From: Heterodontus francisci | Taxonomy: Eukaryota | Reading direction: 5' to 3' | Assembly (NCBI RefSeq): GCF_036365525.1 | Contig: NC_090413.1 | Coordinates: 28,968,262 to 29,032,261, forward strand | Length of the DNA stretch: 64,000 bases | Shown here: positions 1 through 64,000 of the stretch, in pieces | Layout of the letters: every line of letters begins with the position of its first letter | Position numbering within the stretch: position 1 is the first letter of the stretch | The notes under the pieces: generated by a model | The model's database searches: none | The model's input: the letters and a program-made list of their open reading frames with translations, nothing else | Told to the model about the DNA's origin: nothing | Program-made: the position numbers and the translations under genes

Positions 1-1686
1 ATTCTAACCCCACTATTTCAGAATGGAGGGAAAGAGAAAACAGGGAACTACAGACCTGTCAGTCTAAAATCAGTTGCGGGGGAAATGCTAGAATCTATAA
101 TAAAGGATTTGATAACAGGACATTTGGCAAATAATGGTAGGATTGGTCAGAGTCAACATGGATTTATGAAAGGGAAATCATGTTTAACAAACCTGTTAGA
201 GTTTTTGAGGATGTAACTAGCTGAATAGATAAGGGGAAACCAGTGGATGTGGTATATTTAGATTTCCAAAAAGCTTTTGATAAGGTCCCACACAAGAGGT
301 TAGTGAACAAAATTAGAGCACATGGGATTGGAGGGAATATACTGTCATGGATTGAGAACTGGTTAACGGGCAGAAAACAGAGAGTAGGAATAAATGGGTC
401 ATTTTCGTATAGGTAGGCTGTGACTAGTGGAGGACTGCAAGTATCAGTACTTGGGCCCCAGCTATTCACAATCTTTATCAATGATTTGGATGTGGGAATT
501 AAATGTAATAATTCCAAGTTTGTAAATGACACAAAAGTAGGTGGAAGTGTGAGTTGTGAGGAGGATGCAAAGACATTTCAAGGGGATTTGCAGAGGTTAA
601 GTGAGTGGGAAAAAAATTGGAAGATGGAATACAATGTAGAGAAATGTGAGGTTATCCACTTTGATAGGAAAAACAGAAATACAGAGTATTTCTTAAATGA
701 TGAGAGACTGGGAAGTGTTGAACTTCAAAGGGTTTTGGGTGTCCTTGTTCATGATTAATTTAAAACAACATGCAGGTACAGGAAGCAATTAAGAAGTCAA
801 ATGGTATGTTGGCCTTCATTACAAGAGGATTTGAGTACAGGAGTAACGATGTCAACTGCAATGATATAGAGCCTTGGTGAGACCGCACCTTGAGTATTGT
901 CTGCAGTTTTGGTCTCCTTACTGAAGGAAATATATACTTGCCCTGGAGGGAGTGCAACAAAGGTTCACCAGGCTAATTCCTGGGAGGAATTGTCCTATGA
1001 GGAAAGATTAATTAGACTGGGGCTTTATTCTGTGGAGTTTAAAAGAATGAGAGGTATGTTTGAATGAGATCACAACATTCTTACAGGTCTTGACAGGGTA
1101 GATGCAGGAAGGATGTTTCCCCTGGCTGAGGAGTCTAGAACCGGGGACACAATCTAAGAATAAGGGGCAGGCCATTTAGATTAGATTAGATTAGGGATAC
1201 AGCACTGAAACAGGCCCTTCGGCCCACCGAGTCTGTGCCGAACATCAACCACCCATTTATACTAATCCTACACTAATCCCATATTCCGACCAAACATCCC
1301 CACCTGTCCCTATATTTCCCTACCACCTACCTATACTAGTGACAATTTATAATGGCCAATTTACCTATCAACCTGCAAGTCTTTTGGCTTGTGGGAAGAA
1401 ATGAGGAGGATTTAATTTAGGACGGAGATGAGGAGGAATTTCTTCACTCAGGGGGTGGTGAATCTTTGGAATTCTCTGCCCCCGAGGGCTATGGAGGCTC
1501 AGTCATTGAGCATGTTCAAGATTGAAATCGATAGATTTTTACATATTTAAAATTTCAAGTAATATGGGAATAGTGCAGAAAAATGGTGTTGAAGTAGAAG
1601 ATCAGCCATCATCTCATTGAATGGCAGAGGGGCTCAAAGGGCTAATTGGCCTACTCCTGCTCCTATTTCCTATGTTTTTATGTTCT
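1..1686 (+). mobile_element. CR1-clade (HER1-like) LINE, 3' part of ORF2, degenerate
   Basis: RT motifs (QHGFMKGKSCLTNL, DFQKAFDKVPH, WKMEYNVEKCEVIHF) with stops; CR1 3' tail ggcctactcctgctcctatt. Confidence 0.9.
1180..1414 (-). mobile_element. 5'-truncated HE1-type SINE inserted only in duplicate copy 1
   Basis: Matches the 3' half of the SINE at 24370; (ttaga)n tail; TSD atttag at 1174-1179/1415-1420; empty site at 41785-41790. Confidence 0.85.
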
Positions 1687-1754
1687 TTAAGCAGGAGACA
1701 GAGACACAGAGAGAGACACACACAGAAATTTAGGGAAGAATTCCCAGAATGGGG

Positions 1755-2272
1755 CTAAACTGTGGCAAATAGATTTCAATGTAGGTAAATGTGAGTGACC
1801 AAAAAAGGATAGAACAGGGTACTTCCTAAATGGTGAAAATCTAGTAAAAGTGGGTGTCCAAAGAGATCTTGGGGTCCGGGTACATAGATCATTCAAAATG
1901 TCATGAACAGTTACAGACAATAATCAGCAAGGTGAATGAAATGCTGGCCTTTATATCTCGAGGATTAGAACACAAGGCGGTAAGAGTCATGCTACAGCGA
2001 GACAAAGCCCTGGTTAGACCACACCTGGAGTACTGTGAGCAGGTCTGGGCATAACACCTTTGGAAGAATATATTGGCCTTCGAGGAAGTGCAGCATAAGT
2101 ATTCAAGATGCCTGGATTCAAAGGGTTAATTACAAGGAGAGATTACACAAGCTAGGCTTGGATTACCTGGAATTTCTAAGTTTAAGGGGTGATTTGATTG
2201 AAGTTTTCAAAATCTTAAGGGGAGCATAAAGGGAAGATAGAGATAAACTATTTCACTGGTTGGGGAGTCTAA
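1755..2272 (+). mobile_element. Old CR1 LINE 3' fragment
   Basis: LVRPHLEYC and LRGDLIEVFKI motifs. Confidence 0.8.
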
Positions 2273-2935
2273 GAGCCGGAGTTTATTCTGGTGGCGACGG
2301 GCCAGACGGTGGTGCGGGAGAGACCCCACCTCAGCCTTCTGTCTGATCCCCGTTGCAATCAAGTTGTGGGCAGCCAATTAGCTGTTCGCAGTGGTGGACG
2401 CCAACCCATTGAGGGACAAGGCTCCCTCATCCAGAGCTGCCAGCCAATTGGAAGGAGCAGTGGTTACTGCCCGTACTGCAGGAGCCCTGCAGCATCAAGG
2501 ACGTTTTAGACCCTGGGACAGGTAAGTGGGGTCGAGGTTCCGATACCATTCAGGCAGGGCCTGGTGACAGGGTTGGGGTGTAGGTTGGTGGGTAGGGGGA
2601 GGGTCCCCGGTAAGGGATGGGAAGGCAGTCATCGCTGCCAGGGGTGTCCACCGGGAGCTCTGGATTTCCACAAATAAGGGACCCTTCCCCTCTCCCAACC
2701 CACTAGGAGGCTGCCAGGCTTTACCTGGAGATGACATTTTAATGATCTCTTTGGTCCTCCACTGTTACTAGTATTTGTCCACAATAGTTGACAAATAATC
2801 TTTTAAAATAGATGAAACTTGTTTCATATTATTGTCCCTTGCAGGTTATAGTTTTGATTCCAGATTTTGTTTTCCACTTGGGTCTATTGGATTATTGTTG
2901 GTCTTTGTATTTTGTAGTTTTTATTTTCCTGTTTT

Positions 2936-3033
2936 CTAGTCATTCCTCTTCAAGTAATAAATGATGGCTCCTGTTGCAAGGACAAATATGGCCACCACTG
3001 ATACACTTACTGCAGCTATGATAGCTGTCATAT
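2936..3033 (-). pseudogene. Orphan duplicated TM/cytoplasmic exon of ICAM/VCAM-like gene A
   Basis: Acceptor ...cctcacAG at 3034-3035; reads (D)MTAIIAAVSVSVVAIFVLATGAIIYYLKRND*. TGG->TAG at 2936-2938 relative to the copy at 43401. The upstream Ig exon was not duplicated. Confidence 0.8.
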
Positions 3034-4227
3034 CTGTGAGGAAAAATGGAAGTTGAATAAATGATTTGCAAAACTGTATTTGAATAATCTTTTTTCAAAA
3101 TACCACAATTTGCTCAGCGTTTTTAATCTTCTCATGTCAGATACATATTTTGTTCCATGTGTGTCCAAGCAGAACTACATCTTTGCAATTTGAAATTCTA
3201 CTGCAATCACGAGAGAGCAATGACCATTCAGTTCAGTTTAGATTAGGAATTGATTGCAGTAGTTGTGCTGACATCCCTTCATTGGCATCATTGACTTCTT
3301 CTGCCTTTGAGTTCTTGTCCCCAACAAAATACTTGCTGTTCAGATCCCTCCTGTTCTCTGTTACAGTTCCACCTTCAACTAAAATCTGAAGGCTTCAAAC
3401 TTGAGCACACCTGGAATATATAGTGTGTGATCTTGTTATTCACCACAAAACCTGACTTGACTCTGAGCCCTGACCCAGATTCACTCTGCAGCTTCTGCCC
3501 TTCCCTTTGTCACTCTCACTACTTCCATGGGACCACATCCACCTGCCTCAATATCCTCTCTACCTAACTTCTGATCTTTCAACTACCTTTACTGTCCCTG
3601 TGATTTCTGATGTCATAAAGGACTCCATTTGTTCCCATGCAAAACCTCCATTAGCCCTTCCACCAAAAGCATGCACTTGCTCCATCGTCTTTTCTAACTA
3701 CTGCTCCATCTTCAGTTTCCTTTCCTCCCTAGGTTCCTTACACTTACCATTTCCACCAGCTCCATGTCTGCATCTTCCACAACTACCTACTTGAATATTC
3801 GATCCTATTTCCACCCTGCCCATAGCACTGACATAGTCACAGAGTGCTAAGACTAAGACAGTGACAAAGGTGTGTTATCCCTCTTTGCCCTCCTCAGCCA
3901 CTCTGTGTTACTCAACATAGTTTACCTCCTCTACCAGTTCTGCTGTGCAATCCAGCTTTGTATTACTGATCTTGCTTGGTTCTATCCGACCTGTTCTGAT
4001 GCGAGGTTTTTTTTTATCTCATCCTTACACACCCATCTCTTAAGTCCACCAAGAATCCATCCGTGGTTCTCTCTTCTTCCTCAAATACATAATTCCCCTC
4101 AATAACATCCATAACCACAGGTTTTACAAATCATTTATTCAACTTCCATTTTTCCCCACAGCTCTCATAGAATGATGCTATAGGAATGGAACTAAAGAGG
4201 GACAAAATAGTTCTCCAAGATGGAATT

Positions 4228-5160
4228 CTAGAACGGTTAACTACAGAAGGCAACTATTCGGCCCATCGAGCACATGCCAGCTCTCTGCAAGAGTAATTTA
4301 GGTAGTCCCACTCACTGGCCCTTTCCCTGTAGCCCTACAAATCTTTTGCCTTCACAGCTCTCCAATTCCCTTTTGAAAGCCTTGATTGAATCTGCCTCCA
4401 GCACCATTTCAGATCATAACCATTCACTGCAAAAAAGGTTTTCCTTATGTTGCCTTTGGTTCTTTTGTTAATCACTTTAAATCTGTGCCCTCTGGTTCTA
4501 GACCCATATCCACTGTTCAGACCCCTCATGTTTTTGAACACCTCTATCAAATTTCCTTTCAACCTTATCTTCTCTAAGGAGAACAAGCCAAGCTTCTCCA
4601 ATTTATCCTTGTAATTGAAATCTCTCATCCCTGGAACCATTCTCATAAATCTTTTTTGCATCCTCACTAATGCCTTCATATCTTTCCTAAAGTGTGGTGC
4701 CCATAACTGGACACAATATTCCAGTTGAGTCTGAACCAGTTTTTTTTATAAAGGTTTGTCATCACTTCCTTGCTTTTGCACCTTATGCCTCTATTTATAA
4801 AACCCAGGATTCCATATGCCTTCTTAACCACTTTTTCAATCTGCCCTATCACTTTCAATGATTTGTGCACATATACCCTCTGGACCCTCTGCTCCTGCAC
4901 CCCCTTCAGCATTGTATCCTTTAGTCTATATTGCCTCCCTTCATTCTTCCTACCAAAATGTATCACTTTTCACTTCTATTCATTAAATGTTATCTTTTCA
5001 TCCATTCCGTCAGCTTGTCTATGTCTTCTTGGAGCCTATCACTATGCTCCTTACAGTTCACTATATTTCCACATTTTGTGTCATTGCAAATTTTGAAATT
5101 GTGCCCTGGACACCCAAATCTAAGTCATTAATATAAATCAAGAAAAGCAGTGGTCCTAGT
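4228..5160 (-). mobile_element. CR1 LINE 3' fragment
   Basis: ORFs 4335-4679 and 4676-4966 with HFGRKN, KAYGILGFINRGI and LGLFSLEK motifs. Confidence 0.88.
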
Positions 5161-5893
5161 TGTCAGATTAGTAAGTGGTGTAATGAGAATGGCAGGAGGT
5201 GATAAACAATAAATGCCAGCAGCACTACCCATGGCTGCTGTCAGAAAAATATAGTTGGCCTAATGAGCGTGCAAGGTAGTTGTCTGCTCATGTTTCAGTG
5301 TTGTATCAGTTTGTAATAAATTATGATCAGGTTCTTCATGTCTACAAATACCTTCATTTTCTCTCCAACTTCCCTAAATCTTTTCTGTCTGTCTACAAAA
5401 ACCATCTCTTTGATCAGGCTTTTGGTCACTTTCCCCTAACTTTTGCACTCAGGCTTGCATCTGTTCATTTCTTCCTGTAAGCAGGAGAATGTTTTGCTAC
5501 ATTAAAACTGCTGTATCAATTAATTTGTTGTGAGAGGATAGATCTTGCATCCTCCCACTAGACATCAGTGTTCCAACATTCAGAACCATCGTGTTGCTAC
5601 ACTTCTGTCATTCTCAATACAGCCACTTGGATACAAATAATATTGGTGCAGATTCATTCTCTGTTCATTGTTCTTTCTTCTATTGAGCTGGTCTTAAAGA
5701 TTATGGTAATTGTAGAGATAACGTGAGTCTTAGCACCCTTTGATTAACTGCTTCATTAACTACCATTTGTAGTTAGCGAACATCAAAAATATACTGTAAG
5801 TTTCTAGTTGATAATTGCGAAATTTAATAGTGAATAGACCGATACTTGGAATATTACTTAAACTGCAGGAGACTAAGGATGACCAAGTGAGTC

Positions 5894-6300
5894 TATTATT
5901 CTGTCATTAACAATCTCTCGACAGTAATGCTTTGTCTTTCACCACACCATTCGCATGCTCCCTTTGCCCATGCGCCATGACCTCCTTGTCAGTTATTCTC
6001 TCCCGCCTTTGTCCTATCACACACTGTCCCTTTGTTCTCTCCCACCTGCCCTCCACTTTACTTGCTTAAAACCTGTTACATTTCTAACCTTTGCCAGTTC
6101 TGATGAAAGGTCACTGACCTGAAACGTTAACACTGCCTCTCTCTCCACAGATGCTGCCAGACCTGCTGAGTATTTCCAGCACTTTCTGTTTTTATTTCAG
6201 ATTTCCAGCGTCTGCAGAGTTGAAATACCACTAACAAAGTTCCTGAACACATCTTTTATACAGTGTTCCTGCTGAGTATTTCCAGCACTTTCTGTTTTTA
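5894..6300 (+). mobile_element. Non-autonomous Penelope-related 3' terminal fragment at the duplication breakpoint
   Basis: Homologous to 47863-48125 and to the 3' UTR of the Penelope element; contains a hammerhead motif. Confidence 0.75.
6096..6131 (+). ncRNA. Minimal type I hammerhead ribozyme (canonical core)
   Basis: agtt-CTGATGA-a-aggtca-c-tgacct-GAAAC-GTT-aac: CUGAUGA core, helix II, GAAA, palindromic ACGU helix III, GUU cleavage triplet, helix I gtt/aac. Confidence 0.75.
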
Positions 6301-6537
6301 ACACAATATTGTGAATTTTATTATTTTAAATGTTATGTTGTTTTTCCCAGTGTTTGCAATATTCTGCTTACTGTTAGTCCAGTACAGAATGTCTGAAGAG
6401 TCAGATGGGATGAAAGAAACGGAAGCTTTATGAAACAGTCTTACTGCTGTGGTTTACATCTTCCAAGCCTGTATGTGAGGCATCCACACACGTTGTGTTA
6501 CATCACTTCCTGTGATGAGGTATACAGCATGATTAGC

Positions 6538-8205
6538 ATTTTTAAAAATTTGTTCATGAGATGTGGGCATCGCTGGCTAGGCCAGCATTTATTGCCCATT
6601 CCTAACTGCCCTTGAGAAGGTGGTGGTGAGCTGCCTTCTTGAACCGCTGCAGTCCTTGGGGTGCAAGTACAGCAACAGTGCTGTTAGGGAGTTCCAGGAT
6701 TTCGACCCAGGTACAGTGAAGGAACATGATATAGTACCAAGTCAGGATGGTAGCTTGGAGGGGAATTTGCAGGTGGTGGTGTTCCCATGCATCTGCTGCC
6801 CTTGACCTTCTAGGTGGTAGAGGTCAGGGGTTTGGAAGATGTTGTCAAAGGAGCCATGGTGAGTTGCTGCAGTGCATCTTGTAGATGGTACACACTGCTG
6901 CCACTGTGCATCGGTGATGCAGGGAGTGAATGTTGAACAAAGAACAAAGAACAAAGAAAATTACAGCACAGGAACAGGCCCTTCGGCCCTCCAAGCCTGC
7001 GCCGATCCAGATCCTCTATCTGAACATGTCGCCTATTTTCTTAGGGTCTGTATCTCTTTGCTTCCTGCCCATTCATGTATCTGTCCAGATACATCTTAAA
7101 AGACGCTATCGTGCCCTCGTCTACCACCTCTGCTGGCAACGCGTTCCAGGAACCCACCACCCTCTGCGTAAAGAACTTTCCACGCATATCCCCCCTAAAC
7201 TTTTCCCCTCGCACTTTGAACTCGTGACCCCTAGTAATTGAATCCCCCACTCTGGGAAAAAGCTTCTTGCTATCCACCCTGTCTATACCTCTCATGATTT
7301 TGTACACCTCAATCAGGTCCCCCCTCAACCTCCGTCTTTCTAATGAAAATAATCCTAATCTGCTCAACCTCTCTTCATAGCTAGCGCCCTCCATACCAGG
7401 CAACATCCTGGTGAACCTCCTCTGCACCCTCTCCAAAGCATCTACATCCTTTTGGTAATGTGGTGAACAGAACTGCACGCAGTATTCCAAATGTGGCCGA
7501 ACCAAAGTCTTATACAACTGTAACATGACCTGCCAACCCTTGTACTCAATACCCCGTCCGATGAAGGAAAGCATGCCGTATGCCTTCTTGACCACTCTAT
7601 TGACCTGCGTTGCCACCTTCAGGGAACAATGGACCTGAACACCCAAATCTCCCTGTCCATCAATTTTCCCCAGGACTTTTCCATTTACCGTATAATTGCT
7701 CTTGAATTGGAACTTCCAAAATGCATCACCTCGCATTTGCCCTGATTGAACTCCATCTGCCATTTTTCTGCCCAACTCTCCAATCTATCTATATTCTGCT
7801 GTATTCTCTGACAGTCCCCTTCACTATCTGCTACTCCACCAATCTTAGTGTCGTCTGCAAACTTGCTAATCAGACCACCTATACTTTCCTCCAAATCCTA
7901 ACTTGAAGGTGGTGGATGGGGTGCCAATCAAGACGGTGGCTTTGTCCTGAATGGTGTTGAGCTTCTTGAGTGTTGTTGGAGCTGCACGCATCCAGGCAAG
8001 TGGAGGGTATTCCATCACACTCCTGACTTGTGCCTTGTAGATGGTGGACAGGCACTGGGGAGACAGGAGGTGAGTTACTCGCCGCAGAATTCCCAGCCTC
8101 TGAACTGCTCTTGTAGCCGCAGTATTTATATGGCTGGGCCAGTTCTGTTTCTGGTTCAATGGTAATCCCCAGGATTTGATGGTTGGGGTTTCAGTGATGG
8201 TAAGG
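6538..8205 (-). mobile_element. 3' fragment of the tRNA-headed LINE family, split by a CR1 insertion
   Basis: ORF 7866-8237 has LSTIYKAQVRSVMEY; 3' tail matches 54090-54160. Confidence 0.85.
6938..7902 (-). mobile_element. Young 5'-truncated CR1/HER1 LINE nested in the previous element
   Basis: FADD and LVRPHLEYCVQF motifs; (ctttgtt)n tail; TSD ttgaa at 6933-6937/7903-7907. Confidence 0.9.
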
Positions 8206-8456
8206 ATATTGGGGACAAAATCCCTCCATTCTTTCAAACTGTTGCGATGCGGAAGGGGGTTTATATTTTTTACCTGGATAGAAGAGATAAAATGTGCCAG
8301 TCTTCTTTATCCATATTTATCATTTAATCTTGTAAACTGAACAACAGCCTTATTGTAATAAAAGCAAAATACTGCGGATGCTGGAAATCTGAAACAAAAA
8401 CAAGAAATGCTGAATTCACTCAGCAGGTCTGGCAGCATCTGTAGAAAGAGAAGCAG

Positions 8457-8493
8457 AGTTAACGTTTCGGGTCAGTGACCCTTCTTCGGAACT
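8457..8493 (-). ncRNA. Minimal hammerhead ribozyme (CCGAAGA core variant) in the inverted Penelope arm
   Basis: Exact reverse complement of 12392-12428. Confidence 0.6.
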
Positions 8494-9579
8494 GACAAAT
8501 ATTAGAAAAGTCACAGATTATAAACAAGTGAGGTGGGGGTTGGGCAAGAGATAACAAAGGAGAAGGTGCAGATTGGACCAGGCCACATAGCTGACCAAAA
8601 GGTCACAGAGCAAAGGCAAACAATATGTTAATGGTGTTTTGAAAGACAAAGCATTAGTACAGATTAGGTGTGAATATACTGAATATAGAACATCAGCAAG
8701 TGCAAACCTGAAGAAAAACAACCTGAAAAAAACAGTGGGTAAGCAAACTGAACAAACTAAGATGAAATGAAATAAATGCAAAAAATGTAAAAAGGAATGC
8801 AAAAAAAAGGAAGAAAAAATAACTAAAAATGACTAAAAATGAAAGTAAAGTGGGGGGCTGTCATGCTCTGAAATTATTGAACTCAATGTTCAGTCCGGCA
8901 GGCTGTAGTGTGCCCAATCGGTAGATGAGATGCTGTTCCTCGAGGTTGCGTTGATGTTCACTGGAACACTGCAGCAATCCCAGGACAGAGATGTGAGCAT
9001 GAGAGCAGGGGGGAGTGTTGAAATGGCAAGCAACCGGAAGCTCAGGGTCCTGCTTGCGGACTGAGCGGAGATGTTCCGCAAAGCGGTCACCCAGTCTGCG
9101 CTTGGTCTCCCCAATGTAGAGGAGACCACACTGTGAGCAGCGAATACAGTATACTACATTGAAAGAAGTACAAGTAAATCGCTGCTTCACCTGAAAGGAG
9201 TGTTTGGGGCCTGGGATAGTGAGGAGAGAGGAGGTAAATGGGCAGGTATTACACCTCCTGCGATTGCAAGGGAAGGTGCCCTGGGACGGGGACGAGGTGG
9301 TGGGGGTAATGGAGGAGTGGACCAGGGTGTCGCGGAGGGAACGATCCCTTCGGAATGCTGACAGGGGAAGGGAGGGGAAGATGCGACTGGGAGTGGCATC
9401 ACGCTGGAGGTGGCGAAAATGGCGGAGGATGATCCTTTGGATATGGAGGCTGGTGGGATGAAAAGTGAGGACAAGGGGAACCCTGTCACGGTTCTGGGAG
9501 GGAGGGGAAGGGGTGAGGGTAGAGGTGCGGGGAATGGGTCGGACACGGTTGAGGGCCCTGTCAACCTACACTCAGTGCT

Positions 9580-12024
9580 ATGCGCCGCCATATGCACACA
9601 CTGGACCTCTCTCTCCAGCAGCACCGTCTCACCTTATCTCAAATCTGTTCTACTCCGCAGTTTCATCTCATCTTACGTCTCATCCGACGCATTAACAAAA
9701 AACTTTTTTTCTTCCTTTCAGGTGTTAAGGAACGCAAGCTCCAGCAGCTGATGGGGACTAATGCCCCTCCAGATCCTCCTTCCGCTTCACTTCCCTCTGA
9801 CCCCACCCCTTCTGATCTGACCCCTTGCCGTGTATTCACTATACCCTCTGACCTCCCCCTCTCTGATGCTGAGCGTTCTGTACTCAGCAAAGGACTCAGT
9901 TTTATCCCCTTACGCCCCCACCTCAATGAATTTCGCGCTCGGCATGACGTTGAGCTCTTCTTCCGTCGCCTCCGCCTCCGGGCTCACTTCTTTGACCAGG
10001 AGTCCTCCCCCCGACCAGCAGACCCATTCACCCGCCTCCAGTATTCTCCCTCTACCTGGACCCCTCACCCTGGCCTCTTACCCGCTCTTGATCTCTTCAT
10101 TGAAAACTGTCGGCGAGACATTGGTCGTCTCAATTTCTCTGCCCCCCTCACTCACTCTAACCTGTCCCCCTCTGAACTTGAGGCACTCCGTTCTCTCAGG
10201 TCTAACCCCGACATGGTCATCAAACCTGCAGACAAGGGTGGTGCTGTTGTTGTATGGCGTACCGACCTCTACCTTGCAGAAGCTCAACGCCAACTCACAG
10301 ACACCTCTTCCTACCTCCCTCTGGACCATGACCCCACCACCGAACATCAAGCCACCGTCCAAAGGACTGTCACTGACCTCATCTCCTCTGGAGATCTTCC
10401 CTCTACAGCTTCCAACCTCATAGTCCCGCAACCCCGGACAGCCCGCTTCTATCTCCTTCCCAAAATCCACAAACGGGACTGTCCCGGCAGACCCATTGTG
10501 TCAGCCTGCTCCTGCCCAACTGAACTTATTTCTTCCTATCTAGACTCTATCTTTTCTCCGCTGGTGCAGTCTCTTCCCACCTACATCCTTGACTCTTCTG
10601 ACGCCCTACGTCATTTTGACAATTTCCAGTTTCCTGGTCCCAACCGCCTCCTCTTCACTATGGACGTCCAATCGCTCTACACCTCCATCCCCCACCAGGA
10701 TGGTTTGAGGGCTCTCCGCTTCTTCCTGGAACAGAGGCCCAACCAGTCCCCATCCACCACCACCCTCCTCCGCCTGGCTGAACTTGTTCTCACATTGAAC
10801 AACTTCTCCTTCAACTCCACGCACTTCCTTCAAGTAAAAGGTGTCGCTATGGGTACCCGCATGGGTCCTAGTTATGCCTGTCTTTTTGTGGGATATGTCG
10901 AGCATTCTTTGTTCCAGTCCTACTCAGGCCCCCTCCCCCAACTCTTTTTCCGGTACATTGATGACTGTATCGGTGCCGTTTCCTGCTCCCGCCCCGAACT
11001 CGAAAACTTTATCAACTTTGCTTCCAATTTCCACCCTTCTCTCACCTTTACATGGTCCATCTCTGACACTTTCCTTCCCTTCCTCGACTTCTCTGTCTCC
11101 ATCTCTGGGGATAGGTTGTCTACCAATATCCATTATAAGCCCACTGACTCCCACAGCTACCTCGACTACACTTCTTCACACCCTACCTCCTGTAAGGACT
11201 CCATTCCATTCTCCCAGTTTCTCCGTCTCCGACGCATCTGCTCTGATGATGCTACCTTCCATGACGGTGCTTCTGATATGACCTCCTTTTTCCTCAACCG
11301 AGGATTTCCCCCCACTGTGGTTGACAGGGCCCTCAACCGTGTCCGACCCATTCCCCGCACCTCTACCCTCACCCCTTCCCCTCCCTCCCAGAACCGTGAC
11401 AGGGTTCCCCTTGTCCTCACTTTTCATCCCACCAGCCTCCATATCCAAAGGATCATCCTCCGCCATTTTCGCCACCTCCAGCGTGATGCCACTACCAGTC
11501 GCATCTTCCCCTCCCTTCCCCTGTCAGCATTCCGAAGGGATCGTTCCCTCCGCGACACCCTGGTCCACTCCTCCATTACCCCCACCACCTCGTCCCCGTC
11601 CCAGGGCACCTTCCCTTGCAATCGCAGGAGGTGTAATACCTGCCCATTTACCTCCTCTCTCCTCACTATCCCAGGCCCCAAACACTCCTTTCAGGTGAAG
11701 CAGCGATTTACTTGTACTTCTTTCAATGTAGTATACTGTATTCGCTGCTCACAGTGTGGTCTCCTCTACATTGGGGAGACCAAGCGCAGACTGGGTGACC
11801 GCTTTGCGGAACATCTCCGCTCAGTCCGCAAGCAGGACCCTGAGCTTCCGGTTGCTTGCCATTTCAACACTCCCCCCTGCTCTCATGCTCACATCTCTGT
11901 CCTGGGATTGCTGCAGTGTTCCAGTGAACATCAACGCAACCTCGAGGAACAGCATCTCATCTACCGATTAGGCACACTACAGCCTGCCGGACTGAACATT
12001 GAGTTCAATAATTTCAGAGCATGA
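9580..12024 (+). CDS. Penelope-like reverse transcriptase + GIY-YIG endonuclease (814 aa, probably 5'-truncated)
   Basis: KPADKG, LPKIHK, DVQSLYTSI, GVAMG and RYIDD RT motifs; CNRRRCNTC linker; VVY...YIGET...RFAEH...LEEQ...GLN GIY-YIG domain; no internal stops. Confidence 0.95.
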   Translation: MRRHMHTLDLSLQQHRLTLSQICSTPQFHLILRLIRRINKKLFFFLSGVKERKLQQLMGTNAPPDPPSASLPSDPTPSDLTPCRVFTIPSDLPLSDAERSVLSKGLSFIPLRPHLNEFRARHDVELFFRRLRLRAHFFDQESSPRPADPFTRLQYSPSTWTPHPGLLPALDLFIENCRRDIGRLNFSAPLTHSNLSPSELEALRSLRSNPDMVIKPADKGGAVVVWRTDLYLAEAQRQLTDTSSYLPLDHDPTTEHQATVQRTVTDLISSGDLPSTASNLIVPQPRTARFYLLPKIHKRDCPGRPIVSACSCPTELISSYLDSIFSPLVQSLPTYILDSSDALRHFDNFQFPGPNRLLFTMDVQSLYTSIPHQDGLRALRFFLEQRPNQSPSTTTLLRLAELVLTLNNFSFNSTHFLQVKGVAMGTRMGPSYACLFVGYVEHSLFQSYSGPLPQLFFRYIDDCIGAVSCSRPELENFINFASNFHPSLTFTWSISDTFLPFLDFSVSISGDRLSTNIHYKPTDSHSYLDYTSSHPTSCKDSIPFSQFLRLRRICSDDATFHDGASDMTSFFLNRGFPPTVVDRALNRVRPIPRTSTLTPSPPSQNRDRVPLVLTFHPTSLHIQRIILRHFRHLQRDATTSRIFPSLPLSAFRRDRSLRDTLVHSSITPTTSSPSQGTFPCNRRRCNTCPFTSSLLTIPGPKHSFQVKQRFTCTSFNVVYCIRCSQCGLLYIGETKRRLGDRFAEHLRSVRKQDPELPVACHFNTPPCSHAHISVLGLLQCSSEHQRNLEEQHLIYRLGTLQPAGLNIEFNNFRA

Positions 12025-12391
12025 CAGCCCCCCACTTTACTTTCATTTTTAGTCATTTTTAGTTATTTTTTCTTCCTTTTTTTTGCATTCCTTTTTACAT
12101 TTTTTGCATTTATTTCATTTCATCTTAGTTTGTTCAGTTTGCTTACCCACTGTTTTTTTCAGGTTGTTTTTCTTCAGGTTTGCACTTGCTGATGTTCTAT
12201 ATTCAGTATATTCACACCTAATCTGTACTAATGCTTTGTCTTTCAAAACACCATTAACATATTGTTTGCCTTTGCTCTGTGACCTTTTGGTCAGCTATGT
12301 GGCCTGGTCCAATCTGCACCTTCTCCTTTGTTATCTCTTGCCCAACCCCCACCTCACTTGTTTATAATCTGTGACTTTTCTAATATTTGTC

Positions 12392-12428
12392 AGTTCCGAA
12401 GAAGGGTCACTGACCCGAAACGTTAACT
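12392..12428 (+). ncRNA. Minimal hammerhead ribozyme (CCGAAGA core variant) in the Penelope 3' region
   Basis: agtt-CCGAAGA-a-gggtca-c-tgaccc-GAAAC-GTT-aact; helix I agtt/aact; helix II gggtca/tgaccc. Confidence 0.6.
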
Positions 12429-12489
12429 CTGCTTCTCTTTCAACAGCCTTATTGTATTTTCTATCTGCGTGCTGACAAAGCACAAACTT

Positions 12490-12860
12490 ACATAGGAATC
12501 ATAACACAAAACAGGCTGTTTGACCCATTCAGCTAATGTTAGCATTTATCTTCTGCACGAGCAGCAGTCCTAATAACCTGTGCCCACCCTGTTCCCATAA
12601 CACTTTATCACCTTCGCTGTCTTTGCTTCAATCATGAATTCTGGTACTGCATCCCATAACCTCACAGTCTCCTGTGTAAAAAATGTTTCTTCTGATCTAT
12701 ATCTTAAATCTCTTACATTTAATCTTACAGACATGTCCCTTGGCACTAGATCCTTAAAAGCACTGAGAACAGTCTGTTTCAATCTAAACTGTCCCATCGC
12801 TTTATAGTTTTAAACATCTCTATCAAATCATCCCGCAAGCTCCTCTCTTCTTACAAAACT
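12490..12860 (-). mobile_element. Old CR1 3' fragment
   Basis: FFTQETVRLWDAVP, a degenerate FFTQRVV.WN.LP motif. Confidence 0.65.
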
Positions 12861-14089
12861 GCCTGAGAAGGTTATTGCCAAGGTGACTAATGCCAGAGCT
12901 CTCCATAAACAGACGCCAATGGAAATAAGAATTTATTTTGACTTTAACTAAAATTTCTTGAAAAACTCTAGACTGCCATTTACTAGTGTGAGATCAAATA
13001 TGTCTGGAACATTAAACCTATTCCGTTTCATTTCAACTCCATTACATTTTACATACTTTGTAAATTTCAATTTATACAAATTTATTTTAAAAAGCATTTT
13101 TAAACAAGTTGTATGAATGTTTTTGCCGATGATGCTGCAGGCTGATTAGAAATCACTGGTGCCTACTGTGTTACTAGCAGATATGAAAGACTATCCACCG
13201 TGTTTTTCACATCTTGCTGTAGCACAACAGTACAGGGCCATGTTCACCCCAAAACTGCTCATTACCAAGCTCAGCAATAAAGTGACCTGGGATCAAAATA
13301 GAATCCTTACTGCATATACCGGCTTCTGGAATGTCACAGATAAATTGACAGACTGAAAAACACTCTAGTGGAACAAGGTACGAATGTAAATCAAACTGAT
13401 TATTGCACAAAGGATATAGAAATGCACAGAATTTAGGTTTTACACTGAGGGACTTTTTTTTTCTCCGTTCTTCATGCCGTGGAACCAAGTAAAACACAGC
13501 TCTGTCACTCTAGGTAAAAATTTGTTTTCAAATTGGCTGCTGCAAAGTTAACCAAACAACCATCAATGGATAGTGGCATCCAGAGAAAACATATTAGTAG
13601 CAATATCAACATTACTTTTGAAAGTGAAGCTTTGAAAAGTTACTTCATCCAAAATTTCCAATTGATTGTTATTGTTTAAAATACAGTATTTTAGCACAAT
13701 TGAAAACCTTCAAGAAACAACAGGGGTCCAGTTAGCTCAGTTAGTTACATGATGGTGCAGAATGATGTCAATACTGCTGTCGTAGTTCACAGAGGCTTGC
13801 CTCCTTGCCTTGCCCCCTGCTTGCAGTTTGGTGACCCTGAAGCTACATATCACCAACTTGTCTCTTTCTCTAATGGAGAGAGATGTCTATGGTCCTTTTG
13901 GGACTACAGCTAGCACAAAAACAAACAAAAATAATTTGTTCACAGATACAAAATGTTACACCAAGGGGTTGTAAACAAAAGTTTTTGTCATTATTTATAA
14001 TCCTGATTTATCTGTTCAAACTTAGAACTGTTCTGTCACATTACGTGGCACTAGCCTACTTACTAAATTGGAATCCAGGCCGATGAGTC

Positions 14090-15450
14090 GAATATCAGTG
14101 GGAGGGAAACTATTAGAAAAACTCTAAGCGACAGGATTAATCTCCACTTGAAGAGGCAGGGATAGTCAGCATGGCTTTGTCAGGGGGAGATCGTGTCTAA
14201 CTAACTTGATTGAATTTTTTTGAGGAGGTGACTAGATGTATAGATGAGGGTAAAGCAGTTGATGTAGTCGACATGGACTTCAGTAAGGCTTTTGATAAGG
14301 TCCCGCATGGGAGATTGGTTAAGAAGGTGAGAGCCCATGGGATCCAGGGCAATTTGGCAAATTGGATCCAAAATTGGCTGAGTGGCAGGAGGCAGAGGGT
14401 GATGGTTGAGGGTTGTTTCTGCGAGTGGAAGCCTGTGACCAGTGGTGTACTGCAGGGAACGGTGCTGGGACCCTTGCTGTTTGTAGTATACGTTAATGAT
14501 TTAGACATGAATATGGGAGGTCTGATCAATAAGTTCGCAGATGACACGAAAATTGGTGGTGTCGTAAATATTGAGGAGGAAAGCCTTAGGTTACAGGACG
14601 ATATGGATGGGCCGGTAAGATGGGCGAAGCAGTGGCAAATGGAATTTAATCCTGAGAAGTGTGAGGTGATGCACTTTGGGAGAACTAACAAGGCAAGGGA
14701 ATATAAAATGGGTAGTAGGACCCTAGAAAGTACAGGTCAGAGGGACCTTGGTGTACTTGTCCATAGATCACTGAAGGCAGCAGCACAGGTAGATAAGGTG
14801 GTTCGGAAGGCATATGAGATATTTGCCTTTATTAGCCGAGGCATAGAATATAAGAGCAGGGAGGTTATGATGGAGCTGCATAAAACTCTAGTTAGGCCAC
14901 AGCTGGAGTACTGTGTACAGTTTTGGTCACCACACAAAAGGAAGGATGTGATTGCACTGGAGAGGGTGCAGAGGAGATTCACCAGGATGTTGCCTGGGCT
15001 GGAGCATTTCAGCTATGAAGAGAGACTGGATAGGCTAGGGTTATTTCCCTTAGAGCAGATAAGGCTGAGGGGGGATCTGATTGAGGTATACAAAATTATG
15101 AGGGGCATAGATAGGGGAGATAGGAAGAAACTTTTTCCCTTAGCAGAGGTGTCAATAACCAGGAGGCATAGATTTAAGGTAAGGAGCAGGAGGTTTAGAC
15201 GGGATTTGAGGAGAAGAATTTTCACCCAGAGGGTGATTGGAATCTGGAACAAACTGCCTGAAGGGGTGGTAGAGGCAGGAACCCTCACAACATTTGAGAA
15301 GTATTTAGATGAGCACTTGAAATGCCAAAGCATACAAGGCTATGGGCCAAGTGCTGAAAAATGGGATTTGAATAGATAGGTGTTTGATAGCCTTCATGGA
15401 CACAGTAGGATGAAGGGCCTGTTTCTGTGCTGTATAATTCTATACTATAA
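14090..15450 (+). mobile_element. CR1/HER1 LINE 3' half with a 389-aa RT ORF (14210-15379)
   Basis: DFSKAFDKVPHG, QGTVLGP, KFADD, LVRPQLEYCVQFWSP; tail gaagggcctgtttctgtgctgta. Confidence 0.93.
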
Positions 15451-15654
15451 ATGGTGCACATATCCTAATATCTACTATTGACAATGGAAATAAAAAAAAT
15501 AAGCTCATAGAGTATGACTTTAAAATGGGGACTGAATTACATCTGTGTACCCCATGTCCTATAATCCCACTTCTGAAAACTACAGGAGATCAACTAACAC
15601 ATTATAACAGAGTAGATATACCTTTAAGGTACCTTATGCATCAGTCACAAACAT

Positions 15655-15945
15655 CATAGAATAGTTCCGGCACAGAAGGAGGCCATTTGGCACATCGTGT
15701 CTGTGCTGGCTCTCTGCAAGAGGAACTCACCTATTCCCATCAACGACCACCCCTCCACCCCCCCCACCACCTTTTCTCTGTAGCCCTGCAATTGTTTTCT
15801 CTTCAGATAATTATCCAATTCTCTTTTGAAAGCCTCGATTGAATCTGCCTCCATCACACTCTCGGGCAGTGCATTCCACATCCTAACCACTCGCTGTGCA
15901 AAATGTTTTTCCTTCATGTCACCTCAGGTTCTTTTGCCAATTACA
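15655..15945 (-). mobile_element. CR1 3' fragment
   Basis: FAQRVVRMWNALP motif and CR1 tail. Confidence 0.8.
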
Positions 15946-16540
15946 ATGCCCAGAACAAGATTCAAACCTGCAACCGTCTGATTACATCATGATCCACACA
16001 AACGTCATGACCATTAGGGTACATGACCACATATTATTAGAGCTAAAAACAAATTTCACTCCTTAGGACTAATTCTGCAATCCCAGTGCAGAGACTGACT
16101 CATAGGGAGCATGTGGCAAAGAACTGTATTATAGCCCTGTTACTGATCCGTGCTCACTGTGTGATTGGCTTCCTCCTGACAGCATAGAATTAATCCTTTC
16201 ACTTTCATTTCATTTATTAAAAGTAAGTTGCTGTAACATTTTCACAGAAAGGGTAGTGGAAATCTGGAACTCTCTGTCCCAAAAGACTGTGGAATCTGGG
16301 GGTCAATTAAAATTTTTCAGGACAGAGATGACTGAGATGGAGAAAAGGCAGGTAAATGGAGTTGAGGTACAGATCAGTTATTATCTAACTGAATACAGAA
16401 CAGGCTCCCTCAGTAAGGACAATACAAAAAGGTGTAGTTTAGTGATTTCTCCTTGAACAATCACCAATTATTTTGGCTAAACATGTTTGTAATTGTTGTT
16501 ATTCATTGGAATAGTCACTAAAATTATTTAAAGGGATATT

Positions 16541-16704
16541 TTACTGATGTTCAGTTCCATTGGAGACAGGTAGATTGTTCTGTACTTCATAGCTTCCGCT
16601 TCTAAGGGCAGTCCATTTCTTGTACAAGCCAAAGGTTATTGTCAAAGCTATGATTATTCCAATTGTTACAAATAAGATCACCAAAAAGCTGTTCCATGTT
16701 ACAT
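16541..16704 (-). CDS. Gene B terminal exon: transmembrane helix + cytoplasmic tail (ICAM/VCAM-like)
   Basis: Acceptor tttcacAG; (D)VTWNSFLVILFVTIGIIIALTITFGLYKKWTALRSGSYEVQNNLPVSNGTEHQ*. Confidence 0.88.
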
Positions 16705-16974
16705 CTGTGAAAACATTAATAAAAATACAAATCATTTATTTCAGGGCAATATATTTTTTATGAAACTCCTGATCATTTCCAAAATTCATAGTTTATTTGC
16801 AAGGAAATTTTTCATGGAATCTCTAGTGTGCAATATTCAACTATTTGCTGTATTTCAAGTTGTATTCTTCACCTCCTTTTATTCTCACCACACATGGACC
16901 ATTCCTGATTACCTACACCTACACTCCATGTCCCTCTAATACCTTTAATTAATTTCTTCCTTTTTTCTATTCTC

Positions 16975-17650
16975 CTCCACTGTCTCTGATTTGTGATGCT
17001 GCTTGTCTGACATCCAGTATTAGATGAGCAGAAATTTCCTGCAACTAAGTATTGAGAAGATCAAAGCCTTTGTCTTCAGTCCTCACCACAAATACTGCTC
17101 CCTACCCACCAACTCCGTCCCTCTTACAGACCACAGTCTGAGACTGAATCAAACTGTTTTCAACCTTGGCAAACTATATGACTCTGGACCAAGCTTCCGA
17201 TCCCATATTCTTTCCAACACCAAGATCACCTACTTCCACCTCCGAAACATCGCCTGTTTCTGCTCCTGCCTCAGCTCATCTGCTGCTACAACCGATGCCT
17301 TTGCCTCTCTGGACTCAAATATTCCGATGCTCTCCTGGTCAGCCTCCCAAACTGCACCCTCCTTCAACCTGAGTTCATACATACTGCTGTCCGCTTCTTA
17401 ACTCGCATCAATTCCCATTCACAAATCATCCCCCTGTGCTCGTTGACCTACAATGGCTCCTGGTCCAGCAACACCTTGATTTTTTTTTAATTGTTAGCCA
17501 TGTTTTCAGTTCCCTTCCTATTTCTGTAACTTTCTCCATCCCGACAACCCTACAGATCTTTGTGCTCCTCCAATTCTTGTCTCTTTTGGATCCCCGATTT
17601 TAATCATTCCATCACTGGCAGCATGCCTTCAGCTGCTTAAGCCTTACCTC
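16975..17650 (+). mobile_element. L2-clade LINE fragment
   Basis: MSRNFLQLSIEKIKAFVF and TYFHLRNIA resemble the L2 RT C-terminus; an L2-type tail follows at ~18420-18590. Confidence 0.7.
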
Positions 17651-17931
17651 TCTCAACAACAATAACAGCAACTTAAATTTATATAGCACCTTTAGTGTAA
17701 TAAAACATCCTAAGGTGCTTCACAGGAGCATTATTTAAAGAAAAATTTGAAACTTCTCAGGGTCAAATATGACACCAAGATTCCGAAACATCTAGTTCAG
17801 CCTCAGACAGTTGCCAGAGAGAGGAATGGCAGTCATATGATGTTAGGGCACATGGCCAAATGCTTGGTCAAAAAGGTAGGTTTTAAGGAGCGTCTGAAAG
17901 GAGGAAAGGTTGAGGGAACAAATTCCAGACC

Positions 17932-18306
17932 TTTTTTTGATTCATTTGTGGGATCTGGCATAGCTGGCTAAGCCAGCATTTGTTGCCCATCCATAATTGC
18001 CCTGAACTGAGTGGCTTGCTCGGCCATTTCAGAGTCAACCACATTGCTGTGGATCTGGAGTCACATGTTGACCAAACCACCAGGTAAGGTGATAGATTTC
18101 CTTCCCTAAAAGGACATTAATGACCAGATGGGTTTTCATGACAATATCACTGAGACTAGCTTTCAATTATTAACTATATTTATTGATTAATTAAATTTAA
18201 ATTCCATCAGCTGCCATGGTGGGTTGAACCCATGTCACCAGAAAACTAGCCTGGACTTCCAGTTTTCTAACTCAGTGACATTACCACTAGGCCACTATCT
18301 CTCCCC
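17932..18306 (-). mobile_element. Bipartite SINE: 5' tRNA-like head and UTR of the LINE at 50951 fused to its 3' tail
   Basis: Reverse complement reads head (tagtggtaatgtcact...gggttcaaccc), then ...gcaagccactcagtt|cagggcaattatggatgggcaacaaatgctgg. Confidence 0.8.
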
Positions 18307-19275
18307 AGTCTGGTTTAGCCTCAGGCAGTTCCCAGAGAAAGGAATGGCAGTGGCGAGGGAACAAGTTTGCAGCGGGGACTGAAGTCAATGACTTTGGTCT
18401 TCCCAATATTCTCTTCTACTTTATGATATTCCTTAAAACCTACTTCATTGACCAAGCTTTTGGTCACCTCTCCTAATATCTTCTTATGAGGCTCAGTATT
18501 AAATTATTTTTCATAATCACTCCTGTGAAGCACCTTGGGATGCTGATTACATTAAAGAAGTGATACAAATGCAAATTCTTGTTGTTGATATAAGGGTCGT
18601 CCATCAAACAACTTCCTGTTTTTCTTTTGAACAGGCTCCAGGATTTCACTGATACTTCCTCTGTTTGTTTGTCCCTACATTTTGCTTCCAATTCTATGAA
18701 AACTCTTGTTAATCTTCCATTTTTCAGCCAAAAACATTCACCATCCATTCTTTGCACAGATTTGACTGACCTGCTATGTTGCAGCCTCTCCTGGTTTAGT
18801 TTTACACTGTGATTGCCCCCCCTCACTATTAGAATTGAAGCCCAGCCATGTGATGCAGCTCACTGAGCTGCCAACACCCTGCACCATGACCGGCAGTGTG
18901 TGGATTCACAGCTGCAACTCCCCTGCTGCGGAGTTATTGCTCAGGCAGTCTGGGCAAACACAGAGCAGGAATAAAGTGCTTCTACACACAAAGAGAAACA
19001 AGTGGAAGGGAGTATCACTCTGGGCCATTCTTACTAATGTCCTAGAGGCCAGTTACAGAGCAGCATTGTTAGAGTCAGGGAGTAGTTTATCCATTTGTCC
19101 CATTACCAGCAAGTGTGGAGTAGAACAGGAGGAGTCTTAAAGAAAATAAATGAATAACTGAGTTAAGTAAACCGAAATGGCACTCGGGATTTATTTGGGA
19201 TAACAGAAATGCTGCTTCAATCCACAAAGGATTAATTATTTATTCTTTGCATTCTGACCAATATTACAAACTGAC

Positions 19276-19557
19276 CTTTGATCCTGATGTCCACTTCCTT
19301 CTCATCAGTTCCATATTTATTGGTAACTGTACATTTATAAATGCCTTGATGTTCTGATGTTGCGTGGGAAATATGGAGGACTCCAAGAGGACCATCCTGA
19401 ATGTTCCTGCCATTACTGGGGGCTTCCCACTTTAATGTCGGCGTGGGGTTTCCATTGGAATTGCAGATAATTGTAACCTCATCACCTTCACTGAGGGTTA
19501 CTGGAACCCCTGACACGGTTTGGTTATTTACTGATATGGTTGTATTTCGAGGTTTAT
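19276..19557 (-). CDS. Gene B Ig domain 6 exon (I/C2-set)
   Basis: cttttccAG acceptor, AAG|GTCAGT donor, 282 nt, phase 1-1; YKPRNTTISV...IICNSNGNPTPTLKW...GIYKCTVTNKYG. Confidence 0.9.
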
Positions 19558-19705
19558 CTGGAAAAGAAAAAGGAAAAGATGAAAAGAGGCAGGAAAGGCA
19601 TATCACAGGATCAGCTTGCCTCAGGTTATCACACAAACACACTGTTCACAGCGCTCAGAACAAAGGAACGTTCAAAGAGTAAACTTCCTGTAATCCATTT
19701 TTCAC

Positions 19706-19951
19706 ACAGAATGACTGAATTTACAGAGGAGTTTCTGGATCCATACGCATTGGTAACTGTGCACGTGTACAGACCACTATGCCACATTTGAACTGATGGG
19801 ATGTGGAGTATCTCTCTGCTGAGTATCTTCCCATCTTTGGTCCAGAACACCTGGGGAGCTGGGTTCCCTGCACCATGACATGTTAAATTCTGTGATTTCC
19901 CTTCAATCCAGTCTTCTTGTGCTTTAAAGATCTGTGCTTTCATTGGAGCAT
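19706..19951 (-). CDS. Gene B Ig domain 5 exon (acceptor reads AT instead of AG)
   Basis: YAPMKAQIF...LTCHGAGNPAPQVFWTKDG...SGLYTCTVTNAYG; 246 nt open; preceded by tttacAT; weak GTGAAA donor. Confidence 0.75.
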
Positions 19952-21484
19952 ATGTAAATTTCATTAGAATAAAAAATTAAAACTTGAAATTGAATAACAC
20001 GAAGCTCAAATATTCTTCAGATCTTCCTGGGTTTTTTTGGTGCTCTCCAGATGTCAGTGCTCAGAATAAAACTGACTTCTCTGTGAAAACTCAGTGTCAG
20101 CATCAAACACTCCCAGGTCAAATAAAAAGCAGGATAAAGACAGAGAAATTCTCCCTGTACTCTGCGGACAAAAGCAAAAATTCTGAGTGCCACTTTTGAG
20201 AAATCTCCAAGTGATTTCTGCTTTACTCTTTCCTGTTTCTGTATAGCTGATTGAGCACCAATCTGAGAATGGAGAAGGGTGGTCTTCGGTCAAAGGGTTC
20301 TAAGAGGAGTTTTACAGCTCTCCGGTTAGATGGAATTATTGAACTATTGTTGAAATTTTACAATGCAATATTAGTAATTAATTGATTAATAAAGTGTTTG
20401 ACATTCCTATGCTATTTTAACAAAGGTGTTAACCTGTTGAAATAAACATGATGCAGCTGATTTCTAAATAAACAATCCAATGAACACTACAAATAACAAA
20501 CATATCAATACAATATATTTATCTGTTATATTTTTAAATCACTGAGTCAAAGCATTCCATTTCAAATTACCTTCAAAACTCATATGTCAGCCTCTGGTAA
20601 TGGGAAATCCCATCGGAAGACTGTCAACAGTTACCTACTGTACCAGTCATGCCTGTATTTGTCACTTTGATTGATATTTATAACGCTGAATGACCTGTCA
20701 TGCAACGTTAGTGCGAGCCCAGTCGTGAAACTATTTTTGTGTTTGAAGTCAGCTGTGTGTAAGCCTGTGGCTCCATTACAGATTCATTGGGTGGCAATGT
20801 AGAATAAATATATTAAAAAGCCTTCAGATAGCAGCCTTTTTAAACCTCCCTGCACTGAGGCCTTTCCCCCAAAGTTGTCATTGGATTCCCCCCCTGAACG
20901 AAATGGTGCCCCCCTCAGATATTGCATCAGGTTCCATATCCTCAATATTCCTGCACAGAAAATGGGAACTAAGAATCCACAAGGCATAGGTTCCTTACAC
21001 TGCATGTTTCCACCAAACAGAACACTACACTCCAGGTTGAACTCAGGGATGCTCATTCCCATGAAGCTCTCGCTGCTCCCTGTCTCCCGGCTGTGGATTC
21101 CTCATTGCAATGTGAGCTTAAATTCCCAGTGATTCTCCATTTCTCTGCTGCATTCTCATTGACAAAGCCCTTAACCCACTTTACCCACCTGCAAATACAC
21201 CCTCTTGCCTCTGTCTCTTAGATCTATTCAAAAGTCAAATTACACAAGAATGTTAAAGAGACACACATCAGCAGTAACAACAGGAGGGTGGGCTAGATGA
21301 ACCTCTAATTTGTTTCCAGTCTGTCACTTTCTCTGCTTCTAAGTTTTTCTATTTTACCATCACAAAATCGTATCAGACAAAATAGGATCATTTCTCCCCA
21401 GAGTATTTCTCCGTGAGTGCTGGACAATTACATCAGTATTTCTGCAGTATTTATGAACTAGATGTTAGCTATTCAGTCTTCCGT

Positions 21485-22495
21485 GTTGTTGGACGTCAAT
21501 CATCTGAGCTCCAGGACATCACTGCAGGAGTTCCTCAGGGTAGTGTCCTAGGCCTAACCATCTTCATTAATGACCTCCTTCAGTCATAAGGTCAGATGTG
21601 GGATGTTCACTGATGATTGCACAATGTTCAGCACCATTCGTGACTCCTCAGATATTGAAGCAGTCCGTGTAGAAATGCAGCAAGACCCGGACAATATCCA
21701 GGTTTGGGCTGATAAGTGGCAAGTAACATTCACGCCACACAAGTGCCAGGCAATGACTAGCTCCAACAAGAGAGAATCTTACCATCTCCCCTTGACATTC
21801 AATGGCATTACCATCACTGAATCTCCCACTATCAACATCCTAGGGGTTACCATTGACCAGAAACTGAACTGGAGTAGCCATATAAATAGCGTGGCTACAA
21901 GAGCTGGTCAGAGGCTGGGAATCCTGCATTGAGTAACTCACCTCCTGACTCCCCAAAGCCTGTCCACCATCTACAAGGCACAAGTCAGGAATGTGATGGA
22001 ATACTCTCCACTTGCCTGGATGGGTGCAGCTCCAACAACACTCAAGAAACTCGACACCAAACAGGACAAAGCAGCCCGCTTGACTGGCACCCCATGCACA
22101 ACATTCACTCCCTCCACCACCGACGCACAGTGGCAGCAGTGTGTACCATCTACAAGATGCACTGCAGCAACACACCAACGCTCCTTCGACAGCACCTTCT
22201 AAACCCGCAACCTCTACCAATTAGAAGGACAAATGCATGGGAACACCACCACCTGCAAATTTCCCTCCAAGTCACACACCATCCTGACTTGGAACTATTT
22301 CGCTGTTCCTTGACTGTCACTGGGTCAAAATCCTGGAACTCCCTTCCTGACAGCACTGTGGGTGTACCTAACTCACATGTACTGCAGTGGTTCAAGAAGG
22401 CAGCTCACCATCACCTTCTCAAGGGCAATTAGGGATGGGCAATAAATGCTGGCATAGCCAGCGACGTCCACATCCCAAGAATAAATACAAAAAAA
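21485..22495 (+). mobile_element. 3' fragment of the tRNA-headed LINE family
   Basis: MFTDDCTMF and MEYSPLAW motifs; same tail as 54090-54150. Confidence 0.88.
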
Positions 22496-22943
22496 CATGT
22501 TTCTCTGTGTATCATAATCTCCATTGAAAATGCTACTGTAGCATTCTTCATCTCCAATTAGTATCCCTTGTGTTACAACAGGCCAGTGTGTCTCAGCTTC
22601 CAATTTCTCCTCGCTTGTCCATGTGGAAAAACCTGGTCTTCATTTCGTATCTCACCCAATGGTCTGGTCAGGACATGTATCTTGTTATATGGGGGACTCA
22701 GGACACATGTTCACATGATTGCACTCTGTGGTCAGTAATGGACAGTGTCTCCACACAGCCCCGTCCTGTGTTCTGCATTCTGATCAACCTTGGAGATAAC
22801 AAGAGCCACTGAAAAGCAGGATAAATGTGAGACCAATTCTGTTTGTTCCGGACTAAGAGGAGAGTTGGGATGAGAGTTTCATTGGTCTCCATTTGAAATA
22901 AAAAACCTCACTAACTATTTGTAACCAAAATGATGCAACTTAC

Positions 22944-23225
22944 ACAGGACGTGGAGGGTGTCAACCTGTTTTTTAACACGGCTTGTTGACGGATCTTGAA
23001 GTTTCAGTTCAGCCTCGCAGATGTACTGCTGTCCATCCAGCTTTGCTTCTGCATCCACAGTATAGTAGATACTGAGCCCAGTACTGCTTGATTCATTCAC
23101 TAATATGTCATTTCTGTTCTTCAGACTGAGTTGAAGTTCCCCTGAGACATTGAACACACTGCAGGTAATATTAACTGGGTTTCCTTCAGGGCTGATTGGT
23201 ACTTGGATTTCAGGGTCAGGAAAAA
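22944..23225 (-). CDS. Gene B Ig domain 4 exon
   Basis: ttttacAG acceptor, T|GTAAGT donor, 282 nt; VFPDPEIQV...NITCSVFNV...LDGQQYICEAEL. Confidence 0.88.
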
Positions 23226-23421
23226 CTGTAAAAATAATAGAGAAAAGTTGTTAGAAACACTCCCAAGCTTATCTTACAGCTGCTCAGTGTGAAAATTCAT
23301 CCTGGAGACTTGATCTGTTGTGCTGTTTTATCATTGATCCATATTACATGCCTGTGCCACACAGACACATCCAGCTACTGCACTGACTAAGGGTAGGTAG
23401 GGAACTTTAATCACTTTCTGT

Positions 23422-24887
23422 TGTTACAATCAGGTGAGGAGAGGTCGAAAGGCTCCCCTCTTGTCCCTCTCCTTGTTTGACTGCAACTGTGTATATTCCT
23501 TTTTAAACAGTGGATGTGTTTCCCAATTCAGTGAGTATTTACCCTTTATGTGCTATGATCATAAAATAATTTTTTTTTTAGTTTTTTTTGAGTTTAAACA
23601 AGAAAGAAGTTAGTTTATTTTACTTAAGAATCTAAACCCGATCAAAGTGAAAATAATAAATTACACTCCAGCTTTCACTCATTCACACAGACACACCCAG
23701 GAGAATAACACACATACAAACAGGTTATAGAGTAATGAAGAAGTGTTTTGTTGGATTAGAATCCAGAACAAATAAAAGTAATATACAGTCTGTGGGGTCT
23801 GGTAATTCAGTTGTCCTTTGGATGAATTCACGGTTCTGAAGCCTCTGGCTGGTAGAAGTGCACTTGCAGCTGGTTCAGGGTTTTCTTGGAGACAGTGATC
23901 TTGGTGGTCTTCTCCCCCTGGATTCTCTGTCTGTAGCAATGATAGACCTGGATGTCCCACAGTCGCAGACCGGTTTTGAAATTTGTAATGTTACCGGGAG
24001 AAAAGGAGAGAGAGGGATACAAACCCACTTGGGTCTTGAGCTGGTTAGCTCTCAAAGCTTGTCTGCTCCGTGAAACTAAAAATTCCGTGTAACAATAAAT
24101 TCCACGTTCACTCAGACTGGGGAGACTGTCACATGGTTCACTCAGTATTCCTTTTTTCCTTTAATGAGGTCTGAAGACTGAGAATCCCAAATCTCTCTCA
24201 GGTTATATTGTTTTAATGTTTACCCCCTGGAGATACATCTTCACTAGTGAATGCTCCAAGGTGGCTTTGGATGTCCTGCTATCAAGGATTATACTGGATA
24301 ATTTACTCAACTGTCCAAGCCATTGTTCTGGATGGGAGCTTTTGAGACATGTGTCTCCACTTCAACGTTAGGGGCGGCACAGTGGCGCAGTGGTTAGCAC
24401 CGCAGCCTCACAGCTCCAGCGACCCGGGTTCAATTCTGGGTACTGCCTGTGTGGCGTTTGCAAGTTCTCCCTGTGTCTGCGTGGGTTTCCTCCGGGTGCT
24501 CCGGTTTCCTCCCACATGCCAAAGACTTGCTGGTTGATAGGTTAATTGGCCATTATAAATTGCCCCTCATATAGGTAGGTGGGAGGGAAATATAGGGACA
24601 GGTGGGGATGTGGTAGGAATATGGAATTAGTGTAGGATTATTATAAATGGGTGGTTGATGGTCGGCACAGACTCGGTGGGCCGAAGGGCCTGTTTCAGTG
24701 CTGTATCTCTAAACTAAACTAAACGTCCTGGAATGTGAGGTATTTCAATCCAAATTGTGGTGGCCAACTTAGCTGCCGTTATTTAAATGTTAAATGTAGG
24801 ATTCTTGCTTTCCTTTTTCAAAGTTTAATGCAGGTTTCCAAATGATAAATTAAAAGTCCTCATTCAGCATAGCATGTTTTCTTGACA
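23422..24887. mobile_element. Solo LTR-like element 1 (contains an HE1 SINE)
   Basis: Starts TGTTACAATCAGGTGAGG, ends TTCTTGACA; colinear with 25061-26069. Confidence 0.7.
24370..24721 (+). mobile_element. Full-length HE1-type V-SINE
   Basis: A box tggcgcagtgg, B box ggttcaattc, V-core gtttgcaagttctccctgtgtctgcgtgggtttcctccgg, CR1/HER1-like tail, (taaac)n; TSD aacgt 24364-24368/24722-24726. Confidence 0.92.
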
Positions 24888-25060
24888 CAATGACCATCTG
24901 ATATGTGATTTTGTTAGTGGAACAGGTTTAAAAAATCTGAGATCATACTCTATCCTCACCAGATATATTCACTCCTCATCACTGAACACAACTCATTTAT
25001 CTCATTACATAATTATTTCTTTGTCAAGATGAGACATATTATTGTGTTTACAGTCCAAAC

Positions 25061-26069
25061 TGTTATGATCAGGTGAGGAGGGGTTGCAAGGGTCCCTTCT
25101 TGTCCCTCTCCTTGTTTGACCGCAACAGCGTTTATTTCTTTTTAAACAGTGGATGTGCTTAGCACTTCAGTGAGTGCTTAACCTTTTACCTTTGTTGTGA
25201 TCAGAAAAGAACCAGACAGGTTTTCTGGAGTTTAAACAAGAAAGAGGTGAGTTTATTGTACTTAAGCAAAAATCCTGATTTAGATAAAATAATAAACTAC
25301 GCTGCACTTTCACTCACACACAGGAGAATCACACAGACAAATAGATTACAGCGTGGAGAGGAATAGTTTGGGTTAGAGTCCAGAACAAATAAAATTCATA
25401 TACAGTCTGTGATGTCTGTTAATTTAGTTGTCTTCCAGCTGAATCTGGAGTCTAGATGTTCTTGGAGACAGTGGAGCAGGTGGTCTTCTTCCCGGGGGTC
25501 TTTGTCTTTGATCTTTTCCAGCCAGCAGGCAAGCTTCGAATGCCCAAGGTCACGTCGAGAGAGAGAAGGAGGGGGAAAGACACCCCCGATGGACTCTGCA
25601 CACATCAAAATCTCAGGAGCTTGTCCTTTTGCAAAAGAGTGCTGGTTTTTTACAGCAGGGGATGCAGTCACATGATTGTTCAGTGTCCTCATTAGCAATT
25701 TAATTAGATTTAAGTCTAGCAATTTTCAATTTCTCTGGTCTCATTGTTTCAATGTTTACCCCCTGGAGGTACGTCTCCACTCATGAATGCTTCAAGATGG
25801 CTTTGAAAGTCCTGCTAATGAGGGTAATACTGGATAATCTACTTGACTATTCAAGCCATTGTCCTGGATGGGAGTCTTGTTAGACATGCGCCTCCAATTC
25901 AACGTCCTGGACTGTGAGGTATTTCAATGCAAATTTTAGTGGCCAACTTGGCTGGCAATTTTTTTAAAAGTTCAATGTCGGATTCCAGTTTTCCTTTTTA
26001 AAAGTTTAATGTTGGTTTCCAACCGATTAATTACAAAGTCCTCATTCAACACAGCATGTTTTCTTGACA
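25061..26069. mobile_element. Solo LTR-like element 2
   Basis: TG...CA termini; near-match 4-bp flanks aaac/acac; diverged relative of 23422-24887. Confidence 0.7.
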
Positions 26070-26386
26070 ACACTATTCAGTCACTTGTTTCATACACCTT
26101 TATGATCCTGGAATATCAAGTGTCAGTAATATTCCCTTATAATCAGGAAATATCGGGTGCCTCTAACACTTTCTCATGATCTTGGAATACCAAGTGTCAC
26201 TAAGACATCTTAAGCTGCTTCTCTTTGAGTATCTGTGAATATGCAAATATTTCAAAAACTTCCTAACTTGTCACTCAACGGAAGGGATTTTATTGTTTAA
26301 AGTAAACCTGACATGCTGCAATTTTGACTATCTTGAACTATCAGAATGCTATCAAATCATAATGCCTCCACAACCAGAATCCTTAC

Positions 26387-26680
26387 CAAACACCTCAATG
26401 AAGACGCTATCATTCTTTGGTGGAACTGATGGATATTCCTCAAAATCTGCTGTACAGACGACTTCCATCAGACCAGCCACCTGTGGTTTCCATGTTGTTG
26501 TTGTTCGGACAGTATTAGAATTTGGCCTTGTTGTAACTGAATTCAGTTCTTTACCATCCTGAAACCACCTGACTCTCATCTTCTCAGCAGGATAGACATT
26601 TGGGACCTCACATGTTAACGTGGCCTCTTGCTTCACTTCTATGGGCCTCTTGTCAAGGATTCGAGGTGGATCCAGAAAAG
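26387..26680 (-). CDS. Gene B Ig domain 3 exon
   Basis: tgttgcAG acceptor, G|GTAAGG donor, 294 nt; SFLDPPRI...LTCEVPNVYPAEKMRVRW...VVCTADF. Confidence 0.9.
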
Positions 26681-27495
26681 CTGCAACACAGACAAGGAAT
26701 TCACTTCATTTTGATTTGCTGTGCTGTGATTCAGTTGCTATTGGACTGAGTGGAAAACTGACCAGTACTGGTATTCCCCAATACACACATCCCAGGAGTC
26801 TATCACACTGTTCACTGAGAGAAAACTGGAGCCATCATCAGGAGATCACATACTTTATTTTTTAAATTAATTCTTCCTACTCTTCAGGCAGCCCTAGTAT
26901 CTAAATCTGCTACTTTTGTGCCAGCCACTATGAGTGGTACAGTCTGATGCATTCACCGATTAACCTTTATTGTGATCTTTACTTGTATCTGCTACAACAT
27001 CCCAGTTGAGGCTCAGACCTCAGTGTGGGTGATTCTGGGTGTAAATCTTTCAAGCTTTTTTGCTGCTCCTGCATGGAGAGATTGACTGATCTGCTCCTTG
27101 ACCATCACCTCTACTGACCACTATGAGGTGTGCAAAGCTGTCACATGAGTTTCCTTCAGACATCCCTGTCACTATTAGGAAGCATCTGGCTGCCATCTGG
27201 CAAAAGCAGGAGAGTGATAATATCAACATGTGGGCCATCCTGGAGATAAACATACTTTGCACCAATTTGTTTGTTGCAGAAGAGTAATCAAGCACAGGGA
27301 AAAGCCATTTGGCCCAGAAAGCTCATTTTACTAATGGCTTATCTCTGCGAGCCTAGTATTCAAGCATTGCCTGAAAGATTATTGAGTAAAAGATACCTAC
27401 TATTATCTTCTTAATCTAAAATAAAATTAGGTTTGGCTTATCTATAGCATTTAATATTTTATGAGGGTGTCCTTTAGCCTTTCTCTCTACATACG

Positions 27496-27672
27496 TTAAT
27501 TGGCCATTATAAATTGCCCCTAGTATAGGTAGAATGTAGGGATAGGTGGGGATGTGGTAGGAATATGGAATTAGTGCAGGATTAGTATAAATGGGTGGTT
27601 GATGGTCGGCACAGACTCGGTGGGCCAAAGGGCCTGTTTCAGTGCTGTATCTCTAAACTAAACTAAACTAAA
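27496..27672 (+). mobile_element. 5'-truncated HE1-type SINE
   Basis: Matches 24541-24721 including the (taaac)n tail. Confidence 0.85.
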
Positions 27673-27749
27673 CTGCAGAGCTCATCTTGACACCAGGAAT
27701 CAGACAGGGGCCTTGGATGATATTTTAGCGTAAAGTTACTAAGATCTTA

Positions 27750-28240
27750 GGTTGGGCCTGTACTCTCTGGAATTTAGAAGAATGCGAGGTGATTTCATTT
27801 GAGACATACAAGATTCGCAGGGTGTGGTTTGACAGGGTAGATTCTGAGAGCTTGTTTCTTCTGGCTGGAGAGTCCAGAAATAGTGGCCATAGGATAAGGG
27901 ATCAATCACTTCAGACTGAAATAAGGAGGAATTTCTTCACTCGAAGGGTTGTGAATTTTCCGGGTTCTCTACCCCAGATGGCTGTTGATGCTCAGTCATT
28001 CAGTGTATTCAAGGCAGAGATAGAAAGATTTTTGGGCCATTGTTTTACCACCATGGCGGAACTCCCAACGTTGGGACTCAATGCGGGTTCCAGACCTGCG
28101 TAGGTGGTCAGTGAGACTGTGACGGCAATTTTACAGGCAGCGGCCAATTAAGAGGCTGTCACCTTGATCGTATTGAATGGCAGGACAGGCTCAAGAGGCC
28201 GTATGGCCTACTCCTGCTCCTATTCCATATGTTCTTATGT
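27750..28240 (+). mobile_element. CR1 3' fragment (interrupted at ~28035-28165)
   Basis: RRNFFTRRVVN motif; tail ggcctactcctgctcctatt. Confidence 0.75.
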
Positions 28241-28524
28241 CTTGCAAATACTTTGTTAACCCATTCAAACTAAGCTTTGTGCACGGCCTTGCTGGTTAAA
28301 GGATTTGCAGTAATTTACTGAAACACTTTAGACAAATGAGAAAACTGCATATTTGAAGTGGGTCCAAGATGAACAATTCTTATCCAACACATTTTGTGTT
28401 ATGGATAAAACAGGAGCTAAATCAGAAGATTCCCTAAATTGCTTCCCACTGTTTATTCTCTACAAATTATAGATAATTAACCCATTCTTAAAAAGAGAAC
28501 ATTTCTTGTTCAAGTGGAACTTAC

Positions 28525-28839
28525 AGTAAGTTTGCAGAGTCACAGAGGAGTTTGTGATTGGTTTTGTGGTGTTTAAACCCAAGTCCACCTCTGCCAAGCA
28601 GGTGTACTCCTGTCCATCACCTGACATACTTGCAGTGAATTGGAAGATGTTCCTCAGTCTTTTATCATCATCCGGGAAACCTTCTTCTCCTGTGAAATTC
28701 CTCTGAACAATCTCACTCCCTCTCAGCCATGTGAGTTTGAGTTTATTGTTTGGATAGACCCTCGGACCAATACACTCCAGACTATATGTCTTGTTAACTT
28801 CCAGCACTTCAGGAGGTGATGTAATGTTTAACTCTCGAT
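28525..28839 (-). CDS. Gene B Ig domain 2 exon
   Basis: ttttaacAG acceptor, T|GTAAGT donor, 315 nt; NRELNITSPPEVLEVNKTYSLECIGPRVYPNNKLKLTW...DGQEYTCLAEV. Confidence 0.92.
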
Positions 28840-29229
28840 CTGTTAAAAGAAGTTAACAGGAATCATTGAAACAATATGTATCTGAACACAACCAGTTTAC
28901 TCCTCTTTCCCCTCAACATATGTACATTTCACTCAGCAAGCAAATCGTCCATGTGTGCAGTAAAAGTTATCCCAAAAAAATGCCTGTGGTCCAACAAATC
29001 CCATTAATGTTCTTTTTCCATGATTTTCCTCAATCTACACTAAACCAGCAGCATTTTTCTAGGATCCCGATTAAAAGCACTGAAATTAGCACTGATAGTT
29101 TAATTTTTTAGTCATTGCCATCCGATAACAGAATGATACAGCAGTTTCTGTGCTATAAATCTCTATGAGAAGGAGGCTATTCTGCCCATCCTGCCTGTGC
29201 TGGTCCTCTGTACAACCATCCTAACCAGG

Positions 29230-29950
29230 TAAGGACAGCATTTGACTCGCTTTTAATTCCTGCAGTGATGTCCTGGGGCTGAGATAATTGGTCTCCATCA
29301 ACCACAACCATCTTCCTTTCTGCAATCAGATCAGCGTGATCTCGAATAGTGGAGCAGACTCGAGGGGCCGAGTGGCCTACTCCTGCTCCTAATTCGTATG
29401 TTCGTATGTAAGGTATGACTCCAGCTAGTGAAGAATATTCCCCCAATTCCCATTAACTTCAATATTAAGAGGGCTCCTTAATGGCAAACATGGTCAAATG
29501 CTGCCTTGATGTCAAGAGCAGTCACTCTCAACTCACGTCTAGAATTTGGCTCTTTTGCTCATGTTTGGATAAAGGCTATAATGAGGTTTGGAGATGAACA
29601 GTCCCGGCAGAACCAAAACTAAGCAGGTTATTGGTGAGTAAGTGCCACTCTCTAGCATAGTCGAATACAGCTTGTATCACTTTACTGATGATTGAGAGTA
29701 GACTGATTGGGCAGTAATTGCCTGGGTTGGATTTGTCCTGATTTCTGTGGGCAATACCTGGGCAATTTTCCAAATTGTTGCGTAGCTGCCAATGTTGTAG
29801 CAGTACTGGAACACTTTGGCTGGGTCACGGCTCGTTTTGCAGCACAAGTCTTCAGTATTGCAGCCGGAATGTTGTCAGGACCCATAGCCTTTGCAGTATC
29901 CAGTGCCTTCAGCCATTTCTTAATATCATATGGATTGAATCGAAATGGCT
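29230..29950 (-). mobile_element. Internal fragment of the tRNA-headed LINE family
   Basis: MGPDNIPA and DKSNPGNYCPISLLSIISKV motifs match 52620-52840. Confidence 0.8.
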
Positions 29951-31821
29951 GAAAATTAGTGAGTTATACATATGGCCACGAACGCTGTGAAATTACTTGG
30001 CAATCCAAATGTTGGAATGCAATTTATAGACGCAATTCCATCAGAAAAACATATTTACATTCAAGAATTCCTGCTTTTGCAAATTCAAGCACATTCACTT
30101 CAGTTTGACTCCAGACAAAGTTGTGCCCAGTTTGGGATCCCATTTCCAGCTATTGCCATTTGTTTCAGTGATCAACACTGAGGGGCAGTTACCTTACATT
30201 AAAATAATTCACACTGAGTGGGTATGGCGGTGGTGGAGGAAAAAAATCTTACCTGAAAGGATGTGGTGCTGGTGAGTCGCTTTCTTGAATCGTTGCATTT
30301 TCAGTGGTGAAGGCACTCCCATATATCTGATCTCAGCTGATGTTAGAGCTTTAGATGCGAATGCTATCAGCTTTCCTTCTTGTACCAGGGCTGCTCCCTT
30401 TCCTTTTGTAGAAGCATCTACTTGCAGAGTGATGGGTTTGCTGCGTTGTCGTGTGACCAACTTGTCTCCTTGGATATTACTCCTTTGCGTTTACTGAAAC
30501 TCCTCTCATGTGACTCTGACTATTGGTACTCAACATCTTTCATCAGCTCTTGTAGGTTTGCTGTGTGCTCTGGCATGTGAGGGATGAAAGAGTTTATGTA
30601 CTGGATCAAGCCAAGCAAACTCTTCAGCTCTCTCTTGTCTTGGAGCTTCCATCTCAGAGATAGTTGTGACTTTTTCAGGACTCAGCTTGACTCCATCAGG
30701 TGTGTACACCATTCCAAAGAACTGGCATTCTGTCACCTTTACAATGCATTTGTTTGCTTGATCCCAGCTTTTCTGGTTCTCTCCATGGCTTCATGTAGGT
30801 GGTAGTTGTGGTCTTTCTCATCTACACCATCAACCGGGGTATCATCAGGTATGCCGATTGCTCCTTTGCATCTCCTGTGTGTCTCATCTAATTTCTTCTG
30901 GAACACATCCTGGCTCACTTTAAGGCCAAAAGGTAGATGCAGGAATTTGTACCGTCCAAAGAGTGTGTTGAATGTTGTCAACACCGAAGGGTCCTCACCA
31001 GGCTTCACATTCCAGTAGCTGTTTCTGGCATCAAGCTTGCTGAAAACTTTTGCCCCTGCCAGTGCTGGTATGATCTCTTCCAGTGTTGGAGAAGAGTAGT
31101 GATTCCTCTATATTGCTTGATGAAGATCGTTAGGAGCCAGACAAACTCGTAGCTATCCATTTGGCTTCTTTTTCACCATGATGGAATTTACCCAATCTGT
31201 CGGCTCTGTGACTCTGGCAATCACTTTATTTTTTTCCATCTCTGATGTTCTCTTTCAAGCTTTCCTTTTAGCTCTATTGGTAATTTACGTGGGGGTGAAT
31301 CACTGGTTTCTTCTCTGGGTCAATGTGATGTGATACTCAAAGTCTTCAAAGCATCCAAGCGTCTCACCAAAACACTCTGGATGCAGTTGGACCAGATCTT
31401 CCTTGCTTCTGATCGGAGGGTGCTTTTCAATGGGTGTACTACCTTCAACCTTCATTGATGCCTCCTTCATCTTACAGTTTACCAAGATCAGCTGCAGCTC
31501 TTGACAACTGTTTAACCCCAGGATAGCTGAACCATCCGTTTCAGTGATGTAGAATATACAGTTACCGTATTTTCCTTTGTGCGTCCCTCGGATTTGGGTC
31601 ATTCCCAGGTTGAATCTCAGTTCCATCATAGACTGTCAGCATGGTGTTGCTTGGTTTCAGAGCATCTTTATTTCGGTAACCATTCTCTTTCAAATTTTCG
31701 GGAAGGATCTTCTGGTAGAGTCTGAGCAGGGTAATGTTACTCAGTGTTCCAGGATCAAGGTTCAGCTTCAGGTTTATGTTTATGGGCTTACCTCTCACCT
31801 TCTTCCTGATCCATAACATTC

Positions 31822-32588
31822 ACGGCACACAAGTGCCAGGAAATATCATCTCAAACAAGAGGGAATCTAACCATCTCCCCTTGATGTTCAATGGCATTAC
31901 CATCACTGACTCCCCCACTGTCAACATCCTGGGGGCTATCATTGACCAGAAACTGAACTGGACCATCCACATAAATAATGTGGCTACAAGAGTATATCAG
32001 AGGCTGGAAATTCTGCGGCAAGTAACTCACCTCCTGTCTCCCCAGTGCCTGTCCACCATCTACAAGGCACAAGTCAGGAGTGTGATGGAATACTCTCCAC
32101 TTGCCTGGATGGGTACAGCTCCAACAACACTCAAGAAGCTCAACACCATCCAAGACAAAGCAGCCCGCTTGATTGGCACTCCATTCACCACTTTCAACAT
32201 TAAGTCCCTTCACCACCAACACACAGTGGCAGCAGTGTGTACCATCTATAAGATGCACTGCAGCAGCTCACCAAGGCTTCTTCAGCAGGACCTTCCAAAC
32301 CTGTAACTTCTACCACACAGACGCACAAGGGCAACAGATGCATGGGAACACCACCACCTGCAAGTTCCCCTCCAAGACACACAACATCCTAACTTGGAAC
32401 TATATTGCCGTCGCTGGGTCAAAATCCTAGAACTCCTTTCCTAACAGCAGTGTGGGTATACTTACACCTCAAACACTAGAGTGGTGCAAGAAGGCAGCTC
32501 ACCACCATCTTCTCATGGGCAATTTGGGATGGGCAATACATGTTAACCTCGCCAGCGGTGCACACATCCCATGAACGAATAAAAAAAA
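31822..32588 (+). mobile_element. 3' fragment of the tRNA-headed LINE family nested in the Gypsy element
   Basis: ISNKRESNHLPL and IYKAQVRSVMEYSPLAW motifs; A-rich tail. Confidence 0.88.
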
Positions 32589-33254
32589 GGTTGTGTAAAT
32601 TTCTTTCCTTTGGGAACTTTCACAACCAGACATTTCATGTAGTTCTCTGGTTCCGATGTGTACTGTGTCCTCAAACACCTCATCCTCATCCAGGGTATGG
32701 ATGTTTTGGTTTCTTTTATTTCTCATTTGCCCTCTTTCTCTGCCTCTGGTAATTCCTTTCCCATTTACTTTCTTTGTCCTGCACATCTTTTCCTCGTGAT
32801 TGGGCTTTTCACAAGCTGTGCAGTTTGATACATATGCAGGAAATTTCTTTCTGTTTGTGAACTCGTGTAGTCATCCACACCTCTTGCACAACTTTCTCTC
32901 TCTCTGGTGTGCATTTCTTTGTTGCTGTTTCACTGCATCAACCCTGCTTCCTTTGCCTTGACTTAACTGAAGGTTAGCCTTTTGGTTAATCAGTGTCTTC
33001 ATCTGTCCACTAGTGGCTTCATGTGCTCTGGCAATGTGTATAGCCTGCAATATTGTAAGCTTGTCCTTTCCAATTAAAACTTTTTGTACATCAGTGTATA
33101 CAGAGCCCCTTTCACATGTGTCCTTGAATTTACATTTGCTGGCTACATTTCTTAATCTCGTTAAGATATTGTTGATAGGTTTACCTAGTTCCTGTCTCAG
33201 GCACTGAATTTCGTAATTGTGGATCCGATGGTTTGACTTTGGCTGAACACAAGA

Positions 33255-33960
33255 ACTCAAAAAACAGAAGCAGAAGTAGACCATATGGCCCATTGAGCCT
33301 GCTCCGCCATTCAACATGATCATGGCTGACCCTGGGCTTCAACTCCACTTTCCTGCCTGCTACCCATACCCTTGCTTCCCTGCGAGACCAAAAGCCTATC
33401 TATTCCAGTCTTAAATGTATTCAACGATGGAGCATCCACAACCCTCTGGGGTAGGGAATTCGAAAGATTCACAACCCTTTGAGTGCAGTAATTTCTCCTC
33501 ATCTCAGTCCTGAATGATTGGCCCCTTATCCTGACACGGTGTCCCCACATTCTAGATTCCCCGACCAGCGGAAACAATCTCTCAGCTTCTACCTCATCAA
33601 GCCCTGTCAGATTCTTGTATGTCTCAATGAGATCGCCTCCCATTCTTCTAAACCCCAGAGAATATTGGCCCAGTTTACTCAGCCTGTCATCATAGGACAA
33701 CCCCCTCATCCCAGGGACCAAGTTAGTAAATCTTCACTGCACTGCCTCCAGTGCAAGTATATCCTTTCCTAAATGTGGAGACCAAATCTGCACACTGTAT
33801 TCTAGGTGCGGTCTCAAAGCCCTGTACAATTTTAGTAAGACATCTTTCTTCCTGCACTCCAATCCCTTTGCAATAAAGGCCAACATGCATTTGCCTTCCA
33901 AATAGCCTGCTGCACCTGCATGTTAACTTTGTGTGTTCCTTGTACGAGTACCCCCAGGTC
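33255..33960 (-). mobile_element. CR1 3' fragment nested in Gypsy gag
   Basis: ORF 33320-33721 with GDLIETYK and TQRVVNL motifs. Confidence 0.85.
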
Positions 33961-34282
33961 TTTTCCTCTACACTGGGGCCTTTCAGAAAACTACTGAATG
34001 TCAACTTGCACTTTTACTCAAACTTTTCGAATGCTTCCACAACGTCATTGGCCTCCCATTTCAACACAGGCTGGAACTGTGTGTTCATTGCTGTGGCAGC
34101 GGCTGACTTGTTTTACACACGATTTACACTTTTGTTTTCTGGTACTACCCGTTTCCCACCAGTGCAGGTCAGTACCTGACCTAATACACTGCAGTACTAT
34201 TCATAGTCTAAAATATTTCACACTGCCTTCCACCCTACTTAAGATTCTGCAATCAACTGTTAGAACAAGAGTTTTCACTTAC

Positions 34283-34558
34283 TGTATACTGTGACCACCT
34301 TTTTCTCCTCCTTCAGCTGACGACCGTCTGATTTACAGATTACACTGCATGGTGCTGCAAAATCCCATTTCTGCACACTCGGGAAATAATCTGTGGACCA
34401 GTTAGTGCCATTTCTTCTGTTTGGATGTATCCCTGATTTATATTCCACTGTCATTATCGGTTCTGCACATGTTGTACTGCAGTTCACCTCTAAAGAGTCT
34501 CCAAATTCCACAGCTGAGGGGTTTGTGTCAATCCAAACCTCAAATCCAGTTACACTTG
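34283..34558 (-). CDS. Gene B Ig domain 1 exon (ICAM-type 4-Cys N-terminal domain)
   Basis: ccctgacAG acceptor, A|GTAAGT donor, 276 nt; SVTGFEVWIDTNPSAVEFGDSLEVNCSTTCAEPIMTVE...W...APCSVIC...VTVY. Confidence 0.9.
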
Positions 34559-34709
34559 CTGTCAGGGAAAAAACTCACAGTAAACATGGGATATGGAATC
34601 CATTCAATATAGGACCTGTTAAGAGTAACTCCCTGAAATAATAGCACATTTCTAATTAGCCCAATAGGCAGGTTGCTTTTTGAAAGCAAGACACATATTC
34701 TGTGCAATT

Positions 34710-36500
34710 CGTAGAACCATAGAAATTTACAGTACAGATGGAAGCCATTCAGCCCATCGAGTCCATGCTAAGTGAAAAGAGCTATCCTGCTTAATCCCAC
34801 ATTCCTGCTCTTGGTCTGCAGCCCTGTAGATTACGGCACTTCAATTGCATCTGTGATGAGGGGTTTTGCCTCTACCACCCTATTGGGCAGAGATTTCCAA
34901 TCCCCCCACATCCTCTGGCGAAATGATTTCTCCTCAACTCCTCTCTAAACCTGCTACCAATCACTTTAAATCTATCCCCCTGATAATTGTTTCTCTGCTC
35001 AGTGAAATAGGCCCTTCCTATCCACTCTATCTAGGTCCCTCATGATTTTACACATCTCAATTAAATTCCCCCTCAGCCTCCTCTGTTTCAAAGAAAACAA
35101 CCCCAACCTACCCAATCTTTGCTCATAGCTAAAATTCTCCAGTCCTGGCAACATCCTTGCAAACCTGCTCTATACACTCTCAAGTGTGATCACATCCTTC
35201 CTGTAATGCGGTGACTAGAACTATACTCAGTATTCTAGCTGTGGCCTAACTAGTGTTTTATACAGTTCTCGCATCACCTCCCAGCTCTTATAATTGATGC
35301 CTCAGCGAATAAAGGAAAGTATTCTGTATACCTTCTTAACAAACTTACCTACCTGTCCTACTACCTTCAGGGATTTGTGGGCATGCACTCCAAGGTCCCT
35401 CTGTCCCTTTACATTTCACCGTATCCTACCATTTATTGTGTATTCCCTTGCCTTGTTTACCCTCCCCAAATGCACAGCCAGGTTTTCCATCATTTTCACA
35501 CATCTTACTCATACCCCCTATATTTAAGTCTAAATTATTTATATGTAGCATGAAAAGCAAGAGACCTCATACTGCGCCCTTCAGAACCCCACAGGAAACA
35601 GCTCTCCAGTCACAAAAACACCTTTCGACCATGATCCTTTGCTTCCTGCTACTGAGACAATTTTGGATCCAATTTGCAACTTTCCCTTTGATCCCATGGG
35701 CTTTTACTTTTCTGACCAGTCTGCCTTATGAGACCTCGTTGAAAGCCTTGTTAAAATCCATCCAAACTACATCAAATGCAATACCCTGATCAACCCTCCT
35801 TATTACCTCCTCAAAAAATTCAATCAAGTTAGTCAGACTCTACCTTCCCTTAATAAATCCAAGCTGACTATCTTTAATTAATCTGTAATAAAAACAAGAA
35901 ATGCTGGAATCACTCAGCAGGTCTGGCAGCATCTGTGGAAAGAGAAGCAGAGTTAACGTTTCAGGTCAGTGACCCTTCTTTGGAACTGGCAAATTTTGGA
36001 AATGTCGAAGGTTATTAGCAAGTAAAGCGGGGGTGGGGCAAGAGATAACAAAGGAGAAGGTGTAGATAGGTCAAGGCCACAGAATAGCTGATCAGAAGGT
36101 CATGGCGCAAAGGCAAACAATATGTTAATGGTGTGTTGAAGGACAAAGCATTAGTACAGATAGGGTGTTAAGGGACTGAAATTTGAACAGCAGCAAGTAC
36201 AAACATGAAAAAAAAAGTGGGTAAGCAAACTGAAGAAACTAAGATGAAATAAAATAAACATACAAAAAATGTAAGAAATGTAAAAAAGTAAAAAATAACC
36301 AAAAATAAAAGTAAAATGGGGGGCCTGTCATGCTCTGAAATTATTGAACTCAATGTTCAGTCCAGCAGGCTGTGGTGTGCCGAATCGGTGCCTTTAATTA
36401 ATCTGTGCATTCCTAAATGATGATTTATACTGTCTCTCAGAATTTTTACTACTAATTTGCCCACCTTCGAGTTTAGGCTGACTTGCCATTTAGTTGCCCT
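34710..36500 (-). mobile_element. CR1 LINE fragment interrupted by a Penelope fragment
   Basis: Antisense CR1 RT similarity and a CR1 tail near 34715-34770. Confidence 0.8.
35887..36391 (-). mobile_element. 5'-truncated Penelope 3' fragment
   Basis: Homologous to 8390-8920; 15-bp TSD ctttaattaatctgt at 35872-35886/36392-36406. Confidence 0.88.
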
Positions 36501-37319
36501 CACTGCACCCCTTGCTGTTACTGCATCAATATGATATATCAGCCTATTTCCATGCAACATCCTTTAAGATATAAACATTTCTCATCTCAAATATTGGCTT
36601 CTCTTGTTCGCACATCAAATATTTTCCATCAAAATCAACTTAATAATGACAATCAAAGTGCTCTGAAAGGGGTAGATCTTACCGACAACCTGCACTGAAC
36701 TGTTGTTTGAGGAGGTGACATCCCAGATTAGTGGAAGAAACTAGTTGACATAGAATCAGAGAATAGGGAAATTGTTTCTATAGGCACTCACTGAGCATCC
36801 AACAAGCACTGTTCCTCAGATGTGATGCTCACAGGAGGGGACAGCTGCTTTATTCTATCTTAGACCAATTGAAATAACCCTTAGTAACTCCAGACTGAGG
36901 CCTGCCCTCTAAGTGGACCATGCACCTAAATGTTGGGCAGGAAATCCCGGAGCATCTGTCAGCCTCAGCCTTGGAAAGCCACAGCCAGAAGGCTTTGAAT
37001 GCTTTAAATCATCCTGCGGTTAGGGAGGAAGTGGTGAAAAATTGAAACACAAAACTGCCTGGATTAACTTTCACCTGCCCTTGGACCTCCGCAGAACCCT
37101 TTCACATTATTGAAAAGGTTATACTGGGTCCAAGCCTGCTACAGCCACAAGCCCAGTTGAATCCAGTGCGGAAATCACAGGGCAATGGGAGCAAAATTCA
37201 CATAAAAGGATTTTGCCCATTTTCCACGTCCATTATTTAGGAGATTGTCAGTTTCCAGATGTAGAACTGAACTGCATACTCTCAGGTAATAAACTGTGAG
37301 GCCCACGTGAGAATGGCAT

Positions 37320-37560
37320 CAAGACCTTCTTTGCACAAGAGTGCACTGCTGCCTGACTAATGTGACAAAATTCATCTGAGGTTCCTTGGAAGGTTCCAAT
37401 GGCAAAACATATTCACGGCAATGGTCACTTTCATTGCTACAGATAATGCTGTGGTCCTGGTAGAGGTGGCTGCAGGTCTTGAACCAGAAGCTGGTATAAT
37501 TCCCCAACACTCCCCTGAGCATTAATGGGAAATTTAAATAAGACGTTGTAGATCTATACA
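37320..37560 (-). mobile_element. PIF/Harbinger transposase remnant
   Basis: Minus-strand translation ALSVAMKVTIAVNMF/(frameshift)AIGTFQGTSDEFCHISQAAVHSC resembles the HARBI1-type HTH region. Confidence 0.6.
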
Positions 37561-39140
37561 CCCAGTGCAATGGACATAAATATGTAGGAAACCAACATCT
37601 TCTGTGACCCTCACGCTAAAAAGCCTTCAATATATCACCCTTTTGTTTCCTCATCTTCCTACTTTTAACATAGGAATAAAAGAATTTCTATTGAGAAATC
37701 CCTTGTCCGATTCATCAATTTACCTTCCCAAATACTCACAAAAATATGAACGATTCAGTAACTTTTCAAAGTAAAACTTGTTTTGGAAAATTACAATTAC
37801 TGACATTGGTGATGCAATCACTCTGATTTGATATTTTTGAAAAAATAATTACACATTTGAAAATATCTTCAGATGATACAAATCCTTATTCACATATACA
37901 ATCCTGTTCATACATCCTGTTCAAGCATGCCAAAATTAGACAAATATCTCTTAATATTTTTACAGGTAGCATTTACATATTTCTTTATATTAAACATTCC
38001 AGCTAGCACATGCTCAGAAAACAGTAGCACATGAAAGCTCAAAATTTATATCTAAAAATATGTATAAAAAAAGATACTTGTTCACATTATCGAAGCATGC
38101 TATTCATCAGCGATCACATAAATGATTATTTTACAGTGTCAAATCTCAATTCCAGTTTATTAGTGAGAAACAAAGTGAGCCTCCCTGACCTTCATGAGTT
38201 TCAAGCAATCATGTATTAGATTGTTTTTCAAAGGGAATTTAAACTTGCCCTAAAAAGCAAGACCATCTGTGGATAAAAGGTTAGAATTTTTTTTAAATGC
38301 TGTGAGTAAAATTTTAAGTGCAATCAGTCAAATTCCTACTTAAAAGGAATTCAACAACAAGATTTATTTATATAGCACCTTTAATGTAGTAAAACATCCC
38401 AAGGTGTTCATCAAGGAGCGTTATCAAACAGATTTGAGGAGGTATTAGGACAGACGGCCAAATGTTTGGTCAACGAGGTAGGTTTTAAGGAGCATCTTAT
38501 GACCATAATATGATGGAATTTTACGTTAAGTTTGAAAGCGATGTAGTTCAGTCAGAAACTAGGGTCTTAAATCTAAGCGAAGGAAACTATGAAGGTATGA
38601 GGGACAAGTTGGCTTTAGTGGATTGGGAAACTACTTTAAAAGGTATGACGGTAAACATGTAACGGCTATCATTGAAAGAACTAATACATCATTTACAACA
38701 AAAATACATTCCTTTAATGCACAAAAACCCAGCAAGGAAAGTGTTCCGATCGTGACTAATGAAAGAAATCAAGGATTGTATCAGAGCAAAGGAAGAGGTA
38801 TATAAAGCTGCCAAAAAGATGGTAAGCCTGAGGATTGGGAGCATTTCAAAAGTCTGCAAAGGAGGATCAAGAGAAAGATTAAGAAAGGGAAAATAGAATG
38901 AGAGTAAACTAGCAAGCAACATGAAAAGGGACTGTAAAAGCTTCTATAGGTATGTAAAAAGATCAGCAAAGACAAATGTGGGTCCATTACAAGCGGAGTC
39001 AGGAGAATTTATAATGGGGAATAAGGAAATGGCAGAGAAACTAAACAAATACTTTGTGTTTGTCTTCACGGAGGAAAATACTAAAAACCTCCCAGAAATA
39101 ATGAAGAATCAAGGGACTAGTGTAAACGAGGAACTGTAAG

Positions 39141-39420
39141 ATATTGGCCTCCTTATTTCGGGAGACAATGGGTAAGCGTCTGGAGGTGATCAGTGGTTTG
39201 TGGAGCAGCGCCTGGAGTGGCTATAAAGGCCAATACTAGAGTGACAGACTCTTCCACAGGTGCCGCAGATAGAATTGGTTGTCAGGGCTGTTACACAGTT
39301 GGCTCTCCCCTTGCGCTTCTGTCTTTTTTCCTGCCAACTGCTAAGTCTCTTCGACTCGCCACACTTTAGCCCCGCCTTTATGGCTGCCTGCCAGCTCTGG
39401 CGATCACTGGCAACTGACTC
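39141..39420 (-). mobile_element. RTE-clade LINE 3' end nested in CR1
   Basis: C-terminal WQAAIK...CGTCGRVCHSSIGLYSHSRRC zinc-finger typical of RTE elements. Confidence 0.75.
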
Positions 39421-40540
39421 CCTTAAAGTAGATAAATCCCCTGGATTTGATAATCTACATACCAGAGTGTTGAAAGAGGTGGCTGTAGAGATAGTAGATG
39501 CATTGGTGGTCATCTTTCAAAATTCTATGGACTCTGGAATGGTTCCTGCAGATTGGAAGGTGGGAATTCTAACCCCACGATTTCAGAATGGAGGGAAAGA
39601 GAAAACAGGGAACTACAGACCTGTCAGCCTAAAATCAGTTGCGGGGGAAATGCTAGAATCTATAATAAAGGATGTGATAACAGGACATTTGGCAAATAAT
39701 GGTAGGATTGGTCAGAGTCAACATGGATTTATGAAAGGGAAATCATGTTTAACAAACCTGTTAGAGTTTTTGAGGATGTAACTGGCTGAATAGATAAGGG
39801 GAAACCAGTAGATGTGGTATATTTAGATTTTCAGAAAGCTTTTGATAAGGTCCCACAAGAGGTGAGTGAACAAAATTAGAGCACATGGGATTGGAGGGAA
39901 TATACTGTCATGGATTGAGAACTGGTTAACGGGTAGAAGACAGAGAGTAGGAATAAATGAGTCATTTTTGGATTGGCAGGCTGTTGCTAGTGGGGTACCG
40001 CAATGATCAGTGCTTGGGCCCCAGCTAGTCACAATCTATATCAATTATTTGGATGTGGGAATTGAATGTAATATTTCCAAGTTGGTAAATGACACAAAAG
40101 TATGTGGAAGTATGAGTTGTGAGGAGGATGCAAAGACACTTCAAAGGGATTTGCAGAGGATAAGTGAGTGGGAAAAAATTTGGAAGATGGAATACAATGT
40201 GGAGAAATGTGAGGTTTTCCACTTTGGTAGGAAAAACAGAAATAGAGTATTTCTTAAATGGTGAGGGGCTGGGAAGTGTTGAACTTCAAAGGGACTTGGG
40301 TGTCCTTGTTCATGATTAATTTAAAACAACATGCAGGTACAGGAATCAATTAAGAAGGCAAATGGTATGTTGGCCTTCATTACAAGAGGATTTGAGTATT
40401 GGAGTAAAGATGTCAACTGCAATGATATAGAGCCTTGGTGAGACCCTACCCGGAGTATTGTCTGCAGTTTTGGTCTCCTTACCTAAGGAAAGATATACTT
40501 GCCCTGGAGGGAATGTAACAAAGGTTCACCAAACTAATTC

Positions 40541-41585
40541 AAAGAACAAAGAACAAAGAAAATTACAGCACAGGAACAGGCCCTTCAGCCCTCCAAGCCT
40601 GCGCCGATCCAGATCCTCTATCTAAACATGTCGTCTATTTTCTAAGGGTCTGTATCTCTTTGCTTCCTGCCCATTCATGTATCTGTCCAGATACATCTTA
40701 AAAGATGCTATCGTGCCCGCGTCTACCACTTCCGCTGGCAACGCGTTCCAGGCACCCACCACCCTCTGCGTAAAGAACTTTCCACGCATATCCCCCCTAA
40801 ACTTTTCCCCTCTCACTTTGAACTCGTGACCCCTAGTAATTGAATCCCCCACTCTGGGAAAAAGCTTTTTTTTTAGATTAGAGATACAGCACTGAAACAG
40901 GCCCTTCGAGTCTGTGCCGAACATCAACCACCCATTTATACTAATCCTGCACTAATCCCATATTCCTACCAAACATCCCCACCTGTCCCTATATTTCCCT
41001 ACCACCTACCTATACTAGTCACAATTTATAATGGCCAATTTACCTATCAACCTGCAAGTCTTTTGGCTTGTGGGAGGAAACCGGAGTACCCGGAGAAAAC
41101 CCACGCAGACACAGGGAGAACTTGCAAACTCCACACAGGCAGTACCCGGAATCGAACCCGGGTCCCTGGAACTGTGAGGCTGCGGTGCTAACCACTGCGC
41201 CACTGTGCCGCCCCTTGTCTATACCTCTCATGATTTTGTACACAGTGGCGGCACAGTGGCGCAGTGGTTAGCACCGCAGCCTCACAGCTCCAGCGACCCA
41301 GGTTCAATTCTGGGTACTGCCTGTGTGGAGTTTGCAAGTTCTCCCTGTGTCTGCTCCGGTTTCCTCCCACAGCCAAAGGACTTGCAGGTTGATAGGTAAA
41401 TTGGCCATTATAAATTGCCCCTAGTATAGGTAGGTGGTAGGGGAATATAGGGACAGGTGAGGATATGGTAGGAATATGGGATTAGTGTAGGATTAGTATA
41501 AATGGGTGGTTAATGGTCGGCACAGACTCGGTGGGCCGAAGGGCCTGTTTCAGTGCTGTATCTCTAAATCTAAAAAATAAATCTA
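40541..41585. mobile_element. Composite insertion: CR1 3' end (-), HE1 SINE (-) 40866-41214, CR1 remnant 41215-41243, HE1 SINE (+) 41247-41585
   Basis: Absent from copy 1 (empty site ctaattcctggg at ~973-984); TSD aattc 40536-40540/41586-41590. Confidence 0.88.
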
Positions 41586-43288
41586 AATTCCTGGGAGGAA
41601 TTGTCCTATGAGGAAAGATTAATTAGACTGGGGCTTTATTCTCTGGAGTTTAAAAGAATGAGAGGTCTGTTTGAATGAGATCACAACATTCTTACAGGTC
41701 TTGACAGGGTAGATGCAGGAAGGATGTTTCCCCTGGCTGAGGAGTCTAGAACCGGGGACACAATCTCAGAATAAGGGGCAGGCCATTTAGGACGGAGATG
41801 AGGAGGAATTTCTTCACTCAGAGGGTGGTGAATCTTTGGAATTCTCTGCCCCCGAGGGCTATGGAGGCTCAGTCATTGAGCATGTTCAAGATTGAAATCG
41901 ATAGATTTTAACATATTTATAATTTCAAGTAATATGGGAATAGTGCAGAAAAATGGTGTTGAAGTAGAAGATCAGCCATCATCTCATTGAATGGCAGAGG
42001 GGCTCAAAGGGCTAATTGGCCTACTCCTGCTCCTATTTCCTATGTTTTTATGTTCTTTAAGCAGGAGACAGAGACACAGAGATTTAGGGAAGAATTTCCA
42101 GAACGGGGCTAAACTGTGGCAAATAGATTTCAATGTAGGCAAATGTGAGTGACCAAAAAATGGTAGAACAGGGTACTTCCTAAATGGTGAAAATCTAGTA
42201 AAAGTGGGTGTCCAAAGAGATCTTGGGGTCCGGGTACATAGATCATTCAAAATGTCATGAACAGTTACAGACAATAATCAGCAAGGTTAATGAAATGAAA
42301 GCAATGAAATGCTGGCCTTTATATCTCGAGGATTAGAACACAAGGCGGTAAGAGTCATGCTACAGCGAGACAAAGCCCTGGTTAGACCACACCTGGAGTA
42401 CTGTGAGCAGGTCTGGGCATAACACCTTTGGAAGAATATATTGGCCTTCGAGGAAGTGCAGCATAAGTATTCAAGATGCCTGGATTCAAAGGGTTAATTA
42501 CAAGGAGAGATTACACAAGCTAGGCTTGGATTACCTGGAATTTATAAGTTTAAGGGGTGATTTGATTGAAGTTTTCAAAATCTTAAGGGGAGCATAAAGG
42601 GAAGATAGAGATAAACTATTTCACTGGTTGGGGAGTCTAAGAGCCGGAGTTTATTCTGGTGGCGACGGGCCAGACGGTGGTGCGGGAGAGACCCCACCTC
42701 AGCCTTCTGTCTGATCCCCGTTGCAATCAAGTTGTGGGCAGCCAATTAGCTGTTCGCAGTGGTGGACGCCAACCCATTGAGGGACAAGGCTCCCTCATCC
42801 AGAGCTGCCAGCCAATTGGAAGGAGCAGTGGTTACTGCCCGTACTGCAGGAGCCCTGCAGCATCAAGGACGTTTTAGACCCTGGGACAGGTAAGTGGGGT
42901 CGAGGTCCCGATACCATTCAGGCAGGGCCTGGTGACAGGGTTGGGGTGTAGGTTGGTGGGTAGGGGGAGGGTCCCCGGTAAGGGATGGGAAGGCAGTCAT
43001 CGCTGCCAGGGGTGTCCACTGGGAGCTCTGGATTTCCACAAATAAGGGACCCTTCCCCTCTCCCAACCCACTAGGAGGCTGCCAGGCTTTACCTGGAGAT
43101 GACATTTTAATGATTTCTTTGGTCCTCCACTGTTACTAGTATTTGTCCACAATAGTTGACAAATAATCTTTTAAAATAGATGAAACTTGTTTCATATTAT
43201 TGTCCCTTGCAGGCTATAGTTTTGATTCCAGATTTTGTTTTCCACTTGGGTCTATTGGATTATTGTTGGTCTTTGTATTTTGTAGTTT

Positions 43289-43401
43289 TTATTTTCCTGT
43301 TTTCCAGTCATTCCTCTTCAAGTAATAAATGATGGCTCCTGTTGCAAGGACAAATATGGCCACCACTGATACACTTACTGCAGCTATGATAGCTGTCATA
43401 T
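43289..43401 (-). CDS. Gene A terminal exon: TM helix + truncated cytoplasmic tail
   Basis: cctcacAG acceptor; (D)MTAIIAAVSVSVVAIFVLATGAIIYYLKRNDWKTGK*; the frame stays open past the stop (KLQNTK...ESKL*) to 43214. Confidence 0.8.
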
Positions 43402-44594
43402 CTGTGAGGAAAAATGGAAGTTGAATAAATGATTTGCAAAACTGTATTTGAATAATCTTTTTTCAAAATACCACAATTTGCTCAGCGTTTTTAATCTTCT
43501 CATGTCAGATACATATTTTGTTCCATGTGTGTCCAAGCAGAACTACATCTTTGCAATTTGAAATTCTACTGCAATCACGAGAGAGCAATGACCATTCAGT
43601 TCAGTTTAGATTAGGAATTGATTGCAGTAGTTGTGCTGATATCCCTTCACTGGCATCATTGACTTCTTCTGCCTTTGAGTTCTTGTACCTCCTGTCAATC
43701 TTGTTCAGATCCCTCCTGTTCTCTGTTACAATCCCACCTTCAACTAAAATCTGAAGGCTTCAAACTTGAGCACACCTGGAATATATAGTGTGTGATCTTG
43801 TTATTCACCACAAAATCTAACTTGACTCAAGCCCTGACCCAGATTCACTCTGCAGCTTCTGCCCTTCCCTTTGTCACTCTCACTACTTCCATAAGACCAC
43901 CTCCACCTGCCTCAATATCCTCTCTACCTAACTTCTGATCTTTCAACTACCTTTACTGTCCCTGTGATTTCTGATGTCATAAAGGACTCCATTTGTTCCC
44001 ATGCAAAACCTCCATTATCCCTTCCACCAAAAGCATGCACCTGCCCCACTCGTCTTTTCTAACTACTGCTCCATCTTCAGTTTCCTTTCCTCTCGAAGTT
44101 CCTTACACTTACCATTTCCACCAGCTCCATGTCTGCATCTTCCACAACTACCTACTTGAATATTCGATCCTATTTCCACCCTGCCCATAGCACTGACATA
44201 GTCACAGAGTGCTAAGACTAAGACAGTGACAAAGGTGTGTTATCCCTCTTTGCCCTCCTCAACCACTCTGTGTTACTCAACATAGTTTACCTCCTCTACC
44301 AGTTCTGCTGTGCAATCCAGCTTTGTATTACTGATCTTGCTTGGTTCCATCCGACCTGTTCTGATGCGAGGTTTTTTTTTATCTCATCCTTACACACCCA
44401 TCTCTTAAGTCCACCAAGAATCCATCCGTGGTTCTCTCTTCTTCCTCAAATACATAGTTCCCCTCAATAACATCCATAACCACAGGTTTTATAAATCATT
44501 TATTCAACTTCCATTTTTCCCCACAGCTCTCATAGAATGATGCTATAGGAATGGAACTAAAGAGGGACAAAATAGTTCTCCAAGATGGAATTCT

Positions 44595-45525
44595 AGAACG
44601 GTTAACTACAGAAGGCAACTATTCGGCCCATCGAGCACATGCCAGCTCTCTGCAAGAGTAATTTAGGTAGTCCCACTCACTGGCCCTTTCCCTGTAGCCC
44701 TACAAATCTTTTGCCTTCACAGCTCTCCAATTCCCTTTTGAAAGCCTTGATTGAATCTACCTCCAGCACCATTTCAGATCATAACCATTCACTGCAAAAA
44801 AGGTTTTCCTTATGTTGCCTTTGGTTCTTTTGTTAATCACTTTAAATCTGTGTCCTCTGGTTCTAGACCCATATCCACTATTCAGACCCCTCATGTTTTT
44901 GAACACCTCTATCAAATTTCCTTTCAACCTTATCTTCTCTAAGGAGAACAAGCCAAGCTTCTCCAATTTATCCTTGTAATTGAAATCTCTCATTCCTGGA
45001 ACCATTCTCATAAATCTTTTTTGCATCCTCACTAATGCCTTCATATCTTTCCTAAAGTGTGGTGCCCATAACTGGACACAATATTCCAGTTGAGTCTGAA
45101 CCAGTTTTTTTTATAAAGGTTTGTCATCACTTCCTTGCTTTAGTACCTTATGCCTCTATTTATAAAACCCAGGATTCCATATGCCTTCTTAACCACTTTT
45201 TCAATCTGCCCTATCACTTTCAATGATTTGTGCACATATACCCTCTGGACCCTCTGCTCCTGCACCCCCTTCAGAATTGTATCCTTTAGTCTATATTGCC
45301 TCCCTTCATTCTTCCTACCAAAATGTATCACTTTTCACTTCTATTCATTAAATGTTATCTTTTCATCCATTCCGTCAGCTTGTCTATGTCTTCTTGGAGC
45401 CTATCACTATGCTCCTTACAGTTCACTATATTTCCACATTTTGTGTCATTGCAAATTTTGAAATTGTGCCCTGGACACCCAAATCTAAGTCATTAATATA
45501 AATCAAGAAAAGCAGTGGTCCTAGT
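44595..45525 (-). mobile_element. CR1 3' fragment (duplicate of 4228-5160)
   Basis: Near-identical to copy 1. Confidence 0.88.
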
Positions 45526-46461
45526 TGTCAGATTAGTAAGTGGTGTAATGAGAATGGCAGGAGGTGATAAACAATAAATGCCAGCAGCACTACCCATGGC
45601 TGGTGTCAGAAAAATATAGTTGGCCTAATGAGCATGCAAGGTAGTTGTCTGCTCATGTTTCTGTGTTGTATCAGCTTGTAATAAATTATGATCAGGTTCT
45701 TCATGTCTACAAATACCTTCATTTTCTCTCCAACTTCCCTAAATCTTTTCTGTCTGTCTACAAAAACCATCTCTTTGATCAGGCTTTTGGTCACTTTCCC
45801 CTAACTTTTGCACTCAGGCTTGCATCTGTTCATTTCTTCCTGTAAGCAGGAGAATGTTTTGCTACATTAAAACTGCTGTATCAATTAATTTGTTGTGAGA
45901 GGATAGATCTTGCATCCTCCCACTAGACATCAGTGTTCCAACATTCAGAACCATCGTGTTGCTACACTTCTGTCATTCTCAATACAGCCACTCGGATACA
46001 AATAATATTGGTGCAGATTCATTCTCTGTTCATTGTTCTTTCTTCTATTGAGCTGGTCTTAAAGATTATGGTAATTGTAGAGATAACGTGAGTCTTAGCA
46101 CCCTTTGATTAACTGCATCATTAACTACCATTTGTAGGTAGCTAACATCAAAAATATACTGTAAGTTTCTAGTTGATAATTGCGAAATTTAATAGTGAAT
46201 AGACCGATACTTGGAATATTACTTAAACTGCAGGAGACTAAGGATGACCAAGTGAGTCCCTGCAATACATTGGCATATTAGCACTGAGCACTACAAACTT
46301 GGCATGGCAATCCAGGTGAACATGTGGAGTGGAGCAGGGACAAAAAAGTTAGCAGAATAAAAACTAGTGCTTATGTTATTCTCTTTGAAGTAGAGATTTA
46401 TGCTGCAGTTTATACTAAAGATAGATGTTTTAATCAATTATCACTGGGATTTCAGACTGGC

Positions 46462-46740
46462 CTTTGATTGTGATGTCCACGTTCTTCTCATCAGCTCCAA
46501 GTTTATTAGCAGCTGTACATTTATATATTCCATTATTTTTTGATGTGGCTTTTGAAATATGGAGGTCTCCTGGAGGCTTAATCACAACATTGCTTTTTTT
46601 GGGATATTCCCATTTCAGTGTTGGCTGTGGGTTTCCTTGGGAGTCACAGATTAATATAATGCTGTCACCATTACTGAAATGTACTGGGGACTCTGAGATA
46701 ATTTTCTTATTTGCTGATATAGTTGTACCTATAGGTTTAT
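46462..46740 (-). CDS. Gene A Ig domain 3 exon (homologue of gene B domain 6); not in the ORF track
   Basis: cttttgcAG acceptor, 279 nt open: YKPIGTTISANKKIISESPVHFSNGDSIILICDSQGNPQPTLKWEYPKKSNVVIKPPGDLHISKATSKNNGIYKCTAANKLGADEKNVDITIK; donor AAG|GCCAGT. Confidence 0.88.
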
Positions 46741-47339
46741 CTGCAAAAGAAAAGAAAATGTTTGAAAATTAAGTGAGAAGTGACTTCCATTTCATTTTGT
46801 TAAAGTGCAATTATATCTTCTTTTAACTTAAATGCTTTGTGCTATAAATTAGGCTTCAGCAGAAACGATTCTGTGCCCAGACCTTTGCCATTGTGCAAAA
46901 ACAGCCAGAGCAGACTCCCTATCAAATCTTGTTTCTTTCCAATGAAAAATTGTTGCATAGTAACGGACCACCTAAAATTAGGGCTTGCACTTAGGGGCAT
47001 CCTGTGAAACTGTTTCACTGCACAATGATACAATCAATGCCAAACACCAATTGTTATTACGCTTCGATATATTTCCCCCACAAAAGGGCCTGAATTAATA
47101 TTGCACAGAACATCTATAATAAGCATCTCAAAGCTCTTCCATGCAATAAGTACACTGACTATGATATAATCAAATGTGGCTGCCTTGGGATTATTTATGG
47201 TGCATTCAAAGTGACTCTATTGCAAGAGGGGTTTTTGAGATGGAGAGTGCAAGATTGGAGTATAATTGGAACAGTGTATAAAACATGTGTTCAGGAACTT
47301 TTTGTTAAAGATATTTCAAACACACGATATTGTGATAAT

Positions 47340-48126
47340 ATAAAAGCAAAGTACTGCGGATGCTGGAAATATGAAAAAAACCTGAAAGTGTCGGAAATAC
47401 TCAGCAGGTCTGGCAGCATCAGTGGAAAGAGAAGCAGAGTTAACGTTTCAGGTCTGTGACCTTTTATCAGGTTCGAAGTGAAATAGGTTTTAAGCAAGTA
47501 AAGCGAAAGTGGGGGGAGAGAGTACAAAAGGGAAAGTGTGTGATAGGACAGAGAGCTGGAGAGATTAACTGACAAGGAGGTCATGCTTGCTATTTCAACA
47601 CACCCCCCTGCTCTCATGTCCATATGTCTGTCCTTGGCCTGTTGCAGTGTTCCAGTGAATATCAACACAAGCACGAAGTACAGCATCTCATTTTCCAATT
47701 AGGCACTCTGCAGCCTTCGGGACTGAACATTGGGTTCAATAATTTCAGAGCAAGACTGGCTCATTTTTTTATCATTTTTTATTTTATTTTGTTTTGTCAT
47801 TTTTTACCATGTGCCTGCCTTAATCTGGGTTTTTCATGTTTGTGCTTTTGACTAGGGCTGTTCATTATTCTGTCATTAACACTCTCTCTGCACTAATGCT
47901 TTGTCTTTCACCACGCCATTAGCACACTCGCTTTGCCTTTGCCCCATGACTTCCTTGTCAGTTAATCTCTCCGGCCCTCTGTCCTATCACACACCCTCCG
48001 CTTTGTTCTCTTTTCCCCACCTGCACTTCACTTGCTTAAAACCTGTTACATTTCTAATCTTTGCTGTTCTGATAAAAGGTCACAGACCTGAAAGGTTATC
48101 TCTGCTTCTCTCTCCACAGATGCTGT
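47340..48126. mobile_element. Older Penelope-related element with the same inverted architecture
   Basis: 47340-47583 is the 3' terminus in reverse; 47584-48126 is the GIY-YIG C-terminus (SVLGLLQCSSE...GTLQPSGLNIGFNNFRA) plus 3' UTR; degenerate hammerheads in both arms. Confidence 0.82.
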
Positions 48127-48129
48127 CAA

Positions 48130-49412
48130 ACAGTATTAATGTGGCTGGGCCAGTTCAGTTTCTAGTCAATGATAACCCCAGGATTTGGATATTGGGGGAT
48201 TCAGCGCTGGTAATGCCATTTGGGTGGCACAGTGGCGCAGGGGTTAGCACGCAGCCTAACAGCTCCAGCGACCGGGTTTGGTTCTGGGTACTGCCTGTGC
48301 GGAGTTTGCAAGTTCTCCCTGTGACCGCGTGGGGGTGCTCCGGTTTCCTCCCATGCACCAATTGATAGGTAAATTAGCCATTGTAAAAAAAAAAATGCCC
48401 CTTGTGGTGGTAGGAGAATTGAGGGAAGGTGGGGATGTGAGAGGGAAAATGGGATTAATGTAGGATTAGAATAAATGGCTGGTTGATGGTCAGAGCGGAC
48501 TATTGGGCCGAAGGGCCTGTTGCGGTGCTGTTTCTCTCTATGAAAATCAAGGGGAGATGGTTAGATTCTCTCTTGTTGGAGACAGTCATTGCCTGGCACT
48601 TATGTAGCTTGAATGTTACTTGCCACTTTTCAGCCCAAGACTGGATGTTTTCCAGGTCTTGCTGCATCTGGACATGGACTGCTTCAGTATCTGAGGAGTC
48701 GCGAATGGTACTAAACACTGTGCAATTATCAGAGAACATCCCCATGCTGACTTATGATCGAAGTAAGGTCATTGATGAAGAAGCTGAAGATGGTTGGGCC
48801 TAGGCCACTAATCTGAGGAACTCGTGCAGTGATGTCCTGGAAATGAGATGATTGCCGTCCAACAACAGCCATCTTCCTTTGTGCTAGGTATGATTCCAAC
48901 CAGTGTGTTTCCCCGATTCCCATTGACTCCAGTTTGGCTCCTTGATGCCATACGCAGTTAAATGCTGCCTTGATGTCAAGGGCAGTCACTCTCACCTCAT
49001 CTCAGCTCTTTCGTCCATGTTTGGACCAAGGCTGTAATGAGGTCAGGAGCTGATTGACACTGGCAGAACCCAAACCGAGCATCACTGAGCAGGTTATTGC
49101 TGAGCAAATGCCACTTGATAGCACTGTCAACAACCCCTTCCATTACTTAGCTGATGATCAAGAGTAGACTAATAGGGCAGTAACTGGCTGGGTTGGATTT
49201 GTCCTGCTTTATGTGTACAGGATATACCTGGGCAATTTTCCACATTGCCGGGTAGATGCCAGTGTTGTAGCTGTACTGGAACAGCTTGGCTAGGGGCACA
49301 GCAAGTTCTGGAGCACGAGTCTTCAGTACTGTAGCCGGAATGTTGTCAGGACCCATAGCCTTTGCAGTATCCAGTGCCTTCAGCCATTTCTTAATATCAC
49401 GTGGAGTGAATC
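48130..49412 (-). mobile_element. Internal RT fragment of the tRNA-headed LINE family
   Basis: ALDIKAAF, MGPDNIPA and WQVTF motifs. Confidence 0.85.
48222..48541 (+). mobile_element. Diverged HE1-type SINE nested in a LINE fragment
   Basis: ggcacagtggcgcag head, V-core, gggccgaagggcctgt tail. Confidence 0.85.
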
Positions 49413-50169
49413 GGAGTAACAACCCAATGTCCAGTATACCACATTATACTAGTGTTCAACTTGATGAGAAAATAATATGGTGGGGAAAACATTTTCAAAA
49501 TGTATTTAGAATGATTTTATTGGTTGTTGTTTTCCTGTTTTTAATTGTTAGTTCTTGAACATTGTAATTAGTAGTCTCAGTTGCTGTTAACTACACACTC
49601 ATTGTTATGTTCAGAACATTCTTAGTTGTGATTTGTTGTTTTATAAATATCAGATTTGAGAACCAAGTGGCAGTTTAACACAGAAATTTCTATGCATACA
49701 GATGTGACAACAAAACGCAGATGAGATCATGGCCCCAAAGTTCCACACAGTGAGTTACACAAACTTTGTGTCAATGGCACGAGCTGGAAAGATATTTAAA
49801 TCAGAATTTTCAAGGTCAGATTATTGGTCCATTGAAGTTGTAATTTGATAAAATTAATGTAAAATGGGAAAAATCTGTTGTGTATCTAGAGTGCAGCCTT
49901 TAAAAATCCAGTTCTGGCTAAGATTATTCCAGCAGCATGGGAGAGTAGGAGTTAGGTAAGGATCATTGCTTGAGTTGATCATCAGCTAGCTCAACTGGGT
50001 GTCTTATGAATGATTTTGTGCCACTTTACAAGAATCTGTAGCACAGGTCAACCTGGAGGCAGCAGTGAAAGAATGGACAAGGACATAACACAGTTAGAAA
50101 GATGATGACTGAATTTCACAGCATGCAACCCTTCCACAATGAAACAGAACATAGGACAGATAGATTGGT

Positions 50170-50320
50170 GGTGTCCATGGCAGGAAAACTACCCAAAAGA
50201 CCATTGGTCCCATGAGTAGGGACATGGCGCTGGAAGTGAAAGCCAACTCTCTCTTTTCAAGAACTGCAAACCAGCGGTACAAGAAATTTAGTGACCTCAC
50301 CATGGCAGGCAAGGCAACAT
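50170..50320 (+). mobile_element. Possible Harbinger-associated Myb/SANT gene remnant
   Basis: MALEVKANSLFSRTANQRYKKFSDLT resembles the RT..QC.KKF.DL trihelix motif. Confidence 0.45.
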
Positions 50321-50429
50321 GCATGCCACTCTCCCTTTTCTTCCTTGGGCACTAACATACTTTTCCTGATCTAAAAGTAATAACTATACAAGTACCCCTT
50401 CACAATGGGCAGTTACTCAGAAACTAACA

Positions 50430-50755
50430 CTGCTGCACTCTTGAAGAAACTGTCCTTTGGATGAAACTTTAAATTTGTCCTCTCAATTTGAAATATAAAA
50501 CACCATATAATACCTAGTATTCAAAGACGAGCAGGGGAGTTCTCCTGTGTCCTATTCAACATTTATTCAACATCACTATAATAGATTATCTGGTTATTTA
50601 TTTCATTGCAGTTTGTGAAATCTTGCTGTGTGCAAATTGGCTGCAATATTTTGCAACATTACACAGTGACCACACTTCAAAAGTTATCAATCAATTATGA
50701 AGAGCTTTGAGACATTCAGAGGATGTCAAAGGTGTTATACAAATGCAAGTTCTGT
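50430..50755 (+). mobile_element. Deu-domain (SacSINE1-like) SINE fragment with L2-type tail
   Basis: gagcaggggagttctcc...gattatctgg...ttgctgtgtgcaaattggctgc...ttatacaaatgcaagt; recognised from memory, not searched. Confidence 0.55.
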
Positions 50756-50950
50756 ATTTCTTTCTTACAGTATGGTTGCACAGCTCACCCAAAAACAATT
50801 ATTTGCATGTATAACCCCTTCCTCCACTTTAACAGCATGATATCGCCACATCTTTTATTTCAGCTGGCCTATGCCACTCCTTAACCTTCAGCTAATTTAC
50901 TTAATCCTGTTGAGGGAAGAATTGAGAAACCGTCAAAGGGAGCATTGCTG

Positions 50951-53900
50951 GGTAGGCGGTAGCGTAGTGGTATTATCACTGGACTAGTAACCCAGAGACC
51001 CAGGGTATTCCTTTGGGGACATGGGTTCGAATCCCACCACAGCAGAAGGTGGAATTTGAATTTAATTAATAAATCTGGAATTAAAACTAGTCTAATATTG
51101 GCCATGAAACCATTGTCGATTGTGGTAAAAACCCATCTGGTTCACTAATGTCCTTCAGGGAAGGAAATCTGCTGTCCTTATCTGGTCTGGTCTACATGTG
51201 ACTCCAGACCCACACCAAGGGGTTAACTCTTACATGCCCTCTGAAATGGCCCAGCAAGCCACTCAGTTGTATCTAACCGCTACAAATTCTATAAAAAGGA
51301 ATGAAACCAGACGGACCACCCGGCATCGACCTAGGCACCGGAAAGTCCTCCTTACTAACATCTGGGGGCTTGTGCCAAAGTTGGGAGAGCTGTCCCGCAG
51401 ACTAGTCAAGCAACAGCCTGACATAGTCATACTCATGGAATCATACCTTACAGACAATGTTCCAGCCACTGCCATCACCATCTTCGGGTACGTCCTGTCC
51501 CACTGGCAGGACAGACCCAGCAGAGGTGGTGGCACAGTGGTATACAGTAGGGAGGGAGAACCGTGGGAGTCCTCAACATCAACTCCGGACCCCATGAAGT
51601 CTCATGGCATCAGGTCAAACATGGGCAAGGTAACCTCCTACTGATTACCACCTACCGCCCTCCCTCAGCTGATGACTCAGTACTCCTCCATGTTGAACAC
51701 CACTTGGAGGAAGCACTGAGGGTGGCAAGAGCACAAAATGTACTCTGGGTGGGGGACTTCAATGTCCATCACCAAGAGTGGCTCGGTAGCACCACTACTG
51801 ACCGAGCTGGCCGAGTCCTAAAGGACATAGCTGCTAGACTGGGTCTGCGGTAGGTGGTGGGGGAACCAACACGAGGGAAGAACATACTTGACAGTATTGG
51901 TAGGAGTGACCACCACACAGTCCTTGTGGAGACGAAGTCCCGCCTTCACATTGAGGATACCGTCCATCGTGTTGTGTGCCACTATCACCGTGCTGAATGG
52001 GATAGATTTCGAACAGATCTAGCAATGCAAAAGTGGGCATCCATGAGGCGCTGGGGGCCATCAGCAGCAGCAGAATTGTACTCAACCACAATCTGTAACC
52101 TCATGGCCCGGCATATCCCCCACTCTACCATTACCATCAAGCCAGGAGACCAACCCTGGTTCAATGTAAAGTGAAGGAAGGCATGCCAGGAGCAGCACCA
52201 GGCATACCTCAAAATGAGGTGTCAACCTGGTGAAGCTACAACCCAGGACTACTTGCATGCCAAACTGCGTAAGCAGCGTGCGATAGACAGAGGTAAGCGA
52301 TCCCATAACCAACGGATCAGATCTCAGCTCTGCAGTCCTGCCATATCCAGCCGAGAATGGTGGTGGACAATTAAACAACTAACTGGAGGAGGTGGCTCCA
52401 CAAATATCCCCATCCTCAATGATGAGGGAGCCCAGCACATAAGCGAGAAAGATGAGGCTGAAGCATTTGCAACAATCTTCAGCCAGAAGTGCCGAGTTGA
52501 TGATCCATCTCGGCCTCCTCCTGAAGTCCCCAGCATCACAGATGCCAGACTTCAGCCAATTCGATTCACTCCACGTGATATCAAGAAACGACTGAAGGCA
52601 CTGGATACTGCAAAAGCTATGGGCCCTGACAATATTCCGGCAATAGTACTGAAGACCTGTGCTCCAGAACTTGCGGTGCCCCTAGCCAAGCTGTTCCAGT
52701 AGAGCTACAACACTGGCATCTACCCTGCAATGTGGAAAATTGCCCAGGTATGTCCTGTACACAAAAAGCAGGACAAATCCAACCCAGCCAACTACCGCCC
52801 CATTAGCCTACTCTCAATCATCAGTAAAGTGATGGAAGGTGTCATCAACAGTGCCATCAAGCGCCACTTGCTTAGCAACAACCTGCTCAGTGACTCTCAG
52901 TTTGGGTTCCGCCAGGGCCACTCAGCTCCTGACCTCATTACAGCCTTGGTTCAAACATGGACAAAAGAGCTGAACTCAAGAGTTAAGGTGAGAGTGACTG
53001 CCCTTGACATCAAGGCAGCATTTGGCAAGGTATGGCATCAAGGAGCCCTAGCAAAACTGAGGTCAATGGGAATCAGGGGGAAAACCCTCCGCTAGCTGGA
53101 GTCATACCTAGCGCAAAGGAAGATGGTTGTGGTTGTTGGAGGTCAATCATCTGAGCTCCAGGACATCACTGCAGGAGTTTCTCAGGGTAGTGTCCTAGGC
53201 CCAACCATCTTCAGCTGCTTCATCAATGACCTTCCTTCAATCATAAGGTCAGAAGTGTGGATGTTCGCTGATGATTGCACAATGTTCAGCACCATTCGTG
53301 ACTCCTCAGATACTGAAGCAGTCCGTGTAGAAATGCAGCAAGACCTGGACCATATCCAGGCTTGGGCTGATAAGTGGCAAGTAACATTCGCACCACACAA
53401 GTGCCAGGCAATGACCATCTCCAACAAGAGAGAATCTAACCATCTCCCCTTGACATTCAACGGCATTACCATCGCTGAATCCCCCGCTATCAACATCCTA
53501 GGGGCTACCATTGACCAGAAACTGAACTGGAGTAGCCATATAAATACCGTGGCTACAAGAGCAGGTCAGAGGCTTGGAACCCTGAGGCGAGTAACTCACC
53601 TCCTGACTCCCCAAAGCCTGTCCACCATCTACAAGGCACAAGTCAGGAGTGTGATGGAATACTGTCCACTTGCCTGGATGGGTGCAGCTCCAACAATACT
53701 CAAGAAGCTCGACACCACCCAGGACAAAGCAGCCTGCCTGATTGGCACCCCATCTACAAACAGTCACTCCGTCCACCACCGACGCACAGTGGCAGCAGTG
53801 TGTACCATATACAACATGCACTGCAGCAATGCACCAAGGCTCCTCAGACAGCACCTTCCAAACCCGCGACCTCTACCAACTAAAAGGACAAGGGCAGCAC

Positions 53901-54164
53901 ATCCATGGGAACACCACCACCTGCAAGTTCCCCTCCAAGTCACACACCATCCTGACTTGGAACTATATCGCCATTCCTTCACTGTCGCTGGGTCAAAATC
54001 CTGGAACTCCCTTCCTAACAGCACTGTGGGTGTACCTACCCCACATGGACTGCAGCGGTTCAAGAAGGCAGCTCACCAGCACCTTCTCAAGGGCAATTAG
54101 GGATGGGCAATAAATGCTGGCCTGGCCAGTGATGCCCACATCCCATGAATGAATTTTTAAAAAA
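50951..54164 (+). mobile_element. Near full-length single-ORF non-LTR retrotransposon (AP-endonuclease + RT; CR1/L2 group) with a tRNA-like 5' head
   Basis: A box tagcgtagtgg, B box ggttcgaatcc; ORF from ~51246 (MAQQATQL) through EN (TNIWGL, PDIVILMES, GDFNVH, SDH) and RT (NYRPISLLS, QFGFR, ALDIKAAF, QGSVLGP, FADD); one frameshift and 4 stops. Confidence 0.9.
50960..51035 (+). promoter_or_regulatory. Type-2 Pol III internal promoter (A box/B box) at the LINE 5' end
   Basis: TAGCGTAGTGG matches TRGCNNARYGG; GGTTCGAATCC is a perfect B box. Confidence 0.7.
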
Positions 54165-54372
54165 CACATTTCACCATTAACACCAACAGTGTTTTCATGG
54201 CATCCCTGTGAAGCTTCTGTGCCTCCTTAATCCCAATGAGCTAATTCTTAGCTTGTTCTTTTCAGAACAGAAGATTACAGTGCAATCCAATAATTCAATG
54301 ATAAATGCCCCTTATTGCTCCAAGCATAACACAGAATATGAGTCAAGAAAAAATTGTTCAAGTGGAACTTAC

Positions 54373-54687
54373 AGTAAGTTTGCAGAGTCACAGAGGAGTT
54401 TGTGATTGGTTTTGTGGTGTTTGAGCCCAAGTCCACCTCTGCCAAGCAGGTGTACTCCTGTCCATCATCTGACATACTTGCAGTGAATTGGAAGATGTTC
54501 CTCAATCTTTTATCTTCATCCGGGAAACCTTCTTCTCCTGTGAAATTCCTCTGAACAATCTCACTCCCTCTCAGCCATGTGAGTTTGAGTTTATTGTTTG
54601 GATAGACCCTCGGACCAATACACTCCAGACTATATGTTTTGTTAACTTCCAGCACTTCAGGAGGTGATGTAATGTTTAACTCTCGAT
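54373..54687 (-). CDS. Gene A Ig domain 2 exon
   Basis: Canonical AG/GT, 315 nt; 6 nt differences from 28525-28839. Confidence 0.92.
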
Positions 54688-54900
54688 CTGTTAAAAGAAG
54701 TTAACAGGAATCATTGAAACAATATGTATCTGAATACAACCAGTTTACTCCTCTTTCCCCTCAACATATGTACATTTCACTCAGCAAGCAAAAAGTCTCT
54801 GTGTGCAGTAAAAGTTATCCCAAAAAAATGCTTGTGGTCCAACGAGCCCCATTAATGTTCATATAAACATTGATTTTAAACTTGCTGGGAAGAGAAGGCC

Positions 54901-55373
54901 TGTTACAAGGGCTCCCAGACAATTAGCTGAAAAGCATTTGCATACTAACAGACAGTACTTGTGGAGACAAAAGGACCATTCCCTGACACATTCAACCCAA
55001 AATGGATTTTGATAACCAGACATTGAAGGTGTAAGGAAGATCATTCCAGAGACTGCTAAGGTGATACAATCCGCAAAAGCCAGGACTGGTTAAACCAGCT
55101 GGTCACCTGACTAACTGGCTGGTCCAGGGTTTTCTGAACTAGCCACAGAGTTTTTGAACTCAGAAAGAAAGACTGTTTTCTCCTTGAGTGAGAAGACCTG
55201 TCCTATGAAAACCTGTCTGGCTGGTCTCTTTGCCTTATAATTGGAAAGTGGTGAACAAGGATTCACCAAGGGGGAGCTAAAAAAACGGTGTGTTTCAAAT
55301 TCAACCCTGTTATGGTAAGACCAGGTAAAGGCTGAGAGAGAACCCTAGACCCCTTTTTTACCTGGTCGTAACA
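54901..55373. mobile_element. LTR-like remnant
   Basis: TGTTAC...GTAACA termini; the reverse-complemented end resembles the 5' end of the LTRs at 23422/25061; no TSD seen. Confidence 0.45.
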
Positions 55374-55519
55374 CTATGGACTTCCTTCCCCTCCAAATAT
55401 CCACTGTCACGCAATACTATATGTGTACAGCAAAAAGAAGTTTGTCACAACCACATATGTACCTTATGGTTTGTTATCCCTCACTAAGAGCAGCACACTG
55501 ATTCGATTTGGAGACTTAC

Positions 55520-55777
55520 TGTATACGGTTATCGTTTCCCTCTGCAACCTACTTTCTGATGAGCATTTTACATAACATGCCACTGAGATAGACCACGATT
55601 GGATACTTGAGGAAGAAACTGCACGCCATTGAGTACCATGTGTTAAATTATGTTTTATTCCTTCGATTATTATTGTTTCTGTTGCACATGTTGTACTGCA
55701 GTTCACCACCAAAGAGTCTCCAAATGCCACAGCCAGGGGGTTTGCATTGATTTGTATATCAAATCCAGCCATGATTT
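55520..55777 (-). CDS. Gene A Ig domain 1 exon (ICAM-type 4-Cys domain)
   Basis: ctcggcAG acceptor, A|GTAAGT donor, 258 nt; EIMAGFDIQINANPLAVAFGDSLVVNCSTTCATETIIIE...W...VACYVKC...ITVY. Confidence 0.9.
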
Positions 55778-55865
55778 CTGCCGAGTAAACAAATGACAGT
55801 AATTATAGGAACATGGAAAGCATTAAGAGCATGAACTGTTCTGAGTAAATCCCCAAGCCTTTTAA

Positions 55866-55996
55866 ACAGAAAAATACTGCAGATGCTGGAAATCTTAAAT
55901 AAAAACATAAAATGCTGGAAATACTCAGCATGTCTGGCAGCATCTGTTGGCAAAGAATTAACATTTCAAGTTCATGGCCTTTCATCAGAACTGGAC
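55866..55996 (-). mobile_element. Short Penelope-related terminal fragment with a hammerhead-like core
   Basis: Reverse complement: agttCTGATGAaaggccatgaacttGAAAtgttaatt. Confidence 0.6.
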
Positions 55997-56099
55997 AAGA
56001 TCATTGCTTGGCTCTTTTATTTCTATCTCAAATTACTTCAGTGCATCTCTGCCCAAAATTTTTATTACACTTGGCAGAATTATGAATACTCAATGGAAG

Positions 56100-56820
56100 G
56101 ATGGCATGGCAGGAACCTAGGGGAGAAGAATGCACAACATCACTCATTCAGACCTCCTACCCCTTCTAGGGGCAATGAAGACAGGAAGAGCAGATTCCTG
56201 GGAGTGGGTGGCATGAAGTTACCAAGGCATCAAAAATAGATCTCCAGCACCTCAATGGTCCTCTCATTCATGTCTGATAGCTGCATGGGCCTCTTCTGCC
56301 TATGTTTGGGCTAGCCAAAGTCAAGTCATCATCCCAGAGGTGTCACACATTATCTGCACATTTATACAGTGAAATTCCTTCCTGTTATCATGGATGAGAG
56401 GGTGCTCTATGGACACCTTCAATGCTGTGTGGACGTCATTGATGTACTTTGGGGAAGCCAGGATCCCCATAGAACTGTATGGCCCTTTTTCTCTCTGCTG
56501 CCTGGTTATGTGACAAAGCTAAAGAAATGTGTTGCTCTGCTGCACAGGGCAGTGAACTGGTAAATACATGCTTGTACTGCTCACTGGTTTATTGTAGAGA
56601 TTTCCCTGTAGCTGCCTGAAAGGGGCCTCAGAGATAAAAATTGAGGACAGCGGTGAACTTCATTGCCACAGTGAGCATATTGCTGGCAAATGAGTGTGGA
56701 TTGAGATCTTCATGTAACAGCTCACAGAGATGGCCAATTGCAGCTTTTGAGAAATGAACACTAATGATGCAGAGCCTGTCAGTGAACCTCATAGGACCTG
56801 GTCTGCCTATAAATTCTTTG
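56100..56820 (-). mobile_element. PIF/Harbinger transposase remnant
   Basis: MLTVAMKFTAVLNFYL*GPFQAATG ... GFPKV ... NRKEFHCINVQIMCD. Confidence 0.7.
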
Positions 56821-57689
56821 TTGAGGTTACTATCTGTGGGCTGTATCTTCTGTCATTATGCCTGATTCTCCATCGCTGTAACTTGTGCTGCTCTACTTCC
56901 TCCATAGTATTGGTGTAGACTGGAATCCTGAGGAGAAAAGCCATACTTGATCTGTGGGGATGTTGGTGAGGGAGGGGTAGAGGGTGGGGGTCCATAAATC
57001 ATTGGGTGGTCTGACCCAGGAGGAGACAGTGAAACTTTCGTACAGGTCTCAGTAGGAAATCAAGCAAATAAGGTTGAAAAAATGTTTCCAAATTGCGGAA
57101 ATTAATAAGCAAAGTTTGCAGCCGCTTCAAAACTCACAAATGCCTCACTTCTACTTTGATCAAGTGATGCATGTTACATCTCAAACAACTAGGCGGTGAA
57201 GGGTAGAACTGGAGCCTAGTCTTTATACACTTACAAGCTCCTATTCACAAAAAGAAAGACTTGCATGTATATAGTGCCTTTCACCTCCAAACCAACCACC
57301 ACAGGTTTAGCCTGCTCCTATATATATGAATCCCCCAGTTAATGCCATCACGTGAATACAATTAAACACACAATTAGTGTACACAATTAACACTGCACCT
57401 CATAAATCTGGATCTGACTGACCCAAAGTACAATATGGCATAAATCCAGGAAACTTGTAACTACATGGACCTTAGTTTAATCATATTCATTGTATGCATG
57501 CGGTTTCAAGTGAGAGAGATAGACCAAATATAAACCATACCAGTTTCTCCCAAAGCACTTCATTGAACACCATTATCTTTAACATCTTTGTAGTGTTGGA
57601 ATGGCACAGAAATGAATTTTAGCAAGGAACATGGAATTAAGAAATTTGCACTGCTTTCCACCTTTATATCATTTCCCCCATGTTTTGTT

Positions 57690-58031
57690 TATTTTTTATT
57701 ATTTTATTTAGAGATACAGCACTGAAACAGGCCCTTCGGCCCACCGAGTCTGTGCCGACCATCAACCACCCACTTATACTAATCCTACATTAATCCCATA
57801 TTCCTACCACATCCCCTCAATTCCCCTACCGACACTAGGGGCAATTTATAATGGCCAATTTACCTATCAACCTGCAAGTCTTTGGCTGTGGGAGGAAACC
57901 GGCGCACCCAGCGGAAACCCACGCGGTCACAGGGAGAACTTGCAAACTCCGCACATGCAGTACCCAGAATCGAACCTGGGTCACTGGAGCTGTGAGGCTG
58001 CGGTGCTAACCACTGCGCCACTGTGCCGCCC
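57690..58031 (-). mobile_element. Full-length HE1-type SINE
   Basis: Reverse complement of the 24370 type. Confidence 0.9.
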
Positions 58032-58910
58032 TATTCTTGCAATCATTTTGGTCCTTTCCATGATCTGCCTGGTGCAATCCACTAGGTGTATTTGCATACT
58101 TGCACCTGTAAGCCAGCAACACTGGGCCAGTTTCAGGACTCATTATTAGCTATCGCTAGTCCTACAATAGACCCACAATTCAGTTGGAAGGGGCACCATT
58201 TCTGCCTAAATTAGTGTGAAATCCCTGTAACCTTCAATCCAATTTCTATCCGTCCCTTTTTGAATGTATTAGTCACTCTTTTTTAGGCATCTCATCCACT
58301 CCAGCAAGGACAGAGGTGGTGGCTCAGGTGAAACTGATGTAAAGAAAGGTGAGTTGGTTGCAGAAGTCTGAGATGCAGGAGGGATTCTGCTGTTCTACAT
58401 TGCTGTAAATGGAAAAATTGTTGCTGGGGTTTTTCCTCAATTACCCTATCCAGAAATTCAGTTTATGTGTTGATCAGTCTTGATGTGAAGAACTTTCTAA
58501 CACCTGTCCTAAATTAGCCTCTACTGTATCATACTGTCAGCTTAATGGGAGTGCTCCAAGCCTGCTTTGTTAATAAAATCACTTCCTTTCAAGGCTGAAA
58601 TCTCAGGCTTCATGACTCTTTCCTCATATCTCAGTCTGACATTATCATTCTTCCAGATTAACACTAAACTTCCTGCAGGAAAGATTTGTCCCTGGTCCTG
58701 TGTTCAATATCTCATTAGATCACATCCTTTCAAAATCCTAACTGTTTTCTTAATCATGACTCCCTAAGCCCACAGGCAGTGCCTCAGTTTAACATCTTAT
58801 CCAAATAACAACTTTCTGGACAATGCAGCCCTCCTTCTGTATGGTAATTAATGTTAACCAAGATCAGGGGTATATAAACTTTCAAAGCAGAGAGGTGTAT
58901 CACACTAATG

Positions 58911-59626
58911 CAGAGGTCTGCAACCTTTTTTTTACCTGAAGAGCCTTTTTTATAAAAAAAGTTGCCTAAAATAAAAACTGTTGAGAGCCGCAAGACAAAA
59001 ATTCAGCATTTCTAAACCAAATACATGACAAATTGCTAAGTGTCTCTGGTAGAATGCTTAATTTGCATATATATGTATCAGTAGGAAAAAAATCGAAATT
59101 AAAATAGACCTAACTCTGAATTATCGCATTTTTGACTTTTTTTTTACCAGAATTGTGTCAGTAAAGTCATCTTTAAAACAATTTTTAACTTAAGATGTGT
59201 ATAACTAAGACAATTTTTTCAGGTATTGATTGTTGTGATGTTTAAAAAAAAGCTTCTAATAGCACAATCAGAATAATTAATCCTCTCAGCTATGTTAGGA
59301 ACTATAATGGTTTCAGCCATTAAACCTGGCCTTTGAATCCAAGGCATTATCTATAAATACAGTGTAACTCTACCACTCAAAGAGCTTTATAGGTTTATTT
59401 AGAGAACAATTATATTTTTCATTAAAATAATAATTTGGAACTGTAAAGTGCAGCATAACGATTAGCTTTTTATCACCACAATAAAAACACAGCTCTTACT
59501 TTGCTTGACTTAATTATTTTTAGGCTTTTTTCATGTTAATGTGATCCAACTGGAAAAGGCTGGAAGCCACAAATGAAATGTTAAAGAGCCACATGCGGCT
59601 CCGGAGCCGCAGGTTGCCGATCCATA
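58911..59626. mobile_element. Non-autonomous hAT (Charlie-like) DNA transposon
   Basis: Imperfect TIRs cagaggtctgcaacct / aggttgccgatccata; 8-bp TSD cactaatg / cactagtg. Confidence 0.75.
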
Positions 59627-60339
59627 CACTAGTGAATGGACTGCAATGACTGAAGCTCTTTTAGCCAAGCAGAAATATGGCTGACCCAATATTATAGTAT
59701 TCTCACATTTAAAAATACACTTTCTATTTGTTGCTACAATTAATTTCATTTGTTGCTTTCTTTGTTTATTTCACCTCAGGAACTCAGCATCGGTAACAAC
59801 CTTGAGTGTAAACCTCCTCTACTTCTAGAATTGAGAACAATGATCATATTGGCTCTAATGGGGCAACTAAATAAATGTACAATGAATTAACATTCAAATA
59901 TAGACTGATAAATATATTTTACCCAAATCAGCGTATTATACAACAGAGCACCTTGGCGATCAAATATATAACTGGAAGATTATAAAATAGCTACCACTGA
60001 GATTTACACCTACAGACTAACACTGTGAGTATTGACAATAAATTCCTCAGCTGTACCTGTCACTGTGGAATACAAAAGTTTGATGCACAAATTCTCCCTT
60101 GAGATATTTAAAATAATAACAGCATTTTATGCTTTTTATCTCAGCCTCTCAAGAAATGGCAGTAAACATCAATCCAACATCTGTTCGTATTAAAACAGAA
60201 TTTCTCAATTCAACAAATGAATAATGAGAAAAATATTTGTTACACAAAATACTTTACAGGTCACTGCTTGTGTTTAATGGTCTCAATGAGATGAATATTA
60301 TCGGAACATACCGTGCTGCTTTGTTATTCCAACATATGA

Positions 60340-60600
60340 AAGATCATAGAATCTTACAGTACAGAAGGAGGCCATTCGGCCCATCGTGTCTGCACCAGCT
60401 TTCTGGAAAATCCAATTAATGCCACTTCCCAGCTCTTTGCCGATTGCAATTTTTCCCTCTTCAAGTATATATAAAATTTTCCTTTGGAGGTTACTTTTGA
60501 ATCTCCTTCCATCACTCTTTCAGGCAGTGCAGTCCAGATCACCACTCCCTGTGTAAAAATAGGATCTCCTCATCTCCCCATTGGTTATTTTGCTAATTTG
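60340..60600 (-). mobile_element. CR1 3' fragment
   Basis: WTALPERV motif and CR1 tail. Confidence 0.7.
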
Positions 60601-61266
60601 TTTGGTTTATTTAATACTTCATTTAAAGTTTATTACATTTTTAATTATTCTGTGGTTCTATCTCATAAAACATGATCCTCGTCATGTACTTAATTAAACA
60701 GTTAGTGTACCAACTTCTCTGCACCGATACTACCAAAACCCGCTTGTCCATTCCGGCGCAGGAGCCGCTGACGCGAAAATCGGAATCGTATAAAATTCTG
60801 CAGCTGGCACACAGGGTGCCCAAGCAACTTAAAGCAGAGGAGCTGGCCCACTTATCCAGATCCCCATGATCCGAACCAGAGAAAAACTCCTGTTCACTAA
60901 AATACCCAAGATCTAGATCAATGTATGGTGAAGTATTGAATAAAACCTGAGAGAGAGCTGAGGCTGATAGTTAATTGAGAGGAGTTCAGGGAGAACTCGG
61001 CGATTTTCAATCGTTGGAGAGCAAGTGTTGTTAGAAATGCAATCAAAATTTCGAAAAACTTTTTTTTAAAAACTAAGTGAGCTTCAGAAAATGCAGCTGT
61101 ATTTAATACACGCCGGTAGACAGACAGTTAGCAATACAAAGTCACCTCTACCAACCAGTGCTGGAACTGCTAAACTGTTATCAAATGTACAGTAAACCGC
61201 AAAAACCACCAGCAACACTAACACAGACTGAATACTGTATAAACACTGAGCAAACATGCAATTTAC

Positions 61267-61333
61267 CTGTTACAGTAAAAAAACAGGTATAAAAGCAAAT
61301 ATATCCCAGCCGCGAAGTGAGTCTGAAACCCAT
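61267..61333 (-). CDS. Leader (signal peptide) exon of ICAM/VCAM-like gene A
   Basis: MGFRLTSRLGYICFYTCFFTVT + G|GTAAAT, phase 1, in frame with the domain 1 exon giving ...VTEIMAG/FDIQ; nearby sequence is relatively CpG-rich. Confidence 0.75.
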
Positions 61334-61554
61334 AGTTTAGCCGTTACAAACACAAAATCTTGAGAAATTGTTTTTCCAGATTTCTAATCCTAAAAGGTTC
61401 GTACGCACGCCGGACTTGAGTTAAAACGAATCGTTTTTAGAATGACCGGAAAATAAAGAGACATAGCTACAGGCAGGTTTAAAGGATATGAGCCTCCTCC
61501 TTTTGTAAAAGGTCCTCAGGGCTGTTCTGCCAGTAATCCTTTTGTACCACATTC

Positions 61555-61873
61555 AGTTTGTAGGATGTGGGCGTCGCTGGCTAGGGCAGCACTTATTACC
61601 CTTGAACTGAGTGGCTTGCAAGGCCATTTCAGAGGGCATTTTAAGAGTTACCCACATTGCTGTGGGTCAGGCGAGACCAGGTAAAGACGGCAAATTTCCT
61701 TCCCTAAAGCACATTAGCGAACCACATTTCATAGTCATCATTAGATTGGCTTTGTAATTCTAGATTTTATTAACTTAATTCAAATCTCACCATTTCACGC
61801 ATGTCCCCGGAGCATTAGCCTGAGCTTTGGATTACGAGTCCAGTGACATTATCACTATGCCACCGCCTCCCCT
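61555..61873 (-). mobile_element. Second copy of the bipartite tRNA-head SINE
   Basis: Reverse complement: ggggaggcggtggcatagtgataatgtcactggac ... gcaagccactcagtt|caagggtaataagtgctgccctagccagcgacgcccacatcc. Confidence 0.8.
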
Positions 61874-61927
61874 ACCGTCAATTTAAAACTAGAGGTAGGC
61901 TATGTATACAGAGAACTAAAGGCCTGC

Positions 61928-62340
61928 TACCCAACCCGAATCCGACAGGACCCGATGACATGTGTCGGGTTCGGGTCGGGTCTGATCACTCTTCCGGGTC
62001 CGGCTTTCAGGCTCGGCTCGGGTTGGGCCGGGGCCGGGTCCGGGTCCGGGTCCGGGTCGGACTCACACAGCAAGAAGTGTTACAAGTAAAAAGCCTACCT
62101 GAGCTGGGGGTCCGGGACGTCAAGGAGGGTAACTCTGAGTCTGCACAGTGAGCGAGTGAGCGTCTCTATGACATCATCACACTCATGCTGCAGCTTCCTG
62201 CAGATTGGGAGTTGCAAGGTAGGGAAAGGGAACATTCCGGTGGTGGGGTCGGGTCGGGTCAGGCGTGGGAAAAAAATGGAGGGACTTGGGCGGGTCGGGC
62301 TTGGGCCCGATGTGGTTCGTTTGGGTTCGGGTCAGGTTTT
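61928..62340. repeat. GC-rich element with (gggtc/gggtcc)n arrays, possible MITE
   Basis: acccaacccgaatccgac at the left vs ttgggttcgggtcagg at the right; internal pentamer/hexamer repeats. Confidence 0.5.
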
Positions 62341-62779
62341 ACAGAGAACTACGTATATAAATGCAACATTTTATACAAAAGCAAAATACAGCGGATGCTG
62401 AAAATCTGCAATAAAACAGAAAGTGCTGTAAATACATCGACTTGAAATGTTAACTCTGTTTCTCTCTCCACAGATGAAGCCAGAACTGCTGACTATTTCC
62501 AGCACTTCCTGTTTTTATTTAAAAATTCCAGTTCGTTGGCAGGAGTTACTCCCTTTAAAAACATTTCTAACTAGCTGAAATGCAGTTTAAAGAAAAAGAA
62601 AATACATAAAAATTACAACAAAGAAACAGGTTCTTTTGCCCAATTAGTCCCTGCCCAGGTTTTTCTTCCACAGGAGCAAATACTTCCAATCATAGTAACA
62701 GGCGCTCGACCCATATCCTTTTATCCCCTCCCTTTCATCCACCAATCCAATCTAATATCGTAAACTATATTCTTTAATT

Positions 62780-63178
62780 TATTCATTCATGGGATGGAGG
62801 CATCGCAGGCAAGGCCAGCATTTATTGCCCATCCTTCATTGCCCTTGAGAAGGTAGTGGTGAGCTGCCTGCTTGAACTGCTGCAGTCCACGTGCTGTTAG
62901 GAAGGGAGTTCCAGTATTTTGACCCAGTGACAGTGAAGGAACAGCGATATAATGCCAAGTCAGGATGGTGTGTGGCTTGGAGGGGAATTTGCAGGTGGTG
63001 GTGTTCCCATGCATCTGCTGCCCTTGTCCTCCTAGGTAGCAGAGGTTGCGGGTTTGGAAGGTGCTGTCGAAGGAGCCTTGGGGTGTTGCTGCAGTGCATC
63101 TTGTAGCTGGTACACACTGCTGCCACTGTACGTCGGCGGTGGAGGAGTGAACATTTAAGGTGGTGATGGGGTGCTGAT
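62780..63178 (-). mobile_element. 3' end of the tRNA-headed LINE family
   Basis: HRRRTVAAVC motif and shared tail. Confidence 0.85.
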
Positions 63179-64000
63179 CTACATTCTCTGCCATTCACAC
63201 AAACTGATTTTGCTTTAAAAGTTTTCTTAACAGTCTTAAATTCAAAATCTCACACATGTTCACTAAAAAAAAATCAGTGCAATTCAACAAGGTTACCTGT
63301 AAGCCAAAGTTGGGCAAGGTGATAAAATTCAGTGCCTTTGCTGATGTTCAGAAACTCTTGTTTACATCAGAATTCCTCAGTTAAAAGACAAAGTGATCAT
63401 ATTCAGTGCATTTTCTTTTACCCCTGAGGATATTTCATGATATGGATTTGTTTTCTTTTAGATTAACACTGTCTCCTAGCTCATCTGTTGGCAAGGCCCT
63501 GAGGGAAGAAATGAAAGATAGCATGATTGGGCCAAAGGAAGGGAGGGGCAGGAGAGAATGGCCCAAGAGTTAAAAAAGAGAAGTAATGAACTCAGCGGTC
63601 CAGATCAGCAACCAAATTGTGTATGCAAATGGCAGAGAGAATTCAAGTTACATAGGAATGGCAGAGTTTAGGAGAGACGTGTCCTGTTGTAAACAGAGGC
63701 CAGGGAGGATATGATATATGAGAGTCCAAAGTCTGCAGTCTAGTGGTGGGATGGTGTTGCCTTTAAACAGTGAATACAATGAGTCTGTCTACTGCGAGCA
63801 TACAGTCGGTTTGATTTCGGAGTTTCAACCACCAATCAGTGTGATGGTGTCTTTCCAGCTCTCAACCAGTTTATAACTGAATTGTACAAAAATGAGATCT
63901 TGGGAGAAACTGACAATTCCATACTGAATAAAATCAGGCTTTTGTAGTGCCTCACCACCCACGAAATGAAAAACACTGCCAGAGTGTTTGCAAGACTTTT

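What the first reader, a model, noticed from the sequence alone, without database searches (positions are those of the whole stretch)
16541..61333. ICAM-like cluster that may work as one modular locus with a shared leader and interchangeable phase-1 cassettes
Seen: only one convincing leader exon was found (61267-61333). It splices in frame to domain 1 of gene A (…VT-E-IMAG/FDI) and equally to domain 1 of gene B (…VT-A-SVTG/FEV). No hydrophobic phase-1 leader was found between 34559 and 43200. All nine Ig exons are phase 1-1 and there are three phase-1 TM exons. Inference: alternative splicing could give 3-Ig, 5/6-Ig or chimeric receptors with different N-terminal domains and tails from one promoter. 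Caveat: phase-1 symmetry is the norm for Ig exons, and I may have missed B's leader.
Basis: partly seen in the sequence, partly recalled or inferred. Interest (0 to 1): 0.7.

Follow-up and report, generated by a model that had tools for sequence, protein, structure and literature searches.

The report
Two shark adhesion genes spliced together
In a horn-shark cluster of ICAM-type cell-adhesion genes, one copy lacks the start segment that its sister copies keep, and transcript contigs show the gene in front splicing into it, which likely yields a long double-headed receptor besides the short one; the proposed system of one leader choosing between interchangeable heads was not seen.

Summary
The window is the 5' end of a seven-unit ICAM-like tandem array in the horn shark. 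Six of the seven domain-1 exons in the array have their own leader. The window's B copy lacks about 9 kb, including leader and promoter, that its two sister copies keep; the junction is near 37,260. Spliced contigs (4 runs, one sample label) join leader 61333 to A's domain 1 in 4 of 4 runs and to B's domain 1 in none. They join A's third Ig exon to its own TM exon (3 of 4, partly inferred) or directly to B's domain 1 (2 of 4), skipping the TM exon. This is the usual conjoined-gene pattern. It predicts a 343-aa 3-Ig receptor or an 843-aa 8-Ig receptor with two different ICAM_N heads (45% identical), resembling bivalent VCAM-1. RefSeq's automatic models already contain the fusion. Gene models from 5 of 6 other sharks also have two heads, but near-identical ones. 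Chimeric read-through is supported; the shared-leader cassette is not. Moderate interest.

The parts
61267..61333 (-). Leader exon L1 of gene A (22 codons, phase 1)
   Evidence: single DNA match in the genome; spliced to A1 in contigs
60312..60384 (-). Alternative first exon used by RefSeq isoforms X1/X4; not hydrophobic, probably minor or spurious
55520..55777 (-). A1: ICAM_N domain 1, A type (4 Cys, Glu in IIEG)
   Evidence: Pfam PF03921 E 4e-11
54373..54687 (-). D2 exon of A, inside a ~500 bp tract (54354-54860) 97% identical to B's (28506-29012), with unrelated flanks
46462..46740 (-). A3 (D6a) Ig exon, GC donor; the point where splicing goes to A's TM exon or to B1
43289..43401 (-). A TM/terminal exon; tail cut by a stop where other sharks' orthologues have Tyr
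   Evidence: contigs with 0 differences in 3 of 4 runs
37255..37265 (.). Junction of the ~9 kb segment missing from this copy (it holds B's leader and promoter in both sister copies); 3-nt microhomology
34283..34558 (-). B1: ICAM_N domain 1, B type (4 Cys, Glu in TVEY); internal second head in the long form
   Evidence: PF03921 E 2e-7
28525..28839 (-). B D2 Ig exon
26387..26680 (-). B D3 Ig exon (best Pfam match PF21146, ICAM-1/3/5)
22944..23225 (-). B D4 Ig exon
19706..19951 (-). B D5 Ig exon without an AG acceptor; skipped in RefSeq models of this copy
19276..19557 (-). B D6 Ig exon
16541..16704 (-). B TM/tail exon with GSYEV motif; ends early at a stop where the next copy has Glu
2921..3033 (-). 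Duplicate of A's TM exon with an extra stop; marks the start of the next repeat unit

Best explanation
The window holds the first two genes of a tandem array of ICAM-like genes; the second gene lacks the leader and promoter segment that its sister copies keep, and transcripts from the first gene either end at their own membrane-anchor exon or splice past it into the second gene, likely giving a short one-headed and a long two-headed receptor from one promoter. Shown: the missing ~9 kb, own leaders in the other six units, and the joins L1->A1, sister-leader->B1 and A3->B1 in contigs. Inferred: (1) the missing segment is a deletion in this copy, because the two sister copies and Heptranchias keep A and B as separate genes; (2) the choice is between polyadenylation after A's TM exon and read-through splicing across 11.9 kb; (3) the long product is the 843-aa L1-D1a-D2-D6a-D1b-D2-D3-D4-D6-TM protein; (4) both heads bind integrins through their conserved Glu, so the long form is bivalent like VCAM-1 and carries a Tyr-motif tail that the short form has lost.
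For: Array map: 7 D1 exons and 6 leaders in 464 kb. The window unit aligns to both sisters on each side of a gap of ~9.0 / 8.5 kb that contains their leader; no leader remnant lies between 34559 and 43288. The flanks differ from the sisters by 1.2-3.6% (7.9% on the left against the third unit), so this is a distinct copy. Loose ends at B1's acceptor match A3's end exactly in X3 and X4 and the sister leader's end in X1, X2 and X4. In X4 the A3 contig runs on for 28 further letters and no contig of A's TM exon is listed. Intron contigs after A3 in X2, X3 and X4 match the window copy with 0 differences, against 1-24 for the identical-exon paralogue (9 pieces; 1 further piece cannot tell them apart). 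RefSeq models XP_067877408-411 have A3->B1 and XP_067877412 has D2->B1. The reading frame is open over 843 aa; the AlphaFold model has eight beta-strand domains and one TM helix (mean pLDDT 76). Four Cys and the Glu are present in 35 of 35 D1 rows. The skip-last-exon pattern is the commonest conjoined-gene pattern (PMC2953495, passages).
Against: All RNA evidence is contigs from one sample label and one study, and RefSeq probably used the same runs (inference). The two A3->B1 records carry 30 letters on the short side, one under the tool's 31-letter bridging rule (they are complementary: long side B1 in X3, long side A3 in X4). A3->B1 is not seen in X1 or X2. A3 and B1 each have a 100% identical copy downstream, so the join cannot be placed by exon sequence alone; in X1 two intron contigs differ from the window by 1 and 3 letters, and the single difference matches that paralogue. 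No contig spans the whole long transcript. The B copy also has a dead D5 acceptor and an early stop in its tail, which fits decay. No protein or binding data.
Confidence: 0.72

Rival explanations
1. B in the window is a decaying, promoterless duplicate; the read-through is leakage past a weak GC donor and terminal exon and makes no selected protein.
For: Leader loss, D5 acceptor loss and an early tail stop all fall in this copy. Read-through is seen in only 2 of 4 runs.
Against: The frame is intact over all used exons. Codon differences from the sisters are 9 nonsynonymous: 8 synonymous and 7: 6, below the roughly 3:1 expected without selection (general knowledge; small, unpolarised counts). 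The D5 acceptor loss is shared with a sister that keeps its promoter. Models in 5 of 6 other sharks have the same D6a->D1 architecture.
Confidence: 0.15
2. One reading: the single leader is spliced alternatively to A1 or directly to B1 (26.7 kb), giving receptors with interchangeable N-terminal domains.
For: The join would be in frame and B1 has a good acceptor. Contigs can lose real joins: B4/B5-type D1 contigs are present, but no join to their own leader is listed.
Against: No L1 end at B1's acceptor in 4 of 4 runs. The L1-A1 contig is unbroken in 4 of 4. 0 of 15 horn-shark RefSeq proteins mapped has L1->B1. Six of 7 D1 exons have their own leader.
Confidence: 0.06
3. The gap is an assembly error or private haplotype, or the A3->B1 join comes from the identical orphan A3 copy and the third unit's D1 further down the array.
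For: The exon copies are 100% identical; the array is highly repetitive; no DNA run was listed to check the junction.
Against: The flanks carry private substitutions and indels. Intron contigs fit the window copy. The orphan A3 has no upstream leader, A1 or A-type D2.
Confidence: 0.07

Closest known systems
ICAM family and the human ICAM1/3/4/5 cluster (19p13.2; PMC10215618, passages)
   Same: ICAM_N first domain, tandem cluster, Ig-exon skipping isoforms; best whole-region structural matches are ICAM-5 D1-D4 (TM 0.67) and ICAM-1 D1-D5 (TM 0.64); a CDC37_N exon lies ~0.5 Mb away on the same contig (the human linkage is recalled).
   Different: Seven units here, recently duplicated (95-98% identical blocks), with a homogenised D2 and a long form with two D1 heads.
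VCAM-1 (bivalent 7-Ig form, sites in domains 1 and 4; PMC2120002 and PMC2119914, abstracts)
   Same: A second D1-like domain at position 4, and a splice choice that would switch between one and two binding sites.
   Different: The acidic residue is Glu (ICAM type), not the Asp of QIDS; the second head comes from a neighbouring gene of another D1 clade; the switch is terminal exon versus read-through, not cassette skipping.
Conjoined / read-through genes (PMC2953495, passages)
   Same: [quoted passage not shown]
   Different: The downstream first exon is physically absent, so read-through is probably B's only route to expression.
Clustered protocadherins / Dscam-type cassette loci (recalled)
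   Same: Tandem homologous exons in one orientation.
   Different: No shared constant region and no mutually exclusive choice seen; each unit but one is a whole gene.

Membership tests
ICAM family | N-terminal ICAM_N Ig domain | tested here: met
   PF03921 above cut-off for A1 (42.8 bits) and B1 (31.1 bits)
ICAM family | Four cysteines in domain 1 | tested here: met
   At least 4 Cys in 35 of 35 D1 rows; that this defines the family is recalled
ICAM family | Integrin-binding Glu equivalent to ICAM-1 E34 | tested here: met
   A1 Glu aligns with the Glu of ICAM-1, -2, -3 and -5. B1 Glu sits the same distance from the Cys as in A1, but its own alignments to ICAMs are weak or shifted by one. E34 from PMC2119914 (abstract).
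ICAM family | Type I membrane protein with tandem Ig domains | tested here: met
   Leader, 3 or 8 Ig domains, one TM helix
ICAM family | Synteny with the mammalian ICAM cluster | tested here: inconclusive
   CDC37_N at C43:28.24 Mb; the Ribosomal_L4 search found only a hit on C13
ICAM family | Binds beta-2 integrins | not testable with these tools
   No assay
VCAM-1 | Asp in a QIDS motif in domains 1 and 4 | tested here: not met
   Glu in IIEG / TVEY; no VCAM-1 chain among the PDB sequence hits
Conjoined (read-through) gene | Spliced transcript joining exons of two same-strand neighbours | tested here: met
   A3->B1 in 2 of 4 contig sets, 30 letters on the short side
Shared-leader cassette locus | One leader spliced to alternative first domains | tested here: not met
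   0 of 4 runs, with limited sensitivity
Shared-leader cassette locus | Cassettes lack their own leaders | tested here: not met
   6 of 7 D1 exons have one

The most novel reading that the evidence does not exclude
Sharks have repeatedly built bivalent ICAMs by joining tandem units, and the horn-shark form is a recent hetero-bivalent receptor whose two heads bind different integrins, with a tissue-regulated polyadenylation/read-through switch setting valency and tail; the phase-1 exons and homogenised D2 may let transcripts run on into further units, giving a combinatorial set of integrin ligands and a living model of how VCAM-1 gained its second site.
Probability: 0.15. Interest if true: 0.7.

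Novelty: new variant of a known kind. Interest (0 to 1): 0.38.

Why it matters
It is a clear, recent case of gene fusion by loss of the downstream promoter and leader, with intact sister copies beside it as the ancestral state. It points to an undescribed expansion of ICAM-like integrin ligands in sharks in which two-headed forms recur, an architecture otherwise familiar from VCAM-1. The mechanism itself (read-through between tandem genes) is known, and the fused models are already in RefSeq, so the advance is interpretive.

Tried and rejected
No run was on record as RNA; X1-X4 are labelled 'RNA?' and I treat them as transcript-derived because their contigs join at exon boundaries. The first lay (19 kb) was crowded by repeats: its joint and loose-end tables were cut, so A3->TM is inferred from contig geometry (30 extra letters before the TM exon), not read. 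Contig depths were not used to rank isoforms. SNP assignment at 34497 (A3-joined contig has the window/third-unit allele, leader-joined contigs the second-unit allele) is suggestive only, since contigs collapse variants. DNA searches with the L1 leader missed the other leaders, and my early idea that five B-type D1 exons were leaderless or formed one 15-Ig gene was rejected. Leader candidates at 37972 and 37806 were rejected. No extra Ig exon remains were found between A's D2 and TM or between TM and B1. CpG o/e is 0.11-0.49 in 14 windows across 34.9-43.3 kb against 0.67-0.72 at L1 and the two sister leaders, but two other real leaders score 0.39-0.43, so this is weak. The ICAM_N genome search found 4 matches, all on C43, and missed three known D1 exons, so it cannot exclude other loci. 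No paper describing this cluster was found; supplements were not searched. Earlier scan findings: none.

Full report
Setting. The window is G000:C43:28968262-29032261 of a 6.0 Gb genome. Proteins 100% identical to its exons are named Heterodontus francisci and lie on a contig of the same length as C43, 31,884,378 bases. I read 300 kb below and 100 kb above the window. Negative coordinates continue the window's numbering.

Observation. The minus strand carries L1 (61333-61267), A1, D2, A3, a TM exon (43401-43289), then B1 (34558-34283), D2, D3, D4, D5, D6 and a TM exon (16704-16541), plus a broken copy of A's TM exon at 3033. All nine Ig exons are phase 1-1. Two sites are non-standard: A3 has a GC donor, and D5 has AT in place of its AG acceptor. 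A leader scan found nothing convincing between 34559 and 43288, while recovering 6 of 6 known leaders elsewhere.

The array. The region holds seven D1 exons: A1, B1 at 34558, -13309 and -60466, a C type at -103871, and B' at -140333 and -190931. Exact mapping of 15 horn-shark RefSeq proteins (a 16th cluster member, an unrelated 35-residue fragment, mapped nowhere) places leaders at 61333, -10174, -57346, -98037, -138893 and -189267, each 1.4-5.8 kb before its D1. Only the window's B lacks one. The unit from A's 3' end to B's TM exon occurs three times, in blocks mostly 95-98% identical. The window's copy matches its sisters up to 37260 and again just after, skipping about 9.0 kb (second unit) or 8.5 kb (third unit) that contain their leader. 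The junction has a 3-nt microhomology, and the flanks have private changes (1.2-3.6% from the second unit). Heptranchias models keep a 3-Ig A and a separate B with a homologous leader (P0051, P0012), so loss in this copy is the simplest history (inference).

Transcripts. Four contig sets from one sample label were laid. A contig of 515-526 letters holds A1 plus about 234-245 further letters; where both pieces are listed (X2, X3, X4) these are the leader and 5' UTR, and the X1 contig has the same length as X2's. It does not break at the leader's donor. At B1's acceptor the loose ends match the sister leader (X1, X2, X4), A3's last letters (X3, X4) and the unspliced intron of a B' copy (X4); none matches L1. 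Contigs of A's TM exon with 30 extra upstream letters occur in X1-X3 and match the window copy exactly; none is listed for X4. So A transcripts end at the TM exon or read through to B1 across 11,903 bases, giving 343 or 843 residues. RefSeq models XP_067877408-411 have this read-through, XP_067877412 has D2->B1, and all skip D5.

Limits. The A3->B1 records have 30 letters on the short side, one under the tool's bridging rule. A3 and B1 have identical copies at -41976 and -60466. Intron contigs after A3 favour the window copy in X2-X4 (0 differences versus 1-24 in 9 pieces; 1 piece uninformative), while two X1 intron contigs differ from the window by 1 and 3 letters. The negative for L1->B1 is weakened by a failed control: B'-type D1 contigs are present, but no join to their own leader is listed. 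RefSeq is probably not independent of these runs.

Protein. A1 and B1 are both ICAM_N, 45% identical, and fall in two well-supported D1 clades (100/100; 35 rows from 25 proteins, chosen from the 33 compared). Four Cys and a Glu after the second Cys are present in 35 of 35 rows; A1's Glu aligns with that of ICAM-1, -2, -3 and -5. ICAM-1 E34 and VCAM-1 D40 are the integrin-binding residues, and 7-domain VCAM-1 is bivalent through domains 1 and 4 (PMC2119914, PMC2120002; abstracts read). The 843-aa model has eight strand-rich domains and a TM helix (pLDDT 76, pTM 0.40). It is best superposed over long stretches on ICAM-5 and ICAM-1, although generic multi-Ig proteins rank higher by E-value. A's own tail stops where other sharks have a Tyr motif, while the B tail keeps GSYEV, so read-through would change both valency and tail (inference). 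Alpha-L-type leukocyte integrins are reported from cartilaginous fish onward (PMC8359198, passages).

Other sharks. Of six other species with an A1-type model, five have A3-type domain followed by a second D1 (Carcharodon, Cetorhinus, Mustelus, Scyliorhinus, Pristiophorus); Heptranchias does not. In those five the second head is 95-100% identical to the first and groups by species, so it arose by internal duplication or homogenisation, unlike the horn shark's A+B pair. These are automatic models whose RNA support I could not check.

Comparison and verdict. The locus is an ICAM-family tandem array, and the A/B pair behaves as a conjoined gene in the commonest pattern (PMC2953495, passages). It is not a shared-leader cassette locus. 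ICAM clusters and Ig-exon skipping are known (PMC10215618, passages). Six searches found no paper on this shark cluster (listings only, supplements unseen). New variant of a known kind; interest 0.38.

Noticed in passing
window 54354-54860 and 28506-29012; all seven D2 exons: The D2 exon is about 95-99.7% identical at DNA level across all units, including gene A, while D1 exons differ by up to 55-60% in protein. In A versus B the identity covers only ~500 bp around the exon, which suggests gene conversion.
   Followed up: partly
window 9553-12024 (+) and 8439-9566: An 823-codon open frame with a reverse-transcriptase match (PF00078) and a 1.1 kb inverted copy of its 3' end, 99.7% identical; looks like a young Penelope-type retroelement (class recalled).
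   Followed up: partly
window 43289-43291 and copies at 2921 and -44874: A's tail ends at a stop where orthologues in Heptranchias, Pristiophorus and Scyliorhinus continue with a Tyr motif; the read-past sequence is still similar.
   Followed up: yes
C43, window-extended -41976 to -42254: Orphan A3 exon 100% identical to the window's, with the same GC donor, between the second and third units.
   Followed up: partly
C43, window-extended -180133 to -180330: A second, 76% identical TM/tail exon 0.7 kb after the TM exon of the B4 unit: a possible alternative tail.
   Followed up: no
C43, window-extended -103871 and -140333: The C-type and B'-type D1 exons are about 72% identical while the introns after them are about 92% identical: exon replacement or fast change in the binding domain.
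   Followed up: no
window 19951 and -28197: The D5 acceptor loss (AG to AT) is shared by the first two B copies; RefSeq models of both skip D5.
   Followed up: yes
window 60312-60384: RefSeq's isoforms X1/X4 start at a non-hydrophobic exon in intron 1, which would lack a signal peptide.
   Followed up: partly
P0019, P0020, P0048, P0057: Manta and basking-shark models show internal D3-D4-D6, D2-D3-D4 or D6 repeats (up to five D6), so ectodomain length varies widely in this family.
   Followed up: no

What the first reader, a model, noticed from the sequence alone, without database searches (positions are those of the whole stretch)
17932..18306. Bipartite SINE is an internal-deletion derivative of the tRNA-headed LINE
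Seen: two short elements (17932-18306 and 61555-61873, both minus) consist of the LINE's first ~320 bp (head, UTR and first codons, up to gcaagccactcagtt) joined directly to its last ~75 bp (c(a)agggcaatt...cccacatcc). Both copies have the same junction. Inference: promoter, body and tail all come from one autonomous parent, rather than a tRNA head being grafted onto a LINE tail. The alternative is that the LINE captured the SINE as its 5' UTR. Either way parent and derivative are visible in one window.
Basis: partly seen in the sequence, partly recalled or inferred. Interest (0 to 1): 0.7.

Follow-up and report, generated by a model that had tools for sequence, protein, structure and literature searches.

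The report
Shark LINE that sheds ready-made SINEs
These two short repeats are the start and the end of a common shark-and-ray jumping gene joined together, most likely by loss of its middle; that gene begins with a tRNA-like head and lacks the T-runs that stop RNA polymerase III, so it is likely a protein-coding element read by the polymerase meant for small RNAs.

Summary
Observation confirmed. Both SINEs join the first ~320 bp of the window's 3.2-kb LINE to its last ~75 bp at one junction. The LINE matches published elasmobranch Zenon (CR1 group, no ORF1); all seven published shark and ray consensuses start with the same tRNA-like head, unremarked in that paper's main text.

Deletion is the better polarity. 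Four successive head/tail types occur in both LINE-type and SINE forms. 25 of 115 headed loci are further 5'+3' joins that keep LINE-only bases, at about 18 junctions. 0 of 60 census heads carry a foreign tail.

Corrections: the shared part is not 'first codons' (the family has ATG-GCC-TAG there), the window LINE is not the direct parent, and head swapping also occurs.

The larger point: 11 of 14 full-length copies have no TTTT on the sense strand, unlike 32 of 32 related elements and 20 of 20 other reverse-transcriptase ORFs in this genome. This fits Pol III transcription of a coding retrotransposon, untested.

Zenon deletion derivatives are known in moths and butterflies, without a tRNA head. 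The scan noted this before on other DNA (23 findings, at least 11 genomes).

The parts
17932..18306 (-). SINE copy 1, junction type A; A1-type head, mosaic A1/A2 tail, short A-tail
18005..18306 (-). head shared with the LINE (tRNA-like region plus body)
17932..18004 (-). LINE-derived 3' end (last codons, stop, hairpin, A-tail)
61551..61873 (-). SINE copy 2, junction type A; A2-type head and tail, with later internal deletions
50950..54160 (+). decayed full-length Zenon-type LINE, young subfamily; no TTTT until 54154 at its 3' end
50950..51270 (+). LINE head shared with the SINEs
50960..50970 (+). Pol III box A-like motif (consensus recalled)
   Evidence: read
51024..51034 (+). Pol III box B-like motif (consensus recalled)
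   Evidence: read; ARAGORN calls this region a tRNA in 9 of 13 other LINE copies, not in the window copy
51246..51254 (+). ATG-GCC-NNN in frame with the ORF; CAG in this copy, TAG in the family majority
51246..54100 (+). broken single ORF: endonuclease then reverse transcriptase, no ORF1
54088..54160 (+). LINE 3' end kept by junction-A SINEs

Best explanation
The two short elements consist of the 5' head and the 3' tail of an elasmobranch Zenon LINE and most likely arose by internal deletion of that LINE, whose tRNA-like head likely serves as an RNA polymerase III promoter for the whole 3.3-kb coding element. Shown: shared head, abutting junction, one LINE lineage carrying the head through four subfamilies, many other 5'+3' joins, no sense-strand TTTT. 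Inferred: the reverse transcriptase starts on the 3' hairpin and sometimes jumps to the 5' part of the RNA; any product that keeps the head and the ~75-nt tail is at once a transcribable, mobilisable SINE; the shortest join (A) amplified most and is kept in step with the LINE either by re-forming or by homologous template switching between LINE and SINE RNA. Also inferred: the ORF is translated without a normal start, by read-through of or re-initiation after ATG-GCC-TAG.
For: Headed LINE is a family: of 29 other loci picked by a LINE-only stretch, 22 reach the tRNA start, 5 keep part of the head and 2 are cut after it; 28 of 29 loci picked with an old copy also have it. Seven of seven published elasmobranch Zenon consensuses (5 species, one a ray) begin with it. 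Majority heads pair up: old LINE vs SINE-B 3 differences, A1 vs A1 0, A2 vs A2 3, young vs young 2-3; between strata 7-33. Two tail sites follow the same pairing. The ORF-only tree gives the same ladder with shrinking end branches. 25 of 115 loci with LINE-only bases after the head jump to the 3' end, at about 18 junctions; one junction recurs at 6 loci; junction B is its own family. Census of the first 60 head ends on contig C1: 39 LINE body, 16 junction A, 5 other joins, 0 foreign tail. Junctions A and B appear in contigs of organisms B and D, a C-like junction in D. TTTT: none in 11 of 14 copies; at least 2 in 32 of 32 relatives; 88 in 22.8 kb of other RT ORFs against 4 in 48.4 kb of family ORFs; 0 of 1224 non-satellite 3.2-kb windows are TTTT-free; old copies share no TTTT site; depletion is specific to T runs.
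Against: The identical junction A occurs in three strata (A1, A2, young), which repeated independent deletion explains poorly; recombination must be added. 4 of 6 long A1-headed LINE copies have younger bodies, so heads do move onto LINEs, possibly from SINE RNA. Only 2 long copies are concordant A1 LINEs, and the A1 and A2 LINE-type sets were picked with patterns that hold diagnostic bases, so those pairings are partly circular. In the head tree young LINEs nest inside SINE-A (bootstrap not settled), which taken alone fits capture. TTTT absence is one lineage, not 14 samples: per copy P is 0.08-0.17 against dinucleotide shuffles, and old and young ORFs differ by only about 0.06 per site. The tRNA-like head does not fold better than shuffles (z -1.0, -1.3) and Rfam gave no tRNA hit on the window copy. 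No data on the transcribing polymerase.
Confidence: 0.75

Rival explanations
1. The SINE came first (tRNA head and body grafted on a Zenon tail) and the LINE captured its head and body as a 5' UTR.
For: Young LINE heads nest inside SINE-A in the head tree. Chimeric copies with an older head on a younger body exist, one switching within the last ~35 nt of the head. Related elements from metagenomes show no tRNA or box B upstream (0 of 44 scanned for box B; no ARAGORN call in 80 loci at default or 95% threshold, 2 weak calls inside the matched coding range at 90%), and hagfish and coelacanth Zenon consensuses lack the head by eye, so the head was acquired at some point. Zenon is a reported partner of ordinary SINEs in bivalves.
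Against: Capture would have to cut the SINE within a few bases of its body/tail border. It does not explain about 18 other junctions holding LINE-only bases. The oldest LINE stratum already has the head, and so does the ray consensus.
Confidence: 0.1
2. The short copies are independent post-insertion deletions of LINE copies, not a mobile family.
For: Many one-off junctions exist, and some of these may be post-insertion events.
Against: Junction A is shared by 30 of 30 fetched loci and 16 of 60 census loci; junction B has 40 scored matches; SINE subfamilies carry their own diagnostic bases.
Confidence: 0.02
3. The SINE derives from the LINE by deletion, but the LINE itself is made by Pol II (internal promoter in the body, or read-through from flanks); the tRNA-like head matters only for the SINE, and the low T content is ordinary strand bias.
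For: LINEs are described as Pol II transcripts (PMC10886601, PMC5786205 passages). A single TTTT-free copy is not significant against dinucleotide shuffles. Pol III RNA is uncapped, which makes translation hard (established knowledge).
Against: 22 of 29 young copies start at the tRNA-like 5' end. Box B and the variable-arm stem are kept in LINE heads, with two paired changes between strata (read). T-run depletion is not seen in relatives of similar base content or in other LINEs of this genome.
Confidence: 0.3

Closest known systems
Elasmobranch Zenon LINEs (CarCar_, RhiTyp_, ScyCan_, HypSab_Zenon-1, SquAca_Zenon-1/2/3; Stuart et al. 2026, PMC13343379)
   Same: Same first 400 letters by eye, including both search motifs; 2.9-3.3 kb; no ORF1; poly-A tail.
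   Different: The main text has 0 occurrences of 'tRNA' and 'polymerase III' and its one 'SINE' hit is in a cited title; the head, the TTTT absence and the SINE derivatives are not described there.
Persaeus, short internally deleted elements of lepidopteran Zenon (PMC6740152)
   Same: 5' and 3' ends of Zenon joined; repeated origins inferred from SIDE/LINE pairing in trees; microhomology and template jumping proposed.
   Different: Persaeus lacks tRNA homology and a Pol III promoter; here the parent carries one, so the deletion product is a SINE by the usual definition.
Bipartite RTE/Vingi derivatives and SINEs built on them (Bov-A/Bov-tA, WALLSI, CoeSINE4; PMC5786205)
   Same: 5' and 3' LINE parts in one short element.
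   Different: There the tRNA head is grafted on afterwards and the parent is held to be Pol II. RTE-1_DAn is mentioned as having a tRNA-like sequence, a possible precedent that I could not examine.
HE1 V-SINE / HER1 LINE of sharks and rays (named in PMC3747384 table, PMC4824008)
   Same: Same host group, tRNA head, LINE-shared tail.
   Different: The V domain is absent from this SINE by eye; another 350-bp family in the window has it.

Membership tests
Elasmobranch Zenon (CR1 group) | Sequence match to published consensus | tested here: met
   Two window motifs each hit 5 places in the supplement; first 400 letters agree by eye. Cells are cut at 400 letters, so no full-length alignment.
Elasmobranch Zenon (CR1 group) | Single EN+RT ORF, no ORF1 | tested here: met
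   Pfam Exo_endo_phos (below cut-off) and RVT_1; endonuclease begins about 45 codons after the head; length about 3.28 kb.
Elasmobranch Zenon (CR1 group) | Poly-A tail | tested here: met
   Short A-tails in young copies.
Elasmobranch Zenon (CR1 group) | RT tree placement in the Zenon clade | not testable with these tools
   No labelled reference RTs; nearest proteins are 44% identical and mostly unnamed.
tRNA-derived SINE (SINE2) | tRNA-like head with boxes A and B | tested here: met
   ARAGORN tRNA call in 9 of 13 LINE and 1 of 4 SINE loci; two old head types align to a genomic tRNA-Ser above 300 shuffles (script stopped after two groups). Parent tRNA not settled (Thr by anticodon, Ser-like long arm).
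tRNA-derived SINE (SINE2) | 3' tail shared with a partner LINE | tested here: met
   LINE tail hairpin z -2.2
tRNA-derived SINE (SINE2) | Amplified as a unit in high copy | tested here: met
tRNA-derived SINE (SINE2) | Pol III transcription | not testable with these tools
   Only contigs were available; they show no start, strand or polymerase.
Short internally deleted element (SIDE) of a LINE | Both termini from one autonomous parent, abutting | tested here: met
Short internally deleted element (SIDE) of a LINE | No Pol III head (as used to separate Persaeus from SINEs) | tested here: not met
   it forms like a SIDE but has SINE anatomy
V-SINE (HE1) | V domain in the body | tested here: not met
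   compared by eye with the V consensus in PMC6887750 Fig. S1
MetaSINE | 66-bp Meta domain after a tRNA-Thr-like head | tested here: inconclusive
   No Meta sequence could be read: the key supplement file was not searchable and other supplements gave no motif hit.

The most novel reading that the evidence does not exclude
Elasmobranch Zenon is an autonomous, protein-coding retrotransposon transcribed end to end by RNA polymerase III and translated without a cap or a normal start codon, through a conserved ATG-GCC-TAG-CAA signal; it produces complete tRNA-SINEs in one step, again and again, and swaps heads with them.
Probability: 0.5. Interest if true: 0.85.

Novelty: new variant of a known kind. 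Interest (0 to 1): 0.62.

Why it matters
The usual picture is that LINEs are Pol II and coding, SINEs Pol III and non-coding, and that SINEs are assembled from parts of separate origin. Here one element appears to be both, and it gives a one-step route to SINE birth that can be followed through four subfamilies. If Pol III makes the 3.3-kb coding RNA, how an uncapped Pol III transcript with a stop codon after its only early ATG is translated becomes a directly testable question.

Tried and rejected
V-SINE/HE1 identity, my first guess from recall: rejected. 'First codons' in the shared part: rejected as a family property; relatives show no like N-terminus by eye. A tRNA head as an ancient trait of the clade: not supported. 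Rfam: only sub-threshold chance matches. ARAGORN on the window: 0 genes. Target-site duplications of 4 nt or more: 1 of 17 young copies, so TSDs could not test insertion as a unit. RNA evidence: runs X15, X16 (guessed RNA) and X18 cover all 30 bins, but they are contigs, DNA may be in them, and no silent control was laid, so expression is not claimed. ESM Atlas gave no answer. A first TTTT background (153 of 1440 windows free) was driven by 6 satellite loci; both numbers are reported. Motif search of paper texts: 0 hits. Meta-domain lead: untested for lack of sequence. Look-up of earlier findings by sequence: nothing.

Full report
Observation. Self-comparison and alignments show the LINE head (50950-51268) followed directly by the LINE 3' end in both. 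The long element at 50950-54160 encodes broken endonuclease and reverse-transcriptase pieces. A search of the own genome (6.0 Gb) with the SINE gave 40 scored matches; all 30 fetched loci have the same abutting junction (the query biases this). In 40 arbitrary 10-kb stretches there were 12 head hits: 6 junction A or A-like, 1 junction B, 3 LINE, 1 at a stretch edge, 1 head fragment. That is roughly one per 33 kb.

The headed LINE is a family. A LINE-only query fetched 29 other loci; 22 reach the tRNA-like start, 5 keep part of the head and 2 are cut after it. Full-length copies are about 3.28 kb with short A-tails; 1 of 17 has a flanking repeat of 4 nt or more. With an old copy as query, 28 of 29 loci have the head. 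ARAGORN calls the head a tRNA in 9 of 13 LINE loci and 1 of 4 SINE loci, but not in the window; Rfam gave no tRNA hit. Nearest proteins are 44% identical, many of them single ORFs of about 935-1000 aa on 3-4 kb contigs. Of 80 related metagenome loci none has a tRNA call at default threshold, and none of the 44 scanned upstream has a box B.

Identity. A lead from earlier scan notes pointed to PMC13343379. I read its abstract, outline, keyword passages and supplement rows. Seven elasmobranch Zenon consensuses from five species, one a ray, begin with this head; six keep ATG-GCC-TAG. Hagfish and coelacanth Zenon starts do not resemble it by eye. The main text never mentions tRNA or polymerase III. 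Only 400 letters per consensus were visible.

Polarity. A head tree of 91 rows groups old LINE heads with SINE-B and nests young LINE heads in SINE-A (bootstrap unsettled; hits that did not reach the first 45 bases of the head were left out). Alone that is ambiguous. Pattern searches then found LINE-type junctions behind A1 and A2 heads (60 and 152 matches, reversed controls 0). Majority heads differ by 3, 0 and 3 bases within the old/B, A1 and A2 pairs and by 7-33 between strata; a young SINE set (7 loci) differs from young LINEs by 2-3. Two tail sites follow the same strata, with many copies unparsed (for example site 3240 is T in 10 of 24 A1 SINEs with 13 unparsed, A in 8 of 14 A2, G in 4 of 7 young; LINEs T in 2 of 2, A in 9 of 14, G in 15 of 19). 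An ORF-only tree of 59 copies (5 short ones left out) gives the ladder old, A1, A2, young, with end branches falling from about 0.12 to 0.03. Caveats: the A1 and A2 LINE-type sets were chosen with diagnostic motifs; most A1-headed hits are themselves short joins; only 2 are concordant long LINEs.

Deletion recurs. Of 115 loci with LINE-only bases after the head, 25 jump to the 3' end, at about 18 junctions between positions 327-522 and 2898-3188 of a reference copy; one junction recurs at 6 loci, and about 3 others may be secondary deletions of it. Junction B is a family. The first 60 exact head-end matches on contig C1 give 39 LINE bodies (one assigned by eye), 16 junction A, 5 other joins and no foreign tail; a few are local duplicates and the exact-match rule favours young copies. 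Junctions A and B also stand in contigs of organisms B and D, and a C-like one in D. Capture of this SINE by the LINE would need a cut at the SINE's body/tail border and explains none of the other joins.

Against a simple story. The same junction A occurs in three strata. 4 of 6 long A1-headed copies have younger bodies, one switching in the last ~35 nt of the head. So homologous switching happens, and junction A may have one origin with both ends refreshed. The window's two SINEs are of different strata (A1 with a mosaic tail, A2) and both are older than the window LINE.

Reading frame. The shared part holds ATG-GCC-TAG in frame with the ORF; TAG is the commonest codon in all seven groups, with 1-6 copies per group unparsed. 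Most young copies show no further in-frame Met in the roughly 110 codons translated. How the ORF is translated is inference only.

Pol III signature. Pol III stops at four or more T (established knowledge). Of 14 near-full-length copies (13 of the 20 fetched, chosen as uninterrupted, plus the window copy) 11 have no sense-strand TTTT and 3 have 1-3 at unshared sites, while A, C and G runs are normal. 32 of 32 long relatives (of 80 loci) have at least 2. Twenty other RT ORFs from this genome have 88 in 22.8 kb; family ORFs have 4 in 48.4 kb of redundant copies, against 38.5 expected from codon shuffles. Twenty older copies have 25 in 44.8 kb, no site in more than 2 copies. 0 of 1224 background windows are TTTT-free after dropping 6 satellite loci; 153 of 1440 with them. 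Limits: this is one lineage, and per-copy P is 0.08-0.17 against dinucleotide shuffles, which absorb the TT depletion itself. I formed and tested this idea before seeing the earlier notes (precede); their agreement is not independent evidence.

Literature seen. PMC6740152 (passages): Zenon deletion derivatives in Lepidoptera, multiple origins, no tRNA head. PMC5786205 (passages): bipartite derivatives from RTE, Ingi, Vingi and R2; parents held to be Pol II; RTE-1_DAn has a tRNA-like sequence. PMC10886601 (passages). PMC6887750 (first text part, first supplement part). PMC5499810 (parts 1-2; no supplement). PMC4824008 (passages, part 2; main supplement not searchable). PMC3747384, PMC4120745, PMC6685494, PMC11481361 (passages). 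PMC7245038 (part 1). PMC4758252 and PMC5804259 (supplement search only). The V-SINE paper was not held. Eight searches listed no paper whose title or abstract start describes a tRNA-headed or Pol III LINE in sharks. Repbase, Dfam and subscription journals were not searchable, so absence from print is not established, and unseen supplements bear on the Meta-domain question.

Verdict. Real; reader supported with amendments. The LINE is a known family and Zenon deletion derivatives are a known kind. The tRNA-headed, TTTT-free parent that yields SINEs directly is a new variant. Deletion polarity about 0.85, Pol III transcription about 0.6, interest 0.62.

Noticed in passing
window 24370-24718, 40872-41215, 41244-41574, 57699-58031, 48222-48537: A second ~350-bp SINE family with the V domain (HE1-like) and a different tail; two copies sit as an inverted pair at 40866-41580.
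   Followed up: partly
window 8439-12446: 823-aa ORF with RT and GIY-YIG hits (both below Pfam cut-off), Penelope-like, with a 1128-bp inverted repeat at 99.7% identity, so probably recent.
   Followed up: no
window 1415-5893 and 41785-46258; 28506-29012 and 54354-54860: Local duplications at 98% and 97% identity; SINE copy 1 also has a 97% twin about 48 kb upstream (L032).
   Followed up: no
G000:C34:12636761-12771776: Tandem array of about 50 matches to a tRNA-Ser(AGA) motif with a ~2.15-kb unit.
   Followed up: no
L332, L334, L337, L338: Chimeric LINE copies with an older head on a younger body.
   Followed up: partly
window 54154; L061, L065, L069, L074, L078: The only T-run of 4 or more in several young copies lies just before the A-tail (5 of 15 rows); it could be a terminator or tail decay.
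   Followed up: no
L096, L099, L104, L106, L109, L112: 6 of 40 arbitrary 10-kb stretches are almost wholly minisatellite, with 36-62 bp units.
   Followed up: no
window 21484-22503, 31814-32588, 6539-6937, 62772-63174, 48541-49413: Further 5'-truncated copies of the same LINE.
   Followed up: partly
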